Part shown: positions 1 to 64,000 of the stretch, one piece after another
Layout of the letters: every line of letters begins with the position of its first letter
Numbering within the stretch: position 1 is the first letter of the stretch
IMG/VR virus record: IMGVR_UViG_3300005826_000294
Location: 62,001-126,000 of that record
Length of the DNA stretch: 64,000 bases
Direction: 5' to 3' (one strand)
Position numbers and translations under genes: made by a program
The notes under the pieces: generated by a model
What the model was told of the DNA's origin: nothing
The model's database searches: none
What the model saw: the letters and a program-made list of their open reading frames with translations, nothing else

Positions 1-206
1 ATAAGTTTTTTCATAAATTCTATATCTGAAGCATCTCCAATATAGAATTTATGATTTTTATTAAAATATATACGTTTTGTATCTTCTAATCGATTAATAT
101 TGTCGATACTAATTATCTCAAAATTTTTAGACCTATATACAATATAACGAATGAAATTCGCCATTAAAAACCCTGTAGATCCACATACTAAAATTTTTTT
201 TCTCAT
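1..206 (-). CDS. NAD-dependent epimerase/dehydratase, N-terminal fragment (runs off left edge; not in ORF track)
   Basis: Manual translation from ATG at 206: MRKKILVCGSTGFLMANFIRYIVYRSKNFEIISIDNINRLED...FYIGDASD, a Rossmann start resembling RmlB/GalE; AAGGA upstream. Confidence 0.75.
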   Translation of the reverse strand, partial: MRKKILVCGSTGFLMANFIRYIVYRSKNFEIISIDNINRLEDTKRIYFNKNHKFYIGDASDIEFMKKL

Positions 207-236
207 ATTAAAAAATTCCTTGGTTTTTTAGTACTT

Positions 237-1019
237 TTACTTTTTCCCCCATATAAAATGTTCTTCTTCTAATTTTTTTATTTTAAATGGAGGAGTGTTG
301 TTTATTACAATTGAATTTAAATTTCTTCTTTCTAAAGCATTTTGTAATGCCTTTTTAGCATTTAAATCTTGTTCTGTTCTTGATTTTGTTGAGACTTGAT
401 TACTATGTTGTCTATAATAATAAGTTATAGGATCTTTAATTCTATGTATTTTAAATTTTTCATCAATTTTAAGAGCCAAATCATAATCTACAGCAGAAGT
501 TAATTCATTAGAGTATCCACCAACATTTTTTATAACTGATTTTCTATAAAATCTCATAGGAAATAAACACATATATTTAAGAAGAACATTTGAATCATAT
601 TCTCCACTTTTTTCTACATGAGGCAAAACCCATTTTTTTTCATTATTAAAACATATAAAATTACCACAGCAGGCTCCTATATCAGGATGTTTGTCCATAT
701 AATTAACAAAAATTTCTAAACAATTAGTAGGAATTAAATCATCACTTCCAACATGACAAATATATTTATGATCATCTAATTTTTCAATACATTCATTTTT
801 AATTTGTCCTATTTTACCAGAATGTTTCTCTCTTCTATAAAAAGAAAACCTTGAATCTTTTATAGATTTAGTTTTTTCAAATGTTTTATCTTCTGAACAA
901 TCATCTATTAAAATATATTGAAAATTACTATAAGTTTGATTAATAATACTATTAATTGATTCATTTATATATTTTTCAACATTATGTGCTGGAACATAAA
1001 TACCTACTGAATTTAACAT
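237..1019 (-). CDS. GT2-family glycosyltransferase
   Basis: YVPAHNVEKYINESINSIINQTYSNFQYILIDDCSED N-terminus; GSDD (DxD-like); DYDLALKI. Confidence 0.9.
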   Translation of the reverse strand: MLNSVGIYVPAHNVEKYINESINSIINQTYSNFQYILIDDCSEDKTFEKTKSIKDSRFSFYRREKHSGKIGQIKNECIEKLDDHKYICHVGSDDLIPTNCLEIFVNYMDKHPDIGACCGNFICFNNEKKWVLPHVEKSGEYDSNVLLKYMCLFPMRFYRKSVIKNVGGYSNELTSAVDYDLALKIDEKFKIHRIKDPITYYYRQHSNQVSTKSRTEQDLNAKKALQNALERRNLNSIVINNTPPFKIKKLEEEHFIWGKK

Positions 1020-1354
1020 TTTTTCCTCTTAAATAATGGATATTTACATAAATCTAAAGTTCCATTTATGTTTAGAAACCAAACATCAGCATTAAGTCGT
1101 TTATCAATTACACCACTATAACCTGTATAACCATCATCATGCTTTATTGAAACTTGAATATATTTTTTATTAGAATATTTATCTTTATATTCTATAAAAC
1201 TTGCAACAACAGGATTTTTATTATTTAATTGATCTATAGAATTCCATTTATTTCCATTAACCAAATTATTATTTATCCATTTAACTGCTACCTTATTATA
1301 CGAAAGTTTGTCTCCAATTTCAACAAAAAATCTGCTAGAATTGAGAATTTTCAT
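1013..1354 (-). CDS. hypothetical protein
   Basis: Open frame; likely start is ATG at 1354 (AGAGG upstream, TAATG overlap with the upstream gene's stop) rather than 1396. Confidence 0.6.
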   Translation of the reverse strand: MKILNSSRFFVEIGDKLSYNKVAVKWINNNLVNGNKWNSIDQLNNKNPVVASFIEYKDKYSNKKYIQVSIKHDDGYTGYSGVIDKRLNADVWFLNINGTLDLCKYPLFKRKKC

Positions 1355-2301
1355 TAAAAAACCTCTTTGTATGCTTTTTTCATTATACTTTCCCATTTAA
1401 ACATATTAACAGATTTAAGACTATTCTTTATTATATTCTCTCTTTCAGTATCATGATTTAAATAATATTTAATTAAATCAACACAATCACATAAAGAATA
1501 AAACCATACAATATCTTTATGATTTGTAAAATAATTTTCAAGTTTAGGAATGTATTTTGTAATCATTAAATTTCCTGAAGCCATTCCTTCAATCATTCTA
1601 ATAGACCAATAATGTTCTATATTATTGAAATGATTAATATTTAATATTATTTTTGATTTATTATAAAAATCATTAATTTTAGGAAGACTAAAAAATCCTA
1701 AAATATTTTCTTTTGGGATGAATTTATCCCATCCATTTCCTAAAATCTTAATGTTAAAATGTTTTATTAAATAAGATATTATTCCAACTCTCTCAATTGT
1801 TCCGGGGAAACCACTATTTTTATAAACATTTCCAGCAAATACAATATCATATTCTTTATTAATGTTTTTTTTAAAAAATAATAAATCACTAAATCCTTCT
1901 TGTAATATTTTACAATTTAACCCATTTTTTTGATACTCATGTTTTCTTCCTTTTTGAAAGCAAACATCAACATATTTCCCAGCACTAATTGTATATTTAT
2001 CTAATTCATTTCTCATATCAACAGACATAAGAGATATTTTTATATTAGGATGTCTTTCTTTGACTACTTTAAAAAAATCAGGCAAAATAATTGGATTATA
2101 TTGATATTGACAAAAAATCCAGTCTGGTATATGTTCATCAATGAGTTGTAAAATTTGATAATGACCTTCTTTTTGTCCATATTTTCTTATAAATGATCTA
2201 TAACCAAAATAACCTGTTTCTATATCCATATTATTAAGACCATTAACCATTGATATCCCATTTTCTATATATTCAGTTGCTCCAATTATAAAAGTTTTCA
2301 T
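1354..2301 (-). CDS. CgeB-like GT-B glycosyltransferase (Glyco_trans_1_2 type)
   Basis: YDIVFAG...SKIILNINHFNNIEHYWSIRMIEGMASGNLMIT...LENYF; start at 2301 from ATGA overlap. Confidence 0.8.
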   Translation of the reverse strand: MKTFIIGATEYIENGISMVNGLNNMDIETGYFGYRSFIRKYGQKEGHYQILQLIDEHIPDWIFCQYQYNPIILPDFFKVVKERHPNIKISLMSVDMRNELDKYTISAGKYVDVCFQKGRKHEYQKNGLNCKILQEGFSDLLFFKKNINKEYDIVFAGNVYKNSGFPGTIERVGIISYLIKHFNIKILGNGWDKFIPKENILGFFSLPKINDFYNKSKIILNINHFNNIEHYWSIRMIEGMASGNLMITKYIPKLENYFTNHKDIVWFYSLCDCVDLIKYYLNHDTERENIIKNSLKSVNMFKWESIMKKAYKEVF

Positions 2302-3002
2302 AAATCTTTCCATTTTGTTATAATACAATTATGAGGATTTGTTTTTTCTATATTTTTATATTCTCCAATTAAAATAATATTACATCCACAACATAACGCA
2401 AAATCAACCAATCCACTCGGAGGAGATATTAAAAATTCAGAATTATTAAATACATTAATTTGCTCACTAATGTTATTTGTAAATTTAATATTTAAATCAA
2501 ATCTTTCTTTATAAAATCCATGTCCTATTATCTCTTTATTTTGATAGTTGGATTTAATCCATTTAATATGTTCTTTCATTTCAATGTTTTTTTTTGGTCT
2601 TATTGAACGTTTTCGCGGAAATATTGAGATATATCTTTTTACTTTATTTTGTTTTCCAAAAATAAGTTTTTTATTTAGAATATTAAAAACTTTATGAGTA
2701 TCATCATAAAAAAATTTATAATTAGGATCAATAGAAAAAAAGTGTTTAAACCCTTCTGTTTCAAGAAATTTTGTTGTTTCAACATGTCTAAAATGAGTAC
2801 AATCTCTATATTTTTCTTCTAGACTATATTTAACTATATTTTCTATATTTATCGTATCATATCTATTAGGCCATAATAAATTTATTAAATAACATACTGA
2901 TGGCCAAGTAACTAAACTAATATCAACAGTATTAATTTCAAGAAATGGAAGGAGTTGTCTAAAAATATATCCAAATTCTCCAAGAAAATAAAGTTTTTCC
3001 AT
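2298..3002 (-). CDS. putative GT-B glycosyltransferase (weak GT9-like), paralog of 7224-7928
   Basis: KLYFLGEFGYIFRQLLPFLE matches KLYFIGEYGFGFRQLFPFLE; C-terminal QINVFNNSEFLISPPSGLVDFALCCGCNIILI resembles the GT9 C-terminal lobe. Confidence 0.5.
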   Translation of the reverse strand: MEKLYFLGEFGYIFRQLLPFLEINTVDISLVTWPSVCYLINLLWPNRYDTINIENIVKYSLEEKYRDCTHFRHVETTKFLETEGFKHFFSIDPNYKFFYDDTHKVFNILNKKLIFGKQNKVKRYISIFPRKRSIRPKKNIEMKEHIKWIKSNYQNKEIIGHGFYKERFDLNIKFTNNISEQINVFNNSEFLISPPSGLVDFALCCGCNIILIGEYKNIEKTNPHNCIITKWKDL

Positions 3003-3070
3003 TATGGTTTATCGCAAATACTATAAAGTTTTTTAACTTTAGCAAAACCTATAAGAAGTTTTTCACGCAT
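3002..3070 (-). CDS. 22-aa small ORF (not in ORF track)
   Basis: AAGGAG 5 nt before ATG at 3070; MREKLLIGFAKVKKLYSICDKP*; TAA overlaps the next ATG (TAATG at 3000-3004). Confidence 0.55.
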   Translation of the reverse strand: MREKLLIGFAKVKKLYSICDKP

Positions 3071-3111
3071 AAAAAGCTCCTTATTTGCCAAGAATTTATT
3101 TTTTATTTTAT

Positions 3112-3795
3112 TCATTTTTTTATAACATATGCTGTTGGACAAACATAATCTAAAGATTTAACCAACACTCCTTTATTTTTAAAAAATTCATCAACACCAA
3201 TACTTTCTGACCACTTATGATAAGCATATTCATCAAATATTACAATACCACCTATAGAAACCCTATTCCAAAAAGATCTTAAAGCATAATATGTAGGATC
3301 ACAAAGATCAAAATCCATATAAAGTAAAGATATTTTAAATCCAGGGTTTTTTAAGATATATTCTGGAGCAGTATTTTTTATATCTCCTTTAATTAGTTCA
3401 AAATCTCTATCAACAAACCCAGCATTCAATATTTTCTCTCTAACATCATTTAATGAATGGGCATTATGTTTAATATTACGACTACTAAACAAATTTTTCA
3501 TTTCCTCTGCATCTCGACCACTTATTGTATTTAATAACTTATCTGTTTCAAAAAAATCAAAACCTATAACTCTTTTTATAGAATTTGAAAAAAAGATTTT
3601 TTTTAATTTAAGAAAAGTGACCATTCCAGAGCCTATAAAAACTCCACATTCTACAATATCTCCTGGTATTTGTTTTGTTTTATCAACAAAAAGAGATCTA
3701 GCAACTAATTTTCCTAATACTTTTGTTTCATCTGTGAAAATAAAATCATTAAAAGAATTGTATGTCTCTTTTAAAGTATTATCAAAAATATCCAT
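3112..3795 (-). CDS. TylF/MycF-family sugar O-methyltransferase
   Basis: IPGDIVECGVFIGSG, GFDFF, LIKGDI..T, ISLLYMDFDLCDPT, GGIVIFDEY. Confidence 0.88.
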   Translation of the reverse strand: MDIFDNTLKETYNSFNDFIFTDETKVLGKLVARSLFVDKTKQIPGDIVECGVFIGSGMVTFLKLKKIFFSNSIKRVIGFDFFETDKLLNTISGRDAEEMKNLFSSRNIKHNAHSLNDVREKILNAGFVDRDFELIKGDIKNTAPEYILKNPGFKISLLYMDFDLCDPTYYALRSFWNRVSIGGIVIFDEYAYHKWSESIGVDEFFKNKGVLVKSLDYVCPTAYVIKK

Positions 3796-3797
3796 AA

Positions 3798-5150
3798 TTA
3801 TTTTCCATATTTATTAATCCATTTCTGTAAAAGCAAAGATCCAAGAAGATAAGAATAAGCAACAGATAAAACATTACTTTTAACATATTCTGTAACAGAA
3901 AGCCATATAATAGAAAGAAGAAAATCAATTTTTCTACCATATGATTTTATATTCTCAACTTCAAAACCATTACTACTTATAGGTAATAAGCATCCTCTAT
4001 TTAATAAATGCCAATTAGTTTTAGAGTAATATATTTTTGCTATATCATAATCAGCATCACCATATAAAAGAGAATTACCAAATATTCCTCTAGGATCTAT
4101 TACATAAGGAATATTATTTTCCCATAAAACATTTGATGAAGTAAGATCTCCATGTATTGGAACAAAACGATTAGGAACCATCTCCTCTATATTAATCTTA
4201 TTTAGATTAATTAATGGATTTAAACATTCTGTTTTATTTACTATAAATTTCTCACCAAAATTAGTTAAAAAACTAATTTTATTTAATCTTGAAATTGTCT
4301 TATCAATATACATATATTTACAATCTTCTAAAGAACTTGGAATAGAAGGTTTAAATATATGTATAAGATTAGCAATATAATACAAAGGTTTAATTTTATA
4401 AAACTTCTTAACACCATTTATTTTTTTCATTGTTAAAGGGTTATATGAAATTATATTTGGTATAAAACAAAAACCATTCATATTTTTATACCAATTCTCT
4501 TCTGAATTACGTAATTTTATATTCTTACACTCTTTAATTACAATATTATCTTTAATTGTAATAGTATTAAATGATCTTATAGGGTTTTTACAAGAAATTA
4601 ATTTTTTATTATATTTTTTAGTATCTCCAATATCAATAGCAGGAATAACAACTTCTTCAAAATCTTTAATATTAATAGCATCTAATAATGTTATTTCTCT
4701 ATTTAAATTAGGTAAAACTTTTGGATAAGTAATTTCATTTTTATTCCAAAGAAAAACACCATAAATTCCACCATTTTTTCCATTAAATGAGCATAAAATA
4801 TTAGGACTACTAAAAAAAATATTTTTATTGGTTGTGGGTTTTTCTAAAGGTAAAACATCACACCAATTAAGAATAACTCTGTTATTTTTAGATCTTAACA
4901 ATCCTGATTGTACAGCATATCCAGATCCTTTTCTATTTTCAACAACATATATATATTTATTTTCAGTATATTGTTTAACAATATTTAATATATTATCTCT
5001 AACAACTATAATTACTTCATCAGCATTCCAAAATTCTATAATATGATTAATAATTGCTTTATTATATAAAGGTAATAATAACTTTGGATATATAAATTTC
5101 TTTAATCTTAAACCTAATCCAGCAGATGGAATTATAAGAGAAGTTTTCAT
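3798..5150 (-). CDS. sugar-phosphate nucleotidyltransferase fused to an APH/choline-kinase-like phosphotransferase
   Basis: N-terminal LIIPSAGLGLRL...PKLLLPL; C-terminal HGDLTSSNVL and VIDPRG kinase motifs. Confidence 0.8.
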   Translation of the reverse strand: MKTSLIIPSAGLGLRLKKFIYPKLLLPLYNKAIINHIIEFWNADEVIIVVRDNILNIVKQYTENKYIYVVENRKGSGYAVQSGLLRSKNNRVILNWCDVLPLEKPTTNKNIFFSSPNILCSFNGKNGGIYGVFLWNKNEITYPKVLPNLNREITLLDAINIKDFEEVVIPAIDIGDTKKYNKKLISCKNPIRSFNTITIKDNIVIKECKNIKLRNSEENWYKNMNGFCFIPNIISYNPLTMKKINGVKKFYKIKPLYYIANLIHIFKPSIPSSLEDCKYMYIDKTISRLNKISFLTNFGEKFIVNKTECLNPLINLNKINIEEMVPNRFVPIHGDLTSSNVLWENNIPYVIDPRGIFGNSLLYGDADYDIAKIYYSKTNWHLLNRGCLLPISSNGFEVENIKSYGRKIDFLLSIIWLSVTEYVKSNVLSVAYSYLLGSLLLQKWINKYGK

Positions 5151-6094
5151 ATATTTTTTCCTATAGTTCCACCAGAATGGTTTAATAAATAATCTTCACG
5201 GTTACATCTATAACTATATGTAATTACTTTTAAAATTGAAAAATAAGTTTTTAAATATTCTTGTATTGTAATTTGTGGACTAAAACCAAGAAACGAATTT
5301 TCAATAATATTATCTATAACTAATATATTTTTAAAATAAGGAATAGCTTTAGCATTTGAATTAGAAGTTATTAAAAAGGTATTTAATTTATTAAACTTTT
5401 TATATAATGATTTCATCATATTTATTAATTCTTCAGTATCTCCAGATTTGGAAGAAGCAATAACAATATCATTTATATTAATTAGTCCTAAACTTCCATG
5501 AGAACTATGATTAGCATCTAAAGGAACAGCAACAATATTATAAGGAAGAAAAAATTCACTAACCAATTGAGCCAAAGAAAAATTCTTACCAACCCCAGTA
5601 ATTACTATTTTTCCAGAAATAGAATCTCTTATTTTTTTAGCAAAACTTAATATATTTTCTTTTCTTATCCAATTTAATATATGAGGAAAAACATTTTTTC
5701 CAGCTAATGTGGGCAATATAAAATCAGAATTATTTTTTGCTTGTGGTGTTGAATCATTTAAACAAAGATTTATTAAAGCATTAGGTTCATTAATTCCATC
5801 TCCAACATATACACAAGGCATATTTTCATCTATAAGTTTTTGTCTTTCTTCAACTTTACTAAAAATATAGTTAATTCCCATTTCTTTACATCTTATTTCA
5901 TTAATTTTAGATCCAGAAGATGTATTATCTGCAGAACATAATATTATTTCATTAAAATATTTCTTTAGAATAGGAATTGAAGGCCGATCATTACTACTAA
6001 AAGATTTTACTATTTTTCCATCAATTGAATAAAAATGCTCACCAGATGTTATTATTCCATCTATATCACAGATTAATTTCATTATTTTCTCCAC
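5147..6094 (-). CDS. KdsC-like HAD phosphatase fused to KdsD/GutQ-like SIS sugar-phosphate isomerase
   Basis: CDIDGIITSG and YVGDGINE (HAD); KIVITGVGK...HGSLG...SSKSGDTEE (SIS); no CBS domains. Confidence 0.8.
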   Translation of the reverse strand: MEKIMKLICDIDGIITSGEHFYSIDGKIVKSFSSNDRPSIPILKKYFNEIILCSADNTSSGSKINEIRCKEMGINYIFSKVEERQKLIDENMPCVYVGDGINEPNALINLCLNDSTPQAKNNSDFILPTLAGKNVFPHILNWIRKENILSFAKKIRDSISGKIVITGVGKNFSLAQLVSEFFLPYNIVAVPLDANHSSHGSLGLININDIVIASSKSGDTEELINMMKSLYKKFNKLNTFLITSNSNAKAIPYFKNILVIDNIIENSFLGFSPQITIQEYLKTYFSILKVITYSYRCNREDYLLNHSGGTIGKNI

Positions 6095-7227
6095 TTAATG
6101 TTTGGAACTATAATAGAACTATCTATTTTACTTTTAAATGGAATTAGATCTTTAAACATACTTTTTAGTTCTTCTAACATATCAGATGTAGGTTTATAAC
6201 CTAAATTTAAAAGAATATTATGATCAACATTATACTCATGATCTTCCTTTTCAATTCTTGGATTTTCTATATTTGAGATTGTTGTTTCAATTCCAAATTC
6301 TTTTGCTACAATAGAAACATTTTTAGCAAGTTCAGATAGATCATAAATCTCTTCAAATTGATTAATAATCCTATATTTACCATTTTTTGGAGGATTATCA
6401 ATAATAATAGAAATACATTGTATTGAATCTCTTAAAGGAAGAAATCCTCTTTTTTGATGACCTTTTCCAAATAAAGTAATAGGAAATCCTTTAATAGCTT
6501 GAACAACAAAACGATTAATTGCAGTACCAAAAATACCATCATAATCAAATCTTGTTTTAAATTCACTAAATTCTATGTCACCTATATTAGTACCATAAAC
6601 AACACCCTGCATAATATCAGTACAAGTTATTCCCCAAATACGATTAGCAAAATCTATATTTATACTATCATGAACTTTTGTAGCATGATAGAAACTTCCA
6701 GGAAGTCTAGGAAACATCACCCTATCTTTTTTATTTTTATATTCTATCTCAAAGAAACCTTCTGCGATAGGAATATTAGGAGTTCCAAATTCGCCCATTG
6801 AACCAAGCTTAATTAAATGAATTTCTGGACAAACTTCATAAATAGCATAAAGAAGTGATAAATTGCCAATAACATTATTAAAATGAGTAAAAGAAGCATG
6901 CTTAAAATCAATCATAGAATATGGTGCAGATGGAATTTGACCTAAATTTACTATAACATCAGGCTTAAATTTTATTAAAGCAGATTTGAGAAAATTAAAA
7001 TTAGTCATATCAAATTTTAATATTTCTATTTCTCCAATAAATCTGCGAAAAACTTTTTGTCTTTTTGATATAGAAGATATTGGAATTAAAGAATTTCCTC
7101 CAAATTTTTTTACAAATTTTCTTCTGCTTAAATTATCTATTCCAAATATCTTATGTCCTTTACACCCTAAAAATTGAGCTAAAGGCCATCCTAAATATCC
7201 ATCAATTCCACAAATTAAAACTCTCAC
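6082..7227 (-). CDS. sqdB: UDP-sulfoquinovose synthase
   Basis: GIDGYLGWP, GIDNLSRR, LIKLGSMGEFGTP, PGSFYHATKVHDS, TDIMQGVVYG, RFDYDGIFGTAINRF, QKRGFLPLRDSIQC; GTG start at 7227 (GTGA overlap). Confidence 0.9.
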   Translation of the reverse strand: MRVLICGIDGYLGWPLAQFLGCKGHKIFGIDNLSRRKFVKKFGGNSLIPISSISKRQKVFRRFIGEIEILKFDMTNFNFLKSALIKFKPDVIVNLGQIPSAPYSMIDFKHASFTHFNNVIGNLSLLYAIYEVCPEIHLIKLGSMGEFGTPNIPIAEGFFEIEYKNKKDRVMFPRLPGSFYHATKVHDSINIDFANRIWGITCTDIMQGVVYGTNIGDIEFSEFKTRFDYDGIFGTAINRFVVQAIKGFPITLFGKGHQKRGFLPLRDSIQCISIIIDNPPKNGKYRIINQFEEIYDLSELAKNVSIVAKEFGIETTISNIENPRIEKEDHEYNVDHNILLNLGYKPTSDMLEELKSMFKDLIPFKSKIDSSIIVPNIKWRK

Positions 7228-7928
7228 AAATTCTCCCATCTATCTATTTTACAACTATGATAATTTACCTTATCTAAAGTTTCATATTCATCAGTTAATA
7301 TAATATTACATCCACACATTAAACCTAAATCAGCCATTCCACTAGCAGGAGTTATAAATACCTCGGAATTATTTAATACATTTATTTGATGATAAATATC
7401 ACGACAAAAATCAATATTTAAATTAAATCTTTCATTTTCTAAACCATGACCCATAATTTTTTTATTTGGAAATTTATATTTAAGCCATTTTATATGATCC
7501 CTGCCTGTTATATTTTTATTAGGTTGAATTTTACGATTTCGTGGAAAAATGGAAACAAATTTTTTTTCTTCAAATTGCTCACCATACATTAATTTTGGTT
7601 TAACTAAATTATATACTTTTCTAACATTATCATAAAAAAATCTATTATTTTTATCAAAATTAAAACAATGAGAAAATCCCATTTCTATAAATTTTTTATT
7701 TATATTATCATCTCTATAATGATTACAATCTCTAAGACTTTCATTAATATTATTAATAAATAATTCTACAGAGATCATATTAAATCTTCCAGGCCATAAT
7801 ATATGTAAAATTCTAACTAGTGAATCCCAAGTTAGAATTTCAAGAGGCTTGTTATATTGTTCTAAAAATGGAAATAATTGCCTAAATCCAAAACCATATT
7901 CCCCAATAAAATATAACTTATCTACCAT
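7224..7928 (-). CDS. putative GT-B glycosyltransferase (weak GT9-like), paralog of 2298-3002
   Basis: Co-linear similarity to 2298-3002 (FVSIFPRNRKIQPNKN vs YISIFPRKRSIRPKKN; FITPASGMADLGLMCGCNIIL). Confidence 0.5.
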   Translation of the reverse strand: MVDKLYFIGEYGFGFRQLFPFLEQYNKPLEILTWDSLVRILHILWPGRFNMISVELFINNINESLRDCNHYRDDNINKKFIEMGFSHCFNFDKNNRFFYDNVRKVYNLVKPKLMYGEQFEEKKFVSIFPRNRKIQPNKNITGRDHIKWLKYKFPNKKIMGHGLENERFNLNIDFCRDIYHQINVLNNSEVFITPASGMADLGLMCGCNIILTDEYETLDKVNYHSCKIDRWENL

Positions 7929-9319
7929 TCTTTAAAACCAAGACGAACAGATAATTCTCTTACTCTACAAAAATAACTATGGTTTTTATTTACTATTTTT
8001 GATCCTTGTTTTCCTATTTCCTCTCGTTTTTCATTATTGTTCAAATAATATTCAAGTAAATCATAACATTCTTTTTCATCTTTAAACCAAACAAGATCTT
8101 TACCATTTTCAAAATATTCTTCCATTCCAGGAATATACGAACTTAATGTTAATGTCCCACAGGCCATTGCTATTAATTGGCGTTTAGAAAAATATTTATA
8201 TACATTATTAAAATTATTAATACTTATAATTATTTTTGAAGCATTATAAACTTCATTTTGTTTTAAATATGAAATGTAATTACTTGGACGATCCCGCCAT
8301 TTTCCATATAATTTAAACCTATCTCCATATTTTATTTGAAGATGATTAATAACTTTTTTTCTAAGATTAGTCCCAGGAAAATTATGAGAAATATTATTAG
8401 CACAAAAAACAATATCATGTTTATATTTCTTATATAATTTATTTCTTATTTCATCAGGCATTCTATAAAAAGCATTAACATTAACCCCAACTTGCCAATA
8501 ATCAACATTTAAACTCCCAGCTTTTCTATACATTTCAAGTTGTCCCTCACTAGAAATAAGTGCTTTATGTATATGTTTTGATATATTAACAAAATAAGGA
8601 ACAGCATACTCTCTAATATCTATTGTATTATTTGTTATTATTGTATTAGGTAAATTTTCTCTAATCTGTAAAATAGTTGTTGGATCAACAGTTTTATCAA
8701 AAAATTGTAACTGCATATGTATCCAATCTGGTTTAAATAATAATGCCTCAGATTTTATAAAATTTTGGAGTTTTTCTTTTCCAAAACAATCCATATATTT
8801 ATTAAAACAAATAGCTTTTACACTGAATCCATTATCTACAAAAGCTTTAGTAAGAGCCATTTGATTTATCTCTTTTGTAGTATACCTTAAAAACAAAACT
8901 TTTAGAGATCCATTTTTATAATCTTCAATAAAACTATGTGATTTTATAGGTATTTTTGAATTATTAATTATTACTTTTCTTATAAAAACAGATCCTGTTC
9001 CCTCTTTTCCTCGCCAAATCCTTAATTTTATTGGAATATCTTTAGAAAAATCTTCAGTTATAATATTTACATCAAATTTTTTCCAATTATTTTCACACAC
9101 CAATTTTGAATGAGGAAAATCATAATATTTATTCCCATAAAAATTACAAAATATTACACCATTACCACCCTTACAATAAATTTCTAATGTTAATCTATAT
9201 ATAGTATTTGGAATAACATTAATGGGAAAATATAATAATGATGTATTATTTATCATTAAAACTTCTTTATTCTTTAATGAAAAAAGACGACCTTTCCACA
9301 TAGAGCTAGAAATTTCCAT
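7922..9319 (-). CDS. CgeB-like glycosyltransferase with an extra N-terminal beta-rich domain
   Basis: C-terminal HDIVFCAN...SKIIISINNFNNVYKYFSKRQLIAMACG; first ~120 aa are similar to the N-terminus of 29847-31358. Confidence 0.8.
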   Translation of the reverse strand: MEISSSMWKGRLFSLKNKEVLMINNTSLLYFPINVIPNTIYRLTLEIYCKGGNGVIFCNFYGNKYYDFPHSKLVCENNWKKFDVNIITEDFSKDIPIKLRIWRGKEGTGSVFIRKVIINNSKIPIKSHSFIEDYKNGSLKVLFLRYTTKEINQMALTKAFVDNGFSVKAICFNKYMDCFGKEKLQNFIKSEALLFKPDWIHMQLQFFDKTVDPTTILQIRENLPNTIITNNTIDIREYAVPYFVNISKHIHKALISSEGQLEMYRKAGSLNVDYWQVGVNVNAFYRMPDEIRNKLYKKYKHDIVFCANNISHNFPGTNLRKKVINHLQIKYGDRFKLYGKWRDRPSNYISYLKQNEVYNASKIIISINNFNNVYKYFSKRQLIAMACGTLTLSSYIPGMEEYFENGKDLVWFKDEKECYDLLEYYLNNNEKREEIGKQGSKIVNKNHSYFCRVRELSVRLGFKEW

Positions 9320-9382
9320 TAGTTATTTCTTATCCTTATATTGTTATACGAAATTTCATATATATAAAATTCAACAAAAAAA

Positions 9383-10699
9383 TTATTTTTGTTCATCAAA
9401 ATCATTTTCCCAAATAAAAACAATTTTATATCCTGCAGTTTTTATTAAGTTTTCTCTTTTAATTGTATTTTCATAAAGAGTACCATATGTTTTTTTATTT
9501 ATAGGATTTATTTCATTTTTGCTATAAATTTTTGGATTCCCATGCCAAAAATCACCATAAAATTCATAAACTATATTTTCAATTAATGCATCAACATAAA
9601 ATTTCTTTTTATTTATAATAATACAAATTTCTCTATTAGATAAATCTATATTTAGTCGGTCTAGCCATAAATTACATTTTTTTGATGAATTTAAATGTTT
9701 TACACAAACTGGACATCCAGCAATCTGACTTCTACTATTAACAGTGGCAAACCAAGAATGATTATTTTTACACTTCCACCACACTTTCTTTGAACTATGT
9801 GGAGTAACATCATATGGAGTTATAGAATTTTTTTTAAAATCCCACTCTAATGCTAAATCTGGGTTTATTGTAAATAAACAATTATCAATACAAACTTTTT
9901 TATTTGAACAATATGGACAATTTGTTCCAAAACTGCGATGGCTCACTGAAGTCTTCCAAGAATGGTTGTTTTTACATTTCCACCAAATTTTTTTTGAACT
10001 ATATGGGGTAACATCATGTGGAGTTATAGAGTTTTTTATATAATCCCACTCTAATACTAAATCTGGATTTATTGTAAATAAACAATTATCAATACAAACT
10101 TTTTTATTTGAACAATATGGACATCCATCTTCACGACATGTTCTATTACATAGAGGAGAATACCAAGAATGATTATTCTTACATTTCCACCAAACTTTCT
10201 TATTAGATTTACTATGAATCATAGAGGGTAAAATTATATTTTTATTATAGTCCCACTCACATAATAATTCTGGATTTCTTATTTTTAAATTATTTATATC
10301 ATTTACAATCTTGCCAGAACAACATGGGCAACCATGATTAGTTCTACTATTTGGAGAATTTTTCCACTCGTATCCACATTTACATTTCCACCAAACTTTT
10401 TTGTTGCTTTTTGCTGTAATTTCATTAGTCTTAATTATATTTTTTTTGCTCCACTCCTTGGCAAGATTATGAGCTTTTACTAATAAAGAATTTTCCAAAC
10501 ATACACGCTGTCCAGAACAATATGGACATCCATCCCCACGAGATATTCTTTTATCAATTGGTGCAAACCAAGAATGATTATTTTTACATTTCCACCAAAC
10601 TTTTTTTGAACTTCCGATTGTAATGTTTTCTGGAAAAATATTATTTTTTATAAAGTCCCACTCACTTACAATACTAAACTCCGAAACCTTAGGTTTCAT
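9383..10699 (-). mobile_element. zinc-ribbon repeat protein with C-terminal PD-(D/E)xK/Vsr-like nuclease; probable free-standing homing endonuclease
   Basis: Five KK[VI]WWKC...W...CP.C repeats; C-terminal FYVDALIENIVYEFYGDFWHGNP...GYKIVFIWE. Confidence 0.75.
9841..10123. repeat. 79-bp direct repeat (9841-9919 and 10045-10123), 204-bp offset
   Basis: Manual alignment shows 2 mismatches in 79 nt. Confidence 0.9.
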
Positions 10700-12878
10700 T
10701 ATCTTCTTCCTTTTTAGAATTTACACCTAAAAGTTTACAATCATAATCTACCATACGTTTAACTAACTCTTCAAACTTTACTTTAGGTTCCCACCCAATA
10801 AGTTCTGTTGTTTTAGAATAATCTCCACAGAGATCATTTACTTCGGCAGCTCGCATATAAAACCTATCAATTTCTACATAATCTTCCCAATTTAATCCAA
10901 CATGACCAAAAGCAATTTCGCAAAACTCTTTAACTGAGTGAGTCTCTCCCGTTGCAAATATATAATCATTTGGTTTAGGTTGTTGAAGAGTCATAATAAA
11001 ACCCTCACAATATTCTTTGGCTAACCCCCAATCTCGTCTTGCATTTAAATTACCCAACTTTAACTTAAAACTTGGATTTTTAAGAGCCTGTGCTACACCC
11101 ATAGATATTTTTCTAGTTACGAAATTTGGGCCTCTTCTCCCCGGTTCTTCATGGTTGAACGTTACTCCAGCACAACAATACATATTATATGATTCTCTAT
11201 ACAATCTTATAAAATGATGACTAGCAACCTTAGCTATCGCATATGGACTTTGTGGCATATAAATAGTTTCAGTATTTTGAGGAGCAGGAGAAGAACCAAA
11301 CATTTCACTAGTATTGTGAACTAAGATTGGAGACACACCACAATACCATTTTTCAGTATCCTTAACTGAAAAATCACCAACACGCTGATGTATATGAAGT
11401 TTTTCTATTTGTTGTATTTTTTCCATATTAATATCTGAATTTTCAAAATGGCACAAATTTTCTCCAGAGATATTTTTTATATTAATATCTTTCTTTTGTA
11501 TTTTATAACTAGAGAAGTTATGTAACTCATCCTTTGAAATTATAATATCCCAAACTAAAGAATCTTTAGTTAGTATTTGTTGTGGCAATAAGAATGATTT
11601 AACAAATCTATTATGTAAATGCCCACCAATACCAATTAATCTTAATAACCATAATATATCAATTGCCAAATCCTTATATATAGTTGTATATTTTATTTCT
11701 CTTTCATCTATTTTAGCGCCTCCTAAATAACCATTTAAAAAAGAAATCTTTACACTTGTTGAAGATTCATATAATTCACTAGGTAATCTTTTAGAATGAG
11801 AATTATTTTCAGCATATTTAGAAAAAAAAGAACAAATTTTTCTTTTACATATGGACACTTGAGTAGAATTTTTTTTAATCCTAATATTACTCTTATATTT
11901 AAAATATTTTTCAATTATATTTTTAGTTTCTTCTGATCTATTACAATTAAAAGCATGGTTGCTAAATGTTAAAGTTATACTTTCATTTCCATGACTTTTA
12001 GAATAATATCCTTCTGCCATATAAATTCCTAATAAATATGCTATTTCTTCATTTAATAAAATACTTTCATTAAATTTACTATTTAAAATTTTAGTTCCCT
12101 TATTTCGCTCTACTTTATGTTTTAAAAAAAAATCCCATTTTAGTTTCTTATATTTATCATGTTTGTAAAAATCTTCTTGATTACAAAAAGTTATTAAATG
12201 GTCACCAACAGATAAATCCGAAACTTTAGTTTCAACAAACCTATTATTATATAAAGTAATCAAAGAATGATCTGGAGTCACAATTAAATCTTTTCCCCCA
12301 GAAAAACTAATTTTATAAACTTGTTTAAATCCATGATCAACAACATCCATTACTTGCTTAAAACATGTTTTTCCATCATTATCAGCTGTTAAAACCTCAA
12401 ACGAATTATGTTCGCCCTTCTTCCATAAATTAAAAGCATTTTCTAATGTAGTTCTATTCAACACTCCATTATATTTAATTAATACCGGAGTATTAAAAAC
12501 TATTGAACTCGCATGAAAAATTCTTGTAGAATAACCTAACAATTTAATACTTTCTAAAATATTAACAACTCCTTTTGTATCGATATCTAATGTAGCTAAT
12601 GGTTGTTCAAAACTCGTATGAACGTGAGACATTGCTGCCATATTATATAATTCATGAGGACGAGTATCTCGAACGATGCGTAACATTGAAGACATATCAG
12701 TAATATCACCTTCAAAAATATCAATCTTATTTTCCAAATGAACTACATTGCCAAAATTATTGGTTGCATTTCTTCTCATTACACCAATTACATTATATTC
12801 CTTTTCTAATAATAAATCGGCTAATAAACTTCCATCTTGGCCACAAATTCCTATTATTAATGCAGTTTTTTTCTTCAT
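10689..12878 (-). CDS. gmd: GDP-mannose 4,6-dehydratase interrupted by an intein
   Basis: GICGQDGSLLA, YNMAAMSHVHTSF, IFHAS[intein]TSEMFG, PQSPYAIAK, FNHEEPGRRGPNFVTRKI, LGNLNARRDWG; spliced length 331 aa. Confidence 0.95.
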   Translation of the reverse strand: MKKKTALIIGICGQDGSLLADLLLEKEYNVIGVMRRNATNNFGNVVHLENKIDIFEGDITDMSSMLRIVRDTRPHELYNMAAMSHVHTSFEQPLATLDIDTKGVVNILESIKLLGYSTRIFHASSIVFNTPVLIKYNGVLNRTTLENAFNLWKKGEHNSFEVLTADNDGKTCFKQVMDVVDHGFKQVYKISFSGGKDLIVTPDHSLITLYNNRFVETKVSDLSVGDHLITFCNQEDFYKHDKYKKLKWDFFLKHKVERNKGTKILNSKFNESILLNEEIAYLLGIYMAEGYYSKSHGNESITLTFSNHAFNCNRSEETKNIIEKYFKYKSNIRIKKNSTQVSICKRKICSFFSKYAENNSHSKRLPSELYESSTSVKISFLNGYLGGAKIDEREIKYTTIYKDLAIDILWLLRLIGIGGHLHNRFVKSFLLPQQILTKDSLVWDIIISKDELHNFSSYKIQKKDINIKNISGENLCHFENSDINMEKIQQIEKLHIHQRVGDFSVKDTEKWYCGVSPILVHNTSEMFGSSPAPQNTETIYMPQSPYAIAKVASHHFIRLYRESYNMYCCAGVTFNHEEPGRRGPNFVTRKISMGVAQALKNPSFKLKLGNLNARRDWGLAKEYCEGFIMTLQQPKPNDYIFATGETHSVKEFCEIAFGHVGLNWEDYVEIDRFYMRAAEVNDLCGDYSKTTELIGWEPKVKFEELVKRMVDYDCKLLGVNSKKEEDNET
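11313..12506 (-). mobile_element. intein (398 aa) with degenerate LAGLIDADG endonuclease
   Basis: Starts SIVFNTPVL, block B TPDH, block C YLLGIYMAEGY, block E FLNGYLGGAK, block F VGDFSV, ends LVHN followed by Thr. Confidence 0.93.
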
Positions 12879-13795
12879 TAAAGTCCCCGTAAATTTGGAT
12901 AATTTTTAATAAACCATTTATATGTTTTTTCTAAACCAGTAAAAAGTGTAGTAAATTTTATATCATTTTTTATTAAATTTTTAAATTTTGTTGTATCAGA
13001 TGGTTTTTTAAATTGTCCTTCTGGCATATTAGTATTAAAAACTATGTTACCATTATATTCAACAACTTTTTTAATATTTTTAACAAGTTCATTAATAGAA
13101 TATTCTTTATTATATCCAATATTAATAGGTTCCTCTTCATTATAATGTTCCATTACATAAATCATACAATCAGCAATATCAGATGAATATGTAAATTCTC
13201 TCATACAATTTCCAGAACCCCAAATTTCTATCTCATTTAAATTATTAAGTTTTGCTTCATGAAATCTTAACATTAATGCTGGAATTACATGACAACCATA
13301 TCCATACTGATCATTTGGACCATATATATTATTTGGGATCACACAAACAAAATTACATCCATATTGTTTTCTATATACTCTTGATTGAACATCAAGCATT
13401 CTTTTTGTAAAAGCATATGAAAAATTTGATTGATGAGGAAAACCATTATGTAATTGGTCTTCTGTTAATGGATAGTTTACATTATCTGGATAAACACAAG
13501 TACTTAAAACAGATATAACCTTTTTTACTTCTGTTTTATAACATGCATCTAAAACATTTGAATTTATTCTTATATTTTGTATATAAAATTCTGCTAGATA
13601 TTTAGAATTTTCTAAAACACCTCCAACACGAGATGCAAGATGAAAAACTATATCTGGTTTATTTTTTAACATAAAAGATAATACTTTTTCACTATTTTCT
13701 AAATCTAATTCTTTTCTTGTAGGGCAAATTGAATATATTTTTTTTCTTAATGCTCTTCCTAACATTCCATGTCCACCAGTAATTACGACTTTCAT
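12878..13795 (-). CDS. fcl: GDP-L-fucose synthase
   Basis: ITGGHGMLG, HLASRVGGV, STCVYP, YAFTKR, PNNIYGPND, WGSGNCMREFTY; adjacent to gmd. Confidence 0.92.
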   Translation of the reverse strand: MKVVITGGHGMLGRALRKKIYSICPTRKELDLENSEKVLSFMLKNKPDIVFHLASRVGGVLENSKYLAEFYIQNIRINSNVLDACYKTEVKKVISVLSTCVYPDNVNYPLTEDQLHNGFPHQSNFSYAFTKRMLDVQSRVYRKQYGCNFVCVIPNNIYGPNDQYGYGCHVIPALMLRFHEAKLNNLNEIEIWGSGNCMREFTYSSDIADCMIYVMEHYNEEEPINIGYNKEYSINELVKNIKKVVEYNGNIVFNTNMPEGQFKKPSDTTKFKNLIKNDIKFTTLFTGLEKTYKWFIKNYPNLRGL

Positions 13796-13811
13796 TTATT
13801 ACTCCTTAATA

Positions 13812-14639
13812 TTAAAAAATTTCATGACTAATAATAACTTTTGGATCTCCCCAAATATGATCTGTATTTGCTATATAATTATAATTTTTTAAATTTTCTC
13901 GCATTAATAAAAGATTTTTATCTCTCATTTCTTTTTCTGTGTATCGTAAAATATGTTTTTTTGTATTTAAATTTGAATGATCTTGATGAATTCCAATTAT
14001 ATTATGTTCAAAAACAGGAGTAACTCCAAACATTTTCATTCGATTAGAAAAATCATCATCTTCAGCACAAAACCCTTCACCAAATCTTTCATCTATTCCT
14101 CCTATTTTTTCTACATATTCTTTCTTAACAACACAAAAATAATAATAAGCAGGTGGATGAGGAGGTCTAGTTAAACAATTATTTTTTGCACCTGGAAGTT
14201 TTAATAAACCATCAAATGATTTATTCCAATTTTTATTGATAATATCAATAAAAATACTATTTGACTTATATACTAATCCATATCCACATTGTTTTCTATT
14301 AATAAATGAAGATGCTACTTTTATATTATTTTTATTTTGAAGGGTTTCTGGGCCAGTTATACAAACAATATTACTTCTAGCCATTCTCATTCCAACATTA
14401 TTACTTAATACAGGAGTAAATGTTGTAATTGGAACATCACATTTAGAATTATCTATTTGAATATATTGGAAGTTTAAGTTAGGATAATTATTACATAATT
14501 CTCTTATATCTTGCCTATTTCCATCATCAATAAGAACGAGTTCAAAATCTTTTTCTGTTTGATTATTCCAAGTATCAAGAGCGCGATTAAAATAAGAAAA
14601 TCTATTATCACATAAAGATATTACCACTGAAACTTTCAT
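13812..14639 (-). CDS. GT2-family glycosyltransferase, paralog of the C-terminal domain of 29847-31358
   Basis: FELVLIDDG, NNVGMRMARS, GGIDERFGEGFCAEDDDF; shared ITGPETL and GIHQDH motifs. Confidence 0.85.
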   Translation of the reverse strand: MKVSVVISLCDNRFSYFNRALDTWNNQTEKDFELVLIDDGNRQDIRELCNNYPNLNFQYIQIDNSKCDVPITTFTPVLSNNVGMRMARSNIVCITGPETLQNKNNIKVASSFINRKQCGYGLVYKSNSIFIDIINKNWNKSFDGLLKLPGAKNNCLTRPPHPPAYYYFCVVKKEYVEKIGGIDERFGEGFCAEDDDFSNRMKMFGVTPVFEHNIIGIHQDHSNLNTKKHILRYTEKEMRDKNLLLMRENLKNYNYIANTDHIWGDPKVIISHEIF

Positions 14640-14645
14640 TGCGAT

Positions 14646-15575
14646 TTATTCCTTTATTACATAATATTTAACAAAAGATCTCATAATCATTTCTATAATA
14701 TCTTGTTTTGGATGAACAGGTTCTCCAAATGGGTTTTCTACATATTCTTTTATAATCTCATATGCTGGCCAATAATAAACATTATTTTCTTTTCCATAAC
14801 TAGTAACAATATTATCTACTGAAGCTCTTAAAATAGATTTAGAAACACAATTTGCCGTAATGCAAGAAACTGTTCTAAATGTCGCAATTAATGGAATCGG
14901 AGAAACAGTAAATACTATAGAAGATTTTGGTCTATGTTTTTTTATTAACTTAACAATTATATTAAGATTATCAACATTTTCTTGATATGAAACTATTCTA
15001 AAACCATGTTTATTTGGGTCAAAACTATCTTTTACTGGAGTTTTCCAATAAACCTCATTTGTTTGCTTATTATACCAAATTTCTGAAAGACCTACCGTAA
15101 TAATAAAAACATCTGTTTTATCAAATTGTTTTTTCGTTGCCTCTCTCATACTTTTACTATATTCTAATGGCTTTTTTTCACGCGTATGCCATAATTTATC
15201 TGAAAATTCTTTATCATTCCAAGACCACTCAAATTGTTGAGCAATAGTATATGTATTTACTATTTCTGCTGCATATCTCACCACATATGGTTCTTTATCT
15301 AATTTATTTAAATTAAATCCTTGATTTTTTAAATGTGTTATAATATATTCAGCAAAGCAACTACCAAAAGCCGTAATTATACTTGATTTGGTTATAAAAG
15401 GTTTTTCTGGTATCCAACCATATAAAACATATCTAAAAAGAGCATCTTCTTCTTGCAAATTTTCTTTACTGGGCCAAAAATTCGCTTCCGGACCCCTGTT
15501 AAAATATGGAATGGCAAACGCAACCCTCTTATCAGGTAAACCGGGTCCTTTATAATTTTTCTCATTTGTAGTCAT
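14646..15575 (-). CDS. GSCFA-domain protein
   Basis: TAFGSCFAE, FIITVGLSEIW, IVFTVSPIPLIATF, SKSILRA, YWPAYEI. Confidence 0.85.
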   Translation of the reverse strand: MTTNEKNYKGPGLPDKRVAFAIPYFNRGPEANFWPSKENLQEEDALFRYVLYGWIPEKPFITKSSIITAFGSCFAEYIITHLKNQGFNLNKLDKEPYVVRYAAEIVNTYTIAQQFEWSWNDKEFSDKLWHTREKKPLEYSKSMREATKKQFDKTDVFIITVGLSEIWYNKQTNEVYWKTPVKDSFDPNKHGFRIVSYQENVDNLNIIVKLIKKHRPKSSIVFTVSPIPLIATFRTVSCITANCVSKSILRASVDNIVTSYGKENNVYYWPAYEIIKEYVENPFGEPVHPKQDIIEMIMRSFVKYYVIKE

Positions 15576-15585
15576 TTAATTTTCC

Positions 15586-15849
15586 TTATATAAACCATTC
15601 AGCAAATCTACTTAATATATTATGTTTTATATAATATTCCAAATCTTTCATTTCTTTAACTTTTCCAGATAGTTCCGGGTCAATAATTTTTGAATAATCA
15701 ATATATTTTATAGTTGTCCAAAATCCATCAATTGCTATCATTTTGGCCACCATTTGCTTCGTATATTTAAATATATCAGGCATAGTGTAATGTTCTAAAA
15801 TTAATAGAAAATATATATATAAAATGCTACTTTTTAATAGTCTTTTCAT
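15586..15849 (-). CDS. hypothetical protein
   Basis: 87-aa ORF, ATGA-coupled to the upstream gene. Confidence 0.55.
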   Translation of the reverse strand: MKRLLKSSILYIYFLLILEHYTMPDIFKYTKQMVAKMIAIDGFWTTIKYIDYSKIIDPELSGKVKEMKDLEYYIKHNILSRFAEWFI

Positions 15850-16562
15850 CTACTAGAAGCACACCTTTTACAAATATCTAAAAATCTATCTCCATTACTT
15901 AATTTATTATAAACCTCATGTAATTTACCTTCTTTAATAATCTCTTCTAAAGTCATATATTTTAAATCTCCAAATATATATTTTCTTTTCCATTCTCTAC
16001 AACATAATGACAAATTTCCATTATGGGTTATTATTAATTCATTTAAAGGGGCAAAACATGGTTTTTTACAATTTATTAATGGTTTATCATAGATTTCTAA
16101 ATGATCTGATATGAGTTTTGTTTTTACTATTTTGTGTTTAATGTCTATTTTTAAATTTGACACATTATAAAAATCTTTTTCAAAATAAGCAGAAACATGC
16201 AAATCAGTTAAACCAACATTTATTAACTCATCCAAGTATTTTTGAGTTAATAATGACCCATTAGTAGATAAATAAATATTAGAATTAGGACAATATTTTT
16301 TTGCGTTTTTTATTAATTCTATCAATCTTTTATCTATTGTTGGTTCATTATAAGTATGAAAAGCTATTAAACCATTGAAATTAAATAGATATAGAGAATT
16401 AAATATAGAATAAATAATATTAGTTGGCAAAATTATAGATTTTTTTTCTAAACTAACTGGACATTCTTTATGAATTTTAGAATAATTACATTGGTTTGAT
16501 ATTTCTATAGAAACTCGGTTTGTATGTTTAAACAATTCATTTTCCATAATTTTATTTTTCAA
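15846..16562 (-). CDS. radical SAM/SPASM-domain protein with a non-canonical cluster motif
   Basis: IEISNQCNYSKIHKECP, FHTYNEP, STNGSLL, CFAP...NGNLSLCC...CKRC; TTG start 7 nt after GGAGG. Confidence 0.8.
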   Translation of the reverse strand: MKNKIMENELFKHTNRVSIEISNQCNYSKIHKECPVSLEKKSIILPTNIIYSIFNSLYLFNFNGLIAFHTYNEPTIDKRLIELIKNAKKYCPNSNIYLSTNGSLLTQKYLDELINVGLTDLHVSAYFEKDFYNVSNLKIDIKHKIVKTKLISDHLEIYDKPLINCKKPCFAPLNELIITHNGNLSLCCREWKRKYIFGDLKYMTLEEIIKEGKLHEVYNKLSNGDRFLDICKRCASSR

Positions 16563-16637
16563 AAAAACCCTCCAAAAAACATAACTTTTTACACTATTAA
16601 TAAAAAAATAATAATATATATATTAGGAGAATATTCT

Positions 16638-17198
16638 ATGATAAAAAAATATGATAGGCAGACAAAATCTTTAGTCGATAATATAAAAAATATAGAAAAT
16701 GGATATGAAAAATTTTTATTATATATTGGTGGAGGAAATAGATGTTATTTATTAAATGACTTTCAAAAATGGAAATATGAAATAGAAATAATAGAAATAT
16801 GGAAACCTAATGTTGATTTTTTAAAAAAAACTTTTTCATTTCCAGTAATACATGGAGATATAAGAAATTTTAAAACAATAATTAATAAATCTTATGATAT
16901 TTGTTGTTGGTGGCATGGTCCAGAACATATTAATAAAAATGATTTTGAAAAACTTTTGCCAAAATTAGAACAAAAATGTAAACTACTTATTTTAGGATGT
17001 CCAGAGGGATATTCTCCACAAGAAGAAATAAATGGAAATCCATATGAAAAACATTTATGGTCAGTTGAAACAGAATATCTAAAAAATATGGGATTTTCTG
17101 TTTCAGTTATAACAGATAGAGTTTATTTTGATAAAAAAACAGAAACTTTTAAAAAAGATTGTAATCATATTACTGCTTGGAAAGAAAACTTAAAATAA
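16638..17198 (+). CDS. class I SAM-dependent methyltransferase-like protein
   Basis: LLYIGGG (motif I-like), EIIEIW, IHGDI, YDICCWWHGPEH; AGGAG upstream of ATG at 16638. Confidence 0.65.
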   Translation: MIKKYDRQTKSLVDNIKNIENGYEKFLLYIGGGNRCYLLNDFQKWKYEIEIIEIWKPNVDFLKKTFSFPVIHGDIRNFKTIINKSYDICCWWHGPEHINKNDFEKLLPKLEQKCKLLILGCPEGYSPQEEINGNPYEKHLWSVETEYLKNMGFSVSVITDRVYFDKKTETFKKDCNHITAWKENLK

Positions 17199-17216
17199 AC
17201 TTTAAAAGGATCACAT

Positions 17217-17918
17217 ATGAAACCAATATTTTTATATCATGTTGAAAAAACTGGCGGAAGAAGTTTGCGTATTTCATTTATAAAACATTTGGTTGAAAAG
17301 TATAAAAGTGAAATAGATCCTTTTGAAATTCATTTTAAATCATGGGGAGGAAGGTATTTTGAAGTAGGCCCCTATATAATCGGTGGAGAAAATAATAACG
17401 TTCCATTTCAAGGCACTCATGGATTATATAACGAAAATATTGATAATGATCATTATAGAATAGTAATTTTACGGAATCCAATAAATAGAATTTTTTCATT
17501 TATTCGTATGCTTTATGCTTTTGAATCAAGAAAAAGTAGTTCAAAATTTCATTTAGAACATAAATATCTTATTGAAAATGGAATTGAAAATTTTTCTGAA
17601 ATGTGCCCAGATGAAATTCTTAATAAACAGGTCTATACATTTTCCCAAATATTTTCAATACAGGAAGCTTTTGAAAAAATTAAAAATTTAGATTTAGTAA
17701 TGTTTACAGAATATTTTCAAGATGGATTGGATCAAATTTCTAATGATTTAAATTTAATACCAAAATTAGAAAATATTTATTTTAAAGGAGAAAGCGAATA
17801 CGGGCCCGGTAATGATGAAATTCTTAATAAAGACAATATATTAATACAACAATTAGAAGAAAAATTAAATTTAGATATAGAATTGTATCAAAAATGTTTA
17901 GATATGTTTCATAAATAA
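17217..17918 (+). CDS. sulfotransferase-like protein (Sulfotransfer_2 type)
   Basis: FLYHVEKTGGRS (5'-PSB-like) and ILRNPINRIFS (3'-PB-like); AAGGA upstream. Confidence 0.75.
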   Translation: MKPIFLYHVEKTGGRSLRISFIKHLVEKYKSEIDPFEIHFKSWGGRYFEVGPYIIGGENNNVPFQGTHGLYNENIDNDHYRIVILRNPINRIFSFIRMLYAFESRKSSSKFHLEHKYLIENGIENFSEMCPDEILNKQVYTFSQIFSIQEAFEKIKNLDLVMFTEYFQDGLDQISNDLNLIPKLENIYFKGESEYGPGNDEILNKDNILIQQLEEKLNLDIELYQKCLDMFHK

Positions 17919-18346
17919 TCTTCAATATAATCACTACAAATTCCAGCAACATTTTGTAAATTTTTTAATTTAACATTATAATTTTCTGGTAAAACAGCAA
18001 TAACATCTTTTTCATAATTATATGTTGGAAATGCCCAAATAAATCCTTTTGAAGTAACAGTATATTCATCTGTTTGATGCCAAAAACAATGAATATTCAT
18101 ATTAAGCATTTTTAATAATGCAGCATAATTTTTAGCATGACACCATAAACCTTTATTTTTTAAAAACTCTTCATTTATCACATAAATGGGAGAATCATGT
18201 CCCAAAAAAAATACACCACATAAATCCCATACATCAATTTCAACATCAAATTGATCTAATATTTTTATAATATGATCTGGATTATTTTCTAATTTTGAAG
18301 GGCCATTTATGTTACCACGATGTGATATGTATTTCATTTTATTCAT
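17909..18346 (-). CDS. PLC/GDPD-like phosphodiesterase-fold protein
   Basis: YISHRGN, EN, DVEIDVW, LGHD, WCHAKN; start uncertain (18337 or 18346). Confidence 0.6.
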   Translation of the reverse strand: MNKMKYISHRGNINGPSKLENNPDHIIKILDQFDVEIDVWDLCGVFFLGHDSPIYVINEEFLKNKGLWCHAKNYAALLKMLNMNIHCFWHQTDEYTVTSKGFIWAFPTYNYEKDVIAVLPENYNVKLKNLQNVAGICSDYIEDYL

Positions 18347-19079
18347 GATTTTCTTTATAATATTTATCTCCATGATCTATTATTATTTGTAATTCATTAT
18401 CAGTTAAATTAATAAATTTATTAACTAAATCTTTATCCATTTCTAAAAAAGATGGATTTTTTTCTGTTAATAACCAAACAATAGAATCTGGATTTATAAA
18501 AAATTGTATATTTTTTCTAACTCTATGAGACCATTCAATATCTTCAGACTCACCCCAAGACAATCGTTCATCTAAAGGATATTTTTCCATTATTTCTTTT
18601 TTTGCTACCCAATATGCTCCAGAAATATACATTATATTAGTAAGTCCTAAATCTCTATAAGGAAGTAATCTATTATATCTTTTATTAGTAATATGTGAAA
18701 TATTAGCCATAGCATCAATGGTCCAATCTCTATATCTTTTACCACTTGGAGTTTTCATTTTAGTCATACAAATAGAAAAATTATTACCAAATTTTAAAAA
18801 TCCATTATACCAATTTTTATCTAATTTTATATAATCATGAAGAAAAACTATATTTTCATAATTAGAATTTTTAGTTATTATATTTTTCTTTTTAGTAATC
18901 CATTTTGGTTTTATAGTCTCATCAAAAGGAATATTTTTAATAAAATCTCCATTAATCTCACTATTACCAACTATAATTATTTCATAATTTTGTATTTTTT
19001 GTTCTTTAATAGAATTTATTATTTTTAATATTCTATTATCTGCTCCACCACCAGTAATTATTCCAAATGTAAAATTCAT
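18339..19079 (-). CDS. GT2-like glycosyltransferase
   Basis: YEIIIVG, KKNII, IVFLHDY, ISGAYWVAK, PLDERLSWGESEDIEWS. Confidence 0.75.
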   Translation of the reverse strand: MNFTFGIITGGGADNRILKIINSIKEQKIQNYEIIIVGNSEINGDFIKNIPFDETIKPKWITKKKNIITKNSNYENIVFLHDYIKLDKNWYNGFLKFGNNFSICMTKMKTPSGKRYRDWTIDAMANISHITNKRYNRLLPYRDLGLTNIMYISGAYWVAKKEIMEKYPLDERLSWGESEDIEWSHRVRKNIQFFINPDSIVWLLTEKNPSFLEMDKDLVNKFINLTDNELQIIIDHGDKYYKENHE

Positions 19080-20446
19080 TTATTCCTCGATAAAAATACA
19101 CTTAAATCTTCTGGGGTTCCAATTCCCCACATTTTTTCTATCTCATATGTTTTAATTCTTTTATTATCTTCAATTGCTTCATTAAAAACTGGACAAACAT
19201 AAAATTCATTATTTGTTTTTATATTTTTATTTATCATTTGCTCAGTATATTTTACATAATCAGAACCTTTTGCCCAATAATAAACACCAACAGTCGCAAC
19301 ATCACTTATCGGTTTTTTTTCAGCAACCTCAATAACATAACCATTTTCATCAAGTTTGGCGAAACTCCATTTAGGATGAGTTGCTTTAAAAGTTAAAATT
19401 CCGCCATCAATATCATCAGCAATCATAGAATACATAAATTCATTACTATTCCATTCAATATATTGATCGGAATTTGCTAATAAAAGTGGTTCATCATTGT
19501 TAATAAATTCTTTTGCTAATAGAGTTGTACAAGCAGCTCCTTCTGTAATTCCGTCAACCTGAATTATTTTACAATTGGGAGAAATTAAATTAAGTAAATA
19601 CTTTAAATTAAATTTTTCAAAATGTTCTTTTTGAACTACAAATATATGATTTCCTTCCATATTTAGGTTTTCAACAACAACCTGAATCATTGGTTTTCCC
19701 TCAACCTCTATTAAGGGTTTTGGAAATGTATATCCAGCTTCTTGAAATCTGGAACCAGCTCCAGCCATTGGAATTAGAATATTCATCTTACCTCCTTGCC
19801 ATTTCGGCTTAAGTTCTGTTATATTATTAGCATTTCTAATACTTTTATTTATTTTTTCATAACTTACATCATCAGTATTTTTTACAGCACATAAAAATGC
19901 ACCAGAATTAATTACTGATTGCCTACCAATATGAGAATCTTCTATAATTAAAGTTTCTTTTGGATTAACCTCTGCCTTTATCATACATTTCATATACATT
20001 TCTGTATTTGGTTTTGGATTTTTAACATCTTGATTTGAATAGTAAAAATCTATATATTCTATTAGTCCTTTTTTTACAAGCATCATTTTTAATGTTTCTC
20101 TAATAGAATTAGATGCTACACATAAAATATATCCATTATTTTTTAATCTTTCAAGAATAAAACGCATTTTATTATCATAAGACATTTCTGTTTTTATTAT
20201 TTTTAATGTTTCGTCTTGTTTTGCTTTCCAAATATCATTATAAAGATCTTTTAAAAGTCCTTTATTTTTCGTCAACATCTTTAATTTTTTTGTAGTAGGT
20301 AAACCATCATATATAGAAAGGTGTTCATCTCTATTTATTACATATTTTTCATTAAAACTTTTTAAAGCACCATTTAATGCTTTATAATGTAATTCTCTTG
20401 CATCAACTAAAACACCATCAAGATCGAATATTATTAATTTAATCAT
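19076..20446 (-). CDS. HAD phosphatase fused to sugar-phosphate nucleotidyltransferase
   Basis: IIFDLDGVLVD, KNPKP, IIEDS; then NILIPMAGAGSRF...PKPLIEV, NSDQ, VAEKKPIS, GIGTPEDL. Confidence 0.88.
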   Translation of the reverse strand: MIKLIIFDLDGVLVDARELHYKALNGALKSFNEKYVINRDEHLSIYDGLPTTKKLKMLTKNKGLLKDLYNDIWKAKQDETLKIIKTEMSYDNKMRFILERLKNNGYILCVASNSIRETLKMMLVKKGLIEYIDFYYSNQDVKNPKPNTEMYMKCMIKAEVNPKETLIIEDSHIGRQSVINSGAFLCAVKNTDDVSYEKINKSIRNANNITELKPKWQGGKMNILIPMAGAGSRFQEAGYTFPKPLIEVEGKPMIQVVVENLNMEGNHIFVVQKEHFEKFNLKYLLNLISPNCKIIQVDGITEGAACTTLLAKEFINNDEPLLLANSDQYIEWNSNEFMYSMIADDIDGGILTFKATHPKWSFAKLDENGYVIEVAEKKPISDVATVGVYYWAKGSDYVKYTEQMINKNIKTNNEFYVCPVFNEAIEDNKRIKTYEIEKMWGIGTPEDLSVFLSRNK

Positions 20447-21210
20447 TTTCCAATTCCAGTTATAATATAATGACCTTTTAGAGAAACGAATTCTTCCAAA
20501 TTAAAGTCAGAACAATTTTTATTAACAAATTCTTCAAATCTACTTTTTCCACCACTAAATACAAATAAAAATGCTGAAAATTCTTTAACATTATTTAAAA
20601 TCTTATTCATAACTTCTATCGGGGCCTCTTCTAAAGCGTGAGTTGAAATACATAAAGAATTTTCTTTATTTAATATTTTATTTAACTTATTAAAATTACA
20701 ACATAATTGAACTTCATTGGATTTATCAGAAGCAATAATATTATTTGTTTGTAAATAATATTTTTGTATTGTTAATAATTCAGGAAAATCAAAAATAACA
20801 TATTTTCCTGCAAAACCAAGTGATTTAGCAACTCTGCACATATTTCCAAATCCAGCACCAAATTCAAAAATAAAATCAAATTCATTAATTGGTTTTACAA
20901 ATTTTTCTAATTTATTTAAATAATATGAATGATTAACAGCACTAGTAGTAAATTCATTTTTTAATAATTGATCCCATCTATCCCAATTATTTTCTAATTT
21001 TAATAATTTTAAATGATCTTTTGAAAATCCTGTTCTCGGATCTCCAGCATTCATTGTTTGTCTAATAGGTCCCCAATTATGAAAATTTCTAATATCTTCT
21101 GTTAATATTAAACTTCTAATATTAAGAAGAAAATTATTCCACATATTAGTTCCATTCGTTTCAGAGCTTAAATTAATATAAAAATCTCTAATTTCACTTA
21201 ATAATTTCAT
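20443..21210 (-). CDS. putative sugar O-methyltransferase
   Basis: IFEFGAGFGNMCR, YVIFDFPELLTIQKYYL, ISTHALEE. Confidence 0.75.
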   Translation of the reverse strand: MKLLSEIRDFYINLSSETNGTNMWNNFLLNIRSLILTEDIRNFHNWGPIRQTMNAGDPRTGFSKDHLKLLKLENNWDRWDQLLKNEFTTSAVNHSYYLNKLEKFVKPINEFDFIFEFGAGFGNMCRVAKSLGFAGKYVIFDFPELLTIQKYYLQTNNIIASDKSNEVQLCCNFNKLNKILNKENSLCISTHALEEAPIEVMNKILNNVKEFSAFLFVFSGGKSRFEEFVNKNCSDFNLEEFVSLKGHYIITGIGK

Positions 21211-21878
21211 TTTATAACCCTTGTAATATTTTCTGTTGATATATTTTCTTTTTTTAATAATTCAAGTGCTCCTTCTTGCCAAACACTGCGAACTATTGCT
21301 GTTATAAAGTATGGAGTAGGAGTTTGCTCTCTCCAAACACTTAAAAATTTATAAGGAAGATTATTAGATCTTTTTGTTCCTTTTATTTCAAAATCTCCCC
21401 CACTTTCTTTTAAAACAAGTAAAGAAAGTAATACATTTTTTCTCCAAAATGCTGTTTGAGTAGAAACTCGATATGCATCTCCAATTTGTAAAATTCCCAA
21501 ATCTTTATATTCTGATGGTGCTGTTGGTCCAGGACATGGTGCTAATCTTAGACACCCAATATTAGAGTTTTCACATAAATAATTTTCAAATGATAATATT
21601 TTTTCAGTATTAAAATAATCTGTAAATAAATAATCTTCTTGAAAATATAAAATAATATCTTCTGGTATTTTATTAAGTCCATAAATTAAATTGCTCGAAA
21701 ATCCTAAGTCTGAGCCAATTGTAATTGTTTCAACAATCTCATCTTCATATTTTCCAAAATCTGTAATCATATATATTTTATATGGACAGTCAGGCCAATA
21801 TTTCTTTAATAAAATAAAAAAAGGATTCCAAGCTTGAGAAAATTTTTTACAAGTAATCATTACTACTGCTGTTTTCAT
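21207..21878 (-). CDS. putative GT-A glycosyltransferase
   Basis: KKYWPDCPYKIY, ILYFQEDYLF, IGCLRL, STQTAFWRK; context. Confidence 0.55.
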   Translation of the reverse strand: MKTAVVMITCKKFSQAWNPFFILLKKYWPDCPYKIYMITDFGKYEDEIVETITIGSDLGFSSNLIYGLNKIPEDIILYFQEDYLFTDYFNTEKILSFENYLCENSNIGCLRLAPCPGPTAPSEYKDLGILQIGDAYRVSTQTAFWRKNVLLSLLVLKESGGDFEIKGTKRSNNLPYKFLSVWREQTPTPYFITAIVRSVWQEGALELLKKENISTENITRVIK

Positions 21879-21890
21879 TTTTATATTTCC

Positions 21891-22628
21891 TTATATCATA
21901 GATTTAAGAACTTTAACTAATTCTAGACAAAGTTCAGTCCAAACTTTTTCATTTGCTTTTCTATATGATTCCTGTGTTCCAGCATCAGACCACCATTTTT
22001 TTACTTCAATAGTAGTAATTTCTCCATTTTGAATTAACCACTTATTAGCATCCGATATTTCTAATTCTCCTCTTTCCGATCTTTTTATAGTACTTATAGC
22101 ATACCATATCTTTTTAGAATATACATACGCTCCTGTAATCGCCATATTACTTTTAGGATTTTCCGGTTTCTCTTCAATATCTATAAGTTTTTTTAGATGA
22201 TCAACTTCTGCAACTCCAAATCTATGAGGATCTGAAACTTCTTTAATATAAAAAATACCATCATAATTTTTAATATTAGGTTTAAGAACTTCTCCAAATA
22301 TATTATCACCCAGAAATACCATTATATCTTCATTACCAGCAAAATTTTTACAAAGACTTAACGCCTCAGCAATTCCTCCAGCCTCATCTTGAACTTTATA
22401 TGTAAATTCGCAACCAAATTTTTTCCCGCTACCCAATAGTGATACGACAGAACCCAAATGAAAAAGACCAGAAACAATACATATATCAGTTATTCCATTA
22501 CATAAAAGTTGAGAAATTGGATGATAGATCATCGGGAAATTTCCGAGAGGCAAAAGATGTTTATTAGTTACGAGAGAAAGAGGCCCTAATCGTGAACCAG
22601 TACCACCAGCTAAGATTATTCCACGCAT
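21891..22628 (-). CDS. rmlA: glucose-1-phosphate thymidylyltransferase
   Basis: MRGIILAGGTGSRL, NKHLLP, LGDNIF, RFGVAE, EEKPENPKSN, SERGELEISD, WSDAGT. Confidence 0.9.
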   Translation of the reverse strand: MRGIILAGGTGSRLGPLSLVTNKHLLPLGNFPMIYHPISQLLCNGITDICIVSGLFHLGSVVSLLGSGKKFGCEFTYKVQDEAGGIAEALSLCKNFAGNEDIMVFLGDNIFGEVLKPNIKNYDGIFYIKEVSDPHRFGVAEVDHLKKLIDIEEKPENPKSNMAITGAYVYSKKIWYAISTIKRSERGELEISDANKWLIQNGEITTIEVKKWWSDAGTQESYRKANEKVWTELCLELVKVLKSMI

Positions 22629-22629
22629 A

Positions 22630-23550
22630 TTATATCTCCCAATAATTTTGATTTTTCTCATACCATTTTATAGTTTTTTCTAATCCTGTATCTATATTTT
22701 CTTTTAAAGACCAATCTAATTTAAAAGTTTTACTTGAATTTAAAGCATATCTTTTATCATGTCCCTTTCTATCTTCAACATATTTAATAAGAGAATTGGG
22801 TTTTCCAATAATTTTTAATATCTTATGTATCATTTCTTTATTTGTAATTTCACAACTACTTCCAACATTATAAATTTCACCATTTTTACCATTTTGAGCT
22901 ATTTCCATTATTGCTCTGCAATTATCTTCAACAAAAATCCATTCTCTAATATTTTCTCCATTTCCATATAGAGGAATTTTAGAATTATTTAAAGCATTTA
23001 AAATAATAACAGGAATAAATTTTTCTTTATATTGAAATGGACCGTAATTATTACAAGATCTTACAATTTTAGTATTAATTCCATATGTTCTGTAGTATGC
23101 CTGAACAAGCATGTCCGCAGATGCTTTTGAAGCTGAATATGGAGAACTTGGTTTCATTTGATAATAATTGGAAAATGGAGGATCATCCTTTTCTAAATCT
23201 CCATAAACTTCATCAGTAGAAATCATTACCAAATCAATTTTATATTTTTTTACAAATTCTAATATCTGAAAAGTTCCAACTATGTTACTATTTATAAATG
23301 GAAAAGGAGATTTTATGCTATTGTCGACATGACTTTCAGCGCCGAAATGAAAAACAATATCAAAATCTGTTGGAATGCCAATTTCATTAATATTTATAAT
23401 ATCTTCTTCATATGTTTTACAAAGAAGTTTTGCTCTTGAATCATGAGCATAACTTAAATTATCTATGCCAATAATTTCATGTTTTTCTTTATAGATTCGA
23501 ACAAAATTTTGTCCTATAAATCCACAATTTCCCGTAACTAATATTTTCAT
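22630..23550 (-). CDS. rmlB: dTDP-glucose 4,6-dehydratase
   Basis: HFGAESHVDNSI, ISTDEVYG, PSSPYSASKA, NNYGPFQYKEKFIP, YGNGENIREWIFVEDNC, DRKGHDKRYAL. Confidence 0.93.
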   Translation of the reverse strand: MKILVTGNCGFIGQNFVRIYKEKHEIIGIDNLSYAHDSRAKLLCKTYEEDIININEIGIPTDFDIVFHFGAESHVDNSIKSPFPFINSNIVGTFQILEFVKKYKIDLVMISTDEVYGDLEKDDPPFSNYYQMKPSSPYSASKASADMLVQAYYRTYGINTKIVRSCNNYGPFQYKEKFIPVIILNALNNSKIPLYGNGENIREWIFVEDNCRAIMEIAQNGKNGEIYNVGSSCEITNKEMIHKILKIIGKPNSLIKYVEDRKGHDKRYALNSSKTFKLDWSLKENIDTGLEKTIKWYEKNQNYWEI

Positions 23551-24614
23551 TTATCTTTCTCCAAACATCTTTCTGCTGAATCTAATATATATTCTATTTC
23601 TTTTTCTTTCAACCAAGGATTAAATGGTAAAGAAATTATTTCAGAAGCAAATTTTTCTGCTATTGGAAAAGAAACATTACATTTTTCTATTAAAGATGGT
23701 AAAGTAAATGGATAATGAATTATAGTTTCAATTTCAAGTTCTTTCATATTTTTAATAAATTTTTTTCTATTTTTAACAAATATTGGAAATAAATGAGGCA
23801 TACAACCATCATTCCATTTTATAGTATATTTATTAAGTCTATTATTATATCTATTAAATAATTCTAATCTTCTTTCTTCAATTCTATTATGAATAGAAAG
23901 TTTATTTAATAATATTGTACATTGTATTTCATCAACTCTACTATTCATTCCTATCATATTACTCATAGAACTTTTATCTTTTTGACCATAAAATCTTAAT
24001 TCTCTTATTTTTTGAGCAATGTTAGTATTTTTTGTTATTACCAAACCAGCATCACCAAAACTGCCTAAATTTTTACTTGGAAAAAAACTAAAAGCTCCAG
24101 TATGACCAAATGTTCCAATAAATTTGTTATTTATTTTGGTTCCAAAAGCTTGAGCACAATCTTCTATAATTATTAATCCATTATTTTTATAACTTATTAA
24201 TTTATTAATATTAAAATTATTTCCATATAAATATACTGGAACAATAGCATTTACATTATTAATATTTTTAAAATCAATTCCACCACTTAAACTGTTACAT
24301 AAATCAAAATATCTTATTTTAGCCCCAATCATTTTAATAGCAACTGCAGTAGGAATGGCAGAAAAAGCAGGAACTCCAACAATACTATTACTATTTATTC
24401 CACAAGCCATAAGAGAAATTGCAATAGCATCAGTTCCACTTCCAACAAGTATTGCTTCAGAATTAAATTTTTCAGACATATATTCTTCTAATTTATTAGA
24501 ATTTTTTCCAAATAAATATCTTCCAGAAGATATTACAGATTCAATATTTTTAAGAAGTCCGTTTTTTAATAAAAAATCAGCCTCTCTTTTCATGTCTAAA
24601 AATTGTATTTTCAT
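23547..24614 (-). CDS. DegT/DnrJ/EryC1/StrS-family PLP sugar aminotransferase (FdtB/QdtB-like by context)
   Basis: GSGTDAI, IIEDCAQAFG, FSFFPSKNLGSFGDAG, GMNSRVDEIQ, LPF. Confidence 0.9.
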   Translation of the reverse strand: MKIQFLDMKREADFLLKNGLLKNIESVISSGRYLFGKNSNKLEEYMSEKFNSEAILVGSGTDAIAISLMACGINSNSIVGVPAFSAIPTAVAIKMIGAKIRYFDLCNSLSGGIDFKNINNVNAIVPVYLYGNNFNINKLISYKNNGLIIIEDCAQAFGTKINNKFIGTFGHTGAFSFFPSKNLGSFGDAGLVITKNTNIAQKIRELRFYGQKDKSSMSNMIGMNSRVDEIQCTILLNKLSIHNRIEERRLELFNRYNNRLNKYTIKWNDGCMPHLFPIFVKNRKKFIKNMKELEIETIIHYPFTLPSLIEKCNVSFPIAEKFASEIISLPFNPWLKEKEIEYILDSAERCLEKDK

Positions 24615-25015
24615 TTTAACCTTTCTAAATAATTATAAATATTTCTAATATAATCACTTTCTAAGTATTTTTCAGATGCTAAAACTAAACAGATATCATC
24701 TGGACCTAAATTTAAAATATCTACCCAAATCATTTTTGGAATAAATAATCCCACATTAGGTTCATTCATAGAATATAAAATAGAGTTTTCTCCATCAAAT
24801 AATTTTACAACAAAAGAACCAGAAATAGATATAATAAATTGTTCAGTATTTATATGAGCGTGACCACCTCTAATAGTATTTGGTGGATGATTAAACATAT
24901 AAAAAATACGTTTAATATTAAATGGAATTAATTCATTTTCTTCAACAAAAACTAATTTTCCACGATTATCACAAAAAGAAGATAAATTTACTAATTTACA
25001 ATTATTTATTTTCAT
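24611..25015 (-). CDS. FdtA/QdtA-like cupin dTDP-4-keto-6-deoxyhexose 3,4-ketoisomerase
   Basis: DNRGKLVFVE, PFNIKRIFY, RGGHAH, LVLASEKYLESDYIRN. Confidence 0.88.
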   Translation of the reverse strand: MKINNCKLVNLSSFCDNRGKLVFVEENELIPFNIKRIFYMFNHPPNTIRGGHAHINTEQFIISISGSFVVKLFDGENSILYSMNEPNVGLFIPKMIWVDILNLGPDDICLVLASEKYLESDYIRNIYNYLERLK

Positions 25016-25931
25016 TATTTAACTTTTCATTTAATATATAAGCAATTAATTCAGGTTGCTTATCTCTATTTAACCATTTATACCACATTTCTCTTCCATA
25101 TTTTCCCATTTCAATAATTTTTTCATCAGAATTGTTTTCTAAAAATGTTTTAATTAAATTTCCAGCATTTTTTGCCTGTTCTGCATCAAATCTTAAAGTG
25201 CATTTATCCCAATCAATTTTATTTTGAAATGGAAGATGATATCCAGTACAAAATAATGCTGGAACCCTTGCTGAAGACATTGCTTCATAAAATCTATATG
25301 GAAATACTCCCGGAATTGATTGTGGAGCTAATAATATTTTTGAATCTTGTTGACTTTTTAAAAAACTAACTCTTCTTCTTTTTTGCTCTTCTTTATCTGA
25401 TAGTAAACCATAAAAATCGCTAAATGTTTTATGATTAAATCTATTTCCTAATATGTTTTTACAAGAATTTACAGAATCTTTTCTTGTATTTGTAGAAAGC
25501 CATCCTTGAAAAGATGTATCATATTTAAAACCATCATTTGGAATAGAAGTATAATTTCCCAAATCTTCTACAGGCCAAAACCAAGGAATTGTGTTTTTAT
25601 CTTTTAACATAAAGTCTCGAACATTACATCTTATTAACAAAGCAGATGTTCCACCAAGATTTACTTCAAAATCACTACAATCAAAAAAAACATGTTTATA
25701 TTCATAATCTTTCCAATATGGTAATTCTTCTACTTCTCTTTTAAGTGATTTATCTATTCTTAATGTTTGATCTTTTGACCTAATTCTATGCAATGCTATA
25801 GGACAAATAATATAATCTGCTTCATTTGGATTATTTACATTTATTATATAATTAGCTTTTGGTTCCCACGGTCTTTCTTTAAATGGTGGAAAATTTTTTA
25901 TTTCTAATTTACTATATGTATATATTTTCAT
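25002..25931 (-). CDS. exostosin-like (GT47) glycosyltransferase
   Basis: SKILLAPQS...YRFYEAMSSARVP...LPFQNKIDW. Confidence 0.7.
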   Translation of the reverse strand: MKIYTYSKLEIKNFPPFKERPWEPKANYIINVNNPNEADYIICPIALHRIRSKDQTLRIDKSLKREVEELPYWKDYEYKHVFFDCSDFEVNLGGTSALLIRCNVRDFMLKDKNTIPWFWPVEDLGNYTSIPNDGFKYDTSFQGWLSTNTRKDSVNSCKNILGNRFNHKTFSDFYGLLSDKEEQKRRRVSFLKSQQDSKILLAPQSIPGVFPYRFYEAMSSARVPALFCTGYHLPFQNKIDWDKCTLRFDAEQAKNAGNLIKTFLENNSDEKIIEMGKYGREMWYKWLNRDKQPELIAYILNEKLNNENK

Positions 25932-25958
25932 TTTATATTCCTTATAATTTATTATATA

Positions 25959-26714
25959 TTAATTTTCTTTTAAAAATTTTAATACAAATTTAGAAGACAT
26001 ATTTAGAATGGTTTTTTTATCTTTTTCATTAAATTCATTCATATATTCTTTATTTATATAATAATCTCGATTAAAATTTTTATTAGATAATGTTGTATAA
26101 CATCCTACATCTTTTTTAGTTAAAATATATTCATTACTTATTCGCTTTAAACAAAATTTTTTTTCAATAAAGTTTAAATTATCTATAATATCTGGATTAA
26201 GTAACATTTTATTATGTTTTATAATAGTACCACAAGAAGAATTTTTATTAATAAAAGATATCCAATCTTTATTTAAAGAATTCCAATATTCAATAATATG
26301 AGGTTTGATAGGAAATGGATTTATTTCTTTTGATCTGGATTCACTAATATAAAAACTATAAATATCTTTTATACTAAGTAAAAATTTTGTTGATCCATTT
26401 ATAACACTATCAATTACATTTTTTTTTAAATCAGAATCTTTTGTTTTTTTTGTAAAAATATCTGAAATTATTAATGCTGCTGGACCTATTATATTATCAT
26501 TTGGACCAAGCCTAGATATAAAATCATCAACTTCATTTAAATTATAATTTAAAACTCCACCTTTTCCACCCCAATCAATAAAATTAAAAAAATTATAATG
26601 TTTAAAATGTTTTAAAGATGTTATAATTATAATATCTTTAAAATTTGTTTTTAAAAGCCATTGTAAATGACTTGTTCCAGATCTTGGACATCCACATATA
26701 TAAAAAACATTCAT
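25959..26714 (-). CDS. sulfotransferase-like protein
   Basis: FYICGCPRSGTSHLQWLL (GxPRSGT PAPS-binding loop); start 26714 inferred from AAGGAG spacing. Confidence 0.65.
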   Translation of the reverse strand: MNVFYICGCPRSGTSHLQWLLKTNFKDIIIITSLKHFKHYNFFNFIDWGGKGGVLNYNLNEVDDFISRLGPNDNIIGPAALIISDIFTKKTKDSDLKKNVIDSVINGSTKFLLSIKDIYSFYISESRSKEINPFPIKPHIIEYWNSLNKDWISFINKNSSCGTIIKHNKMLLNPDIIDNLNFIEKKFCLKRISNEYILTKKDVGCYTTLSNKNFNRDYYINKEYMNEFNEKDKKTILNMSSKFVLKFLKEN

Positions 26715-26716
26715 TT

Positions 26717-27604
26717 TTATATACACTCCTTTAATTCATTTTTTATTCTTTGTTCTAGTTTCAATCTTACTTTTTCTATTGATTCAGGATGTTTTCCGTT
26801 AAATTTTTTTGTATAAGCATCTCCTCTTCGTTGAGCAATCCATTCTTGAACGCCCTTTGTTGGTTTTTCTATTTTTAGCTTTTCTTCTTCAGTTTTTGCC
26901 TTTATCCATGGAATATATAAATTATCCCAATAGTTTGGTATAATTCCTCTTGGATCTCGTTGATAATAATATTCCATTTTTGCTTTTATTTGTTTAGGAA
27001 ATACATGAGAATAATGATAAATTCTAATTCTCCAACTATCTGTTGTATTAAAATCTATATGTCCCATTTCTTTACAGGTTTTTCCCGTTGGTGGCCAAAG
27101 CATTGTAGGAGGTCTATGTGTTACCCATTTTGATTTTCCAGGAATAATACGTTGGATTCTATGAACTTCAAAATTTTCTTCAAATCCAGAAATATATCTA
27201 TCAAAGCCACCATAAAAAGATTTTAACTTAAATGCCATAGAATAACAATTACTATTATCATTAAGATATTTAACTACTTTTTCCATATCAAATTGAGTAT
27301 AAATTTCATCAGAGTCGACATGCCAAACAAAATCTCCAACAAAATATGGAGATTGAATATCACACATATGATCTTTTCCATTCCAAGTACCTTGAATCAA
27401 TTGTATTTTATTCTTTGGATCAGGAAAATTTTTTATTATATCAATGGTCTTATCAGTTGAACATGAAAATCCTAATTTTTGATAATGTTTAACAGGACCT
27501 TCTGTAATAATTATTTTTTCAGCAAATGGATAAATAGATTCTAAATTTTCTTTTAAAACATAATCTCCATTAAAAACTATCATAGTAAACGTAATTTTTT
27601 TCAT
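26717..27604 (-). CDS. GT2-like glycosyltransferase
   Basis: MIVFNGDYVLKENLESI, STDKTIDII, WHVDSDEIY, IYHYS. Confidence 0.8.
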   Translation of the reverse strand: MKKITFTMIVFNGDYVLKENLESIYPFAEKIIITEGPVKHYQKLGFSCSTDKTIDIIKNFPDPKNKIQLIQGTWNGKDHMCDIQSPYFVGDFVWHVDSDEIYTQFDMEKVVKYLNDNSNCYSMAFKLKSFYGGFDRYISGFEENFEVHRIQRIIPGKSKWVTHRPPTMLWPPTGKTCKEMGHIDFNTTDSWRIRIYHYSHVFPKQIKAKMEYYYQRDPRGIIPNYWDNLYIPWIKAKTEEEKLKIEKPTKGVQEWIAQRRGDAYTKKFNGKHPESIEKVRLKLEQRIKNELKECI

Positions 27605-28260
27605 ATATTTCTCCTAAAAATAAATGTTCCCATTTTATATGTTTTATCATGCCAAATATCTTCTTTTTTTAATTCAAATCCTTCTTTTTTTAATATTTTA
27701 TTTAAATCATCTCTTCCAATATAAAATCTAATATCAGGTATTTTATTATATGTTTTTACTTGTTCAATTTTTGTTTTATCATCTGTAATAAATAATCTAT
27801 GAGATATAAACCATTTATTTGCACTTTTAAGCATATTTTTAAATGCCTTTTCCCAATTATGAATAAGTTCTAATACTGCAGATTCCATAACAATATCATA
27901 TTTTTTAATAGCGTTTATATCACATATATTTTTTATATAAAATTTACCATTTGTAAAATTTTTTTTAGCAATATTACACATATTTTTAGAAATATCATAT
28001 CCAATATATTCTAAAGGCGGAATTAATCCCTTTTTTTGTAAATAAATAGCATGCCAGCCCGCTCCACAGCCAACATCTAATAAGGTTTTATTATTTTTAT
28101 CATTTTTTATTATCCATTCAAAAGCTTCATATAATTTAAAAAATGCTTCATATTTTTCAAAGTCACCAGAATCAAAATAAGATTTATTTAATTCATTATG
28201 AGCATCAGCTATTTCTTTTAAAGTCCAATCAGCTGAAATTATATTTTCAGGAACTTTCAT
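27601..28260 (-). CDS. class I SAM-dependent methyltransferase
   Basis: LLDVGCGAGW, YIGYDIS, YDIVMESAVLELI. Confidence 0.88.
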   Translation of the reverse strand: MKVPENIISADWTLKEIADAHNELNKSYFDSGDFEKYEAFFKLYEAFEWIIKNDKNNKTLLDVGCGAGWHAIYLQKKGLIPPLEYIGYDISKNMCNIAKKNFTNGKFYIKNICDINAIKKYDIVMESAVLELIHNWEKAFKNMLKSANKWFISHRLFITDDKTKIEQVKTYNKIPDIRFYIGRDDLNKILKKEGFELKKEDIWHDKTYKMGTFIFRRNI

Positions 28261-29014
28261 AATAGTTCTCCATTATATCATTTATATGTTTAATCCATTT
28301 TTCAAATTCTAACGTTCCTTTTCCACTATTACATATTTTACAACATGAAACTAAATTATTTTCTATATATCCTTTTGAATTATCAATTCTATCTAAATTT
28401 ATAACATTTGTAATAGTTCCACAATAAAAACAAGGTTTTCCTAAAAATGATTTAAATTCTTCAAATGATATTAAAAATTCAAAATTTCTTCTTGAAGCAC
28501 TATAAATATAATTTTTAAATTGTCTATTTAATCCATAATTATATTTATGTTTATAATTATATTCAATTTTTCTTAAAGTTTTATATCTGATAAAATTTTT
28601 AAGTTGACATATATAATCATTCCAATCTTTAATTGTTTGATTATTTTTTAACTTATTACAAATAATACAACAAGAAACTACGTTATTATAATAATATCCA
28701 AGATTATTATCTATCCTGTCTAAACTAATTGTTTCTATCTCATTACTACAATAAAAACATGGTTTATTCCAAAATGTTTTAAACTCTTTAAATGATATTG
28801 AAAAAATAATATTTCTTTCTTTCGCTTTTGTTTTATATTTACTAAATTTACCATTTATAGTTTTAGAATATAATTTTGCTTTTTTATTATTTTTTTCTTT
28901 ATTTTTGTAATAATGTAATCTACTTGCTTCTCTTCCACAATCTTTACACCAAGAACTTTTTGGATAAAAATTACAACTATTTTTTTCTAATTTACATTTA
29001 CTACATTTTTTCAT
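28247..29014 (-). mobile_element. duplicated HNH/His-Me-finger-like endonuclease; probable free-standing homing endonuclease
   Basis: N-terminal CSKC...WCKDC; two copies of KPCFYC...LDRIDN..GY...N.VSCC..CN..K. Confidence 0.75.
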
Positions 29015-29847
29015 AATTTTCCAGATATAGATAATTTCATTAATTCAAAATAAGGGTCATATATTATTTTTTTATCACTTTGAGTATGTTTCCATCCAGT
29101 TGGATAATAAGAATTTTCTAATATTCGAAACTCATGGTAATGATAACAAATAAGATTATATTTATCATTTACTATTAATTTATTATTTTCTTTTGTAATT
29201 TTATATTTGGCAATATTCCATGGTCCCATATTTATACCAGGATGTGGACAAGAAAGATGATTTTGAAATTTATTAGGAGTATCATATAAAATATTTAAAT
29301 ATCCCTGATCTGCACACATTCCATTTGGTAATGTTTCCCATTTACACCATTCTAAACATCGTTCTTTCCACCATAAAAGAAATTCTTTACAATAATTATC
29401 ATTTCGATATCCTAATATCCCAACATTAAATCTAACACCAGATCTTGGTGGTTCAAATCCATGGTCTACAACCATCAAAGAGTAATCCCCCATAACTTGT
29501 TCTATTTCATTTGGATCAGACCAAAAAGCAATGTCGGCATCAGTATAATATAATGTATTTATATAGCTAAAATTATTAAAGATATATAAAGGTAATATTG
29601 GAGATATAGTTGCATAATATTCTTTTAATAATCTTGTATGTTTAATAGTAACAAGTTCTGGAAATTGATTTTCTAAATCTTTTAATTTAATTAGTATTAC
29701 ATTATTTAATTTAGAAGAAATATTATAAACATTATCATCTAAACATAATATAAATAATATACTATTTTTATCTTGTTTATGAAGAGTATAATTACAAACC
29801 AAACCTTTATTAAAATAATTAGAATCAAAATATGTACAAAAATACAT
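29011..29847 (-). CDS. GT-A glycosyltransferase (GT8-like), paralog of 40872-41735
   Basis: CTYFDSNY, LCLD, YYTDADIAF, FNVG, WWKERCLEWC, DQGYLN, LICYHY. Confidence 0.75.
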   Translation of the reverse strand: MYFCTYFDSNYFNKGLVCNYTLHKQDKNSILFILCLDDNVYNISSKLNNVILIKLKDLENQFPELVTIKHTRLLKEYYATISPILPLYIFNNFSYINTLYYTDADIAFWSDPNEIEQVMGDYSLMVVDHGFEPPRSGVRFNVGILGYRNDNYCKEFLLWWKERCLEWCKWETLPNGMCADQGYLNILYDTPNKFQNHLSCPHPGINMGPWNIAKYKITKENNKLIVNDKYNLICYHYHEFRILENSYYPTGWKHTQSDKKIIYDPYFELMKLSISGKL

Positions 29848-31358
29848 TAGAACGTCTCCACTTTTATTATTGCATTTTCAGAACCCCAATCTATATGTTC
29901 ATTTGCTACTGGATTTTTATATTTTATCCATTCATGTAAAAAATTAGTATTTATAGTTCTTAATCTTTTCCACTCTCTTTTATCATATCTAAAAGAATGT
30001 AAATCATTTTTATCATTTCTTGTATGATCTTGATGAATTCCAACTATTCTATGTTCTCTAATAAGTGGAACTCCAGAAAAAGACATTCGTAAAGCAAAAT
30101 CATCATCTTCACCAGTTATTCCCTTCATAAATTTTTCATCAACTCCATTTATAGCAAGAATATGTTCTTTACGAACTGCAATATAATACCACCACCATCC
30201 AAAAGTTACTGAAGGATCTGCTTTTGCTCCGGGAATTTCTAAAATATTATCAAAATCCATATATTTTATATTTATTTTTTTCACTTCATTAACAAATTTT
30301 TCTGATGATCTAAAAACATCACCGTAAACACAATATCCTTTATTTGCCATTTCCCATGATATTTTTAAATTATCTTCTTTTATAAGAGTTTCTGGCCCAG
30401 TTATAACAGTTACAGATCCTCGACTATGTTTTAATCCAATATTATTACTTAATGCTGGCACAAATGATGCTGGTTTAATTGCTCCTTTTTGATTATCAAT
30501 TAATATATATTTAAATTGTAATCTATATTCTCTTGAAAATTGTTTACATAAACCTAAAATATTATCTTTACTTTTATCATCAATAATAACTATTTCAAAT
30601 TCTTTTTTTGGTAAAGTTTGTTTTATATATGTTTCAAGAGTTCTTCTAAAAAATCCAATTCTATTATAAATTGAAATAAGAATAGAAACTTTTATACCAT
30701 CTTCTCCAATAACTACTGGTAAAATTTTAGGAGGAGGAGTTGCTACATCAATTCTTGTTGGTAATGTAACAGGTTTATTTTTCTTTCGTTTCGGTACTTT
30801 TATTTCTTCTTTTGCTTGTTTAGCTCTTTCTTTTTTTTCTATTTTAGGGTTTTTTACCATTTTTTGAGCAGGGCGCTGAGGAGGTTGCTTATATTCTGCA
30901 GGATTTGGGGATTTGGGACCAAATCCATCAATAGAAATAACTTTTCCTATTGTGTTAATATTATCTACAGGACCCTCTTCAAGTTGAACAATTATCTTAC
31001 GTACTAAAATACTACCACTTCCTTCACTACCTCTCCATATCCTAAAAACCATAGGAACAGTTTTAGGAAAATCTTTTGTTATTACATCAACATCAAATGT
31101 TGTCCAATTTCCATTTTCACATAAAATTTTTGAATGATGAAAATCATAATTTCTGTTTCCATATAAATTACAATATATTATTCCATTTCCACTTTCTCTG
31201 CATAGTTCTAATGTAACTTTATAAACAGCATTTGGTAAAATATTTACGGGAATATATAACAGTGATTTAGGACCAACCATAGCTGTGTATTTTCGTCCAT
31301 TAGAGTCTTTTCTACTGTTAATTGAACGTCCTCGCCAAGATGGTTGAAATATTTCCAT
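29847..31358 (-). CDS. GT2 glycosyltransferase with shared N-terminal domain and Lys/Pro-rich linker
   Basis: C-terminal ILISIYNR, EIVIIDD, NGVDEKF...GEDDDF; N-terminus similar to 7922-9319. Confidence 0.85.
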   Translation of the reverse strand: MEIFQPSWRGRSINSRKDSNGRKYTAMVGPKSLLYIPVNILPNAVYKVTLELCRESGNGIIYCNLYGNRNYDFHHSKILCENGNWTTFDVDVITKDFPKTVPMVFRIWRGSEGSGSILVRKIIVQLEEGPVDNINTIGKVISIDGFGPKSPNPAEYKQPPQRPAQKMVKNPKIEKKERAKQAKEEIKVPKRKKNKPVTLPTRIDVATPPPKILPVVIGEDGIKVSILISIYNRIGFFRRTLETYIKQTLPKKEFEIVIIDDKSKDNILGLCKQFSREYRLQFKYILIDNQKGAIKPASFVPALSNNIGLKHSRGSVTVITGPETLIKEDNLKISWEMANKGYCVYGDVFRSSEKFVNEVKKINIKYMDFDNILEIPGAKADPSVTFGWWWYYIAVRKEHILAINGVDEKFMKGITGEDDDFALRMSFSGVPLIREHRIVGIHQDHTRNDKNDLHSFRYDKREWKRLRTINTNFLHEWIKYKNPVANEHIDWGSENAIIKVETF

Positions 31359-31366
31359 TAGTTAAA

Positions 31367-33604
31367 TTACTCCCTATTTTTAAATAATAAATTATATAAA
31401 TGATTAATATTGAAATTATTTGCTTTTTCTCTTGCCGCACGAGATACTGTTCGACAATTAAAAGAACATTTTTCTAATAATTTCCTATTGTTCTTGAATT
31501 TTTGAATTTCTCGAATAAATAAAGCAGGATTGTTTGAATTCCAAACCAAACTACCAGTAATTCCATCAAATACTATCTCCGAAATGGCTCCTACATCTGA
31601 AGCAATAACTGGAACTCCAGCCATCATTGCTTCCAAAATAACAAGAGGCATTCCCTCCATGGTTGAAGGAAGAATTAATAAATCAAAAGTAGCATAAAAC
31701 TCTTCAACATTGTCTTTTGATCCAATAAAACACACATTGTTTAATTGCTTCGCCATTTGTTCTAAAGGTTTTCTTTGAGGCCCGTCTCCAACAATTACAA
31801 AAGAAGCATCTGGAATTACTTTAGCACAATATAATATAATAGGAATATTCTTTTCAGGAGATAATCTTCCAACAAAACCTATAGTAAAATTTTCATTTAA
31901 TTTTTTCTCAACATTAAATCTTTCCCAATCAATTTGTTGAGGAAGAACAGCAACATTCTTATTACCATCTTTTAATAACTTTCTCCCCATCTTATTTGAA
32001 ACAGCCGTTATTAATGTAACATGTTCTCCGCGAGATGAAACTTTATTCATAGAATCATTCCAACTTAATTCGCTATGAACTGTTTCTACAATTCTACGCC
32101 TAAAACCTTGCTTCCATGCTTCTTGAATAACTCTATATACTCCAAAACTATTATAAAAATGAATTATACTATAATTTTCAGCTTCAATAAGGCATTTTAA
32201 TGCTTTATCTCTTCCCGAAGATGATAAATCCTCTATAATAACTCCCATATCTTTCAAAGATTGTTTAAACTTTTCTTCAGTTCCAGATATTAAAGCTACA
32301 TGAGGTTCATAAATTGATTTATTTAATTGAGAAATTGCTTGCTTAATCCATATCTCACCACCACCAACCATTTTATATGGAATAATATATAAAACTTTTC
32401 TTTTTATAGAAAGTTTTTTTGGAATAGGAAGATCTAAAATCATTTGAGCAGCATTTTCCCAAGAGAATTTTTTAACAATCTCTCTGGCTGGATTTTTAAT
32501 CCTCTTCAACTCCTTATCAAGATTTTTATAAGAATGATATAATAATTCTTTAAAATTTTCAATACTAGGATCTCCTACAACAGCACCTTTCATAACTCCC
32601 CAATACTGCATAGAATTTGGAGCTTCCATTTCTCCTGTATCAACCAATAAAGAATTATCATCATTTAAGAAATCTAATTGTCCTCCGTGTCTTGGAGCTA
32701 TAACCAATTTTTCGCAAGCTAAGGCCTCAAGAAGAGGTAAGCAAAAACCTTCCGTAGCACTCATACTAATAACTACATCACAAGCAGTATATAATGCTCC
32801 CATACTTGGAATAAATGTATTTACAACTTCAATCTCAGGAGGATTTTTCTTTCCTTTAAGATTATTTTCAATAATGGATTTTACATCAACTTCAAAAGGC
32901 TTAGTTTTATCAGGAGTTATAAATTGGGTTTTTAAAACTAAACAAACATCATCTTTGCTTGTGAATGTCTCAATATAACCTTTGATTACCCTTTCATGGA
33001 GTTTTCTATGGTGAGGAATAGCATTATGAAGGAATTTTACTTTTTTGTTTGTTTTTAATTTAAAAGGAGTAATATTGGGATTGAAAATAGTTTGATCAAC
33101 ACCATGAGGGACAATTAACATCTTATTTTTAGGAACACCATTATTAGCAAAAATATCATATGAAAATTGGCTTGAAGGAAGAATATAATCTATTGCCCTG
33201 CTATAATACTGCCATCCAGGAGGTAATACCGAACTCTCAAAGTTCCATATGGCCGCTTTACATTTGGACTCAGGAAAGAAACGCCTTGGATATTGATAAA
33301 ATATTGTATATGCTAATTCTAAATCATAAGGTCTGTTTTTGTCTTCAATTTCGGGTTTAGGTTGTTCTTTTGTAACAATAATCTCATTACCTTGCCCATC
33401 AACATATTCCGTGGGACCTTGAACCAAATGCCCATGATAACCAGAAAGTAAAATATCTTTTAAATCTTCAGGAAAATATTCTAATCCATTTGTGGATTTA
33501 AAATATATTTCATGTTCGGTTTTCTTCATTGCTCTGGCCAATGCTTGAGCTGTATAACTCCACGAATGGTTAGTTGCTCCCATTGTATGCCATCTTACTT
33601 TCAT
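31367..33604 (-). CDS. tandem two-domain GT4 glycosyltransferase
   Basis: First domain EGFCLPLLEALAC; second FVGRLSPEKN...EGMPLVILEAMMAGVPVIASDVG. Confidence 0.92.
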   Translation of the reverse strand: MKVRWHTMGATNHSWSYTAQALARAMKKTEHEIYFKSTNGLEYFPEDLKDILLSGYHGHLVQGPTEYVDGQGNEIIVTKEQPKPEIEDKNRPYDLELAYTIFYQYPRRFFPESKCKAAIWNFESSVLPPGWQYYSRAIDYILPSSQFSYDIFANNGVPKNKMLIVPHGVDQTIFNPNITPFKLKTNKKVKFLHNAIPHHRKLHERVIKGYIETFTSKDDVCLVLKTQFITPDKTKPFEVDVKSIIENNLKGKKNPPEIEVVNTFIPSMGALYTACDVVISMSATEGFCLPLLEALACEKLVIAPRHGGQLDFLNDDNSLLVDTGEMEAPNSMQYWGVMKGAVVGDPSIENFKELLYHSYKNLDKELKRIKNPAREIVKKFSWENAAQMILDLPIPKKLSIKRKVLYIIPYKMVGGGEIWIKQAISQLNKSIYEPHVALISGTEEKFKQSLKDMGVIIEDLSSSGRDKALKCLIEAENYSIIHFYNSFGVYRVIQEAWKQGFRRRIVETVHSELSWNDSMNKVSSRGEHVTLITAVSNKMGRKLLKDGNKNVAVLPQQIDWERFNVEKKLNENFTIGFVGRLSPEKNIPIILYCAKVIPDASFVIVGDGPQRKPLEQMAKQLNNVCFIGSKDNVEEFYATFDLLILPSTMEGMPLVILEAMMAGVPVIASDVGAISEIVFDGITGSLVWNSNNPALFIREIQKFKNNRKLLEKCSFNCRTVSRAAREKANNFNINHLYNLLFKNRE

Positions 33605-34500
33605 TTATTTCTCCTTATATCACACATTCTTAATTTCTTATCAATTGTAATTTTAGCACAACCGAATTTTTCTGCTATTTGTTTTCTTGTTAGTTTTTGA
33701 ATAATATATAAATTATATAGAGTTTCTTTGGAAATATCTATTTTATAATTTATTTTTCCAATGGGATTAAGATCCCATTTATATGATAAAGATTTAAAAG
33801 GAGGCTTGCCGATATATTCTAATAATAAAGGAACAGAGGTTTTAGGAATAAATATCCTATAATCTTTCTTATAATTCATAACAGATGATTTTATTTGTAT
33901 TTCTTTGTTTAACTTATAAGAAAGAAAATTTATTTCATTATAACTAAAACAATCAGTACAGAAAATAGCATATTCTTTATTAGGAAGAGAACCATCTCCT
34001 AAATACCAATGAAGAACAAGATTTGGGGAAATTTTTAAATCAGGAATTATCTTCTTTCTATTTATATACCACTTTTTTTCTAACTCTTCAAACTGTATAG
34101 AACAATGCGTTGAAAATATATATCTTGTATACCATTTGTTCCAGTTCTTATGATAATATCTTTCTTTTTGAATACTATTATTAACTAATGGTATATTGCT
34201 ATCCTTAAAAAAATTAGAAAGCCATACAGCATAATCTTCCTTGCAACTAGAAAAACAAAACTTAGCTTGATGTGTTCTTTTAGTTAAAGATCCATCTCCC
34301 AATAATTCTCCCTCTATTCTTTGTATTATCTCTTTATTAAGAGGATAATTATTTTGTTTTGCTAATCTCAAACCCTCTCCAGATGTCCTTAACTTCGTAT
34401 TCTTTAACAAAATTTTTCTAGTTTTTGATGGAGAAATTCCAACTTTCTTTGCTATTTGACGAATAGAGAATCCTTTCTTATAAAACTCTACAATTCTCAT
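33601..34500 (-). mobile_element. free-standing LAGLIDADG homing endonuclease with terminal HTH-like segments
   Basis: IEGELLGDGSL and VLHWYLGDGS; GFSIRQIAKKVGIS and LTRKQIAEKFGC; ATGA overlaps on both sides. Confidence 0.88.
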
Positions 34501-34667
34501 TTCTTTGGATAAACCAAAGGAAGTCCCTTATGTTCTTTATATAAATTGGCAATTATTTCTCTTAAAACAGCGGTAATTGTTTTAAAATTCTCTTTTGAAT
34601 ATTGAGCAAGAAAATCATATAACTCTCTTTCAATTCTTATATTAATTTGTTTTCTATTATCATCCAT
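34497..34667 (-). CDS. 56-aa ribbon-helix-helix DNA-binding protein (not in ORF track)
   Basis: AAGGAG RBS; MDDNRKQINIRIERELYDFLAQYSKENFKTITAVLREIIANLYKEHKGLPLVYPKK* has the alternating strand plus two-helix RHH pattern; TGA overlaps the next ATG. Confidence 0.8.
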   Translation of the reverse strand: MDDNRKQINIRIERELYDFLAQYSKENFKTITAVLREIIANLYKEHKGLPLVYPKK

Positions 34668-34679
34668 TATTGCTCCTTT

Positions 34680-34765
34680 AAAAACAGCTTTAATAATATA
34701 AATATATAGTTATTGATAGATTTATGATATATTTATTGAAGCATTATGATATAAAAAAAATTTTA
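34680..34765 (-). promoter_or_regulatory. probable promoter/operator of the glycan operon with ~11-bp-spaced direct repeats
   Basis: Intergenic gap before the RHH gene; exact TTATGATATA at 34722-34731 and 34744-34753, related TTATTGA at 34710 and 34733. Confidence 0.45.
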
Positions 34766-37732
34766 TCAACTTTTTATCCACTCATCTATCCAGCCGTGGC
34801 AATCAACACGATACTCTGAAAATGCAGCTTCTCGGAAATAATCTACTTGTTTTGTAGTTGTTGGAGTCGCAATTAATCCCCTACTATGAGCTGCTTCTCC
34901 ACCAGCATTTCCACCTAACCGAAATGTAGATGTATTCCAAAGAGTTGTTCCACTTGAAGAATCACCTTCTCCATTAACAAAAAAGTAAGAAGTGCTTGCA
35001 GAATTAACCTGAATATAGGCTTGTAAAATAGCATATGAAGCGGTCGCTGGAATATGATCAACAAGTGATAAAGTCTGTATTGATACATCTGCTGAGCCAC
35101 CCCCTGTAAATCCTCCAGTAGGTTGGCTTTGTGTAGCATAACTAAATTGTTGCCCACTTTGGAATACTTTTGCCAGATTACCACTACCATCAATATAATC
35201 CGCCCATAAATACTCAAAATTAGAATATCCAGCCGGACCAGTAGAAGGTGGATTATCACTGGCTCTAATGCTCAATATATTATCATCCCCACTAGATGGT
35301 ACAGCATACCAATATAGCCATTTGCTGTTTCCTTGAGATCCAGCTTCATCATATCCAAGATCTGCAATTCCTGTTGCAACTGCCCAATTAAGGGTTCCTA
35401 TAACTGTTCGTTGTTTCCCATCCTGTAGAGTTAATTTAACAGTAGAAGGTTGCCCTGAATATGCCAAAAAATCCACGGTAGTTACTGTTTGCCATATTCC
35501 CTTAAATGGTTTTGTATCTGGCAAGTATGGTGCTTGGGCTCGCGCCTCGTTGGCTCCCGGATACAGGGCGTTTCGATACCCGGCAAGTTGGATGGTCCAG
35601 GTCGATGAAACCGACTGGCCGAACTGCACCGCCAGTTCGCGTGCAGGGCACGCCATCCTTCTGGCGGCGCTGTAAGAACTATTCGTCGCAAATCGCTGAG
35701 TGTAGGGTTGTGCTGATGCTGCGGTCCAACTCGGTGCGGCTTCCGCAGCCAGCCACAACTGCTGATTGGTGGAAGAAACAATTCCGTGGACGTCTATCTC
35801 ATCAGCACTTTCTGGCATCAAAGCCCGCAGAGCGGTGGTCTTGTCCACCCAGGAACCGACCGTCCCAGGAACCGCCGAATCCCCAGAGTCGAGTGTGTAG
35901 GCCGTTAGATCTTTGGCCAGCGGCTCGTACCACCCACCCTCGGTCATCAGGAACTCTTCAAGCACCACAGGTCCCGTAGAAGTCACCCGCACCGTCCACA
36001 GGTAGCGGTATACGGAGAAGCTCGGTGGCCCCGAGGTTCCCGGCACCGCATCTTTGGACAGCACAAGCTTAGCCCTCGTGACGTCGGTGTCGCTCTCGAC
36101 CGCGAATAGGTGATAGAGGTCCCCCGCCGATTCGGCCGTGGCATCACCCGTGTCACGGCCACCAATGCCGTCCGTGTCGATGTCACACGTCAGAGGCAGG
36201 CTCGCTTTGCGCCGGACGCCATCGTTGAACAGGAGCCGCATCTCGGAGTCAGCACCGATGGCGGCGGTAGCGTTGATGAGCGATGTATCAGAGCTGTCTC
36301 GTGCAAAGACGGGTGTGTTTTCGGGATGGACGTAGCCACCGCGAATTTGACGTATCGCCGAACGAGACGTAAAGGACAATCCACCAAATGTGGTCGCCCC
36401 AAAGACCGTGCCAGATCCAGCGTCGTGGTATTCACCGAGATCTATCGTATTCGAGCCAGAACTGAGATCTAACTCTACTACGCCAGACAGTGGCGTCCAG
36501 TAGCCGGATACAGCTGACGCACCTTCCAGGGGGACCCAGCTTCCGGAATTTACACGATAAGCCAATGTGCGTGTCGCTGTGGAAGAACTAGAAATGATCA
36601 CAGAATACGTTAGGGCGAGTCTTTCCCCTTCGATAATGGTGACCGTGTGAGATAGACCAGTAATGATATTCCATGCTGAGGCAGACAACCCGGTTTGATC
36701 GCTTGATAGAGCTGCCGATGAAACCTCTACCCCCCCGGCAACACCATTGAACTCTACGTTCGCGGTGCCTCCAACGTTGGTCACCGAGACGTTGGGACCC
36801 ACGTAGTTGACCGCTGCGGGCTTGTCGATGATGTTGACGCCATCATGGCGTATGGGGACCAGGCCGCCTCTATTTTGATCAACGTCAATCCAAGATCCGG
36901 CCTTGATGCTCCAGCTCTGCGAAGTGAAGGTCGCTGCATACAGCTCTAGCGTGTGCGAGCCCGCGTCGACCTGCACAGAGAAACTGTCATTAAGAGGACC
37001 TTGATAAGTAGTATTCGGGAGCACCTCTGATAAAACGTTCCCAATCAAGGTGCCATCAAGACGAAGCTGCAGGTATACAGTGTTAGCACCTGTTCCACTT
37101 GCCCCCTGAACATGCAGTCCAACCCGGACAGTCTCGTCCTGGGTCGACTCAAACGTCACGCTCATCGGCTCCGTGGGGACGGGCGACAGTGATGTGGCCG
37201 TGATTGTCCGGTCAGCGCTCTGGATGAACTTGTTTGGTGCTAGGTTTCCACCTGCACCAGAACCACTAACAGCAACAAGCTCTAACCGAGGAGCCTGAAC
37301 CGGATTCGACGACGACCCAAGAACCTGGAGACCCGTCCCATTTATCTCTTTTGCGTAGGCCGTGACCGTGTGTGTCCCCGCAGATAGTTCAACCTCTCCA
37401 AACCATACGCTGGAGTCAAAGTTTGTTATCACACGGATTTGCCATTCGTCATCGTAACCTACCACTATAGGAGTTCCAGCTTCATCAAAAACTAATTTGA
37501 TTTGTCCAGTAGTGGCCGACACGGCATTGAATTGGCAACCGAACATGATCCGGTATAGACCAGAGAACGGAACCTCAAAGCTCATGCTGGCTTCGTCTTC
37601 CGGCATGATCTTGGTGTCCGTGGCTCCTATGGATATCGTGTTTACGGGCTGGCCGTCGCTGATTGCAATTCGGATCCCTGGAGCAGTGATGATCGCGTCA
37701 GAAATCTGGTCTACTTTTATAGATCTACTCAT
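34766..37732 (-). CDS. multi-domain fibre/receptor-binding-like virion protein, mostly GC-rich
   Basis: 988 aa, Ser/Thr/Gly/Ala-rich; three similar beta-sandwich units and two copies of a second domain; lies at the end of the structural block. Confidence 0.6.
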   Translation of the reverse strand: MSRSIKVDQISDAIITAPGIRIAISDGQPVNTISIGATDTKIMPEDEASMSFEVPFSGLYRIMFGCQFNAVSATTGQIKLVFDEAGTPIVVGYDDEWQIRVITNFDSSVWFGEVELSAGTHTVTAYAKEINGTGLQVLGSSSNPVQAPRLELVAVSGSGAGGNLAPNKFIQSADRTITATSLSPVPTEPMSVTFESTQDETVRVGLHVQGASGTGANTVYLQLRLDGTLIGNVLSEVLPNTTYQGPLNDSFSVQVDAGSHTLELYAATFTSQSWSIKAGSWIDVDQNRGGLVPIRHDGVNIIDKPAAVNYVGPNVSVTNVGGTANVEFNGVAGGVEVSSAALSSDQTGLSASAWNIITGLSHTVTIIEGERLALTYSVIISSSSTATRTLAYRVNSGSWVPLEGASAVSGYWTPLSGVVELDLSSGSNTIDLGEYHDAGSGTVFGATTFGGLSFTSRSAIRQIRGGYVHPENTPVFARDSSDTSLINATAAIGADSEMRLLFNDGVRRKASLPLTCDIDTDGIGGRDTGDATAESAGDLYHLFAVESDTDVTRAKLVLSKDAVPGTSGPPSFSVYRYLWTVRVTSTGPVVLEEFLMTEGGWYEPLAKDLTAYTLDSGDSAVPGTVGSWVDKTTALRALMPESADEIDVHGIVSSTNQQLWLAAEAAPSWTAASAQPYTQRFATNSSYSAARRMACPARELAVQFGQSVSSTWTIQLAGYRNALYPGANEARAQAPYLPDTKPFKGIWQTVTTVDFLAYSGQPSTVKLTLQDGKQRTVIGTLNWAVATGIADLGYDEAGSQGNSKWLYWYAVPSSGDDNILSIRASDNPPSTGPAGYSNFEYLWADYIDGSGNLAKVFQSGQQFSYATQSQPTGGFTGGGSADVSIQTLSLVDHIPATASYAILQAYIQVNSASTSYFFVNGEGDSSSGTTLWNTSTFRLGGNAGGEAAHSRGLIATPTTTKQVDYFREAAFSEYRVDCHGWIDEWIKS

Positions 37733-37734
37733 TA

Positions 37735-39747
37735 TTAACTCCTATAAATTACTTCATAGTCATCTGCAGAACCAGATGCTAAAATATCTATTTCATTATT
37801 ACCACTATCATAATTATAATGATTATATGTTGAAGGTGTATTATTATATTTCATCTTTACTCCATTTCTAAAAACAATAATATCATATCCAGAAGGAGTA
37901 TCTGCGGTTCCAGATCCTCTTGGTGTAGCATTTAAAGCCTCAGAAACCGTTGCTCCTGGAGTTTCGACGCCGGTCGTAGAAAATTCTTCTTCATGTGGTG
38001 TCGAACCAGATCCTGATATTTCAGCCCATTTTATTCCTGTTGCTTCTGAACTATCTGCTGTTAGAACATATCCATCAGAATCTATTGGAAGTCTTGTATT
38101 ATCTGTATCATAAACCCAAAGATCACCTTTTGTTGTTAATGGAGAGGAGGTTCCACTTCCAGATACATAACCATCAAGAGTAATTTGAACAACATTTCCA
38201 TTATTATCTAAATAAAATAATTCTGTATCACCAGCATCATCTTTTGTATATAATAACCCACTATTTTCTAAAGTCGATGGATCATTAATTTCATTTAATG
38301 CTAAATATCCATCAATCTCTAAAGCATCTGTTCCATATCCATCTATAAAAACTGGTTCTCCATTAATAACCCATATTATATTTCCATTAATATATGATTC
38401 GTGAAGGGTTCCAGAACCACTACCTCCTCCGCCTGGTGGAGGTGTCCAAGAGCCATCGGCTCTCAAATAATTAGTCGTTCCCCCTCCAGATGCTGGAGCT
38501 AAACCTTTAAGAGAATCTGTAAAACTATTAAGAATTTCGGTTGCTTGAGAAGAAGTCAAATCAACTGGGTCTCCAGTCCCTGAACCAGAAACTCTACCTT
38601 TGATTGTTGATTGAGCCATATCTGTAAGTTTTGTATTATCAACGACACCAGTATTAATCGTAGGGCCTGGATATGTTCCTGTAAGATCTCCAGAAGCAGA
38701 CCCTATTGGATTTCTTGAATCACTTAATCTAGAATCATTTCCTTGACAAATTGTATTAGCAGAGGAACCATATGTTGGTGTTATAATAGCATCAATATTA
38801 TCTCCTATATTTGTAACACCATTAGAACCTGTAATTGAATCGGTTTGTCCAAATAAATATCCATCTAAACGATATGAAAGACCATAATCATCCATATAAA
38901 TAAGAGCAGAATGTCCTTCTATTTCTTTTGAATATAAAAGACCAGCATTTACTAATGGTAAAGGATCATAAATATCATTTAGAGTTAAATATCCATCAAT
39001 TTCTATAGCATTTTCTTCATTTGCGTCAATAAAAATTGGACCGGAATCCGCATTAATTATTCTTCCTTCGCCACTTCCTCCTTGGTCATATGCTTGATCA
39101 AGAGTGTTATTTAAGGGAATATCTATCCATTTAATACCTAATAATTCTGTACTATCTGCAGATAAAATTTGAGTATCTGTTCCAACGGGAATTCTAGAAG
39201 AAGTTGTTCCATATCCATAAAGATCACCTTTAGTTGTTAAAGGATCAATAACAGATATGTCTTCCCATTTAAATCCAATTGCTTGAGAACTATCAGCCAT
39301 TAAAATTTTGTAATTTGTTCCAATAGGAAGACGATCTTCAACAGTAGAAAACCCATATAAATCACCTTTAGTTGTAAGAGGAGAATCAATTGGTAAACTA
39401 CTAATAGTAATACGTTTTTTATTCCATGAATCAGTACTATCTTCAATTATAAACTCATCAGAAACTGCGGGAGAGCTTTTTAGAGTAATCTGATGAATTT
39501 CGTCAGAGACATTATCGTGTATAGCATCATTGTCTGTTCCAACAAGAGATTCTAAAACAGTTACTCTTTTCCTAACACTTCCAAGTTCTTCTAAATCTGA
39601 TCCTAAAACAGATTGAACTGAAAAAATAGCATCTCTAATTGAAAGTATTTGACTTATATGTGATACATCTTGCTTATTAACAAGGTTGGGCATTTCTGTA
39701 GTTGTATCTAAACTAGTTGGGAAATTACTTTTCCAAGTTTTTACCAT
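37735..39747 (-). CDS. fibre-like virion protein with internal repeats
   Basis: 3x PLTTKGDL...RLP...LxADS...GxKW; 2x TL..AY...IDGYL.LN.I.DP; context. Confidence 0.65.
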   Translation of the reverse strand: MVKTWKSNFPTSLDTTTEMPNLVNKQDVSHISQILSIRDAIFSVQSVLGSDLEELGSVRKRVTVLESLVGTDNDAIHDNVSDEIHQITLKSSPAVSDEFIIEDSTDSWNKKRITISSLPIDSPLTTKGDLYGFSTVEDRLPIGTNYKILMADSSQAIGFKWEDISVIDPLTTKGDLYGYGTTSSRIPVGTDTQILSADSTELLGIKWIDIPLNNTLDQAYDQGGSGEGRIINADSGPIFIDANEENAIEIDGYLTLNDIYDPLPLVNAGLLYSKEIEGHSALIYMDDYGLSYRLDGYLFGQTDSITGSNGVTNIGDNIDAIITPTYGSSANTICQGNDSRLSDSRNPIGSASGDLTGTYPGPTINTGVVDNTKLTDMAQSTIKGRVSGSGTGDPVDLTSSQATEILNSFTDSLKGLAPASGGGTTNYLRADGSWTPPPGGGGSGSGTLHESYINGNIIWVINGEPVFIDGYGTDALEIDGYLALNEINDPSTLENSGLLYTKDDAGDTELFYLDNNGNVVQITLDGYVSGSGTSSPLTTKGDLWVYDTDNTRLPIDSDGYVLTADSSEATGIKWAEISGSGSTPHEEEFSTTGVETPGATVSEALNATPRGSGTADTPSGYDIIVFRNGVKMKYNNTPSTYNHYNYDSGNNEIDILASGSADDYEVIYRS

Positions 39748-39793
39748 TAGCTCTCCTCCGAAAAATTCTATAATTATGTATAGATATTAATAG

Positions 39794-40900
39794 TTAAAGT
39801 ATATTTACTCTAAAACGTTTTATATATTGCCCACCTTCTTGATATATAATTCTTCCTTGAAATGAAACATCATTAGATCCTGAATCACCATCTTGATATA
39901 ACCCTGGATAACCATAAACACCATTTGATCCAGGAGTTCCAGCCGGTCCATTTGCTGCTGATTCATCACAACCACTAACACCTCCTGTTGATCCATCATA
40001 ACCATTCATACCGCCTCCACATCCAGCACCACCTAATCCTCCTGGTCCACCTATTCCATAAGAACCAGCAGAACCACCATCTGCATCTCCACCAATTCCT
40101 GGTTCTCCACTTGAATAAGATGATGAATTTATTGAAAACCATGAACTTGTTGGCCTAGAAGATTCAATAACTATATTTCCTCCATTTCCTCCATTCCTTC
40201 CAGCTCCACCAGTTCCTCCAGCTCCTCCACTTGTAGCACAGCCTCCTGATCCACCAGTTCCACCATTTCCACCATTATAAGAACCTAAATCACAATCAAT
40301 ACTACAAGCAGCATCACCTCCATTTCCTCCATTTCCTCCATTTCCTCCATTTCCTCCATTTCCTCCATTGGCATTCCCACCATTTCCACCATTACCACCA
40401 TCTGATTCTATATTTCCAAGTATAACTTCTACAGAAGATAAAGTAAGATCTCCTCCATTTCCAGCATATCCTCCACCTAAAGCAATTCCGCCATTTGTTG
40501 GATAACCACCAAATTCACCACCCCCACCACTTCCGCCATTTCCTCCACCACTACAAAAGACAGCATCAATCCCATTAGCTCCATTAGTTCCATTGGCCCC
40601 ATTAGTTCCATTAGTTCCATTAGAACTACTACCAGTTCCACCATTATATCCTTTTGTACTTATAGTATTTCCAACACTATATATTTTTCTAATAGCATTA
40701 ATTTCACAATCATTAGAATATCCATTAACATTAGCATGTATATATGCTTCAATACAATTTATAGAAAAATTACTTATAATCGTAGTAGCAGATGATATTG
40801 TAAATATCCCAACATTTATATGAACTCCACCTATATTTCCACCAGAAAAAGTCCAATCATCTCCTCCATGATCACCCCCACCAGTTGCAGTCCAAGTCAT
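39794..40900 (-). CDS. glycine-rich (GGN/GxN repeat) virion-associated protein
   Basis: GTNGTNGANGTNGANG, (GGN)n runs, scattered Cys. Confidence 0.6.
40321..40365. repeat. perfect 9-bp tandem repeat x5 (CATTTCCTC), encodes GGN
   Basis: Read directly. Confidence 0.95.
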
Positions 40901-41735
40901 TTAAAAAATCCTCCCTAAATAAACAATATTTTTTATAATATGAATCATATATGTATTTTGATACATTATCTCTAAACCTAACAGAAGCATCATAACCATT
41001 TTTATTAATTTTAAGACCTTGATAATGAAAACAAATTAATAAATCATTATCAACATATATCTTATCATTTTTTATTTTTAATTGATGTTTACACATATTC
41101 CAATATGCTAAATTGATACCATGATGTTTTGATATCAAAACACCTTTAAACTTTTCTGGTTGATCATAAAAAATATTAAAATATCCTTCTTCGGAAAACC
41201 TTCCCCCTTCTCCTGGTTTCCATAAACACCATTCAATGGTTTTCTTTTGCCACCATTTTAAAAATTTATTTCCCAATTTATCATTTTTGCAAGCATAAAA
41301 TCCACCATTATATCTTCCTTGTCTTGGAGGAGGTTCCCCAGATTCTCGTGATGTAACCATAAAAGAATAACTGCCAAGAATGTCATTTATTTGAGAACTT
41401 TTGTCCCAAAAATATAAATCCGAATCAACATAATAAACACAATTCTCATTATAAATGTCAAATATATAACTAGGAATAAAGACCTTACAAGTTTGAGTAT
41501 AAGCATTCCAAGGTCTTGTTAATCGAGCCTTAAATAAATCTGGATAATAGTTTTCTAAATCATATAATTGGATTGGTATTATATTATTTTTATATTTATA
41601 TGCTTCTTGAAAAACTCTTTGATCTAAACATAAAACATAAATTTTCATTGTTGGATCAAAATCTATTATTGATTTACAACATAACCAACCTTCTATTGAA
41701 AAATTACTATCAAATAACATACATGCCGAAATCAT
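40872..41735 (-). CDS. GT-A glycosyltransferase (GT8-like) among fibre genes, paralog of 29011-29847
   Basis: [45 protein letters not shown]. Confidence 0.75.
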
Positions 41736-43483
41736 TAGTTAAATACCGCATAAAGATCTGTATATTGTAGATATGCTGTATCTGTTCCTGTTGTAACTCT
41801 TAGATTAAACTCAACAACTAGAAGATTTCCAGGTGTTTCTGGAGGGTTTGAAACGGTAATTGTTTGTTGTAAAACTGTTTCTAATGTATTTGTTGTTGTA
41901 AAGGTTGTACTATCCCAAGTAGAAACGCCATCTCCAACTCTAACAATACATTCTGCAGTATCTCCATAACCACCTGAAACCCAAAGACTAACAACTACTA
42001 ACCACTCATCATTAACACGTCCAGTTGGAATTACAAGTCTAAATGTTTTTTTTGTTACTGAACTAGTTCCTGATTCAGCAAATGTTGTATCATCAGAGAA
42101 TACAAGGAAATGTCCTACTGATCCTCCACCACCACCAGATTGAGCTTGAGGTTCCCATTGATTATTATATGTGCTCCATACTAAGACATCACTATCATTT
42201 GGAGAAGAATTTTCTACAGCTCTTCCTTGAATCGCAATAACAGTAGGATCTGGATAAAAACCATCAAGATCACCACTTGCGGCCTCAGTAATTCCTGGTA
42301 TAGCATCTGGAACCCATTGAGAACCACTATTATTCCAAATTAAAACATCTCCATCATTTGGAGACGCAGAATCTACATTATTTCCTTGTAATCCTGTTAC
42401 AGTAATGTTTGTAAAAACTCCTGATACATCACCACCAGAAGAAGTCGTTGTAAATATAAAATCTGCTCCACTTACTTTGGAATTAATACTTGATGGTGTA
42501 TCAGCAATATGTTGGGCTCCGCCCATAGTGTGTGAAGCAACAGATGGAGTTGCAGGAGCCCATTGGGAACCTGTCCAAGATAAAACTTGTCCAGAACTAG
42601 GAGATGTTAAGGAAATGGCCCTTGTTTGAAGTTGTCCAGCATTTTGAGCATCTGCTAAAACTCCACTTAATCCTCCAACATTTATCTCATCAGCTCCACC
42701 ATTTTCATGAGTAGAAGCATGTGCTCCTGGAGCACCAGCAGGTGTTGGAGTCCATTTTGATCCATCATATGCTAAAACTTCTGATGCTGAAGGAGTCGCA
42801 GAATCTATATTTCTTCCTTGAATTTTAACAACAGTAGGATTTGGATATGTTCCATCTAAATCTCCATTAGCATCTGTTATTCCACTTATAATAACATTTA
42901 TTGGAGTCCATTGGGAACCTGTCCAAGATAAAACTTGATTAGATGCAGGAGATCCAGAAATACTATATCCTAATAATCCAACAACAGTAGGATTAGGTAA
43001 AGATCCATTAAGATCTCCTCCAACATTACCACTTCCTGTTGCTGAAATGACAGTAGCATATCCATCTTCTAATGCTCTTAAATTTGAATAAATTCCATCA
43101 CTCCAACCATTAAATTCATTTGTTTCATCTTTAGCAGTTAATCTCATATTAAGATAAGGACTTCTAACACAAACTCCAACTCTTCCTTTTAGTATTCGAT
43201 TTAATGTTAGTTCTACAATATAAGAACCATAAGCATCTGCGGTAAATGATGTTTTAATATCTCCAACAGATCCTGAGTCTACCTCTCTACTCCAAGACAC
43301 AAAACTTAAAGAAGCAGAAGATCCGGGAGGTTTAGAAACAATTCTCCAAGCATATCCATCTACATGAGTTTTATCTGTATTTTCAAACTCGACTAAACTA
43401 TTATATAGTATATCATCATTACTAATATTAGGTTCTCCACCATTTACGCTGATACTAATAATCGCATTTTGTCTATGCGCCAT
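41735..43483 (-). CDS. fibre-like virion protein with repeated modules
   Basis: About five GDL.G.YP.PTV..IQG / P...VL.W.GSQW.P modules. Confidence 0.65.
   Translation of the reverse strand: MAHRQNAIISISVNGGEPNISNDDILYNSLVEFENTDKTHVDGYAWRIVSKPPGSSASLSFVSWSREVDSGSVGDIKTSFTADAYGSYIVELTLNRILKGRVGVCVRSPYLNMRLTAKDETNEFNGWSDGIYSNLRALEDGYATVISATGSGNVGGDLNGSLPNPTVVGLLGYSISGSPASNQVLSWTGSQWTPINVIISGITDANGDLDGTYPNPTVVKIQGRNIDSATPSASEVLAYDGSKWTPTPAGAPGAHASTHENGGADEINVGGLSGVLADAQNAGQLQTRAISLTSPSSGQVLSWTGSQWAPATPSVASHTMGGAQHIADTPSSINSKVSGADFIFTTTSSGGDVSGVFTNITVTGLQGNNVDSASPNDGDVLIWNNSGSQWVPDAIPGITEAASGDLDGFYPDPTVIAIQGRAVENSSPNDSDVLVWSTYNNQWEPQAQSGGGGGSVGHFLVFSDDTTFAESGTSSVTKKTFRLVIPTGRVNDEWLVVVSLWVSGGYGDTAECIVRVGDGVSTWDSTTFTTTNTLETVLQQTITVSNPPETPGNLLVVEFNLRVTTGTDTAYLQYTDLYAVFN
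42560..42937. repeat. exact 30-bp direct repeat (42560-42589 and 42908-42937), encodes QVLSWTGSQW
   Basis: CCATTGGGAACCTGTCCAAGATAAAACTTG at both positions. Confidence 0.9.
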
Positions 43484-43494
43484 TTAATTTCCTC

Positions 43495-46341
43495 CTATAT
43501 TCCTAAAAGGGCTCTCATTTCGCCATCTGTTATATTTTGAGTTGGATTTCTAAAACCTGCTTTCTTTAAATAAACTTCAATAAGAATTTTGGTTCTAATT
43601 GCTGGTTCAGCAATTGCTTCATAACCATCAGTCATATAAAGTGTCATTAAAGAAATATCTGGATCATAATTCAAACCAACAATATCTGTAATATTACCGC
43701 TAAATGGAACGGAAACATTACTTGAAGTTGATTGAATTGAAGGAGCAATTTTAACTTTTCCATCATCAAAATCTGTTGCTTGAACATAAGAATTATCTGA
43801 GAATTTCATAGCATTAAAGCCAGAAGCAGTTTTCCCATTAGCCTCTTCTGCTACAAAAGTATCAAATAATAAAATTCCTGAATATCCATCAATCAATATT
43901 GGACTTCCATATGCATCTGTAATTGGAACATGTAATGATAAATGAGTCATCTCAAAATCAATTTTATAATCTGTTCCATCTGGGTTAAGTATTTCACCTT
44001 CTAATAACAAATCTCCAGGAATAAAATAATTATTCTGTCCACCATTACATCCATTTACAGGATCTGAAATTGTAGTAGCAAGCTTTCTTCTTGAATCACT
44101 TACAACTACTAAATCTGGGATCCATGTTGGAAAGTATTCTATCTTCCAATTAATACTTGAAAATGGAACATTAGCAAAAGAAGAACAAACACTAGGAATT
44201 TCGGCTTCAGCCTTTAATGAATCAGTTAAATTTTCCACAGTAAGCATTAGTCTAGGAAAAGTTGAACCAGCAGAAAAACTTGAAACTATTTTATCAACAA
44301 AATCTTCTATTAATCCCTCATCAACATTATTAATAATACCATTAGAATCTACATCTGATCTTAATAATGTTTCAATATCAACATATCCATCAATAATAAA
44401 CTGTTGAGTCATTGAATCTGAAAGATCAAGAATATTTGTACCTAATCCAACTCCAAGAATTTCTTCAGTATAATTAAGATAATCTTGTCTTATTTCTTGT
44501 AATGTTAAAAGATCTTCAATACTTATAGAGCCATCTCCATTTACATCTCCATAAGCATCATAAAATAACTCTGCCTTGGTAATACGATAGGTTTCACAAC
44601 AACTTGTTGAATTAGGAGTTAATAATGATCCTACCCAATTATGTTGTAATAAATCAGCATTAGGATAAAGTATATTAAACTCATTTCTTCTAGCCAATCC
44701 AATTATATTTGTTATTCCATTTACTTCGGCAATATTTGCCCTTGGGTTCCTATCTCTTGCACAACCTAATAATAAAGGTGTTGGGTTAGTTTCAAGTAAA
44801 GTATTTAATCTAGACAAACTAATAAGAGAAAAACTAGGAACAGGTTTTACTCTTGAAGAAATAAGATTTCCTGTTCTTTGATCTTGAGTTGGTTCAGAAT
44901 ATTCTAATTGTCTTTCCATAATTATATAGTTATATGCGTCTCTTGTTACTAAACTAAATTCATGAGGACCAGAAACATAAGGAACCTCAGTATTTGTTGA
45001 ATCTTTTTGTATTTTTGGAACTTCAATCCCAATTCCATCTTCATATGCTATTCCATCAGCTACTTTAATATAATCACCATAAACAATATACCACATATCA
45101 CTATCTTTTATATTAATCCATTGAGTTCCATCATAATAGATCATATATCCTGTGTCGCCACGTTGAGGAGCCTCTTCTATTATCAAATCTCCTACACTTG
45201 TGTCTCCAGATCTATGAATTGTAAAAGCATAATATTTATCAGGTGTTACTGGTGATCTTAAAGGATCTGAAATATTAGTATTTGTAAATACAAAATCTAC
45301 TATTTGAGAGTAACCATCTAATACAATACCTTGTTTTTCTAAATCTATTTTATCAAGAGAAAGTTGCCCAATAATTCTAGGATCTGGGTCAAAATCTTCT
45401 GAATTATCTGGTACAGGAGAAACTGGGCAATTTACCTCGGTTTGAAGTTCATAAACAGATAAAGTAACGGCTCCAGACCAATCATATCCATCAACTGAAT
45501 CATAGGCAGACGAAAGTAGAATAGATATTTTTTGAATATTATTACCATTGGACTGAAATTTTTGTCCAATTTTGGTTGTTACATCTAAAGCAGATAAAGT
45601 TCTTTGTTGAGACGATACTAAACCAATATCCAAATCAGCAATAGATTTTGCATCATCATCAGCTCTAATAGCAGTATCTAACATTGTAGTTACTGTTGTT
45701 GTCCAATTTGCTGGAATTAATTCAGCAAAAAACTTATTTGGTTGGGAAGTTTGATATGCTAATATTGTATCACGAGATGCTTCAAGAGAATCAACTTCAA
45801 CAATTAAGCAACGTCCTACAAGATTACCAGAAACAATAGCATTTGATCTACTTCCACGAAGATTCCCAGCAAAATCACCAAAAATTATAGAACGTATTTT
45901 TTTATATCTTCCACGAGTTAATTGAGTTCCATTCTCATTAAAAATAAGATCATCATGTACTAATTCATCACCAAATGTGTCTCCTATAATAGAAACTTTT
46001 GATTGGGATTTTCCTTCTAAAACCACATCAGATAAGGTTATAGAAAGTTGAACTCCTTTAATAACATCACTTACGACATCATCATTATCATATATATTTT
46101 GTCCATCAAAAGAATAAGCATCAAGTAATGCTTGTTGTTCTGAACTAAGATTATTAGTATCAAGTATAACATTCTTTATAGTTGTATTTACAGTAATACC
46201 ACTGCTAAAAAAGTTATGAATGTTGGAAGCATCAATATCTTTATGTCTAGTTTGTTCATCAACCATATCATCTTTATCTACCTGCATTCCATCAAACCAA
46301 TTAACTCGGGATATTCCTACCGGTAATTTTTTGGTAATCAT
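43495..46341 (-). CDS. virion structural protein with a dockerin-like duplicated Ca-binding motif
   Basis: N-terminal RVNWFDGMQV; GDVNGDGSISIEDLL and SDVDSNGIINNVD; context. Confidence 0.6.
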   Translation of the reverse strand: MITKKLPVGISRVNWFDGMQVDKDDMVDEQTRHKDIDASNIHNFFSSGITVNTTIKNVILDTNNLSSEQQALLDAYSFDGQNIYDNDDVVSDVIKGVQLSITLSDVVLEGKSQSKVSIIGDTFGDELVHDDLIFNENGTQLTRGRYKKIRSIIFGDFAGNLRGSRSNAIVSGNLVGRCLIVEVDSLEASRDTILAYQTSQPNKFFAELIPANWTTTVTTMLDTAIRADDDAKSIADLDIGLVSSQQRTLSALDVTTKIGQKFQSNGNNIQKISILLSSAYDSVDGYDWSGAVTLSVYELQTEVNCPVSPVPDNSEDFDPDPRIIGQLSLDKIDLEKQGIVLDGYSQIVDFVFTNTNISDPLRSPVTPDKYYAFTIHRSGDTSVGDLIIEEAPQRGDTGYMIYYDGTQWINIKDSDMWYIVYGDYIKVADGIAYEDGIGIEVPKIQKDSTNTEVPYVSGPHEFSLVTRDAYNYIIMERQLEYSEPTQDQRTGNLISSRVKPVPSFSLISLSRLNTLLETNPTPLLLGCARDRNPRANIAEVNGITNIIGLARRNEFNILYPNADLLQHNWVGSLLTPNSTSCCETYRITKAELFYDAYGDVNGDGSISIEDLLTLQEIRQDYLNYTEEILGVGLGTNILDLSDSMTQQFIIDGYVDIETLLRSDVDSNGIINNVDEGLIEDFVDKIVSSFSAGSTFPRLMLTVENLTDSLKAEAEIPSVCSSFANVPFSSINWKIEYFPTWIPDLVVVSDSRRKLATTISDPVNGCNGGQNNYFIPGDLLLEGEILNPDGTDYKIDFEMTHLSLHVPITDAYGSPILIDGYSGILLFDTFVAEEANGKTASGFNAMKFSDNSYVQATDFDDGKVKIAPSIQSTSSNVSVPFSGNITDIVGLNYDPDISLMTLYMTDGYEAIAEPAIRTKILIEVYLKKAGFRNPTQNITDGEMRALLGI

Positions 46342-46352
46342 TTATTATTCTC

Positions 46353-49300
46353 CTACTTAGTAAAGCTTACAAAAGCTCTAGTATGCGATGGTTTTATTCT
46401 ATTTATTAAATCCTCAATTAATTGATGTGCTAAATCTGTATCAACTAATTCAAATGTGTCTATTACTTCTACAAAGAAATCAAAAATACCTGTTGTTGCG
46501 TCTCTAATTTGTATCAAATACTCTACTTCATTTTGTTCTGTATTAAAATCCAATAATAATCCTGTTATAGCATCATCAATCACTGGTAGAGCAGCATTAA
46601 TATTGCTCGTATATAATAAATCTTTACCAATGAGTTTTCCAGGTCCAAGACCAACAACAATATCCGTTTCAGTAGCTCCAAGATATGTAATTGGTCTTAA
46701 AGCTGAAGAAAATCTTATATTATCCATTCTAGCAAGGGCCGAATATTGTTCAGTAAAATCCGCTCCTATATTTATAATATTAAATGTATCTAAGAGATTA
46801 ATATCAGCAAGAATATTTCTAGAAATAGTTGTTCCAACATCTGCCGATCCCCAAACAGTTTTCATTCCGTATGTAATACCAGTTCCATATATTAAACCAG
46901 TCCCATATCTTACTATACCACCCTCAGTTCCATCTACTATAAAAATAAGTCGATCTTGTCCGTCGCTATTATTAAGATCCCAACCAGCAAATACACGATG
47001 CCAAGTATTTTTCTTCCAATAAATAGGCGTTGAAATTTGATAATCAACACCAGATGCTGTCACCGAAAATACTAAATTACCAATTTCATTTTTAAAAATG
47101 CTAAAACGATCACCTTGTGTTGCTATTGGAACATATGTAATATTAACTTCCAAAATATCTACGGGTAATTGTTGTCCTAAACGGACATTTATTCCATCAT
47201 TTGCTAAACTTCCACCAATAAAATAATTTGTTGTATCTCCTGGAATTGTTATAGATGTTACAGCCCTAGCTCTTTTAGGTAATCTAATAGAAAGAGATGT
47301 AATTACCTGAGCAGTAGAAGAAATTTCGGAAGATAAATCAATATAATATCTTTTACTTGGATCATTATATGTATCTAATATGGGACTTACCCAAAATTCA
47401 ACCGTTCCTTCGTTATTCTTAAATACAGCATTATTATCAATTTGTAATGATTTTTTCATATTAAAAATAGCAGATTGACCAAAATTTGTATTTACGCTGT
47501 TTTCACTTTGTTTATAATTTCCAGAAAAACTGGTTATAAAATTAGCAGAGTTTTCTATATCTTCATTAAAATGAAATAATGCTAATGTTTGATTTGTTGT
47601 TTCAAACTCACGAACAGCAATAGCATCTGTTGATATACTTCTTCCAGAACTTGGTAAAATTTCTCCAGTATGAGTGTCTAAAGACATTTCATCTAAAATT
47701 CTCATCTCATCAATAACAGCATTAGCTTGATTTTCTCCAAATATATCGGAACCAATATATATATTATTAGGTATTTCATTCCAAGGAATAATTAAATATG
47801 CTGGAAAATCAACCTCATACCAACAACTCCTTAATAAGAATGGTTGTCCTCCAGTTCTTGCTGTTTCTAAAGTAATTAACCCATTAGCAAAACCACTATT
47901 TCCATACGAAGTATTTAACATTCTCCAAGATATTGTATTATATCCATCTGGAAATGTAGAATCTAAAACAACGCTATTAGAATCTTTTGCCGTTCCTGAT
48001 GGATCTAATGGAACATCTATAATAGTATATGTATTAGAAATTGCAGATGTTGTTACTCCATAAGCATCTTTTGCTGATATAATATTAATTATTTTATTAA
48101 TATCTTCTTCACCAAATCTTGAATAAATATCTGTAAGATTTGGTGATCCAGAAGTCACATATCCATCACTTCCAACTTGTTCTATGGAAGATAAATGAAT
48201 ATCAGCATAGAGACCACTATTTTCTGGCCAGTTAATAGGAAAAGTTTCTCTAATTTCAATAGCTCCTGCTGATAATGATGAATCAATTGGCGAGAAAGAA
48301 ACATTAATATCTGTAAGGGATGTAAAAAACTTTGTTGTAGATTGTTTTCCTGGTCCGCTAAAAGTAATAATTTCAACATTAGTTCCATCATAAGTGGTTC
48401 CAACAATTACAACCTGATTAAATCCAAACCAATCAATATTATTACCAGAAACAGTTATGGTTAAACTTCTTCCAGTATCAGTATTTGATGGTTGGCAAAA
48501 ATCAAGACTAGAGGTTAATATAGTAACGAGATGACCGCCAACCAATGTAGCAATCAAAGCAAAAGAACCAGGTTCAATCATTGTTCTTTTTATTATCATA
48601 TTAACAATATTTATTTTAGAAATAGCAGTTGGAGCAGGCATTATTGTATTTAATAAGTTTGTTTTTAAATCAGGCCATACATATACAAATTGAGAACACC
48701 TACCAAGAGTTAATCCATATGTTTTTATTGAAATTGGGCTACCAGTAGATACACCATTATAAATATTAACAAAATCCATATATCCATCTTTATTTAAACT
48801 ATAATCTGGTGTTAATGTATTTGGAGAATTTAATTCAATTTCTGTTCCATAAGAATCTTCAACAAATATTCTTATTTTTTCTATTTCGACATCACTAACT
48901 GTTTGAAGTTCAAGTGGGTTTATTGTATATCTAATATTTTCTAATGTAGCATTTGCGGTCCATAAAACTCCAGATCCTGGAAGACCTAAACTATCTCCGA
49001 CCTCTATTTCAAGAAAATTTTGCCCTACAGTTTTTACATATGCGAATGGGAAACTCTGAGTGCTTAGACCATCTGTCGTATCATCAAGAATTTCAAATCT
49101 ATTTCCAATAGAAACACCATTTCCAGAAAAATTTGAGCTCAATGATACAACTTGCGAAGATCCTTGGGTTGTTTGGAGATCGAACCCTCCAATGGTAGGA
49201 GAAGTGGCAGAAATTACCAAAATCTCTTTCGCTTCATCCAAAAATTTTGAGCCATTAGGAACAGTTATAGGGTTTTTAAACCTATAAGTATTTTTATTAA

Positions 49301-52300
49301 CACCAGCAGGGACGTCTAAATATCCTTTAAATCTATATGAGTTTGGAACCTCATCTCCATCAACAAATAAATGTAATTCATCTCTTTGTTCTATAGTTCC
49401 CATTTTCCATGAAACTGCTAAATGATGAGTTTCTCCAGGTAACCAATTGTTAATATTATGACTTAAAACTTTGATACGTCTATTATTATCATATATTCTA
49501 AACTTAATAAAACCTGATCCATCTTTATATAAAGACATCCTACATTTATTTGTTTCAACACCAGTGTCAAAAAAGTAATGTAAATTATCGGAGGTTAAAT
49601 CAATTCCATCAAATCCTGCGATAGTCCCAAATGAATCATATGCGTCATAAGCATCAAACGACATATTCATCATATCATAATCATCAATAATAAATGAGAA
49701 TTTTACACTTTCATCCGTAGACCATAATCTATCATTTATTTCATCAATTTCATATCCATCATAACCATCATATCCAGAAGCCGTGGTTGCTATTTTAACA
49801 TTATAGAATTCTCCAGAAGTTGATATTATTCCAGAAAAAAGTCTTTCTTCATCAATAGGAGCCCTTGTTCTTAATCTCCAACAATTAAAACCTGTATCAA
49901 ACCAAATAAAATATCCTGAAACTCCATGACTATGAAGATTACTTGGAACACCAAGAACACTAGGATTATTATTATCTAAATCAAAAGGAATAGAAGTAGG
50001 ATTTATTGCAGTAGAACCTATATATATTTTATTAACATCTATTTCATTATTATCCATAAATAAATCAAATGTTAATGTCGCATCATTCTGAATTCCACTC
50101 CAATTTGGAATAATAAATGCTTCCCAAGTTCCTTCACTAAATTTCATATTAGAACTAGCAGGAAAAATTGCTGTTTGACTATCTTGATCTAATAATAATC
50201 CATTTCCAAATTTTCCATTTGCGTATCCTGGATTTGAGGTCAATTCTATTGGTAAAAGATTAAAGTAATCTCTGCCTAAAATCCATTCCTGAAAAACAGA
50301 TTCTGTAATATTTGGTGTAATTTGTGTAAATGCTTCTACTAATGCTTCAATTGAAGGAATTGTGGGCCCTTTCATAAATGATTGTAATGATCCAGAAACA
50401 GCATTTCGATAAGTCTCCCTATCCAAATTATCTGGAATAACAGATAGTTCTGGTAAGCTTGTCAAGACTCCAAAATTATCACGTAAAGCATTTCTTAATG
50501 CTCCATATCTATATGAAACATAATATGTTTCACCTTCATATAAAGAACTTGATATACTCCAATCAAGAATATTATCTCCATATTCATAACTAACTAAAAG
50601 TTCATCTTTAGAATATGTATAATCAATAAAAACATCTCCAACAGAATAATCTACAAGAACGGCAGCATTATTTCTTAATCTCGCATGATATGTTATATTA
50701 ACATTTTGTCCAATAATATTTGTACCAGATGGTAAATATATTCTATTATTTGTAACATCAACATATCCATCAGAACCTTGATTAAAATAATTTAATGATC
50801 CATTAGAAATACTTGTAGCAGATGTTAATTCAACCAATCCCTGAGAATATAAATCATCAATTCGTCCCGCCTCAACATATTCTCTTTCTCCATTTGTTTG
50901 TACTATTCCCGAGTCAGAAATTAAAACTCCAGAACTATTTAAACTTATTGTTTTAAAAGAAAATGTAGCATTAGTAGCGAAATTTATTGGATTACTTGTA
51001 GTCTGTAAATCTGTTACTTGAAATATTTTATATAATTTAAAAATATCGGAAGAAGTTATTATAGTATTATTATTTACAGTTATAACAGTTCCAGAAACTT
51101 CTATTTCTCCAGCATGATTTAAAGAAGGAACATTTACAACATCATCACTAATACTTCCTACTTCAAAAATTTCTATATTTGGAAGGCTTACCGAAGAACT
51201 CCTATAGATATCATCTACTCTAATAATATGTCTATTTCTTGTTTGTATATTATTTCTTTTATAAGTTGCATCACCAATATCTGTACTTTGTCCAGCAACT
51301 ACTGCTAAATATACTATTCCAGATTCATAATCAACAATATAATCTCCTACATTTAAAAGTCGTTGTAAATTTTCCGAGATAGTTTTATCTGGACTATAAT
51401 ATAATTCATTAACAAATAAATCTTGTTCAGAAAATATTAATGAAGTATTAAAATTGGCACCTAAAAAGCCTCCAATAGAAGACATAATATCACTATCTGT
51501 TAATTCTATTGTGAAAATATCAAATAAAGTTTCTGAAGAAGTAGCGGTTATTACTAATTGAGATTGAATTACAGATTCATATGTAACCGCCTCTCTTAAA
51601 ACATTTAATGTTCTTGGAGGCTGAGATGCCGAAAAATATACTTCATTTCCATTAATCCTAATAGGTGTGTAAAGTTCCCCAGTAGTTTCATTGTATATCC
51701 TAAAAACTTCATTTACAGGATAATTTATAGTTTTTAATCCAATATCTTCAATAAGGCGGTTTTCCACTCTTTCATTTATAATTTCTACATGAGAAGAAAA
51801 ATTGAAATCTGATCCATTTGCAAAAGTGTCTTCATAGTTAAATGTAATTATAGCAGAATTTCCTCTTAATTCCCTACTCGGGACAGAAGCTATTTCATCT
51901 AAATCCGAAAAGAAAATATAATCCAAATTAGCTTGATATTCTTTTTTATATGTATAATTAGCAACTGGTGGAATAGAAGTTGTCCCATCTACTCCAGATC
52001 CATCTACTCCAAAAACAAAAACTTGTCCTGTACTATAATTAATAGAATATTCACCAGTCTGATTTGGAAAACTTGAATTACTAAAAGCAATTTCTGCTGT
52101 AAAAGCAGGATGCTTTTTAGTAGGATTAAAATTTGTTGCCGGATCAAGCCAAACTACACCATTAAGAGTGGGTATGTTTCCATTAGAATCTACAACTGGT
52201 GCATTTGATAGAAAAAATGATGTAGCAACTGCTGAAACACTTTCTCTTACAACATTTATAGTTGTAAAAACTTCTATGGAATCAGGATCAACATCTCTAC

Positions 52301-53264
52301 CTTCTTTTTTATAATAATAAGATACTAAAATAGTATCACTTCCCTGAGGTAAAGGAAAATTTGGTCCTATTGACGACGTGCTGAGACGAATTTGATCATT
52401 TTCAATATCAACTGCTAAATAAGAATTATTAGAATCATATTTACTTTCTTTAATTCCATATTTATATTGTGTTATATCATATTGATATGTTACATTATCT
52501 CTGATTAATTCAATAGAGAGAATCTTAATTACAGGTTTTTTAGAAAGTGTTATAGTTAGTCCAGAAAAATTATTCGAATCATTAGAAGTATTAGATACCG
52601 TTTCACTTTCAACTAATATCTGTTGAAGACTAATAGGATCAGAAGGAAATTCTTCAAATTCAATTCTATTTTGTTCTTTAGCTGATGTTGGAAAAGAACC
52701 TACCCTAAGTAACTGATAAACTCCTTCATTTGGAAACCTATCATAAGGACCACTTCCTCTGGTCATAGCAACATCTTGAACTTCAATTGATACATAATTA
52801 GCACTTCTAACTTCTCCGGCAGCATGAACTCCATTTAAAATTTGTTTAGAACCAGCATCAATTGAATCAAAAACTAATTTTCCAGGTTCAGCATCATATA
52901 TATCTGGAAGGTCATCAATAATATTATCTCTAACAATATTATCTTCTTGTTGTCCTACAAAAAAAATAACATTATTACTTCCATCTTCTACAAGAACTTC
53001 TCCCTTAGAACCCTTAAATGGTTTTGTTGATGTAGAAAATAATGTGATTTTATAATTAGCACGAGGAATAAGAGGACGTATAGAAATTGTTAATACTTTT
53101 TCAGAAGGAACAACAGATATAATAGTTGGATTAGATATACCTCCAGAAGCTCCAACTATAGAAATATTCTCAACTCCTAAGTTTGTATCAAGATTATGCG
53201 TAAATAGAATTTCAATGGTTGTACTGCTTTTAACAGAAAGTCTAACAACCCTCAGATTTACCAT
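46353..53264 (-). CDS. giant baseplate wedge-like protein (P2 gpI/T4 gp7-like core) with Ig-like and LamG-like domains
   Basis: DRETYRNAV...KGPTIPSIEALV and C-terminal LINRIKPSHT; LamG-like GKFGNGL..GTWEAF, HHLAVSW..LFVDG, IYIGSD..IDEMRI, GTVEFWV, WHRVFAGW. Confidence 0.65.
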   Translation of the reverse strand: MVNLRVVRLSVKSSTTIEILFTHNLDTNLGVENISIVGASGGISNPTIISVVPSEKVLTISIRPLIPRANYKITLFSTSTKPFKGSKGEVLVEDGSNNVIFFVGQQEDNIVRDNIIDDLPDIYDAEPGKLVFDSIDAGSKQILNGVHAAGEVRSANYVSIEVQDVAMTRGSGPYDRFPNEGVYQLLRVGSFPTSAKEQNRIEFEEFPSDPISLQQILVESETVSNTSNDSNNFSGLTITLSKKPVIKILSIELIRDNVTYQYDITQYKYGIKESKYDSNNSYLAVDIENDQIRLSTSSIGPNFPLPQGSDTILVSYYYKKEGRDVDPDSIEVFTTINVVRESVSAVATSFFLSNAPVVDSNGNIPTLNGVVWLDPATNFNPTKKHPAFTAEIAFSNSSFPNQTGEYSINYSTGQVFVFGVDGSGVDGTTSIPPVANYTYKKEYQANLDYIFFSDLDEIASVPSRELRGNSAIITFNYEDTFANGSDFNFSSHVEIINERVENRLIEDIGLKTINYPVNEVFRIYNETTGELYTPIRINGNEVYFSASQPPRTLNVLREAVTYESVIQSQLVITATSSETLFDIFTIELTDSDIMSSIGGFLGANFNTSLIFSEQDLFVNELYYSPDKTISENLQRLLNVGDYIVDYESGIVYLAVVAGQSTDIGDATYKRNNIQTRNRHIIRVDDIYRSSSVSLPNIEIFEVGSISDDVVNVPSLNHAGEIEVSGTVITVNNNTIITSSDIFKLYKIFQVTDLQTTSNPINFATNATFSFKTISLNSSGVLISDSGIVQTNGEREYVEAGRIDDLYSQGLVELTSATSISNGSLNYFNQGSDGYVDVTNNRIYLPSGTNIIGQNVNITYHARLRNNAAVLVDYSVGDVFIDYTYSKDELLVSYEYGDNILDWSISSSLYEGETYYVSYRYGALRNALRDNFGVLTSLPELSVIPDNLDRETYRNAVSGSLQSFMKGPTIPSIEALVEAFTQITPNITESVFQEWILGRDYFNLLPIELTSNPGYANGKFGNGLLLDQDSQTAIFPASSNMKFSEGTWEAFIIPNWSGIQNDATLTFDLFMDNNEIDVNKIYIGSTAINPTSIPFDLDNNNPSVLGVPSNLHSHGVSGYFIWFDTGFNCWRLRTRAPIDEERLFSGIISTSGEFYNVKIATTASGYDGYDGYEIDEINDRLWSTDESVKFSFIIDDYDMMNMSFDAYDAYDSFGTIAGFDGIDLTSDNLHYFFDTGVETNKCRMSLYKDGSGFIKFRIYDNNRRIKVLSHNINNWLPGETHHLAVSWKMGTIEQRDELHLFVDGDEVPNSYRFKGYLDVPAGVNKNTYRFKNPITVPNGSKFLDEAKEILVISATSPTIGGFDLQTTQGSSQVVSLSSNFSGNGVSIGNRFEILDDTTDGLSTQSFPFAYVKTVGQNFLEIEVGDSLGLPGSGVLWTANATLENIRYTINPLELQTVSDVEIEKIRIFVEDSYGTEIELNSPNTLTPDYSLNKDGYMDFVNIYNGVSTGSPISIKTYGLTLGRCSQFVYVWPDLKTNLLNTIMPAPTAISKINIVNMIIKRTMIEPGSFALIATLVGGHLVTILTSSLDFCQPSNTDTGRSLTITVSGNNIDWFGFNQVVIVGTTYDGTNVEIITFSGPGKQSTTKFFTSLTDINVSFSPIDSSLSAGAIEIRETFPINWPENSGLYADIHLSSIEQVGSDGYVTSGSPNLTDIYSRFGEEDINKIINIISAKDAYGVTTSAISNTYTIIDVPLDPSGTAKDSNSVVLDSTFPDGYNTISWRMLNTSYGNSGFANGLITLETARTGGQPFLLRSCWYEVDFPAYLIIPWNEIPNNIYIGSDIFGENQANAVIDEMRILDEMSLDTHTGEILPSSGRSISTDAIAVREFETTNQTLALFHFNEDIENSANFITSFSGNYKQSENSVNTNFGQSAIFNMKKSLQIDNNAVFKNNEGTVEFWVSPILDTYNDPSKRYYIDLSSEISSTAQVITSLSIRLPKRARAVTSITIPGDTTNYFIGGSLANDGINVRLGQQLPVDILEVNITYVPIATQGDRFSIFKNEIGNLVFSVTASGVDYQISTPIYWKKNTWHRVFAGWDLNNSDGQDRLIFIVDGTEGGIVRYGTGLIYGTGITYGMKTVWGSADVGTTISRNILADINLLDTFNIINIGADFTEQYSALARMDNIRFSSALRPITYLGATETDIVVGLGPGKLIGKDLLYTSNINAALPVIDDAITGLLLDFNTEQNEVEYLIQIRDATTGIFDFFVEVIDTFELVDTDLAHQLIEDLINRIKPSHTRAFVSFTK

Positions 53265-53266
53265 TT

Positions 53267-56200
53267 TTATCGCTCCTCTATATTAACAGAAATTGTTCCC
53301 GGAGCAATATATTCATTACCCTCGGCAGAAATACTTTCCTTCGTACCAGAAATATTTGCTTTATTAAATCTTGTAACTCTAACTCTATCTACACCAGCAA
53401 CATTATAGATATTACTTACTATATCTGAAGCATCTAATGTTGTCCCAAGTTCCTCTGAATTTAATATAGAACTAATATTATCAGCAACATCCTGTTTAAC
53501 AGTTTCTTCTTTATCTTTAAAAGATGTATCTATTACTACATATACGGTTACATCAATTTTTATCTCAGTAGCAGATTTTACTAAAACATCTGCTGTAATT
53601 GGTCTAGAATCTTCAATTGCCTCTGTAGAATCAACAATAAGTTTATTATATTCATAATTAACAGTTATTCTTTCACCCTCTTTTGGAGCAGTATAAGTAT
53701 AATCTACAGAATATGTAGAACTTAATGCTGGTTGATTTAAACTATCAATAGTTATATTACCCTGAATATTTCCTATTGAATCTTGAAAACCAGATATTCT
53801 GTTAATAGAATATATATTTCCAAATCGTTTTTCTGTAATTCCTACACCATTTTTAGAGAAAAATAAATCTTCTGTATCAAATTGCTGGGCATAATAAAAA
53901 ACAACTCTTAATTGTGTCCCTGTACTAATAGGATTTGATGTATTTATTGAAGTATCTGACAAACCAACTTCTGTTTTACTTAAAGATGTATTCTGTAAAG
54001 AATTTGCTTTATCCCATACATTATTATAGATAGAATAATTAGTTACATCATATGTTGTGTTAACAGATGATACTTCTTCAGTTACCGTTAATTCAATATT
54101 TTCAACTGATATTAAACGAGCTATATATATTGTTGATGGTAATGTTGCTGTATCAGAGAGACCTTTTGATCTTCTTATTAATATTGCTAAATCTAATTCA
54201 TCATTAGCAGTAGCAGTATAAATTCCAGTTATTTTATTTATTGTAGTCCCAGAGATACGTAATAACCCAGAAGTTGATAAACCACCTATATTGACTTGAA
54301 GTCTAGATGGAGATCTTCTCTTATTAGAAATAATTGTTGTTCCAGAAAATTCGTTTTGGACTGGTTGGTAACCATCTATATTTTGAAAACTATTTAAATT
54401 ATTTGTAGAAATAGGAAGCTCAGTTATATCAGTTTTCGGGATTAAATTAAAAAAATCAGCAACATAATTTACTCTAACGCTTGTGCCTGTTGTGGTCCCA
54501 GCATCAGAAGGAAGAGTTATTTGATTATTTAAAACAGTTCCAGATCCATAACTATCACTAGTAAATACATCATTTAAACTATAAATAACATTAACATTAT
54601 CTCCAACTTCAGCCAAAGTATCTGATGGAAGAGTAATTGTTTTATTAGAAATACTACCATTATTTAAATAAGTATTATATACTTCTGGAGAACCAGAAAT
54701 GCTAATATCTTTTATACTATGTAAATTATTAGTATTTGATGAAGTTACAACAGATTTTCCAGCAATAACACTACTAGTTTCTGATTTATATGTATTAACC
54801 GATAAAACTCTACTAATTGGAAAATCAGTAGTAATATTCATATTTTCATAGGCATCTACTAAAACTGTTTTAATTTCATCTCTTATATAATTAGAAAAAC
54901 CCCATTCAATTGAATCTTGAGCTTCATTAAGAGGATCTATTGGATTTAAATTATCTAAATCTATATGTGGATCAAAACTATAAATCCAGGTATAATCAAC
55001 TTGTAGAATATCGCTAGATGTTGGCAAAGTTCTTCCACTTATTTGTATTCTTCCTGTTGTATTTATACTTCCAGAATCATCAGGAGTTTGATCTTCAATA
55101 ACATATCTTTCACCTGTTGTTAAATTAAAAACTCTACTAACGGTCCTAACAGGATAATGTTTAAGTTGAATAAAGTTTCTTGAACTTGAAACAGAAGATT
55201 TTTCATTTGTTATTTGAATATCTTGTTTAACTGCCTCTATTGTTAAAATATCTGTAAATCCTAGGCCATCTATACTATTAGAACCTGTTTTAGTATTTGA
55301 TTCTCCTTGAAGCTGAATTTTATTATCTGTCCAACCTAATTTATCTAATCCAAATGGACTACCTGACGCTTCTCCTGTATCTTTAATAAGTTTAAAATTA
55401 CCTTGTAAATTACCTGTTTCATCTAAATATTGTTCAACAAAATTAGGCCCAGACAAACTTCCACTAACAGAAACCAAAGAAGAAACAGGTTGTTCTGGAA
55501 TTTGTGCTCCTTGTGATAATACAGCAACTCTTCTAGAATTTATAGTTAAAGAAGTGCTTGGAGTTAAACTACTTTGCCCTAAAACATAATTATTTAAAGA
55601 ATCAGTTGGATCATCTTTACCACTTTGATCATTAAAAATAAAACTATCCGTTCCAGATTGGGCATTTGTTCCCATAACATATATATCTACTCTTCCACCT
55701 GTTCCAGGTTCTGAAACAATTTTATTTCCATCATTATCATATCCAACAATGGTCCCATCTCTAACCATTAATGGATCACCTGGTTCTACAACAAGGGCAT
55801 CAATAGCATCAGATAAACTTAATATTGTGCTTCTATATGCTACTGATGTTCCTACATTAGCTCCAGCAAATGTAGCAAGAACTTTTGCTTTAAGTTCTGA
55901 ATCTAATTCTAAATCTGTTCCTCCCGTAAAAGATGTTAAATTTGTAACATTATTTACATCACTAGCACTTGTTGTAATTATTGAATATGATGCTATATTT
56001 CCAATTGACCCAGCACTTTGAGCTTCAACAGAAGCCTCAATCGCAAATTCATCATTAATATTAACAGTAGCAAGTTCTTGTCTCAATCTTGTTGCTGTAG
56101 CCCTTAAAGCATTAGATTGAGATGTATTTATAGATAAAGTAGATACTGTTAAAAATGGAATTCCATTTCTTGTTCTAACTATTGTTCCAGAAGGAATATT

Positions 56201-56503
56201 AAAATCATCATCAATAGATTTAAATGTAAATACAACAGTTCCTATTGATTTTGTCCCATTCTGTTTTATAACTCCAAAATTACTGGCGTAATTAACTAAA
56301 TCTTGACCAGAAATATTTAGGATAGATTGTAGACTAGATAATTCTTTAAGAGCTTCATATATGTCTGAAACTTGCAAAGCTTGAAGATCAATCATAAGAT
56401 CTCTCGCAACCGTTCCAGGTTTTGTGTCTAAACTTGGTTGTGTTAGATTTAGTTGTTGAAGCATATCTAAAACAATATTATTAAAACTTTTAAAAGTTAC
56501 CAT
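53267..56503 (-). CDS. baseplate J-like wedge protein with large insertion
   Basis: TKPGTVARDL, GTVVFT, VEAQSAGSIGNI, FTGGTDLELDSEL, GGRVDIYV; C-terminal NVAGVDRVRV. Confidence 0.85.
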   Translation of the reverse strand: MVTFKSFNNIVLDMLQQLNLTQPSLDTKPGTVARDLMIDLQALQVSDIYEALKELSSLQSILNISGQDLVNYASNFGVIKQNGTKSIGTVVFTFKSIDDDFNIPSGTIVRTRNGIPFLTVSTLSINTSQSNALRATATRLRQELATVNINDEFAIEASVEAQSAGSIGNIASYSIITTSASDVNNVTNLTSFTGGTDLELDSELKAKVLATFAGANVGTSVAYRSTILSLSDAIDALVVEPGDPLMVRDGTIVGYDNDGNKIVSEPGTGGRVDIYVMGTNAQSGTDSFIFNDQSGKDDPTDSLNNYVLGQSSLTPSTSLTINSRRVAVLSQGAQIPEQPVSSLVSVSGSLSGPNFVEQYLDETGNLQGNFKLIKDTGEASGSPFGLDKLGWTDNKIQLQGESNTKTGSNSIDGLGFTDILTIEAVKQDIQITNEKSSVSSSRNFIQLKHYPVRTVSRVFNLTTGERYVIEDQTPDDSGSINTTGRIQISGRTLPTSSDILQVDYTWIYSFDPHIDLDNLNPIDPLNEAQDSIEWGFSNYIRDEIKTVLVDAYENMNITTDFPISRVLSVNTYKSETSSVIAGKSVVTSSNTNNLHSIKDISISGSPEVYNTYLNNGSISNKTITLPSDTLAEVGDNVNVIYSLNDVFTSDSYGSGTVLNNQITLPSDAGTTTGTSVRVNYVADFFNLIPKTDITELPISTNNLNSFQNIDGYQPVQNEFSGTTIISNKRRSPSRLQVNIGGLSTSGLLRISGTTINKITGIYTATANDELDLAILIRRSKGLSDTATLPSTIYIARLISVENIELTVTEEVSSVNTTYDVTNYSIYNNVWDKANSLQNTSLSKTEVGLSDTSINTSNPISTGTQLRVVFYYAQQFDTEDLFFSKNGVGITEKRFGNIYSINRISGFQDSIGNIQGNITIDSLNQPALSSTYSVDYTYTAPKEGERITVNYEYNKLIVDSTEAIEDSRPITADVLVKSATEIKIDVTVYVVIDTSFKDKEETVKQDVADNISSILNSEELGTTLDASDIVSNIYNVAGVDRVRVTRFNKANISGTKESISAEGNEYIAPGTISVNIEER

Positions 56504-56504
56504 A

Positions 56505-56936
56505 TTAAGCCACCCTCAAAGTGAAAGTATCTTCCAGTATTGTTAATTTTCTGGTCAAAACAGATATTTTTATTTCATATAGTCTTGGGTCTTCATTGTT
56601 TCGTAGAACAGAAACCCCTCTAATAGATGCTATTGCTTCTCCAGCCGATATATATTGAGTTCTTCCTTGTACTTTTTGTAATGCTACTAAATTATTTAGA
56701 GCTGTTTGTACAGATCTCGCTACTTCGGTTTCTAATTGAGTAGGATCAAGTAGATTACCAATAATACGAGTTCCAAGACTACTACCATACCAACGAAAAA
56801 TTTTATTAGAACCTGCGGATGTTAATATGATTTTAAGAATATCTTGAACAAGTTTTTCATTATCATGAACTGTTTGTAATGTTCCATCAGGATTTATTCC
56901 CAGATCATTATTGACGATTTTTAAGTCATAAGACAT
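56505..56936 (-). CDS. gp25/gpW-like baseplate wedge (sheath initiator) protein
   Basis: MSYDLKIVNNDL, KLVQDILKIILT..GS...WYGS, EAIASI..V; directly upstream of baseplate J. Confidence 0.8.
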   Translation of the reverse strand: MSYDLKIVNNDLGINPDGTLQTVHDNEKLVQDILKIILTSAGSNKIFRWYGSSLGTRIIGNLLDPTQLETEVARSVQTALNNLVALQKVQGRTQYISAGEAIASIRGVSVLRNNEDPRLYEIKISVLTRKLTILEDTFTLRVA

Positions 56937-58600
56937 TATGTCTCCTTTGTTGAAACCGCACATCGCGGTGGAGTAGAAGATTTATCATCGGAAGATCTTA
57001 TAGATCTTGCCTGTTTCCCTTGATTTTTTCTATTTTGAGTAGCATCAACTTCAATTTGAAATAAAGAAAAAAGTTGCTCAATAACTATTTCTAAATCTTG
57101 TATAGCAATCATAGCATTAGAAGCTTCTGGTTTTACATCTTTAATAATAGTTTTCAATACCTTATCAGTCTTCATTAAATCAATTGTGTATTTATCTAAT
57201 AAATTTAAAAGAGTTTCTCTTTTTACTATAAATAAAGAGGCAATGGTGATTACTATATCTGGTAAAGAAAGACCAGAAAATTCTCCCGTCATAAGATCCA
57301 ATTCAAGACGAATTCTTTCTAAATTATTAATGTTCTTTTTAGATTGAGCAATTATACTATCTCTATCTTCTATGTTTTTTTGTAAATTATATCTTATTAA
57401 CATATTGAATGGATTTTGTAAAGCACTTGGAGTTATATTTCTTGTACTACTCTTTTTTGGATCCGTTTTTTCATTTTCATCCGTAGGTAATAATGAAATT
57501 AAAGCTTCTTCTAACGCAATAACAGAATTTAATTTTTTTAATTTTTCTCCTTCTTCCGTTCCATCCAAAACAGTAGAAATTTCTATTCTTTTTCCAAACA
57601 TACTAGCACGAGAAGAACTTGTTTTAATAGCAATAACAGGACTTATTTTTCTTAAAAGTCTTACTCTTTGTTCATTAATTTTAACCCATTTTCTCGCTAA
57701 ATTTTTAATAGCATATAGAAATTTGATAATTATAAATTGCTCTAATCTATTTGTTTGTGTAAATAAAAAATCACCAGAAAATATTTCGTTAAATTGTGTT
57801 TCTCCAATAAAATATTTTATAGATGATGTGATATCTTCTTCTGTTTTATTTTCTTCATCTGTCTGAGAATTCCCATATTCTACAAATCTTATTCTAATTA
57901 CTTGTTCTAAAAATGGTTTTCTTAATATAGTTTCTCCATCAATTCTTCTTTCTTTAACTGAAAGAGTAAATGGTCTTGCTATTTGATTTCTTAAAGGTAA
58001 AACTCTATGAAAACTTGGAATTAATGGAAATAATTGCTTAAAAATAATACGGATATTTTCCGTATCTGGCCCATTTCCTGGATAAGCTCTCGGGATAAAT
58101 GCTTCTGTTTTTCCTAACGATTCAGATGGAATATTTGCCTTAACATCAGCAGGACTACAAATAGCGAGACCCATACGCTCATTCATATTTTGTTTTCCAA
58201 TTTCTTCATTAATTTTCTTTAATTCTGATTTTCTTTTCTCTAAAATTTCTGCTACATTCCCCTCTAAATCTTTTCCCGATGGACTAACAGTAGCATAAAT
58301 TTGTTTTTTATTATCTACTATTTCTTTATTAGCCAATGTACTATTCACACTAGCTCCAAATCCAGAATTGAGAAATTTAACATCATCTTTTTTATTACTT
58401 TCTTTGTCAGAGATAATAACAAAATAAGGTAACCCAATTAATCTAAAAAAAGCATCAATACGAGTTTCAGTTGGAGTTTTATAAGTATCTCCAGTTTTAT
58501 CATCAATTAATTCATCAAACGAACGAACATTTTCAATTTCATTCATTATGCTTTTAGCAAACCCAATAATATCAAATTCTTTTTCAGAAATATCCGCCAT
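56936..58600 (-). CDS. hypothetical protein (baseplate locus)
   Basis: 554-aa charged, helical-looking ORF; no motif recognised. Confidence 0.7.
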   Translation of the reverse strand: MADISEKEFDIIGFAKSIMNEIENVRSFDELIDDKTGDTYKTPTETRIDAFFRLIGLPYFVIISDKESNKKDDVKFLNSGFGASVNSTLANKEIVDNKKQIYATVSPSGKDLEGNVAEILEKRKSELKKINEEIGKQNMNERMGLAICSPADVKANIPSESLGKTEAFIPRAYPGNGPDTENIRIIFKQLFPLIPSFHRVLPLRNQIARPFTLSVKERRIDGETILRKPFLEQVIRIRFVEYGNSQTDEENKTEEDITSSIKYFIGETQFNEIFSGDFLFTQTNRLEQFIIIKFLYAIKNLARKWVKINEQRVRLLRKISPVIAIKTSSSRASMFGKRIEISTVLDGTEEGEKLKKLNSVIALEEALISLLPTDENEKTDPKKSSTRNITPSALQNPFNMLIRYNLQKNIEDRDSIIAQSKKNINNLERIRLELDLMTGEFSGLSLPDIVITIASLFIVKRETLLNLLDKYTIDLMKTDKVLKTIIKDVKPEASNAMIAIQDLEIVIEQLFSLFQIEVDATQNRKNQGKQARSIRSSDDKSSTPPRCAVSTKET

Positions 58601-60609
58601 TATTTACTCCGACCTACTGGTTCTGTTGATACTTCTCCAGTTATAGCTAATGACCTACGTCTTGCCTCTTCAGAAGTTATAAATTCAACCGAAACTTCTT
58701 TAGGAATAAGATTATTACCATTAAAATATGATATATATCTTCCTCCAATTTTAGCCTTAATATTTGCTATACCTGGTGTAAAACTAGTTATTGTAGAAAT
58801 ATATTGTCCTGTAGTATTGTTTTCTATAACTTCCCCAACGGACCCAAAATTTGTTTCAAAATCAATTTCAACAATACCAGGAGGAACAGTTACACCAAGT
58901 AATCCTCCATTTCTATCATATGGTATTGCTTGAATATTAGCATCTAATCCAATTATTTGAATTCTTGGTTCAACATCAAATTCGGATGTCTCAGGATCTA
59001 CAAGAACAGGATATATTTCTTTCGCATAATCTATAGCATCATTTTTAAAACCATTAAGTTGATCTGATACACAATCATAAAGTCCAGTTATTTCAGTAGC
59101 AATTGTTTGATAATTATTTAAAACATATTCTGTATCAACATCAATTGGTGCTACTTTTCCTATACATTCACTAATATTATTAACCAAACTATCAAAATCT
59201 GGTAAGTCAGGAAGAGTAGCTTCCATATCAGGAAATCTATTAACTAATGCTTCTCTTGTTGCTTTAACAGCAGGATGACAACCTACATTTATTAAACCAT
59301 GACGCAATAATTCTTCATGGTTAATTTCAAGTTCAAAATTTAAATTATTAGTTATAGAAGGAACCGAAGGTTCAAGCTTCCACCTAAGATGTTCAGATGG
59401 AGCACCATAACTCCATACATCAGACGATCTTTTAAATAAAACATTATATCCATCATAATAATTTTGTATCTTCCAAGATCCACCATTTATTTGAGATTGA
59501 CTAATTCCTCTTATATCCGACATAGTTACATAACTTCCAACACTACTGGACGTAAATGTTTCTGTTTTTGTATTAAATCTCGCTTCAAGAGGATCAGTTA
59601 ATGGAACATTATTAATATCAGTGCTAGAAAGGTAACCATCCGAAATATATTCTGGCGGAAGTTGATATAATGTAGAATATCCGCTTGAATCAACAGAAGT
59701 TACAACATATTTTTGAACAGCACCACTAGATTGAGTAATATTCAAAATATATGGGACATCTTCTTCATTTTTTACTTCAGCATAATCTAACCCTCTTGGA
59801 AAAAAGTTTCTCATTTGTATAAAATCTAATTTATGAGATGAAGAATAAAATAGAATTTGAAAACTAAATCCATTAGAACCAAATAAAATTACAAATTGTC
59901 CATCTGTCCCAGAAAAACTTGTTTGTTGTAATATTTCAGGACAAATTTCATCTCCACCACATTCAGAACAACTTCCTCCAGAACCTCCGCAAGGAATTCC
60001 TATACCTGCCGACAAAAGAGCTTTAACCATAACCCATATTCCATTTAACACAGCAAGAATTCCAAGAATATTATATAATTCTTTTATTAGAGCTGCCAAT
60101 TTAAAACCTACTGCTTCTACAGCATCTTGATTATCATCATTAAAAGCATCAATAAGATCCTGAATATTTTGAATAATATCTAAAATAATTGGAAGTAATA
60201 CTTCAAGAATATATTCTACTATTGCTAGAATAATTTTAACCAAACATATAATAATTGCGGGTAAAGCAAATTGAGGGAAAATTAAAATAAAATCAGGAAT
60301 ACATGTTCCAAAAAGTCTAATTATAGCAAAAATAATACAAAATGGATTAACAAGACAACATAATACATCAATAATACAAGCAACCATTTTAAGAACAACG
60401 GTCACTACTCCATATGCTGACGTGAAAGTGCTAAGAATTCTCGTATGATCAGCAATAATATCCCCTAAATCTATTGTAGCACTAGGAAGAGAAGATGGTC
60501 GTATCTGTGCCCCTGCGGGACAAGTACATTTCAATTGATCAAGTTGTTCCGAATATGTTTTCGGTTGCTCTTCTTTTTGAAAATTATTTCTATTAGGATC
60601 TGTTGCCAT
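58600..60609 (-). CDS. hypothetical protein: Cys-rich hydrophobic N-terminal region, C-terminal invasin/Ig-like domain
   Basis: ACIIDVLCCLVNPFCIIFAIIRLF...; C-terminal ANIQAIPYD..G...GQYISTITSFTPGIANIKAKIGG. Confidence 0.55.
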   Translation of the reverse strand: MATDPNRNNFQKEEQPKTYSEQLDQLKCTCPAGAQIRPSSLPSATIDLGDIIADHTRILSTFTSAYGVVTVVLKMVACIIDVLCCLVNPFCIIFAIIRLFGTCIPDFILIFPQFALPAIIICLVKIILAIVEYILEVLLPIILDIIQNIQDLIDAFNDDNQDAVEAVGFKLAALIKELYNILGILAVLNGIWVMVKALLSAGIGIPCGGSGGSCSECGGDEICPEILQQTSFSGTDGQFVILFGSNGFSFQILFYSSSHKLDFIQMRNFFPRGLDYAEVKNEEDVPYILNITQSSGAVQKYVVTSVDSSGYSTLYQLPPEYISDGYLSSTDINNVPLTDPLEARFNTKTETFTSSSVGSYVTMSDIRGISQSQINGGSWKIQNYYDGYNVLFKRSSDVWSYGAPSEHLRWKLEPSVPSITNNLNFELEINHEELLRHGLINVGCHPAVKATREALVNRFPDMEATLPDLPDFDSLVNNISECIGKVAPIDVDTEYVLNNYQTIATEITGLYDCVSDQLNGFKNDAIDYAKEIYPVLVDPETSEFDVEPRIQIIGLDANIQAIPYDRNGGLLGVTVPPGIVEIDFETNFGSVGEVIENNTTGQYISTITSFTPGIANIKAKIGGRYISYFNGNNLIPKEVSVEFITSEEARRRSLAITGEVSTEPVGRSK

Positions 60610-60619
60610 ACCTTCTCCG

Positions 60620-62875
60620 TTATTTTATTAACCTAGCAGTTCTTGCGAAATATTTAGGATTTTCTTTATAGATTTGAACTTTTGGAGCATCTAAAGTAAT
60701 TAAACTTTTACTTGTAAAAGACATGTTTTTTTCACTAATTAAATCAAATCTTCCTGATGTTGTTAATGTTATTCCTGTTTCATCTATAATTAAATATGTA
60801 TCTTTTTCACTACTATCTGGTTCCGTTCCTTCTTCATTTGCTTTTCTTACTCTAATAATTAATTTTCCAGAACGAAATTGAGTTGGATCTAATTGTAAAA
60901 CTTCTTCTCTTGCCCCTGTTCCTTTTCCAACAAATCTTGTATCAACTTCATCATTATTAGATTTTCCAATATAATCAAATCCGCCAATTTCTAAAGCAAT
61001 TGTTCCATCTGCTTGTATTACAGCACTTCTTCCTGATCTATCTCTTCCTAATCTCCATACCAAAGCACCAGCAGTATCTAAAACCCAAGAAACTCTATCA
61101 ATTGTATTTGCACCAATAGACATTTCTAAACTTCCATCAAAATTAGCATTTATACTTCTTCCACCAGCATTTGGTTGGTTTTTTAATAATCCAGATTTAT
61201 TTTCTAATCTTGTAGCAGGAGATAAATCATTTTTTGGTATTGTAGGATTTATCTCTTTTGATATTGCTCTTAATCCTTCTTCAGTAGAGGTTGGCCCATC
61301 AAGATATATACTATTTGCTTTTGTATTGATATTTTCTTTAATTAAAGCCCAAGCCGTTTCTGTAATATCGTGAAAAGCTGTTCCAGCTTCAACATTTATT
61401 CCCATTAGTTCTTGAGAAGAATTTCTTCCATCATCTACCCAACTGGTTTTTTTACCAACCATTCTATTATCAGGAGGATTTCCAAGAACTTTTATACCTC
61501 CGGGACCAACTTGTTCAATAAAAACATCACGATTTTTTTTATTACGATATAACTTTTTTGTATCAACTTCTCTCTTACGACCTTTTGAGGTGGGGTTTCC
61601 ATCAGATGTAATATCCAAAACGCTTGAATTCTCATATCTTGTAAGCATAGGAACATTTCCAGTTTCAGAACTAGCGGGGATATTAATTTTAGTTAACCCT
61701 TCTTTATCAACATCAATAAACCATCTGCTTCTATCACGAGCATTATTTGCTACAGAATCCACTACCGCTAAATGATCTTTAAAAAGAGAAGGTTTTTTAC
61801 TATCTTGACTTTTACTATCAAATCTATATCCTTTTCTTACATTTATTTCCATATGATATGCTATTGTATGTCGTGCTTGTTCTAATGCATCTTCTAATAA
61901 TTTTTTATTATTATCTCCAACTGGAGTATCTAAAATTTTCCTATTAATATCAATAGTATTTCCAAATATATCAACTAACGTTCCACTCACAGTTTCTATA
62001 AGTTCATTTGGGACGGATAATGATAAACCCAAAACATTACTTCGTCTTTCACTACGATACTCTGAATTTACAACTGGAGGAACAGTACTATCTAATCTTT
62101 CATTTTCTTCTTTATATGTTCCAACAACATATTCTCTTCCATATTCATAAATAACTTGTCTATCTTCAACAAATGCTGGGTTTCTATATATTTTTCCTCC
62201 AGTTTGTCCTTTTACTGATTCACCAAGTCCTCCAGATATATATGTAACTTGTTTGCTTGGATCCCAACCAATTTCTTCTAATGATTGCTCAGATTCAAGT
62301 CTGGAAAGAAAATCTACAAAACTTTCTTCAACATCTTCTATTTTTACATCACGTCGAATAACACCAGAAGCCTTAATTCCATAAGGAGATATAGTATAAT
62401 CTACAGGTGAAGAATGTTTTATGGAACAACGAAAACTATCACTTCCTCCACCAATTATAATTCCTTCTCCAAATTCATTATCTAAAACAATTTCTTCTAA
62501 TTTATTACTATTATTTAATCTTATTTGAGATCCTGTTGGACCTTGTAATACAATCTCTCCCTGATCTAATGAAGGAAAACCCTGATCATCAAAATCAACT
62601 TCAGAAATAGATGCTAAATCATCACTATAATATGCGTTTGTTGGAAGAATAGCAACAGGGAAATATGTTTTAAAAGCCCCCATAGTTAAAACAATAACAG
62701 TTCCAATTTTTATTCCAACAAATATTCCAGAACCACCTTGATTTCCAAATGGATGCGGAATTGGGACTGTTGGCCCTGGATTATCATCATCTAACCATCT
62801 CGTATGCATTATACCATCAGCATAATTCACACTTGATACAACAGCTCTTCTTGAAACCGCAGATGAATATCTCAT
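60620..62875 (-). CDS. baseplate central spike-like protein (gpV/gp5/VgrG-type)
   Basis: N-terminal OB-like RAVVSSVN...GIFVGIKIGTVIVL; C-terminal beta-repeat LIIDETGITLTTSGRFDLISEKNMSFTSKSLITLDAPKVQI. Confidence 0.65.
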   Translation of the reverse strand: MRYSSAVSRRAVVSSVNYADGIMHTRWLDDDNPGPTVPIPHPFGNQGGSGIFVGIKIGTVIVLTMGAFKTYFPVAILPTNAYYSDDLASISEVDFDDQGFPSLDQGEIVLQGPTGSQIRLNNSNKLEEIVLDNEFGEGIIIGGGSDSFRCSIKHSSPVDYTISPYGIKASGVIRRDVKIEDVEESFVDFLSRLESEQSLEEIGWDPSKQVTYISGGLGESVKGQTGGKIYRNPAFVEDRQVIYEYGREYVVGTYKEENERLDSTVPPVVNSEYRSERRSNVLGLSLSVPNELIETVSGTLVDIFGNTIDINRKILDTPVGDNNKKLLEDALEQARHTIAYHMEINVRKGYRFDSKSQDSKKPSLFKDHLAVVDSVANNARDRSRWFIDVDKEGLTKINIPASSETGNVPMLTRYENSSVLDITSDGNPTSKGRKREVDTKKLYRNKKNRDVFIEQVGPGGIKVLGNPPDNRMVGKKTSWVDDGRNSSQELMGINVEAGTAFHDITETAWALIKENINTKANSIYLDGPTSTEEGLRAISKEINPTIPKNDLSPATRLENKSGLLKNQPNAGGRSINANFDGSLEMSIGANTIDRVSWVLDTAGALVWRLGRDRSGRSAVIQADGTIALEIGGFDYIGKSNNDEVDTRFVGKGTGAREEVLQLDPTQFRSGKLIIRVRKANEEGTEPDSSEKDTYLIIDETGITLTTSGRFDLISEKNMSFTSKSLITLDAPKVQIYKENPKYFARTARLIK

Positions 62876-64000
62876 TTAACTATTCCTTTTCCAACCACCA
62901 ACTGGAGGTTGTCTAAGTCTAATTTCAATAACATTTTTCAATGTAGGATCAATTCCTCTTGTTTTTTGGCTTGCTACTAATCCAGATTTAAGGAAATTCT
63001 TCTCAGAAGTGGATAAATTTTTATATTCTTCTGATTGTCTAATATATGTGGAATCAATATATGCGGCATTAATTTGATAATCACCTATATTTTTATCAGA
63101 AGTGTTAATATTATTTGTATTAACAACATCTCCACGACCATCTGCTCCAACACCTCCAGATGGTTCTCCCGGAGCATAAGGACTATGAAACCAACTTCTT
63201 ATCCGACCTATACGAATATTTTGCTCATCTTTATCTCCACCATAAGCAATAAGATAAATTTTTGAAGATTCGGAAACTCTATTACTGAAATCTCTTTTTG
63301 CTATTGAGGCCGCTCGTTTTAATTCTTCAAAATTTCTATTTCCTCTTTGAGCTCCAAGTAAATCTGTATTATTTTTAGCAAAATCAACTACTCCTATAAT
63401 AGTATCCTCTGGAGGAATATCTCTTCTCATTCTATATGCCGTATGAGTTCTACCTTTTGTAACTAAACCTTTACCAATAACATCTAATGGTGTAGGAATA
63501 TATTCTCCCGGAGAATGACCATATGTTAATTTAAGAGTTGTATTAAAACTACCATTATAATTAAATGAGTGTTGCACGGACTCTACATAATATAACATAT
63601 TTCTATGAGTAATATAAACAACATCTCCAAGTTGATAAAATTCATTTCCTATTAATGTAACAGTTCCAGTTATAGTATTTTTTCTTTGTCTAGAAAGTAA
63701 CATAACAGCATATGGAGCACATTGTAATTCAGCACTCCAAAAAAATGGTTTTTCAAAACTTTTTTCAGTTCTCCAACCATATTGTCTCCATAAATCAAAA
63801 TCTGTTCCAAATGCCGTATATACTGGAATATTTGCTAAACTTCCTTTTTCTCCAACAAGTGGTTCTGTCCCATTAACCGAAACACTCGTCATATTTGGTG
63901 GTTTTTCTGTAAATGTTGCTGATATAATATGTTCATCCTTAATTACAAATCTTTCTCCAGACATATGACCTAAAACATTTTTAGTATCATCTTCAACTAA
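62876..64000 (-). CDS. baseplate hub-like protein (gp27/gpD-type), C-terminal part; truncated at right edge
   Basis: Frame stays open upstream of 63964 (LVEDDTKNVLGHM) to the edge; GTVTLIGNEFYQLGDVV...YYVESVQHSF..NGSFNTTLKL. Confidence 0.7.
   Translation of the reverse strand, partial: LVEDDTKNVLGHMSGERFVIKDEHIISATFTEKPPNMTSVSVNGTEPLVGEKGSLANIPVYTAFGTDFDLWRQYGWRTEKSFEKPFFWSAELQCAPYAVMLLSRQRKNTITGTVTLIGNEFYQLGDVVYITHRNMLYYVESVQHSFNYNGSFNTTLKLTYGHSPGEYIPTPLDVIGKGLVTKGRTHTAYRMRRDIPPEDTIIGVVDFAKNNTDLLGAQRGNRNFEELKRAASIAKRDFSNRVSESSKIYLIAYGGDKDEQNIRIGRIRSWFHSPYAPGEPSGGVGADGRGDVVNTNNINTSDKNIGDYQINAAYIDSTYIRQSEEYKNLSTSEKNFLKSGLVASQKTRGIDPTLKNVIEIRLRQPPVGGWKRNS

What the first reader, a model, noticed from the sequence alone, without database searches (positions are those of the whole stretch)
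1..34667. A >34-kb phage glycan-building operon abutting the virion genes, with no export machinery visible
Seen: about 40 mostly overlapping genes (ATGA/TAATG junctions) encoding about 13 glycosyltransferase-like proteins (GT2, GT4, CgeB-like, GT47-like, GT8-like, GT9-like), routes to GDP-fucose, UDP-sulfoquinovose and a dTDP-3-amino-6-deoxyhexose, four methyltransferases and two sulfotransferase-like proteins, directly downstream of fibre and baseplate genes. I see no Wzx/Wzy, ABC transporter, polyprenyl-phosphate initiating transferase or multi-TM protein. Known: giant viruses (chloroviruses, Mimiviridae) glycosylate capsids and fibrils with their own enzymes; bacterial surface-glycan loci normally carry export genes. 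Inference: the operon builds a methylated, anionic glycan in the cytoplasm on virion proteins rather than on the host surface.
Basis: partly seen in the sequence, partly recalled or inferred. Interest (0 to 1): 0.85.

Follow-up and report, generated by a model that had tools for sequence, protein, structure and literature searches.

The report
Jumbo-phage glycan island beside tail fibres
A 300-kb sediment phage carries about 40 tightly packed sugar-building genes with no export machinery, right after its tail-fibre genes, and one glycosyltransferase is welded to a fibre gene in most sampled relatives, which makes coating of the phage's own fibres the leading but unproven reading.

Summary
Window 1-34,500 is a dense minus-strand block with 12 well-supported and 2 tentative glycosyltransferase genes. 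It holds routes to GDP-fucose, UDP-sulfoquinovose, a dTDP-3-amino-6-deoxyhexose and a fourth, unidentified activated sugar. It also has three supported methyltransferases and two sulfotransferase-fold proteins. I found no initiating transferase, flippase, polymerase, ABC transporter or multi-TM protein in the window, in 48 kb to its left, or in the sampled parts of four relatives' clusters (complete in one).

The source is a roughly 300-kb myovirus from Columbia River estuary sediment. Relatives (GC 0.29-0.62) keep a cluster after their fibre genes, led by the same double GT4, with mosaic content. Codon GC3 matches the structural genes, so the island is native.

New here: the island reaches 41,735. 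A GT8-fold gene (pLDDT 92, invariant DxD and His) overlaps the distal fibre gene and precedes a Gly-rich repeat protein. This pair recurs in six of seven lineages, including one without the big cluster.

Virion (fibre) glycosylation is therefore the best reading (about 0.45). Host-surface remodelling, the published reading of similar jumbo-phage clusters, remains a serious rival (about 0.28). About 178 kb of the genome was not examined.

The parts
1..203 (-). 5' part of the last cluster gene, a 276-aa SDR/epimerase-like protein that continues about 630 nt left of the window
   Evidence: L009 10814-11644: weak Pfam Epimerase hit. The same terminal gene lies before the tubulin-like gene in relative L022.
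237..1019 (-). GT2 glycosyltransferase
   Evidence: PF00535, E 5e-25. 62%-identical ortholog in L010.
1013..1396 (-). 127-aa protein of unknown function
   Evidence: No family hit.
1354..2328 (-). CgeB-like GT-B glycosyltransferase
   Evidence: PF13524, E 1.7e-20.
2298..3002 (-). GT9-like (heptosyltransferase-like) protein, paralog of 7224-7928
   Evidence: 47% identity, E 1e-82. Family assignment comes through the paralog.
3112..3795 (-). TylF-like sugar O-methyltransferase
   Evidence: PF05711, E 3.7e-14.
3798..5150 (-). Fusion of a nucleotidyltransferase with an APH-fold kinase; predicted sugar-1-kinase plus NDP-sugar pyrophosphorylase
   Evidence: NTP_transf_3 E 2.8e-5 and APH E 4.8e-4. 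The function is inferred.
5147..6094 (-). Fusion of a KdsC-like HAD phosphatase with a KdsD/KpsF-like SIS sugar-phosphate isomerase
   Evidence: NCBIfam kpsF 1.4e-11 and KdsC 1.5e-7, all far below the curated cut-offs. Together with 3798-5150 it supplies the four activities of an NDP-heptose-like or Kdo-like route (inference).
6082..7239 (-). UDP-sulfoquinovose synthase (SQD1/SqdB/Agl3 type)
   Evidence: NF041015, E 1.3e-150, 502 bits against a cut-off of 575. Full-length match to Arabidopsis SQD1 1qrr, E 1e-106, with the SFYHxxKVHDS motif kept.
7224..7928 (-). GT9-like protein
   Evidence: ESM Atlas: feature score 0.97 and TM 0.71-0.77 to GT9-named clusters that are mostly viral. No Pfam hit.
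7922..9319 (-). CgeB-like GT-B glycosyltransferase with a 320-aa N-terminal extension
   Evidence: PF13524, E 2.2e-23.
9383..10699 (-). Protein of five DUF4379 treble-clef zinc fingers; probably not a glycan gene
   Evidence: PF14311, E 1e-85. At least two further DUF4379 proteins lie in the left flank.
10689..12878 (-). GDP-mannose 4,6-dehydratase interrupted by a 398-aa LAGLIDADG intein (about 11313-12506)
   Evidence: PF16363 1.9e-97 and Intein_splicing 3.4e-14. Alignment to the uninterrupted L022 ortholog places the insert in the catalytic S|TSE motif, ending VHN|T.
12878..13795 (-). GDP-L-fucose synthase
   Evidence: NF047922, E 1e-78.
13812..14639 (-). GT2 glycosyltransferase
   Evidence: PF00535, E 1.8e-5. 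52-64%-identical orthologs in L012, L026 and L033.
14646..15575 (-). GSCFA-family protein of unknown function
   Evidence: PF08885, E 3.7e-40.
15586..15849 (-). 87-aa protein of unknown function
   Evidence: No hit.
15846..16562 (-). Short radical-SAM/SPASM-like protein with Cx8C in place of CxxxCxxC
   Evidence: SPASM 6e-10 and Radical_SAM 4e-5; sequence read. Full-length rSAM/SPASM genes sit in relatives' clusters.
16524..17198 (+).
   Evidence: No family or PDB hit.
17217..17918 (+). Sulfotransferase family-2 fold protein
   Evidence: Atlas feature score 0.96 and TM 0.78 to Sulfotransfer_2 clusters. Pfam only E 0.08.
17909..18373 (-). 154-aa protein of unknown function
   Evidence: No hit.
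18339..19079 (-). Possible GT-A glycosyltransferase, unverified
   Evidence: Only PF00535 at E 0.3.
19076..20446 (-). Fusion of a beta-phosphoglucomutase-like HAD domain with a sugar-1-phosphate nucleotidyltransferase
   Evidence: HAD_2 3.4e-28. NCBIfam bPGM family 4.5e-24 and rmlA_long 7e-16.
20443..21210 (-). NanM-like sugar O-methyltransferase
   Evidence: TIGR04371, E 2.3e-9, 37 bits against a cut-off of 44.
21207..21878 (-). Probable GT-A fold protein, tentative
   Evidence: Model pLDDT 57. Foldseek hits to GT-A enzymes and same-fold nucleotidyltransferases. Orthologs in L013, L026 and L033.
21891..22661 (-). Glucose-1-phosphate thymidylyltransferase (RmlA)
   Evidence: PF00483 1.2e-48; TIGR01208 1e-59.
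22630..23550 (-). dTDP-glucose 4,6-dehydratase (RmlB)
   Evidence: TIGR01181, 375 bits, above the cut-off of 365.
23547..24614 (-). DegT/DnrJ/EryC1-type sugar aminotransferase
   Evidence: PF01041, E 1.5e-61.
24611..25015 (-). FdtA-type dTDP-4-keto-6-deoxyhexose 3,4-isomerase
   Evidence: PF05523, E 2.4e-41.
25002..25931 (-). GT47 (exostosin-like) glycosyltransferase
   Evidence: PF03016, E 7.9e-10. 60%-identical ortholog in L026.
25959..26726 (-). Sulfotransferase family-1/3 fold protein
   Evidence: Atlas feature score 0.96 and TM 0.65. Its L026 homolog carries a faint Sulfotransfer_3 hit.
26717..27604 (-). GT2 glycosyltransferase
   Evidence: PF00535, E 7.5e-6. 60-72%-identical orthologs.
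27601..28260 (-). Class-I SAM methyltransferase
   Evidence: Methyltransf_23, E 5e-14.
28247..29014 (-). Tandem HNH-like zinc-finger protein, probably a homing endonuclease
   Evidence: Read by eye from the translation. No Pfam hit.
29011..29847 (-). GT8-like glycosyltransferase, the copy inside the cluster
   Evidence: 37% identity, E 5e-59, to the modelled fibre-linked paralog. One or two orthologs each in L026, L032 and L033.
29847..31358 (-). GT2 glycosyltransferase with a 220-aa N-terminal extension
   Evidence: PF00535, E 2e-11.
31367..33604 (-). Double-GT4 protein, the conserved lead gene of the cluster
   Evidence: Two Glycos_transf_1 stretches, E 4.6e-47. 53-63%-identical orthologs open the clusters of L012, L013, L014, L026 and L033.
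33601..34500 (-). Free-standing LAGLIDADG homing endonuclease with an HTH domain
   Evidence: PF03161, E 6e-23. Absent from relatives.
34766..37732 (-). 988-aa protein in a fibre position with foreign composition (GC 0.51, GC3 0.48)
   Evidence: No homolog found anywhere.
37735..39747 (-). 670-aa tail-fibre-like protein
   Evidence: PHROG tail-protein hits.
39794..40900 (-). 368-aa Gly/Asn/Ser-rich repeat protein (31% Gly); candidate acceptor or fibril
   Evidence: Homologs with the same N-terminus follow the fibre-linked GT8 gene in L025, L027, L029, L030 and L031.
40872..41735 (-). Fibre-linked GT8-fold glycosyltransferase
   Evidence: AlphaFold model pLDDT 92, pTM 0.91. Foldseek probability 1.00 to LARGE1, Skp1 alpha-GalT, LgtC, glycogenin and GlyE. 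D104, D106 and H237 are invariant in 20 sequences. It shares 1 nt with the fibre gene and 29 nt with the Gly-rich gene.
41735..43483 (-). 582-aa distal tail-fibre protein
   Evidence: PHROG tail fiber hit. Orthologs precede the GT8 gene in L027 and L029, and L025 has a C-terminally similar fibre in that position.

Best explanation
**What it is.** The block is a long-resident glycan-synthesis island of a roughly 300-kb myovirus.

**How it most likely works.**
- Soluble phage enzymes make several activated sugars in the infected cell's cytoplasm: GDP-L-fucose, UDP-sulfoquinovose, a dTDP-3-amino-3,6-dideoxyhexose, and a fourth sugar from an isomerase/phosphatase plus kinase/nucleotidyltransferase pair.
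- About 13-15 soluble glycosyltransferases assemble these sugars.
- O-methyltransferases and PAPS-dependent sulfotransferases decorate the product.
- No lipid carrier and no export step is involved.

**Most likely acceptor.** The phage's own tail-fibre apparatus, modified before or during assembly. A GT8-fold enzyme encoded between the distal fibre gene and a Gly/Ser/Asn-rich repeat protein would act on one of those two proteins. The larger cluster would extend or diversify the glycan.

**Shown.** The enzyme families, the gene order, its conservation, and the absence of export genes in the regions examined.

**Inferred.** The acceptor, the order of the steps, the identity of the fourth sugar, and any role of the Gly-rich protein.
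For: 1. The enzyme content is as stated.
2. No PGT, Wzx, Wzy or ABC family, and no protein with two or more TM-like segments, was found in any of these places:
   - the window cluster;
   - 48 kb to the left, which holds tubulin-like, UvsW, DnaB, RNR and ThyA genes;
   - the sampled cluster regions of relatives L020/L021, L022/L023 and L026, and, by hydropathy only, the cluster part of L033. The L022/L023 cluster was seen whole, from the double GT4 to the tubulin-like gene.
3. The slot is conserved. The cluster starts right after the fibre genes with a 53-63%-identical double GT4 in L012, L013, L014 and L026, whose GC ranges from 0.30 to 0.57. L033 has the same lead gene, but its fibre side was not seen.
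4. GC3 is 0.06-0.18 in glycan and structural genes alike, so the island is native and not a recent host import.
5. The fibre-linked GT8 gene overlaps both neighbours. It has an invariant DxD and His. It is followed by the Gly-rich protein in 6 of 7 lineages. These include L025, where neither Pfam nor tblastn found any other glycan gene in the 10 kb before its DnaB-primase. They also include L031, a more distant contig, where the GT8 domain is fused to a GNAT domain next to Baseplate_J.
6. In the window, three fibre-like genes lie inside the island, between the first glycosyltransferase and the double GT4.
7. Several of the best GT8 fold matches act on proteins or protein-bound glycans: glycogenin, Skp1 GalT, GlyE, LARGE1, XXYLT1.
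8. There is a precedent: phage-encoded glycosylation of capsid and tail-tube C-termini in mycobacteriophages (Freeman 2023, as cited in PMC12619734).
Against: - No experimental datum exists for this phage, and no acceptor site is identified.
- Absence of export genes is also compatible with use of host carrier and export functions.
- About 178 kb of the 312.6-kb contig was not examined.
- The best NCBIfam matches of several glycosyltransferases are EPS, LPS or teichoic-acid enzymes. LgtC, an LOS enzyme, is also among the GT8 fold matches.
- From general knowledge, genes that modify the host receptor can also sit next to receptor-binding-protein genes, as in epsilon15.
- The island's other flank is the replication module, so position alone does not fix expression timing.
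- The promoter/terminator scan was uninformative.
- The Gly-rich protein is not shown to be a virion component.
Confidence: 0.45

Rival explanations
1. Host-envelope remodelling. The phage glycosyltransferases act at the inner face of the host membrane on host-primed undecaprenyl-linked intermediates or LPS core. Host flippases, ABC transporters and ligases then export the altered glycan. The infected cell's surface changes, which masks the receptor, excludes rival phages, or stops progeny from adsorbing to infected cells and debris.
For: - This is the published reading of comparable clusters in jumbo cyanophages, which hold isomerases, kinases, nucleotidyltransferases and many glycosyltransferase families and are polymorphic between related phages (PMC7824862). 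One such phage has 13 glycosyltransferases (PMC12801897).
- Gene content between relatives is mosaic, as in O-antigen and CPS loci.
- The family flavour fits envelope glycans: GT9-like proteins, a KdsC/KdsD-like fusion, and EpsD-, EpsE- and stp2-like best matches.
Against: - None of the sampled clusters encodes the initiating transferase, flippase, polymerase, ligase or transporter.
- From general knowledge, Wzx and Wzy usually prefer their cognate repeat unit, so a foreign 13-enzyme glycan would depend on a permissive host exporter.
- The lead glycosyltransferase evolves at the pace of structural genes, and GC3 is native.
- The GT8 plus Gly-rich pair stays with the fibre genes even without the cluster.
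Confidence: 0.28
2. A non-virion, non-envelope product: a sulfolipid (SQDG-like), a soluble or secreted oligosaccharide, or a glycosylated small molecule or peptide made during infection.
For: - In bacteria and plastids, SQD1/SqdB normally feeds sulfolipid synthesis (general knowledge; PMC13436972).
- TylF-, DegT- and FdtA-type enzymes also decorate macrolide sugars (general knowledge).
- A radical-SAM/SPASM gene is conserved in the clusters.
Against: - No SqdX-specific match was found, and there are no PKS, NRPS or precursor-peptide genes in the cluster.
- The number and diversity of glycosyltransferases points to a polymer or a large oligosaccharide.
- The sulfoquinovose module is an insertion specific to this phage. 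It is absent from the sampled regions of relatives that keep the core cluster.
Confidence: 0.09
3. DNA hypermodification. The glycosyltransferases glycosylate hydroxymethylated bases in phage DNA to evade restriction.
For: - Phage glycosyltransferases that build glycans on DNA are known (Pyle 2024, cited in PMC12619734).
- The island abuts the replication module.
Against: - The genome encodes a canonical thymidylate synthase (327 bits), with DHFR next to it and a thymidylate kinase nearby.
- No hydroxymethylase and no T4-type DNA glycosyltransferase family appeared in the roughly 121 kb examined.
- Methyl- and sulfotransferases, four sugar routes and about 14 glycosyltransferases far exceed any DNA glycan I know of.
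Confidence: 0.04

Closest known systems
Polysaccharide/LPS gene clusters of jumbo cyanomyoviruses (P-SSM2, S-SCSM1, S-SCSM2R), called 'capsular polysaccharide modification systems' by Iyer et al. 2021 (PMC7824862; PMC12801897)
   Same: - Large myoviruses.
- Clusters hold sugar isomerases, kinases, nucleotidyltransferases, NDP-sugar epimerases or dehydratases and many glycosyltransferase families.
- Content varies between related phages.
- Few or no dedicated transporters are reported in the passages I read (one PgaA-type export protein in S-SCSM2R).
- The function has not been tested.
   Different: - Here there is one contiguous 35-41-kb block in a fixed slot after the tail fibres.
- It includes UDP-sulfoquinovose synthase, two sulfotransferase-fold proteins and a 3-amino-sugar route.
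- A GT8 gene is coupled to a fibre gene.
- No sequence-level relatives were found among 50,697 GenBank phage records for the SQD1, GT9-like, CgeB-like, GT8-like or Gly-rich proteins.
Virion glycosylation of mycobacteriophages (Freeman et al. 2023; paper not held, summarised in PMC12619734)
   Same: - Phage-encoded glycosyltransferases modify phage structural proteins in the cytoplasm without export.
- The tail module here is distantly related to cluster C mycobacteriophages and to Bacillus phage G.
   Different: - From the summaries I read, those systems have far fewer genes and target the C-termini of capsid and tail-tube subunits.
- Here there are about 40 genes, with whole nucleotide-sugar routes and sulfation.
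- The genomic link here is to fibre genes.
- Only weak GT4 similarity to actinophage glycosyltransferases was found (22-27% identity).
Autonomous glycosylation machinery of giant viruses (chloroviruses, Mimiviridae); comparison from general knowledge
   Same: - Virus-encoded nucleotide-sugar routes.
- Soluble glycosyltransferases and methyltransferases.
- GT8-fold proteins are common in giant viruses.
   Different: - The host here is a prokaryote and the virus a tailed phage.
- To my knowledge, sulfoquinovose and sulfotransferases are not part of the described giant-virus glycans.
Cytoplasmic protein O-glycosylation in bacteria: serine-rich-repeat adhesins (GtfA/B plus GT8 enzymes such as GlyE) and spore crust or exosporium glycosylation (CgeB, BclA); general knowledge plus fold hits
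   Same: - Soluble GT4, GT8 and GT2 enzymes build glycans directly on repetitive Ser/Thr/Gly-rich proteins, with no lipid carrier.
- GlyE and glycogenin are among the GT8 fold matches.
- Two CgeB-family proteins are present.
   Different: - No sequence-level orthology to GtfA/B, SdgA/B or GlyE exists beyond family level.
- The acceptor is not demonstrated.
Bacterial O-antigen, CPS and EPS loci
   Same: - Nucleotide-sugar routes plus glycosyltransferases plus tailoring enzymes in one operon-like block.
- Mosaic evolution.
   Different: The defining membrane steps (initiating PGT, Wzx/Wzy or ABC transporter, chain-length or ligase functions) are absent here and in the sampled parts of the relatives' clusters.

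Membership tests
Wzx/Wzy- or ABC-transporter-dependent surface polysaccharide locus | Initiating polyprenyl-phosphate glycosyl/phosphoglycosyl transferase (WecA/WbaP/PglC type) | tested here: not met
   No PF00953 or PF02397 hit in the window ORFs, in the left 48 kb, or in the sampled clusters of relatives.
Wzx/Wzy- or ABC-transporter-dependent surface polysaccharide locus | Flippase/polymerase or ABC permease (multi-TM proteins) | tested here: not met
   The hydropathy scans found no cluster protein with two or more TM-like segments in the window or in L010, L015-L018, L020, L022, L026 and L033. About 178 kb of the genome was not examined.
Wzx/Wzy- or ABC-transporter-dependent surface polysaccharide locus | Nucleotide-sugar synthesis genes and several glycosyltransferases in one block | tested here: met
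Jumbo-phage polysaccharide-modification cluster (Iyer et al. 2021) | A jumbo phage with a cluster of sugar isomerase, kinase, nucleotidyltransferase and several paralogous glycosyltransferase families, polymorphic among related phages | tested here: met
   The contig is 301.7-312.6 kb with myovirus tail genes. Content. Mosaic content among relatives. Definition taken from PMC7824862.
Phage virion glycosylation system (mycobacteriophage type) | Phage-encoded soluble glycosyltransferases | tested here: met
Phage virion glycosylation system (mycobacteriophage type) | Glycan covalently attached to virion structural proteins | not testable with these tools
   This needs purified virions and glycoproteomics. 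The only indirect evidence is the gene linkage of GT8 with the fibre and Gly-rich genes.
Phage virion glycosylation system (mycobacteriophage type) | Acceptor tails at the C-termini of capsid and tail-tube subunits | tested here: inconclusive
   The tail-tube protein (L019 650-1285) ends in a G/S/T-rich stretch of about 55 aa. The capsid gene was not reached, and this feature was not compared across relatives.
GT8 retaining glycosyltransferases (for 40872-41735 and, by paralogy, 29011-29847) | GT-A fold with a DxD motif and a downstream His as metal ligands | tested here: met
   Model pLDDT 92. Foldseek probability 1.00 and TM 0.5-0.6 to LgtC, glycogenin, LARGE1 and GlyE. D104, D106 and H237 are invariant in 20 sequences. 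The metal-ligand role is inferred from LgtC and glycogenin (general knowledge). No Pfam GT8 hit.
UDP-sulfoquinovose synthase (SQD1/SqdB/Agl3) | Full-length match to the family model, with the catalytic S/T-Y-K plus His motif | tested here: met
   NF041015, E 1.3e-150, 502 bits, below the curated cut-off of 575. Residues 6-385 align to Arabidopsis SQD1 at E 1e-106, with FYHxxK kept and Thr to Ser at the first catalytic position. Activity is untested.
T4-type DNA glycosylation | dNMP hydroxymethylase plus a DNA-specific glycosyltransferase | tested here: not met
   The only ThyA-family gene found is a canonical thymidylate synthase next to DHFR. No DNA glycosyltransferase family was found. 178 kb was not examined.
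Sulfotransferases (17217-17918 and 25959-26726) | Match to a sulfotransferase family model above threshold | tested here: inconclusive
   Pfam E 0.05-0.08, below threshold. Atlas feature score 0.96 and structure TM 0.65-0.78 to sulfotransferase clusters. PAPS-binding motifs were seen by eye only. Relatives carry a clear Sulfotransfer_3 gene that is not detectably similar to either.
Moraphages (Perez-Hernandez et al. 2025, PMC12619734) | Membership of the described clade of 200-307-kb aquatic phages with four core glycosyltransferase orthogroups | not tested
   Size, habitat and glycosyltransferase content are similar, but no moraphage sequence was available for comparison.

The most novel reading that the evidence does not exclude
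A lineage of 300-440-kb phages makes a proteoglycan-like tail appendage. A GT8 enzyme primes a dedicated Gly/Ser/Asn-rich repeat protein or the distal fibre. The downstream island (double GT4, GT2, GT47, GT9-like and CgeB-like enzymes) extends the glycan. The product is a fucose-, amino-sugar- and sulfoquinovose-containing, O-methylated and O-sulfated heteroglycan, made wholly in the cytoplasm by phage enzymes. To my knowledge this would be the first sulfonated or sulfated glycan found on any virus particle, and a hypervariable determinant of adsorption or of evasion.
Probability: 0.25. Interest if true: 0.85.

Novelty: new variant of a known kind. Interest (0 to 1): 0.6.

Why it matters
- **An open question becomes testable.** Glycosyltransferase-rich islands are a recurrent and never-tested feature of jumbo phages, usually assumed to remodel the host surface. 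This lineage offers a small, concrete test: one fibre gene, one GT8 gene and one Gly-rich gene that travel together.
- **If the fibre or the Gly-rich protein is glycosylated:**
  - virion glycosylation would extend from actinobacteriophages to environmental jumbo phages;
  - the mosaic islands would be re-read as diversity of the virion surface rather than of the host surface;
  - sulfoquinovose and sulfation would be added to viral glycobiology.
- **If the product goes to the host envelope:** it would be a clear case of a phage depending on host carrier and export steps for a very large imported pathway.

Tried and rejected
**Considered and rejected**
- Low GC as a sign of recent host import. 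The island has GC 0.25 against 0.31 for the structural genes, but GC3 is the same (0.06-0.18), so the difference comes from amino-acid composition.
- A giant-virus origin. Baseplate J, gp25-like and Phi812-type tail-tube genes show a myovirus.

**Uninformative or negative**
- The sigma-70 promoter and terminator scan of 15.1-35 kb gave counts at chance level, so it says nothing about operon structure or timing.
- Sequence searches of PDB for 29011-29847, 21207-21878, 18339-19079, 16524-17198 and 17909-18373 found nothing meaningful.
- The PDB sequence search for the double GT4 returned only generic GT4 matches.
- Pfam at E up to 10 for ten unassigned ORFs gave only sub-threshold hints.
- Neither window sulfotransferase-like protein shows pairwise similarity to the clear Sulfotransfer_3 of relative L022.
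- Bacillus phage G, the nearest cultured relative by baseplate, has no glycan cluster after its fibres.
- Rfam and tRNA scans of the window found nothing.

**Inconclusive**
- Host inference from PrkA gave only 35-37% identity to Syntrophomonadaceae MAGs, by a pattern-limited scan. No host call is possible.
- The origin of the GC-rich 988-aa ORF is unresolved. No homolog was found in GenBank phages, in IMG/VR by pattern scan, or in the fetched relatives.
- The model of 21207-21878 has low confidence (pLDDT 57), so its GT-A assignment is tentative.

**Not achieved**
- One look-up was lost to a wrong gene start.
- A whole-genome survey was not feasible. I examined contig positions of about 13.9-134.9 kb out of 312.6 kb.
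- Whether this phage belongs to the moraphages could not be tested.

Full report
**Source and setting.** The window is part of IMG/VR contig IMGVR_UViG_3300005826_000294 (301,683 bp). The metagenome is Columbia River estuary sediment (PMC6848030). Nearly all genes lie on the minus strand. The right half of the window encodes a myovirus tail:
- a gp6/Baseplate_J-like wedge protein (53267-56503);
- a gp25-like protein (56505-56963);
- fibre-like proteins;
- a Phi812-type tail tube just beyond the right edge.

The nearest cultured relatives by baseplate protein are distant, under 30% identity: Bacillus phage G and cluster C mycobacteriophages. This is a jumbo phage, not a giant virus.

**Checking the observation.**
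- *Glycosyltransferases with Pfam support:* four GT2 genes, two CgeB-like GT-B genes, one GT47-like gene, and one protein with two GT4 domains.
- *Glycosyltransferases with other support:*
  - The GT9-like call for 7224-7928 rests on ESM Atlas features and predicted structure. It extends to 2298-3002 by 47% identity.
  - The GT8-like call for 29011-29847 rests on 37% identity to a paralog that I modelled at pLDDT 92. That model matches LgtC, glycogenin, LARGE1, Skp1 galactosyltransferase and GlyE.
  - Two further candidates are weak: 21207-21878 (GT-A fold from a low-confidence model) and 18339-19079.
- *Sugar routes:*
  - GDP-fucose, from an intein-interrupted GMD plus Fcl.
  - UDP-sulfoquinovose. 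The synthase scores 502 bits to the NCBIfam equivalog. It aligns over its full length to Arabidopsis SQD1 at E 1e-106, with the FYHxxK motif kept.
  - dTDP-3-amino-3,6-dideoxyhexose, from RmlA, RmlB, FdtA and a DegT-type aminotransferase.
3798-5150 is a fusion of a nucleotidyltransferase with an APH-fold kinase. Together they supply the four activities of an NDP-heptose-like or Kdo-like route. They sit between the two GT9-like genes. The sugar's identity is an inference.
- *Glucose supply:* 19076-20446 fuses a beta-phosphoglucomutase-like domain with a nucleotidyltransferase.
- *Tailoring enzymes:* three methyltransferases are supported, and a fourth is not. The two sulfotransferase-like proteins fail Pfam thresholds but match sulfotransferase clusters by features and by fold.
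- *Packing:* 26 of 41 junctions overlap, and only three gaps reach 50 nt.

**Absence of export machinery.**
- *In the window:* no PGT, Wzx, Wzy or ABC family is hit, and no cluster protein has multiple hydrophobic segments.
After one more SDR-like gene come the following:
  - a tubulin/FtsZ-like gene, an RF-1-domain gene, UvsW and DnaB;
  - a PrkA-DUF444-SpoVR trio and a sigma-factor-like gene;
  - an intein-bearing ribonucleotide reductase and an IS607-like element;
  - thymidylate kinase, an endolysin, thymidylate synthase and DHFR.

  None of the ORFs of 80 aa or more on the gene-bearing strand across these 48 kb has two or more TM-like segments.
- *In relatives:* the same is true of the clusters I could sample.
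- *Limit:* contig positions 1-13.9 kb and 134.9-312.6 kb were not examined.

**The island is a lineage feature.** Related contigs of 93-441 kb, with GC from 0.29 to 0.62, carry the cluster. In L012, L013, L014 and L026 it lies immediately after the fibre genes, and in all of these and L033 it is opened by a 53-63%-identical double GT4.
- In L022/L023 the whole cluster is only 14 kb. Its order is: double GT4, MT, CgeB-like, GT2, rSAM/SPASM, MT, GT2, Sulfotransfer_3, MT, Fcl, GMD, a 194-aa gene, GT2, SDR. It ends, as in the window, at the tubulin-like, UvsW and DnaB genes.
- L020/L021 and L026 share the dTDP-amino-sugar module, GT47, methyltransferases and GT8 copies.
- The window version is the largest seen. 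Its sulfoquinovose/GT9-like/CgeB-like module (about 1.3-9.3 kb) has no GT9-like, SQD1, fusion-enzyme or TylF counterpart in the sampled regions of the relatives.
- GC3 is 0.06-0.18 in glycan and structural genes alike. The lower overall GC of the island therefore reflects amino-acid composition, not recent import.
- Homing elements are frequent:
  - a LAGLIDADG intein in the catalytic S|TSE motif of GMD;
  - a free LAGLIDADG gene, an HNH-like gene and a DUF4379 protein in the window;
  - GIY-YIG genes in relatives.

**A glycosyltransferase inside the fibre module.** ORF 40872-41735 lies between the 582-aa distal fibre gene and a 368-aa protein with 31% glycine, built of GGN and GTN triplet runs with Ser-rich stretches.
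- It is the GT8-fold paralog described above, with D104, D106 and H237 invariant in 20 homologs.
- It shares 1 nt with the fibre gene and 29 nt with the Gly-rich gene.
- Orthologs follow a fibre gene in L025, L027, L029 and L030; L032 keeps only a short fibre-like stretch there. In L031 the GT8 gene follows Baseplate_J and a 347-aa protein.
- A Gly-rich protein with the same conserved N-terminus follows the GT8 gene in six of seven lineages.
- In L025, Pfam and tblastn found no other glycan gene in the 10 kb between this trio and the DnaB-primase. The pair therefore travels with the fibres, not with the island.
- In L031, a 48.5-kb contig of a more distant phage, the order is Baseplate_J, a 347-aa protein, a GT8::GNAT fusion, the Gly-rich protein, then a radical-SAM enzyme.
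- In L013/L032 the GT8 gene lies about 1 kb before the double GT4. In the window, three fibre-like genes and a homing endonuclease lie between them. The island therefore really spans from about 1 to 41,735, with fibre genes interleaved.

**Weighing the readings.** The virion-glycosylation reading gains from six points:
- the missing membrane steps in every sampled cluster;
- the fixed slot after the fibres;
- the native codon usage;
- the lead gene evolving at the pace of structural genes;
- the fibre-GT8-Gly-rich trio;
- the precedent in mycobacteriophages (cited in PMC12619734).

It stays unproven. No acceptor is identified, and the Gly-rich protein is not shown to be in the virion. Receptor-modifying genes can also sit beside receptor-binding genes. 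The literature reads similar jumbo-phage clusters as host-surface remodelling (PMC7824862; PMC12801897).

DNA glycosylation is unlikely. The genome has a canonical thymidylate synthase, with DHFR next to it and a thymidylate kinase nearby. No hydroxymethylase appeared in the 121 kb examined. The tailoring chemistry has no DNA precedent that I know of. A sulfolipid or small-molecule product is possible for the sulfoquinovose module alone, but it does not explain the conserved core.

My estimates:

| Reading | Estimate |
|---|---|
| Virion (fibre) glycosylation | 0.45 |
| Host-surface remodelling | 0.28 |
| Other product (sulfolipid, soluble glycan, small molecule) | 0.09 |
| DNA glycosylation | 0.04 |
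| Unassigned | the remainder |

**Novelty.** Glycosyltransferase-rich clusters in jumbo phages are known, and so is phage virion glycosylation. Four things are new here:
- the size and chemistry of the block: about 40 genes, sulfoquinovose, sulfotransferase-fold proteins and four sugar routes;
- its fixed position;
- the conserved GT8 plus Gly-rich pair in the fibre module;
- the lack of sequence relatives for the SQD1, GT9-like, CgeB-like, GT8-like and Gly-rich proteins among 50,697 GenBank phage records.

A viral UDP-sulfoquinovose synthase has one earlier metagenomic mention (PMC7785012). A pattern-limited IMG/VR scan found one other contig with a close homolog. I rate this a new variant of a known kind.

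Noticed in passing
window 34766-37732 (GC-rich part about 35,500-37,600): A 988-aa ORF in a fibre position has GC 0.51 and GC3 0.48, while every other gene in the window has GC3 0.06-0.18. No homolog was found in GenBank phages, in IMG/VR by pattern scan, or in the fetched relatives. It is either a very recent import from a high-GC donor (the lineage spans GC 0.29-0.62) or an assembly chimera.
   Followed up: partly
window 10689-12878 (intein about 11313-12506): GDP-mannose 4,6-dehydratase carries a 398-aa LAGLIDADG intein inserted in the catalytic S|TSE motif and ending VHN|T. The ortholog in relative L022 is uninterrupted and 72% identical in the exteins.
   Followed up: yes
window 33601-34500, 28247-29014, 9383-10699; L020 13830-14543 and 15478-16602: The island is riddled with selfish elements. 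The window has a free LAGLIDADG endonuclease, a tandem HNH-like protein (read by eye) and a protein with five DUF4379 zinc fingers. A relative has GIY-YIG genes between its DegT, RmlB and RmlA genes.
   Followed up: partly
L015 3628-5028 (contig about 59.8-61.2 kb, just left of the window); L022 14330-15784: A tubulin/FtsZ-family gene directly follows the glycan island, then UvsW and DnaB. The arrangement is conserved in a relative. None of the regions examined holds a multisubunit RNA polymerase gene.
   Followed up: no
L015 15986-21377 (also L016 5455-11187): The phage encodes a PrkA-DUF444-SpoVR trio (the YeaG/YeaH/YcgB or sporulation-associated set). A 183-aa gene and a sigma-70-like factor follow it. 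The closest cellular PrkA proteins found are only 35-37% identical (Syntrophomonadaceae MAGs, pattern-limited scan), so no host call is possible.
   Followed up: partly
L016 11187-14564, 17258-18975, 18987-19781: The ribonucleotide reductase large subunit carries an intein. An IS607-like serine-resolvase plus TnpB pair sits in the phage genome. A PhoH gene carries a LAGLIDADG_3 hit.
   Followed up: no
L019 650-1285 (tail tube, right of the window): The Phi812-type tail-tube protein ends in a stretch of about 55 aa rich in Gly, Ser and Thr. This resembles the kind of C-terminal tail reported as glycosylated in mycobacteriophages. It was not compared across relatives.
   Followed up: no
window 15846-16562; L031 9984-11129; L022 5976-6968: The window's radical-SAM/SPASM-like protein is short (238 aa) and has Cx8C where CxxxCxxC is expected, whereas relatives have 330-aa versions. 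In L031 a radical-SAM gene with a CNFRCRYC motif (read by eye) directly follows the Gly-rich protein. This hints that the radical-SAM enzyme may act on that protein.
   Followed up: partly
window 16524-17918: Two genes, an unknown 224-aa protein and the sulfotransferase-2-fold protein, are the only plus-strand genes in 64 kb. This suggests a later inverted insertion into the island.
   Followed up: no
L031 7992-9287: In a more distant phage (48.5-kb contig, GC 0.62) the fibre-module GT8 domain is fused to a C-terminal GNAT acetyltransferase domain.
   Followed up: partly
window 58600-60609: A 669-aa tail-module protein has two long, strongly hydrophobic stretches plus a weaker third. It is the only membrane-like protein in the window.
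   Followed up: no

What the first reader, a model, noticed from the sequence alone, without database searches (positions are those of the whole stretch)
3798..6094. Two fusion genes that together give isomerase, kinase, phosphatase and nucleotidyltransferase
Seen: HAD+SIS fusion next to nucleotidyltransferase+APH-like kinase fusion; no KdsA or KdsB recognised, so Kdo synthesis is not indicated. Known: the four activities match the logic of the GmhA/HldE/GmhB NDP-heptose route, KdsD-type SIS enzymes make arabinose-5-phosphate, and some T4-like phages such as RB69 arabinosylate their DNA. Inference: a complete two-protein route from a ketose phosphate to an NDP-pentose or NDP-heptose, using different folds from the classical heptose pathway.
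Basis: partly seen in the sequence, partly recalled or inferred. Interest (0 to 1): 0.6.

Follow-up and report, generated by a model that had tools for sequence, protein, structure and literature searches.

The report
Phage two-gene NDP-arabinose synthesis cassette
Two overlapping genes in a huge uncultured phage carry the four enzyme domains of the arabinose-nucleotide pathway recently described in RB69-like phages, rearranged and placed in a large sugar-building gene island instead of beside DNA-modification genes.

Summary
Window 3798-5150 (-) encodes a sugar-1-phosphate nucleotidyltransferase fused to an APH/choline-kinase-fold kinase. Window 5147-6082 (-) encodes a KdsC-type HAD phosphatase fused to an arabinose-5-phosphate-isomerase-type SIS domain. 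The ORF runs to 6094, but the likely start is the ATG at 6082.

The window lies in a 301.7-kb jumbo myophage record. The nucleotidyltransferase-kinase is a full-length homologue of RB69 gp52:53 (AfhE). That family is reported to make UDP-D-arabinofuranose from ribulose-5-P, together with an isomerase and a small HAD phosphatase. NDP-heptose is unlikely. The "different folds" claim is only partly right.

Two things differ here:
- The usual small HAD is replaced by a KdsC-type HAD fused to the isomerase. About 27 metagenomic proteins and 2 giant-virus MAG loci share this fusion.
- The cassette sits in a ~34-kb island of soluble sugar enzymes beside the tail-fibre genes.

The record has only a canonical ThyA, no homologue of the RB69 arabinosyltransferase tested (gp003), no KdsA/KdsB and no lipid-carrier machinery.

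The product most likely feeds a glycan built in the cytoplasm, possibly on the virion. That last step is inference. I rate it a new variant of a known kind, of moderate interest.

The parts
5147..6082 (-). HAD-SIS fusion gene (311 aa from ATG 6082; the ORF extends to GTG 6094, 315 aa, P0002)
   Evidence: database copy P0003 has 311 aa
5660..6082 (-). KdsC/YrbI-type HAD phosphatase domain (P0002 residues ~1-145). DxD motif at D10/D12 and GDG at 98-100 are invariant.
   Evidence: NCBIfam TIGR01670 E 1.5e-7; profile vs KdsC 1j8d E 1.8e-13; hhalign vs E. coli KdsC E 8.7e-10; Foldseek 1k1e
5150..5647 (-). Single-domain (no CBS) arabinose-5-phosphate-isomerase-type SIS domain (P0002 residues ~150-315)
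   Evidence: K170, H199, E222, E265 and H306 align with KdsD K59, H88, E111, E152 and H193 and are invariant in 20 homologues; phrog_5670 E 1.1e-21; tree
3798..5150 (-). Nucleotidyltransferase-kinase fusion gene (450 aa, P0001), AfhE / RB69 gp52:53 family
4581..5150 (-). Sugar-1-phosphate nucleotidyltransferase domain (residues 1-190; G11, R15, K23, D98 invariant)
   Evidence: RmlA Z 19.2, LicC 17.9, MurU 17.0, HddC 16.6
3801..4580 (-). APH/choline-kinase-fold kinase domain (residues ~191-450; HGDxxxxN at 333-340, D352)
   Evidence: LicA Z 14.6, FN3K 14.2, APH(4)-Ia 13.7; Pfam APH E 4.8e-4
2298..3002 (-). 234-aa protein with no Pfam hit, paralogue of 7224-7928. The family sits next to the cassette in every related locus read. 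GT9-like, so a candidate transferase for the product.
7224..7928 (-). Second 234-aa GT9-like paralogue
   Evidence: Atlas feature score 0.97 and TM 0.71-0.77 to viral 'GT9 heptosyltransferase-like' clusters
3112..3795 (-). TylF-type sugar O-methyltransferase, conserved near the cassette (57% identical homologue in L004)
1354..2328 (-). PF13524 (Glyco_trans_1_2) glycosyltransferase, conserved near the cassette
6082..7239 (-). UDP-sulfoquinovose-synthase-like SDR directly upstream; its stop overlaps the start of the HAD-SIS gene
   Evidence: NF041015 E 1.3e-150, 501.7 bits vs cut-off 575
237..33604 (-). ~34-kb island of glycan-synthesis genes at about 25% GC in a ~30% GC genome. It holds GTs, methyltransferases, GMD/GFS and a dTDP-aminodideoxyhexose set. 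All products are predicted soluble.

Best explanation
The two overlapping, probably translationally coupled genes encode a complete four-activity route from D-ribulose-5-phosphate to an NDP-D-arabinose, most likely the furanose form.

Proposed steps:
1. The SIS domain isomerises Ru5P to D-arabinose-5-P.
2. The APH-fold kinase domain phosphorylates C1, giving arabinose-1,5-bisphosphate.
3. The KdsC-type HAD domain removes the 5-phosphate.
4. The N-terminal nucleotidyltransferase domain condenses arabinose-1-P with an NTP.

The step order follows what PMC13326640 reports for phage HY126 AfhE/AfhF. The 5-phosphate keeps the sugar in the furanose ring until C1 is fixed.

Shown here: domain identities, conserved catalytic residues, homology to the AfhE family, and conserved gene linkage.
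Inferred: the substrate, the step order, and the nucleotide (UDP by analogy).

In this jumbo phage the product most likely feeds a glycan assembled in the cytoplasm by the surrounding soluble glycosyltransferases. The GT9-like 234-aa paralogues and PF13524 GTs that always flank the cassette are candidates for the transfer. The acceptor is plausibly a phage protein such as the neighbouring tail fibres, not DNA. The acceptor is the weakest link.
For: - P0001 aligns full length with the RB69ORF052c family (E 7e-33). 371 phage records match, 365 over at least 80% of the protein.
- PMC13326640 gives the Ru5P to UDP-Araf scheme and cites the biochemistry on HY126.
- SIS domain: all five KdsD active-site residues are kept. 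It is 45% identical to RB69 gp55 over the core. It falls on the API side of the tree, not with GmhA.
- HAD domain: DxD and GDG are invariant and the type is KdsC.
- Domain-fusion evidence: NT+APH+SIS occur as one 707-aa protein (P0065) followed by a small HAD. A SIS, NT-kinase, small-HAD cassette occurs in RB69, in S-SRM01, and in loci from a Clostridia MAG and a Prochlorococcus assembly.
- The HAD-SIS fusion lies next to an NT-kinase gene in L004/5, L006 and L007.
- ATGA and TAATG overlaps join the genes.
- Glycan rather than DNA: the only ThyA homologue has L143, D169 and N177 of a true dTMP synthase and sits beside DHFR. RB69 gp003, gp46, gp47, gp50 and gp51 have no homologues.
- The cassette sits among GTs and methyltransferases, as it does in cyanophage S-SRM01 and in the two cellular loci read.
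- No PGT, Wzx or Wzy was found and the island has no TM segments.
- The island lies directly beside and co-oriented with the tail-fibre and baseplate genes.
Against: - There is no biochemistry on these proteins.
- Pfam hits for NTP_transf_3 and APH, and all NCBIfam hits, are below the curated cut-offs.
- The phosphatase is not homologous to the characterised AfhF type, so its substrate and the step order could differ.
- Fusing isomerase with phosphatase and kinase with transferase would also fit the order isomerase, phosphatase, kinase, transferase.
- The record is only about 75% complete by CheckV, so DNA-modification genes could lie in the missing part.
- The GT9-like neighbours recall heptosyltransferases.
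- No acceptor has been identified.
Confidence: 0.6

Rival explanations
1. Same end product, different order. The fused HAD first dephosphorylates arabinose-5-P to free D-arabinose. The kinase then acts as an anomeric arabinose 1-kinase, and the transferase makes NDP-arabinose, possibly the pyranose. Each protein would then perform two consecutive steps.
For: - The domain pairing (SIS+HAD, kinase+NT) fits consecutive steps.
- Table 1 of PMC13326640 lists this order as its first annotation for the DLP3 proteins.
- The APH-fold relatives (LicA, fructosamine-3-kinase, APH(4)-Ia) act on unphosphorylated small-molecule substrates.
- The HAD is of another subfamily than AfhF.
Against: - PMC13326640 reports that in HY126 AfhE phosphorylates Araf5P and AfhF removes a phosphate from Araf-1,5-P2.
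- HldE shows that non-consecutive steps are commonly fused (established knowledge).
- Free arabinose would be lost to the pyranose equilibrium.
Confidence: 0.2
2. The NDP-arabinose is used, as in RB69, DLP3 and HY126, to arabinosylate a modified base in the phage DNA.
For: - The closest characterised relatives of P0001 serve DNA modification.
- The record is incomplete.
- DNA glycosyltransferases are diverse and could hide among the island's many GTs.
Against: - The only thymidylate-synthase homologue is canonical (LPPCH, QRSCD...PFN) and paired with DHFR.
- RB69 gp48 hits only that ThyA, weakly (E 0.004). gp003, gp46, gp47 and gp50 hit nothing.
- The cassette is not next to replication or nucleotide genes as in T4-like phages. 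It sits in a 34-kb island with fucose, sulfoquinovose-like and aminodideoxyhexose genes.
Confidence: 0.1
3. P0002 is a KdsD-KdsC bifunctional enzyme that boosts host Kdo synthesis using host KdsA/KdsB, and P0001 is functionally unrelated.
For: - Both domains are closest to the Kdo-pathway enzymes.
- kdsD and kdsC are neighbours in E. coli.
- A SIS-CBS-HAD protein exists (P0034).
Against: - The record has no KdsA or KdsB.
- The SIS domain lacks CBS domains, like the phage isomerases.
- The fusion is always next to the NT-kinase, and SIS is fused to the NT-kinase in P0065.
- The stop and start overlap as ATGA.
Confidence: 0.05
4. P0001 is a LicC-LicA-like enzyme that makes a CDP-alcohol (choline, ethanolamine or similar) to decorate the glycan.
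For: LicC (Z 17.9) and LicA (Z 14.6) are among the best structural matches for the two domains.
Against: - There is no sequence-level hit to LicA or LicC.
- No LicD transferase is in the record.
- P0001 is homologous over its full length to the AfhE family.
- It is linked or fused to a sugar-phosphate isomerase.
Confidence: 0.04
5. The cassette makes an NDP-heptose from sedoheptulose-7-P.
For: - The logic is identical to GmhA/HldE/GmhB.
- GT9-like (heptosyltransferase-like) proteins flank the cassette.
- HddC is among the structural matches.
Against: - The SIS domain is separated from GmhA by a long 100/99 branch.
- No GmhA family hit appears.
- In the Prochlorococcus locus the cassette sits beside a separate, classical GmhA/HldE/GmhB set.
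- RB69 DNA carries arabinose (PMC6024577).
Confidence: 0.04

Closest known systems
UDP-D-arabinofuranose module of arabinosylating T4-like phages (RB69 gp55 + gp52:53 + gp51; DLP3 gp83/82/81; HY126 AfhE/AfhF)
   Same: - An API-type SIS isomerase without CBS domains.
- A bifunctional nucleotidyltransferase/APH-fold kinase that is homologous over its full length (27% identity).
- A HAD-superfamily phosphatase.
- Genes adjacent and co-oriented.
   Different: - The phosphatase is KdsC/YrbI-type and fused to the N-terminus of the isomerase. It is not a free 113-135-aa minimal HAD, and no sequence similarity to RB69 gp51 or the S-SRM01 HAD was detected.
- The record has no 5hodCMP synthase and no homologue of the RB69 arabinosyltransferase gp003.
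- The cassette sits in a glycan island, not in the polymerase-uvsX region.
SIS / NDP-sugar synthase / 3' phosphatase trio in the glycosylation cluster of Synechococcus phage S-SRM01 (MW015081)
   Same: - The cassette lies among GDP-mannose dehydratase, GDP-fucose synthase, fucosyl- and other glycosyltransferases and methyltransferases.
- Best phage hit of P0001 by E-value (5e-31).
   Different: - It has three separate genes with a small PNKP-like HAD.
- The phage is a 241-kb Kyanoviridae member.
Classical NDP-heptose routes (GmhA, HldE or HddA/HddC, GmhB)
   Same: - The same four-step logic: isomerase, anomeric kinase, distal phosphatase, nucleotidyltransferase.
- SIS and HAD folds are shared, and the nucleotidyltransferase fold is shared with HddC.
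   Different: - The isomerase belongs to the A5P branch of SIS.
- The kinase has an APH/ePK-like fold, not PfkB or GHMP.
- The HAD is KdsC-type, not GmhB-type.
- The substrate is a pentose.
Kdo pathway enzymes KdsD and KdsC
   Same: They are the closest characterised sequence and structure relatives of the two domains of P0002.
   Different: - No CBS pair.
- No KdsA or KdsB partner.
- Scores are far below the equivalog cut-offs.
- It is partnered with an NT-kinase.

Membership tests
Arabinose-5-phosphate isomerase (KdsD/KpsF/GutQ/c3406 type SIS) | SIS fold with closest similarity to API structures | tested here: met
   Profile vs 3etn 6.5e-19, 5uqi 7.5e-19, 2xhz 1.6e-10; Foldseek top hits 3etn, 5uqi (A5P complex), 2xhz
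Arabinose-5-phosphate isomerase (KdsD/KpsF/GutQ/c3406 type SIS) | Active-site residues K59, H88, E111, E152, H193 (E. coli KdsD numbering; this residue list is from my own recall of the KdsD literature) | tested here: met
   They align with K170, H199, E222, E265 and H306; all are invariant in 20 homologues
Arabinose-5-phosphate isomerase (KdsD/KpsF/GutQ/c3406 type SIS) | Score above the curated family cut-off, and the tandem CBS domains of KdsD/GutQ | tested here: not met
   TIGR00393 scores 44.5 bits vs 203.7; there are no CBS domains. It resembles the single-domain APIs (c3406, RB69 gp55) instead.
Arabinose-5-phosphate isomerase (KdsD/KpsF/GutQ/c3406 type SIS) | Ru5P/A5P isomerase activity | not testable with these tools
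   Needs an enzyme assay
KdsC/YrbI (HAD subfamily IIIA) phosphatase | HAD motif I DxD, motif IV acidic pair, and capless KdsC-like fold | tested here: met
   D10/D12 and G98-D99-G100 are invariant; hhalign vs E. coli KdsC E 8.7e-10; 1j8d E 1.8e-13; 1k1e by Foldseek
KdsC/YrbI (HAD subfamily IIIA) phosphatase | Equivalog-level score, and Kdo-8-P as substrate with KdsA/KdsB partners | tested here: not met
   TIGR01670 scores 31.5 bits vs 106.95; the record has no KdsA or KdsB
AfhE / RB69 gp52:53 bifunctional kinase-pyrophosphorylase | Full-length homology, with an N-terminal nucleotidyltransferase and a C-terminal APH-fold kinase | tested here: met
   E 7e-33 over 525 columns; phrog_4098 E 1.8e-44; folds
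AfhE / RB69 gp52:53 bifunctional kinase-pyrophosphorylase | Catalytic motifs of both domains (GxGxR...K; HGDxxxxN plus a downstream Asp) | tested here: met
   G11, R15, K23, D98, H333-G334-D335, N340 and D352 are invariant in 30 sequences
AfhE / RB69 gp52:53 bifunctional kinase-pyrophosphorylase | Adjacent API-type SIS gene | tested here: met
   ATGA overlap in the window; 33 of 46 viral SIS loci have the NT-kinase directly downstream
AfhE / RB69 gp52:53 bifunctional kinase-pyrophosphorylase | A5P 1-kinase and UDP-arabinose pyrophosphorylase activities | not testable with these tools
   Reported for HY126 only, second-hand through PMC13326640
AfhF-type small HAD phosphatase | Free 113-135-aa minimal HAD gene downstream of the NT-kinase | tested here: not met
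   No homologue in the record. The next gene is a TylF methyltransferase. P0002's HAD shows no similarity to RB69 gp51 or the S-SRM01 HAD.
Arabinosyl-5-hydroxycytosine DNA modification system | Thymidylate-synthase homologue with N177D, L143E and D169N (5hodCMP synthase) | tested here: not met
   The single PF00303 hit (334 bits) has L, D and N at these positions and is followed by DHFR
Arabinosyl-5-hydroxycytosine DNA modification system | DNA arabinosyltransferase homologous to RB69 gp003, or homologues of the neighbouring RB69 genes gp46, gp47 and gp50 | tested here: not met
   No hits at E <= 0.01 or E <= 1 worth noting. The record is about 75% complete, so absence is not proven.
GmhA/HldE/GmhB NDP-heptose pathway | GmhA-type SIS and PfkB or GHMP kinase | tested here: not met
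   GmhA is split off by a 100/99 branch; the kinase has an APH fold
LicC/LicA CDP-choline pathway | Sequence membership plus a LicD transferase | tested here: not met
   Only fold-level similarity; no LicD; no LicA/LicC sequence hit

The most novel reading that the evidence does not exclude
A jumbo phage uses a compact two-protein NDP-D-arabinofuranose pathway, together with sulfoquinovose-like, fucose and aminodideoxyhexose pathways and about a dozen soluble transferases, to build a complex glycan directly on its own tail fibres or capsid without any lipid carrier. This would be the first use of this arabinose-nucleotide route for glycan rather than DNA decoration. The same cassette in loci from a Prochlorococcus assembly, a Clostridia MAG, an archaeon-like contig and giant-virus MAGs would mark an unrecognised, widespread source of D-arabinofuranose in surface glycans.
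Probability: 0.3. Interest if true: 0.7.

Novelty: new variant of a known kind. Interest (0 to 1): 0.42.

Why it matters
- The Ru5P to UDP-arabinofuranose route was described only in 2025-2026, and only as a supplier for phage DNA hypermodification.
- Here the same enzyme family sits in a glycan island of a huge phage. In the two bacterial loci read it sits in polysaccharide clusters. This suggests the route is a general way to make activated D-arabinofuranose, a sugar otherwise known mainly from the lipid-linked mycobacterial pathway (my own knowledge).
- The HAD-SIS fusion shows that the phosphatase step was filled twice, by different HAD subfamilies. That gives a natural experiment on step order and substrate specificity.
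- A two-protein cassette would also be a convenient tool for enzymatic synthesis of NDP-arabinose.
- The island as a whole is a candidate system for phage virion glycosylation outside the mycobacteriophages.

Tried and rejected
- Bacterial origin of the window. No rRNA, tRNA or Rfam hit was found. The record is a 301.7-kb virus contig with tail, baseplate and replication PHROGs on both sides of the island.
- Kdo pathway: no KdsA or KdsB.
- CDP-choline: no LicD.
- DNA modification: canonical ThyA only, and no RB69 gp003, gp46, gp47 or gp50 homologues.
- Orthology of the HAD with RB69 gp51 or the S-SRM01 phosphatase: no similarity. The small ORFs after the NT-kinase in other genomes also show no BLAST similarity to RB69 gp51, but they give weak, consistent HAD hits.
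- Identity with the 'moraphage' lineage (PMC12619734): no HSP70 in the record, so left open.
- Nearest cultured phage by baseplate protein: only Bacillus phage G, at 29% identity over 27% of the protein. The host therefore remains unknown.
- The primary biochemical paper (He et al., Nat Chem Biol 2026) is not in the library. Its content is cited second-hand.
- Reads: only single 151-nt identical pieces in two estuary runs, one from an RNA library. This is too little to claim expression.
- No complex prediction was run, because no binding claim is made.
Full report
**Setting**

The window is bases 62,001-126,000 of a single 301,683-bp IMG/VR virus record (CheckV about 75% complete). The record is about 30% GC. 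By my crude ORF call, 96% is coding and 289 of 301 ORFs are on the minus strand. No rRNA, tRNA or Rfam family is present in the window.

To the right of the finding lie tail genes:
- a Baseplate_J protein,
- a sheath-initiator-like protein (its Pfam score is below the gathering cut-off),
- tail-fibre PHROGs,
- a 2303-aa fibre-like protein.

To the left lie replication genes: a DnaB-like helicase, DNA helicases and phage-only PHROGs such as phrog_22605 (E 7e-138).

The nearest cultured relative by the baseplate protein is Bacillus phage G, at 29% identity over a quarter of the protein. This is therefore an uncultured jumbo myophage with an unknown host. Single identical 151-nt pieces occur in two estuary runs.

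**The observation**

Both fusions exist as described.

P0001 (3798-5150, minus strand, 450 aa) hits NTP_transf_3 and APH just under Pfam's gathering scores. Stronger evidence supports both domains:
- The PHROG match is full length (phrog_4098, E 1.8e-44).
- The model is confident (pLDDT 93).
- Its first 190 residues superpose on sugar-1-phosphate nucleotidyltransferases: RmlA Z 19.2, LicC 17.9, MurU 17.0, HddC 16.6.
- Residues 189-446 superpose on LicA choline kinase (Z 14.6), fructosamine-3-kinase (14.2) and APH(4)-Ia (13.7).
- In an alignment of 30 homologues down to 24% identity, both sets of motifs are invariant. These are the nucleotidyltransferase signature (G11, R15, K23, D98) and the kinase motifs (H333-G334-D335...N340, D352).

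P0002 has a KdsC-type HAD domain (residues 1 to about 145) and a SIS domain (about 150-315):
- NCBIfam gives KpsF/GutQ 1.4e-11, KdsD 1.5e-11 and KdsC 1.5e-7.
- A profile of 20 homologues hits the A5P isomerases 3etn, 5uqi and 3fxa at about 1e-18 to 1e-19, and KdsC 1j8d at 1.8e-13.
- Foldseek on the model (pLDDT 80) agrees.
- Profile alignment to E. coli KdsD places K170, H199, E222, E265 and H306 on K59, H88, E111, E152 and H193. All five are invariant in the family, as are the HAD DxD (D10, D12) and GDG (98-100) motifs. The list of KdsD catalytic residues is from my own recall of the KdsD literature.

Two small corrections apply. The real start of the HAD-SIS gene is most likely the ATG at 6082: GGAG lies 6 nt upstream, it forms a TAATG overlap with the upstream stop, and the database copy has 311 aa. 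Its stop overlaps the start of P0001 as ATGA, which suggests translational coupling.

**What it is**

P0001 aligns end to end with the RB69ORF052c family (27% identity, E 7e-33 against Pseudomonas phage PspYZU05 gp075). It matches 371 phage records, mostly T4-like. In those phages the gene lies directly after an arabinose-5-phosphate isomerase gene.

The literature gives the following history:
- Thomas et al. 2018 (PMC6024577) proposed these genes as the source of UDP-arabinose for RB69 DNA arabinosylation.
- PMC13326640 (NAR 2026) lays out the scheme: Ru5P to Araf5P by the isomerase, to Araf-1,5-P2 by the kinase domain, to Araf1P by a small HAD, and to UDP-Araf by the nucleotidyltransferase domain.
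- That paper states that He et al. (Nat Chem Biol 2026) showed these activities for HY126 AfhE and AfhF. I could not read the primary paper.

**Pentose, not heptose**

In a maximum-likelihood tree of SIS domains, the two GmhA sequences are split from all A5P-isomerase-type domains by a long branch with 100/99 support. The nine HAD-SIS fusion domains form one clade (92/94), sister to two free SIS proteins. In the Prochlorococcus locus the cassette lies beside a separate, classical GmhA/HldE/GmhB set. RB69 DNA carries arabinose (PMC6024577).

**Linkage evidence**

The domains occur in three arrangements:
- SIS, NT-kinase and a small HAD as three genes. This is seen in RB69, in cyanophage S-SRM01, and in loci from a Clostridia MAG and a Prochlorococcus assembly. 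The small ORFs give weak but consistent PNKP/acid-phosphatase-type HAD hits.
- NT + kinase + SIS in one 707-aa protein followed by a small HAD (P0065).
- HAD-SIS plus NT-kinase, as here.

Of 46 IMG/VR loci with an API-type SIS relative, 33 have the NT-kinase starting right after it, and at least three of the others are cut at the contig end.

The HAD-SIS fusion has about 27 full-length metagenomic relatives in two clades, at 54-69% and 35-43% identity. In the three independent contexts read, the NT-kinase is its immediate neighbour. One of these (L007) looks cellular, perhaps archaeal. It has SecDF, an STT3-like protein, a Wzx-like flippase, a WecA-type transferase and a ribulose-phosphate 3-epimerase. 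Two giant-virus MAG loci also match the whole fusion.

**What differs from the known module**

1. The phosphatase. P0002's HAD is KdsC/YrbI-type and shows no detectable similarity to RB69 gp51 or the S-SRM01 phosphatase. No small HAD follows P0001, and none was found in the record. The step has therefore been filled by another HAD subfamily and fused to the isomerase. This leaves the step order open. The pairing SIS+HAD and kinase+transferase would also fit dephosphorylation before anomeric phosphorylation, and I keep this as the main rival (0.2).

2. The context.
   - The only thymidylate-synthase homologue in the record has the ThyA residues at the three positions that PMC13326640 uses to recognise dCMP-modifying enzymes (L143, D169, N177). 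It is followed by a DHFR.
   - RB69 gp003, gp46, gp47 and gp50 find nothing.
   - The cassette lies in a ~34-kb island (window 237-33604) at about 25% GC against 30% for the genome.
   - The island holds GT2, GT4, GT47-like and PF13524 transferases and several methyltransferases.
   - It also holds a UDP-sulfoquinovose-synthase-like enzyme, GDP-mannose dehydratase (with an intein) and GDP-fucose synthase.
   - An RmlA/RmlB/DegT/FdtA set is present as well.
   - None of the 34 island proteins has a TM-like segment in a crude hydropathy scan.
   - The whole record lacks WecA-type and Bac_transf initiating transferases, Wzx, and Wzy/ligase.
   - S-SRM01 carries its cassette in a comparable fucose/GT cluster.

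The most economical reading is a cytoplasmic glycan built on a soluble acceptor. The island is co-oriented with and directly adjacent to the tail-fibre genes, so virion proteins are plausible acceptors. Virion glycosylation is known in mycobacteriophages (Freeman et al. 2023, cited in PMC12619734). This is inference only.

**Candidate transferases**

A 234-aa family without Pfam hits has two paralogues flanking the cassette (2298-3002 and 7224-7928). Its homologues lie beside the cassette in L004, L006 and L007. The ESM Atlas places it with viral clusters labelled GT9 (heptosyltransferase)-like, with feature score 0.97 and TM 0.71-0.77. A PF13524 transferase (1354-2328) and a TylF-type O-methyltransferase (3112-3795) are also conserved neighbours. 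These are leads, not findings.

**Rivals considered**

| Rival | Confidence | Main evidence against |
|---|---|---|
| Different step order | 0.2 | HY126 biochemistry as reported in PMC13326640 |
| DNA modification | 0.1 | No partner genes, though the record is incomplete |
| Kdo supply | 0.05 | No KdsA/KdsB; tight coupling to the NT-kinase |
| LicC/LicA-like CDP-alcohol synthesis | 0.04 | Fold similarity only; no LicD |
| NDP-heptose | 0.04 | SIS tree and the Prochlorococcus locus |

**Verdict**

The route and the RB69 link are right. Heptose and 'different folds' are largely wrong, since SIS, HAD and the HddC-type transferase fold are shared with the heptose routes. The pathway is already known.
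- The fused KdsC-type phosphatase and the glycan-island setting in a jumbo phage make it a new variant of a known kind, of moderate interest.
- The standard code (table 11) was used throughout.

Noticed in passing
window 6082-7239 (-): A UDP-sulfoquinovose-synthase-like SDR lies directly upstream of the cassette and overlaps its start (NF041015, E 1.3e-150, 501.7 bits, just under the 575 cut-off). A phage-encoded sulfosugar step would be unusual.
   Followed up: partly
window 10689-12878 (-): This GDP-mannose 4,6-dehydratase is split by an intein (Intein_splicing E 3.4e-14; 729 aa). A GDP-fucose-synthase-like epimerase follows at 12878-13795.
   Followed up: no
window 31367-33604 and 33601-34500 (-); L004:4514-8113; L006:1-76: The 745-aa GT4 protein is uninterrupted here and is preceded by a free-standing LAGLIDADG endonuclease gene. 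Its homologues in related contigs are about 1200 aa, with faint to weak intein/LAGLIDADG hits inside (faint in L004, weak in L006).
   Followed up: partly
window 34766-37732 (-): A 988-aa protein is encoded at about 51% GC in a 30% GC genome. Its S+T is 20% and G+A is 20%, against 12% and 11% genome-wide. It has no Pfam or PHROG hit and lies between the tail-fibre genes and the glycan island. It could be a receptor-binding protein, a glycan acceptor or a recent acquisition.
   Followed up: partly
window 19076-20446 (-): A second fusion enzyme in the island joins HAD_2 (E 3.4e-28) to an NTP_transf_3-like domain (456 aa). It may be another phosphatase/mutase plus nucleotidyltransferase route.
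   Followed up: no
window 21891-25015 (-): An RmlA-like, RmlB-like, DegT aminotransferase and FdtA ketoisomerase set suggests a dTDP-3-amino-3,6-dideoxyhexose pathway.
   Followed up: no
window 9383-10699 (-): A 438-aa protein is made of five DUF4379 treble-clef zinc-finger repeats (E 1.3e-85) and sits in the middle of the sugar genes.
   Followed up: no
window 16524-17918 (+): These are the only two plus-strand genes of the island (224 and 233 aa, no Pfam hit). GC skew flips sign in this 2-kb bin. A radical SAM/SPASM protein lies next to them at 15846-16562 (-).
   Followed up: no
L013 (Prochlorococcus assembly GCA_017696075.1), 6631-15682: The SIS-CBS, NT-kinase and small-ORF cassette lies a few kb from a classical GmhA, HldE-like, NTP_transferase and GmhB-like heptose set in one polysaccharide region.
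   Followed up: partly
L052, L053 (IMG/VR giant-virus MAG contigs): Loci in giant-virus MAGs at 19-22% GC match the whole HAD-SIS fusion (residues 4/5-312, 26-27% identity). L052 also holds a short kinase-motif match 3.5 kb away.
   Followed up: partly
G000:C1:22605-23869 (outside the window): A canonical thymidylate synthase is directly followed by a DHFR. An amidase/peptidoglycan-binding-like protein lies upstream.
   Followed up: partly
window 4625-4775 and 5934-6084: Single 151-nt contigs identical to the cassette occur in two estuary runs, one filed as a metatranscriptome. This hints at an estuarine habitat but is too little to claim expression.
   Followed up: yes

Follow-up and report, generated by a model that had tools for sequence, protein, structure and literature searches.

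A CBM4/9-type jelly-roll module, a putative glycan tether, is shared by GT-A and GT-B glycosyltransferases of uncultured huge myophages

INTRODUCTION

Carbohydrate-binding modules (CBMs) are classically appendages of glycan-degrading enzymes. To our knowledge, CBM-guided glycosyltransferases are few, and each (the GalNAc-transferases, the starch synthases and TarS) has changed the view of substrate selection. The window analyzed here is a stretch of 64,000 nucleotides, corresponding to positions 62,001 to 126,000 of the IMG/VR virus record IMGVR_UViG_3300005826_000294. A first-pass annotation, prepared from the letters of this DNA, had described the same unannotated N-terminal domain of about 120 residues on two unrelated glycosyltransferases and had proposed that it is a jelly-roll targeting module. 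The locus thus raises the question of what this domain is and what it contributes to two enzymes that differ in their catalytic folds.

RESULTS

Two Copies of the Module. The two open reading frames, encoding the 465-residue protein P0001 (7922-9319, minus strand) and the 503-residue protein P0002 (29847-31358, minus strand), are present as annotated. The relevant features of these proteins and of their paralogues are as follows.

8960..9319, minus strand: CBM-like module copy 1, residues 1-120 of P0001 (BLASTP; family profile, E 4.7e-51)
7922..8932, minus strand: catalytic part of P0001, residues 130-465, PF13524 Glyco_trans_1_2, GT-B-type (PF13524, 2.2e-23; PF00534, 9.5e-6, weak)
30978..31358, minus strand: CBM-like module copy 2, residues 1-127 of P0002 (structure models; family profile, E 2e-70)
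30714..30977, minus strand: basic Pro/Lys-rich linker, residues 128-215 of P0002 (composition; predicted disorder)
29847..30713, minus strand: GT2 (GT-A) catalytic domain, residues 216-503 of P0002 (PF00535 Glycos_transf_2, 2e-11; PF02709, subthreshold)
1354..2328, minus strand: PF13524 paralogue without the module (35% identity over 254 residues to the catalytic part of P0001, E 4e-35)
13812..14639, minus strand: GT2 paralogue without the module (38% identity over 291 residues to the catalytic part of P0002, E 5e-61)

Residues 1-125 of P0001 and 1-131 of P0002 were aligned using BLASTP, with 62 of 131 positions identical (47%, E 3e-41). This is the single significant segment; all alignments outside of it have E > 0.1. 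The same domain is therefore carried by two unrelated glycosyltransferases, with PF13524 in one and PF00535 in the other, as had been claimed. Exactly two copies are detected in the whole 301.7-kb record with the family profile. The description of the domain as unannotated also holds. No match to the module was obtained in scans of Pfam, PHROGs and NCBIfam even at permissive thresholds, and neither copy has a Pfam match at E ≤ 1. The PF02018 model (Pfam CBM_4_9) returns nothing at E ≤ 0.01 from the whole 301.7-kb record, though control genomes match, and the module does not rise above the gathering score of 25.9 bits for this family.

The Lys/Pro-rich linker noticed earlier in P0002 contains 16 lysines and 15 prolines among the 88 residues from 128 to 215, and residues 149-210 are predicted to be disordered (pLDDT below 50). 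An extra strand at residues 139-146 is part of the conserved block, which ends near residue 142. The linker that follows the module in P0001 is only 10 residues long, and this module is a divergent copy with a long branch (0.83) in the module tree. P0001 may work differently from the other module proteins, because it has almost no linker and a long branch. The module is absent from the two sister catalytic domains at 1354-2328 and 13812-14639, in agreement with the original description, and the latter open reading frame begins directly at the catalytic domain.

The catalytic part of P0001 shares 42-52% identity with those of GT-B proteins that carry the module in relatives. For P0002, the PF02709 score is 19.4 bits, under the cutoff of 23 bits. 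The best solved relatives of the P0002 catalytic domain are TarS (5tz8, E 4e-7), GalT1 and beta4GalT1 by sequence, and K4CP, GlfT2, TarP and TarS by fold. Its catalytic neighbors TarS, TarP, RmlT, K4CP and GlfT2 are polymer-acting enzymes. Two estuary metatranscriptome libraries contain short contigs that match parts of 29000-31047 at 100% identity; libraries of this kind may include DNA, and transcription of the region is only a possibility.

Fold and Ancestry of the Module. The AF2 model of the module is a beta-jelly-roll of ten strands with a pLDDT of 87 and a pTM of 0.80. The earlier guess of a jelly-roll or CBM-like domain, and the suggestion to look for CBM4/9 using Foldseek, proved well placed. 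Probabilities of 1.00 were obtained with Foldseek for CBM4-2, CBM16 and CBM22 (E 1e-8 to 1e-5). Comparison with solved CBMs using VIA-align provided Z values of 11-13.2 and rmsd values of 2.4-3.0 Å over 112-128 aligned residues. Dozens of structures are matched, drawn from CBM22, CBM15, CBM36, CBM35, CBM4, CBM6, CBM16 and a porphyran-binding CBM. Rank 19 among the fold matches is a Tupanvirus group-1 glycosyltransferase (22% identity). In toxins and phage receptor-binding proteins, this fold mediates contacts between proteins.

Profile comparisons provide detectable sequence homology in addition to the shared fold. The neighbors of the module in the ESM Atlas bear CBM_4_9 or DUF642, and 11 of 25 proteins in the distant tail of the exhaustive module search contain PF02018. 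Of the tail stretches that the module itself matches, seven out of ten match PF02018 at E < 0.01, four of them above the Pfam cutoff. Alignment of the module profile with the PF02018-matching stretches using hhalign provided a probability of 98.7% and an E of 1.9e-16 over 97 columns. The best hit in a direct profile search of PDB sequences was CBM4-2, at an E of 0.08 that is below significance. There are 21 invariant positions in the module, including Y35, Y46, Y66, F73, W85, F97, W108, N58, N64, D72 and R106. The invariant loop G67-N68 ... [F/Y]71-D72 aligns with G106-N107 ... F110-D111 of CBM4-2 (again at an E of only 0.08), in which residue 110 is a specificity residue according to PDB titles.

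Judged from the predicted structure and the profiles, the module belongs to the CBM4/9-type beta-jelly-roll superfamily, as a divergent member, and does not represent a new fold. The fold (Z 11-13) is common to the module and to the CBM4, CBM9, CBM16 and CBM22 modules (PF02018), as are the core motifs PVNV.P..Y..T, GN..FD, W, FP and R.W, and homology to CBM_4_9-positive domains is apparent at the profile level. The module differs from the CBM4/9 family in being missed by the Pfam model. It also resides on glycosyltransferases, whereas CBM4/9/16/22 modules are found on glycoside hydrolases or lyases, and unlike those modules it is cytoplasmic and strictly N-terminal. A CBM fold is not by itself proof of sugar binding, and the carbohydrate ligand of the module is putative.

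Family Size and Portability. The module family comprises 80 representative clusters from an exhaustive search of 1.84 billion proteins. Among the 48 close members, PF00535 is the partner in 24 and PF13524 in 15; the other partner domains recognized by Pfam all belong to glycosyltransferase families, except for one fn3 and one weak DUF3880. The compilation of fusion partners with a family profile, as had been recommended, therefore yields essentially only glycosyltransferases of several families. The module is always N-terminal, and tandem copies occur in at least seven proteins. The module is conserved to the same degree as the catalytic domains, with identities of 61% (module) and 55% (catalytic domain) in the GT2 type and of 47% for both in the GT-B type. 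The linkers between them are unconserved across the family. With the exception of P0001, they are basic, probably disordered segments of 60-96 residues that are rich in Pro, Lys and Arg.

GT2-linked and GT-B-linked copies interleave in the module tree and force at least 4-5 changes of label; the tree was obtained by a quick IQ-TREE run, of which only the starred branches are relied upon. The slot that follows the double GT4 gene is occupied by a P0002-like module and then a P0001-like GT-B cassette in relatives L006, L007, L008, L012 and L016, and by the module and then a GT2 cassette in L009, L010, L013 and L014. The collinear nucleotide homology of L007 to the window ends at 30933, at about residue 142 of P0002 and just past the module. 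Of the portable targeting module that had been proposed, the portability is well supported by the essentially exclusive glycosyltransferase partners, the interleaved tree, the single slot with alternative cassettes and the disordered tether; the targeting is putative.

No match to the module was found by tblastn against 50,697 GenBank phage records. Scans with the family profile provided one further locus in IMG/VR and 12 loci in metagenomes, one per contig. By these searches, the module forms its own small family, confined to a lineage of uncultured huge myophages. A dedicated profile model is merited for this family, as the module escapes the current libraries. A relative that is 79% complete (G001) contains one copy of the module. 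The action of two enzymes on one acceptor may therefore be an exception, given this single copy and the one locus per contig in the relatives.

Glycan Cluster and Phage Context. The module genes reside in the following setting.

237..33604, minus strand: glycan gene cluster, ~33 kb (Pfam; hydrophobicity scan)
31367..33604, minus strand: double GT4 glycosyltransferase, 745 residues (Pfam; synteny)
43495..56963, minus strand: conserved tail genes upstream of the glycan cluster (Pfam/PHROG matches; synteny)

The sugar pathways of the cluster include a GMD with an intein, GDP-sugar epimerase/reductases, RmlA/RmlB-like proteins, FdtA, DegT, and an SIS protein plus a kinase/nucleotidyltransferase. 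Methyltransferases, a radical SAM/SPASM protein and at least nine glycosyltransferases are also encoded. Related clusters in the relatives encode sulfotransferase and sialyltransferase-like enzymes. No membrane protein was found in the cluster, with no transmembrane segment predicted in a hydrophobicity scan, and the assembly of the glycan is therefore probably cytoplasmic. Membrane-linked polysaccharide export of the Wzx/Wzy or ABC type was rejected on the same grounds. A carrier for the glycan may be supplied by the host.

The double GT4 gene is found at or near the upstream side of the module gene in most of the relatives examined (L003, L019-L020, L022 and L007); in L003 a methyltransferase lies between the two. 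The tail genes encode a sheath initiator, a Baseplate_J/wedge protein of 1078 residues, a protein of 2303 residues with a ConA-like lectin domain, and a protein of 948 residues. A pair of proteins of 2150-2300 and ~950 residues precedes the glycosyltransferases in L003, L019, L022 and the contig of P0062. In every context examined, the module gene lies in a membrane-protein-free glycan cluster beside baseplate and fiber genes, and the phage is a huge myophage distantly related to Bacillus phage G.

The baseplate wedge is matched by phrog_6 at 4e-40 and by Baseplate_J at 2e-23; the sheath-initiator match is weak, at 29 bits and under the cutoff of 32.9 bits. The record is assigned to a tailed phage with a contractile tail (Caudoviricetes), for which the nearest isolate is Bacillus phage G at 29% identity. 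A giant-virus origin, considered in light of the 25% GC content, the inteins and the large sugar cluster, was rejected given the baseplate wedge/Baseplate_J, sheath-initiator and tail-fiber genes and the phage G isolate. PF04451 (NCLDV capsid) gave no match, and the control genomes are also silent, which makes this result uninformative.

DISCUSSION

Proposed Mechanism and Alternatives. The preferred reading, to which roughly even chances are given, is that the CBM4/9-type module is a portable appendage that tethers soluble glycosyltransferases to a glycan or acceptor through putative sugar binding. The module would recognize a sugar epitope, either on the glycan or on the glycosylated acceptor that the ~33-kb cytoplasmic cluster is constructing. 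Catalytic domains of differing fold and specificity would thereby be tethered to the same polymeric acceptor; their local concentration, avidity or processivity would rise, and assembly would proceed in order. As a self-contained unit, the module could receive a new catalytic cassette through recombination at the linker, and such exchanges would vary the glycan with the docking function kept. A more specific and rather doubtful version is a lectin-guided assembly line in the host cytoplasm. A single CBM-type reader would recognize a primer glycan on a virion fiber or baseplate protein, made perhaps by the adjacent double GT4, and interchangeable GT-A and GT-B cassettes would vary the sugar coat of the virion. 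We infer the virion as the acceptor from the gene neighborhood alone. If correct, it would represent the first viral glycosylation system known to be directed by a CBM, with diversification built in.

The jelly-roll could instead bind a structural or scaffold protein of the phage, such as the ~950- or ~2300-residue tail proteins, and bring the glycosyltransferases to the protein to be glycosylated. This is judged unlikely, though it is the strongest of the competing explanations. The same baseplate and fiber genes precede the glycan cluster in every case, the lack of membrane-associated or lipid-carrier machinery in the cluster suits a soluble or protein acceptor, and jelly-rolls of the CBM kind occur commonly in phage tail proteins and toxins, some of which bind proteins. 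The link to the tail proteins is, however, one of gene adjacency only; the nearest sequence relatives of the module are CBM_4_9 domains of bacterial carbohydrate-active proteins, and its tandem duplication is typical of avidity for repetitive glycans. Oligomerization is a still less probable function. The jelly-roll would then assemble the glycosyltransferases into homo- or hetero-oligomers in the manner of the stacked CBM-like domains of TarS, with any acceptor binding of lesser importance. TarS, which among solved structures is the closest in sequence to the P0002 catalytic domain, trimerizes through these domains, which also raise its processivity (PMC5156392), and GlfT2, with which ~500 columns of the full-length P0002 model are aligned, is a tetramer (PMC7168186). 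The domains of TarS, however, differ in both fold and position, being Ig-like (CBM48/68-type) and C-terminal; an oligomeric core needs no long disordered linker, and self-association of the module is hypothetical.

Least probable of all, and very improbable on present evidence, is recruitment to nucleic acid or some other polyanion. The enzymes would be held by the basic linker and the module either on phage DNA, where the bases would undergo glycan hypermodification, or on an anionic polymer, and the role of the jelly-roll would be minor or regulatory. The linkers are Lys/Arg-rich and strongly basic in most members, the sulfotransferase and sialyltransferase-like enzymes of the related clusters suggest anionic glycans, and DNA-decorating phage glycosyltransferases are known (cited in PMC12619734). 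It is the jelly-roll that is conserved, however, and not the linker, and P0001 has no basic linker. Methylated and aminated 6-deoxy sugars and at least nine glycosyltransferases far exceed known DNA glycosylation, and the cluster adjoins tail genes.

Comparison with Known Systems. For the proposed glycan tethering, known points of comparison are the lectin domain of the polypeptide GalNAc-transferases and TarS with its CBM-like domains. The GalNAc-transferases (GT27) follow the same logic as P0002, with a GT-A catalytic domain, a flexible linker and a lectin-type domain. In these enzymes, glycosylation already in place is recognized by the lectin, while long-range preferences are determined by the linker (PMC5716993). 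P0002 and several homologues match PF00535 and, weakly, PF02709, a catalytic signature also present in the GalNAc-transferases. The lectin of the latter is a C-terminal ricin-B (CBM13) beta-trefoil, whereas the phage module is an N-terminal jelly-roll, and there is no sequence relationship between the two. P0002 is not assigned to the lectin-guided GT-A enzymes of GT27; PF00535 is present, PF02709 is below cutoff and there is no ricin-B domain.

TarS from Staphylococcus aureus consists of a GT2 domain, a linker and a tandem CBM-like trimerization domain, and its catalytic domain is related to that of P0002. It decorates a polymer in the cytoplasm, where the CBM-like domains add avidity and processivity (PMC5156392). 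These domains are Ig-like (CBM48/68-like) and C-terminal and form the trimer core, whereas the phage module is of the CBM4/9 type, N-terminal and mostly on a long disordered tether. The relationship is confined to the catalytic domain, and P0002 does not belong with TarS-like GT2 enzymes that carry a CBM-type oligomerization domain.

The full-length P0002 model aligns with mycobacterial and Nocardia GlfT2 over ~500-517 columns, versus 245-335 for other GT2 enzymes (Foldseek), at a low TM-score of 0.30-0.32. GlfT2 is not listed among the top fold matches of the isolated module (Foldseek, VIA-align). According to the 2012 structure paper, an N-terminal beta-sandwich domain reportedly precedes the GT-A domain of GlfT2. 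The enzyme also has a C-terminal helical domain and is a membrane-associated tetramer (PMC7168186). The likeness to GlfT2 comes from a predicted model and is regarded as a lead.

Significance. The module is a compact, strongly conserved putative reader that has been moved repeatedly between GT-A and GT-B enzymes in evolution. If it binds the nascent glycan, it would offer a tractable handle on what uncultured phages glycosylate and an example of viral surface-glycan diversification through cassette exchange. It would also serve as a small natural docking domain with which engineered glycosyltransferases could be tethered to an acceptor of choice. In the literature searched, we found no description of a CBM-type module on the virion-glycosylation enzymes of viruses. 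The known systems, namely the capsid and tail glycans of mycobacteriophages and the fibril glycan clusters of giant viruses, rely on glycosyltransferases and sugar pathways encoded by the virus, with components of the virion as their plausible targets (cited in PMC12619734). The phage glycan cluster rivals those of giant viruses in size.

Shared N-Terminal Module

The first-pass annotation had proposed that a single domain is fused to two otherwise different glycosyltransferases, and this was borne out by BLASTP. Residues 1-125 of P0001 and 1-131 of P0002 are 47% identical (E 3e-41), and BLASTP found no similarity between the two proteins outside this module. The catalytic partners are unrelated, as had been claimed: P0001 matches PF13524 and, weakly, PF00534 (GT-B), and P0002 matches PF00535 (GT2/GT-A). 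The module, described from the start as unannotated, has no match in Pfam, PHROGs, or NCBIfam, and exactly two copies are present in the whole 301.7-kb record. Sister catalytic domains lacking it were also located in the window.

7922-9319, minus strand: P0001, 465 aa, GT-B-type protein with the module
29847-31358, minus strand: P0002, 503 aa, GT2 protein with the module
1354-2328: P0001 catalytic paralogue without the module, 35% identity over 254 aa to P0001
13812-14639: P0002 catalytic paralogue without the module, 38% identity over 291 aa, starting at the catalytic domain

In most members the module is followed by a linker of 60-96 aa, a flexible tether that is unconserved in sequence but consistently rich in Pro, Lys, and Arg; the 10-residue linker of P0001 is an exception. 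The parts are clearly separate in the full-length model of P0002, with a confident module (residues 9-127 plus a strand at 139-146), a pLDDT below 50 for residues 149-210, and a pLDDT of about 90 for the GT-A domain. The pTM of 0.59 fits two domains predicted to be placed independently. Identities for the module and the catalytic domain are 61 versus 55% (GT2 type) and 47 versus 47% (GT-B type). The module is thus conserved as much as the catalytic domains, which argues that it is under strong constraint.

Fold and Ancestry of the Module

An alignment of 21 homologous N-termini has a mean column identity of 65% and 21 invariant positions. The AlphaFold2 model of the module (pLDDT 87, pTM 0.80) contains ten beta-strands. 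When it was compared exhaustively with 48,161 PDB representatives, solved CBMs were matched over the full length with Z values of 11-13.2 and rmsd values of 2.4-3.0 Å. These matches include a porphyran-binding CBM, CBM22, CBM15, CBM36, CBM35, CBM4, CBM6, CBM16, and further glycan-binding jelly-rolls. The initial guess of a jelly-roll or CBM-like fold was upheld by Foldseek (E 1e-8 to 1e-5), with CBM4-2 and CBM16 near the top, and the structural neighbours in the ESM Atlas carry CBM_4_9 or DUF642.

The sequence link to CBMs is detectable with profiles only. Among PDB sequences, the family profile matched CBM4-2 at an E of 0.08. When 1.84 billion representatives were searched exhaustively, the weakest matches proved to be large proteins, with PF02018 present in 11 of 25; one of these large proteins, P0098, has an ordinary bacterial chromosomal context. 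PF02018 was detected at E < 0.01 in seven of ten matched stretches of these proteins, four of them above the Pfam cut-off, and hhalign aligned the module profile with the PF02018-type stretches over 97 columns (98.7% probability, E 1.9e-16). The structural matches and the profile-level link together identify the module as a divergent branch within the CBM4/9-type superfamily, overlooked by current libraries, and not as a new fold; it lies outside PF02018 as that model is defined. In the CBM4-2 profile match, the invariant G67-N68 ... [F/Y]71-D72 loop is matched to the loop around residue 110 in CBM4-2, a weak pointer to this loop as a conserved putative binding site.

Family Distribution

The search of the 1.84 billion representatives returned 80 clusters at E <= 1e-3 and 46 at 1e-10. 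Within the family proper (P0001-P0070), the module begins no later than residue ~25 in every member matched over nearly its full length, and at least seven proteins have tandem N-terminal copies of it. The list of fusion partners, suggested earlier as a check, is dominated by PF00535 (24 of 48 close members) and PF13524 (15 of 48). The remaining Pfam matches are to other glycosyltransferase families, one fn3, and one weak DUF3880, and the close members without a Pfam match are mostly short fragments. Glycosyltransferases are the only recurrent partner class, and in some proteins a single copy of the N-terminal module precedes two or three catalytic modules.

All of the genomic contexts examined belong to one kind of huge phage with a common gene order: a 2150-2300-aa protein, a ~950-aa protein, variable fibre-like genes, and then glycosyltransferases (including those bearing the module) and sugar genes. 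The module was not found in GenBank phages.

Cassette Exchange

A quick tree of 67 module copies (127 columns) intermixes GT2-linked and GT-B-linked modules, with 11-13 label changes, at least 4-5 of which are forced by well-supported branches. The P0002 module is 82% identical to that of the GT-B enzyme P0003 and 47% identical to that of P0001 from its own genome. Nucleotide comparison accounts for this relationship, because one slot holds the module together with alternative cassettes. Five related contigs (L006, L007, L008, L012, and L016) share with the window a collinear stretch made up of the gene for the 745-aa double GT4 (31367-33604, minus strand), the upstream neighbour of P0002, and a P0002-like module. 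The homology between L007 and the window (73% identity) stops at window position 30933, about residue 142 of P0002, and past the breakpoint all five contigs match window 8737-7960, in the catalytic part of P0001. In L009, L010, L013, and L014, the same slot runs on into the GT2 cassette and the genes that lie downstream of it. Comparison of the slot across these relatives indicates that the module, at the 5' end, stays constant and that the catalytic domain behind it can be exchanged as a cassette. The breakpoint is located at the start of the linker, and a CBM-type module has been shifted between GT-A and GT-B enzymes.

Catalytic Partners and Possible Role

By sequence, the catalytic domain of P0002 is closest to S. 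aureus TarS (E 4e-7) and Streptococcus GalT1, and beta-1,4-galactosyltransferase 1 is among the closest relatives of its C-terminal part. By fold, it is closest to the chondroitin polymerase K4CP, GlfT2, TarP, TarS, and RmlT. Enzymes of these types act on polymers at the cytoplasmic side, either lengthening or decorating them. No solved sequence relative of the P0001 catalytic part was found.

A docking function of the module is plausible. The module would bind a sugar epitope, on either the product or the acceptor, and would thereby keep whichever catalytic domain follows on that acceptor; we give such tethering by a putative sugar-binding module an even chance. In polypeptide GalNAc-transferases, the lectin domain together with the linker holds the catalytic domain on the acceptor in a like manner (PMC5716993). 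The CBM-like domains of TarS, which add avidity and processivity, are comparable in effect (PMC5156392). Docking on a virion or scaffold protein, for which the gene neighbourhood is the sole support, is unlikely. Oligomerisation, as in TarS or GlfT2, is more doubtful still, and targeting of the enzymes to a polyanion or DNA by the basic linker is the least probable. Relative to the small, known class of CBM-guided glycosyltransferases, the module represents a new family of the CBM4/9 superfamily, restricted to phages, unusual in sitting at the N-terminus, and with a documented exchange of cassettes.

Glycan Gene Cluster

Both carriers lie in a cytoplasmic glycan gene cluster of ~33 kb (237-33604) that encodes at least nine glycosyltransferases and the following proteins.

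10689-12878, minus strand: GDP-mannose 4,6-dehydratase with an intein (PF14890) at aa 168-522
within 237-33604: further epimerase/reductases
within 237-33604: RmlA-like nucleotidyltransferase, RmlB-like dehydratase, FdtA isomerase, DegT aminotransferase
within 237-33604: SIS-domain protein and kinase/nucleotidyltransferase; HAD-nucleotidyltransferase
within 237-33604: three methyltransferases, radical-SAM/SPASM protein, GSCFA protein

No membrane segments were predicted among the cluster proteins, and no flippase, polymerase, lipid-carrier-priming transferase, or ABC exporter was recognisable in the cluster. It may decorate a virion fibre, some other product of the phage, or, via host carriers, a host polymer.

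An intein is also present in the 717-aa dehydratase orthologue of L022. Immediately upstream of P0001, a 438-aa protein (9383-10699, minus strand) contains five DUF4379 treble-clef zinc-finger repeats (E 1e-85) and is possibly a mobile nuclease-type element. A 255-aa protein (28247-29014, minus strand) has two internal repeats with Cys-rich, HNH-like motifs; its gene is probably an inserted selfish gene, since it is missing from the syntenic position in L019-L021. Two 234-aa paralogues (7224-7928 and 2298-3002, minus strand; 47% identity, E 1e-82) match no known family. Each adjoins one of the two glycosyltransferases carrying PF13524, an arrangement that suggests duplication of a unit of two genes. 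In related phages, the glycan cluster of the 452-kb L003 ends with a tubulin-family gene (PF00091; L003 21427-22073) and also encodes a sulfotransferase, and the 461-kb L019 encodes a GT29 sialyltransferase-like protein.

Fibre-Gene Region

The gene for a free-standing LAGLIDADG homing endonuclease (33601-34500, minus strand) separates the fibre genes from the double GT4. The double GT4 of L019 (6391-9996) is 1201 aa long with a LAGLIDADG_3 match, which suggests an intein or endonuclease insertion. A sharp island of 45-62% GC (35300-37700), in a genome otherwise of 23-30% GC, extends over the N-terminal two thirds of a 988-aa protein rich in Ser, Thr, Gly, and Ala (34766-37732, minus strand) and encoded in the variable fibre-gene region. 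This protein has no match in Pfam, PHROG, NCBIfam, or GenBank phages and could represent either the recent acquisition of a receptor-binding protein or a chimeric assembly. A 368-aa protein (39794-40900, minus strand), composed mostly of Gly/Asn (GGN) repeats with a GC skew of -0.5 to -0.6 in its gene, is probably a fibre component.

Phage and Genome Setting

The parent IMG/VR record is 301.7 kb, estimated to be 75% complete, and the window comprises its bases 62001-126000. The GC content of the window is 23-30%; almost every gene is on the minus strand, and the stops and starts of the genes overlap. Two estuary metatranscriptome libraries contain five short contigs (151-250 nt) that match parts of window 29000-31047 at 100% identity; the phage is present in these estuarine samples, the identity being no proof of transcription. 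The source is a contractile-tailed phage and not a giant virus, because baseplate and weak sheath-initiator matches were obtained and several neighbours of the baseplate genes match tail-fibre PHROGs.

53267-56503: baseplate wedge/Baseplate_J protein (phrog_6, 4e-40; PF04865, 2e-23)
56505-56963: sheath-initiator candidate (weak match, under the Pfam cut-off)

Related contigs reach 452-461 kb, and the closest isolate by comparison of the baseplate protein is Bacillus phage G (29% identity). Upstream of the baseplate genes, a 669-aa protein (58600-60609, minus strand) with five hydrophobic segments is probably a tape-measure or membrane-active tail protein.
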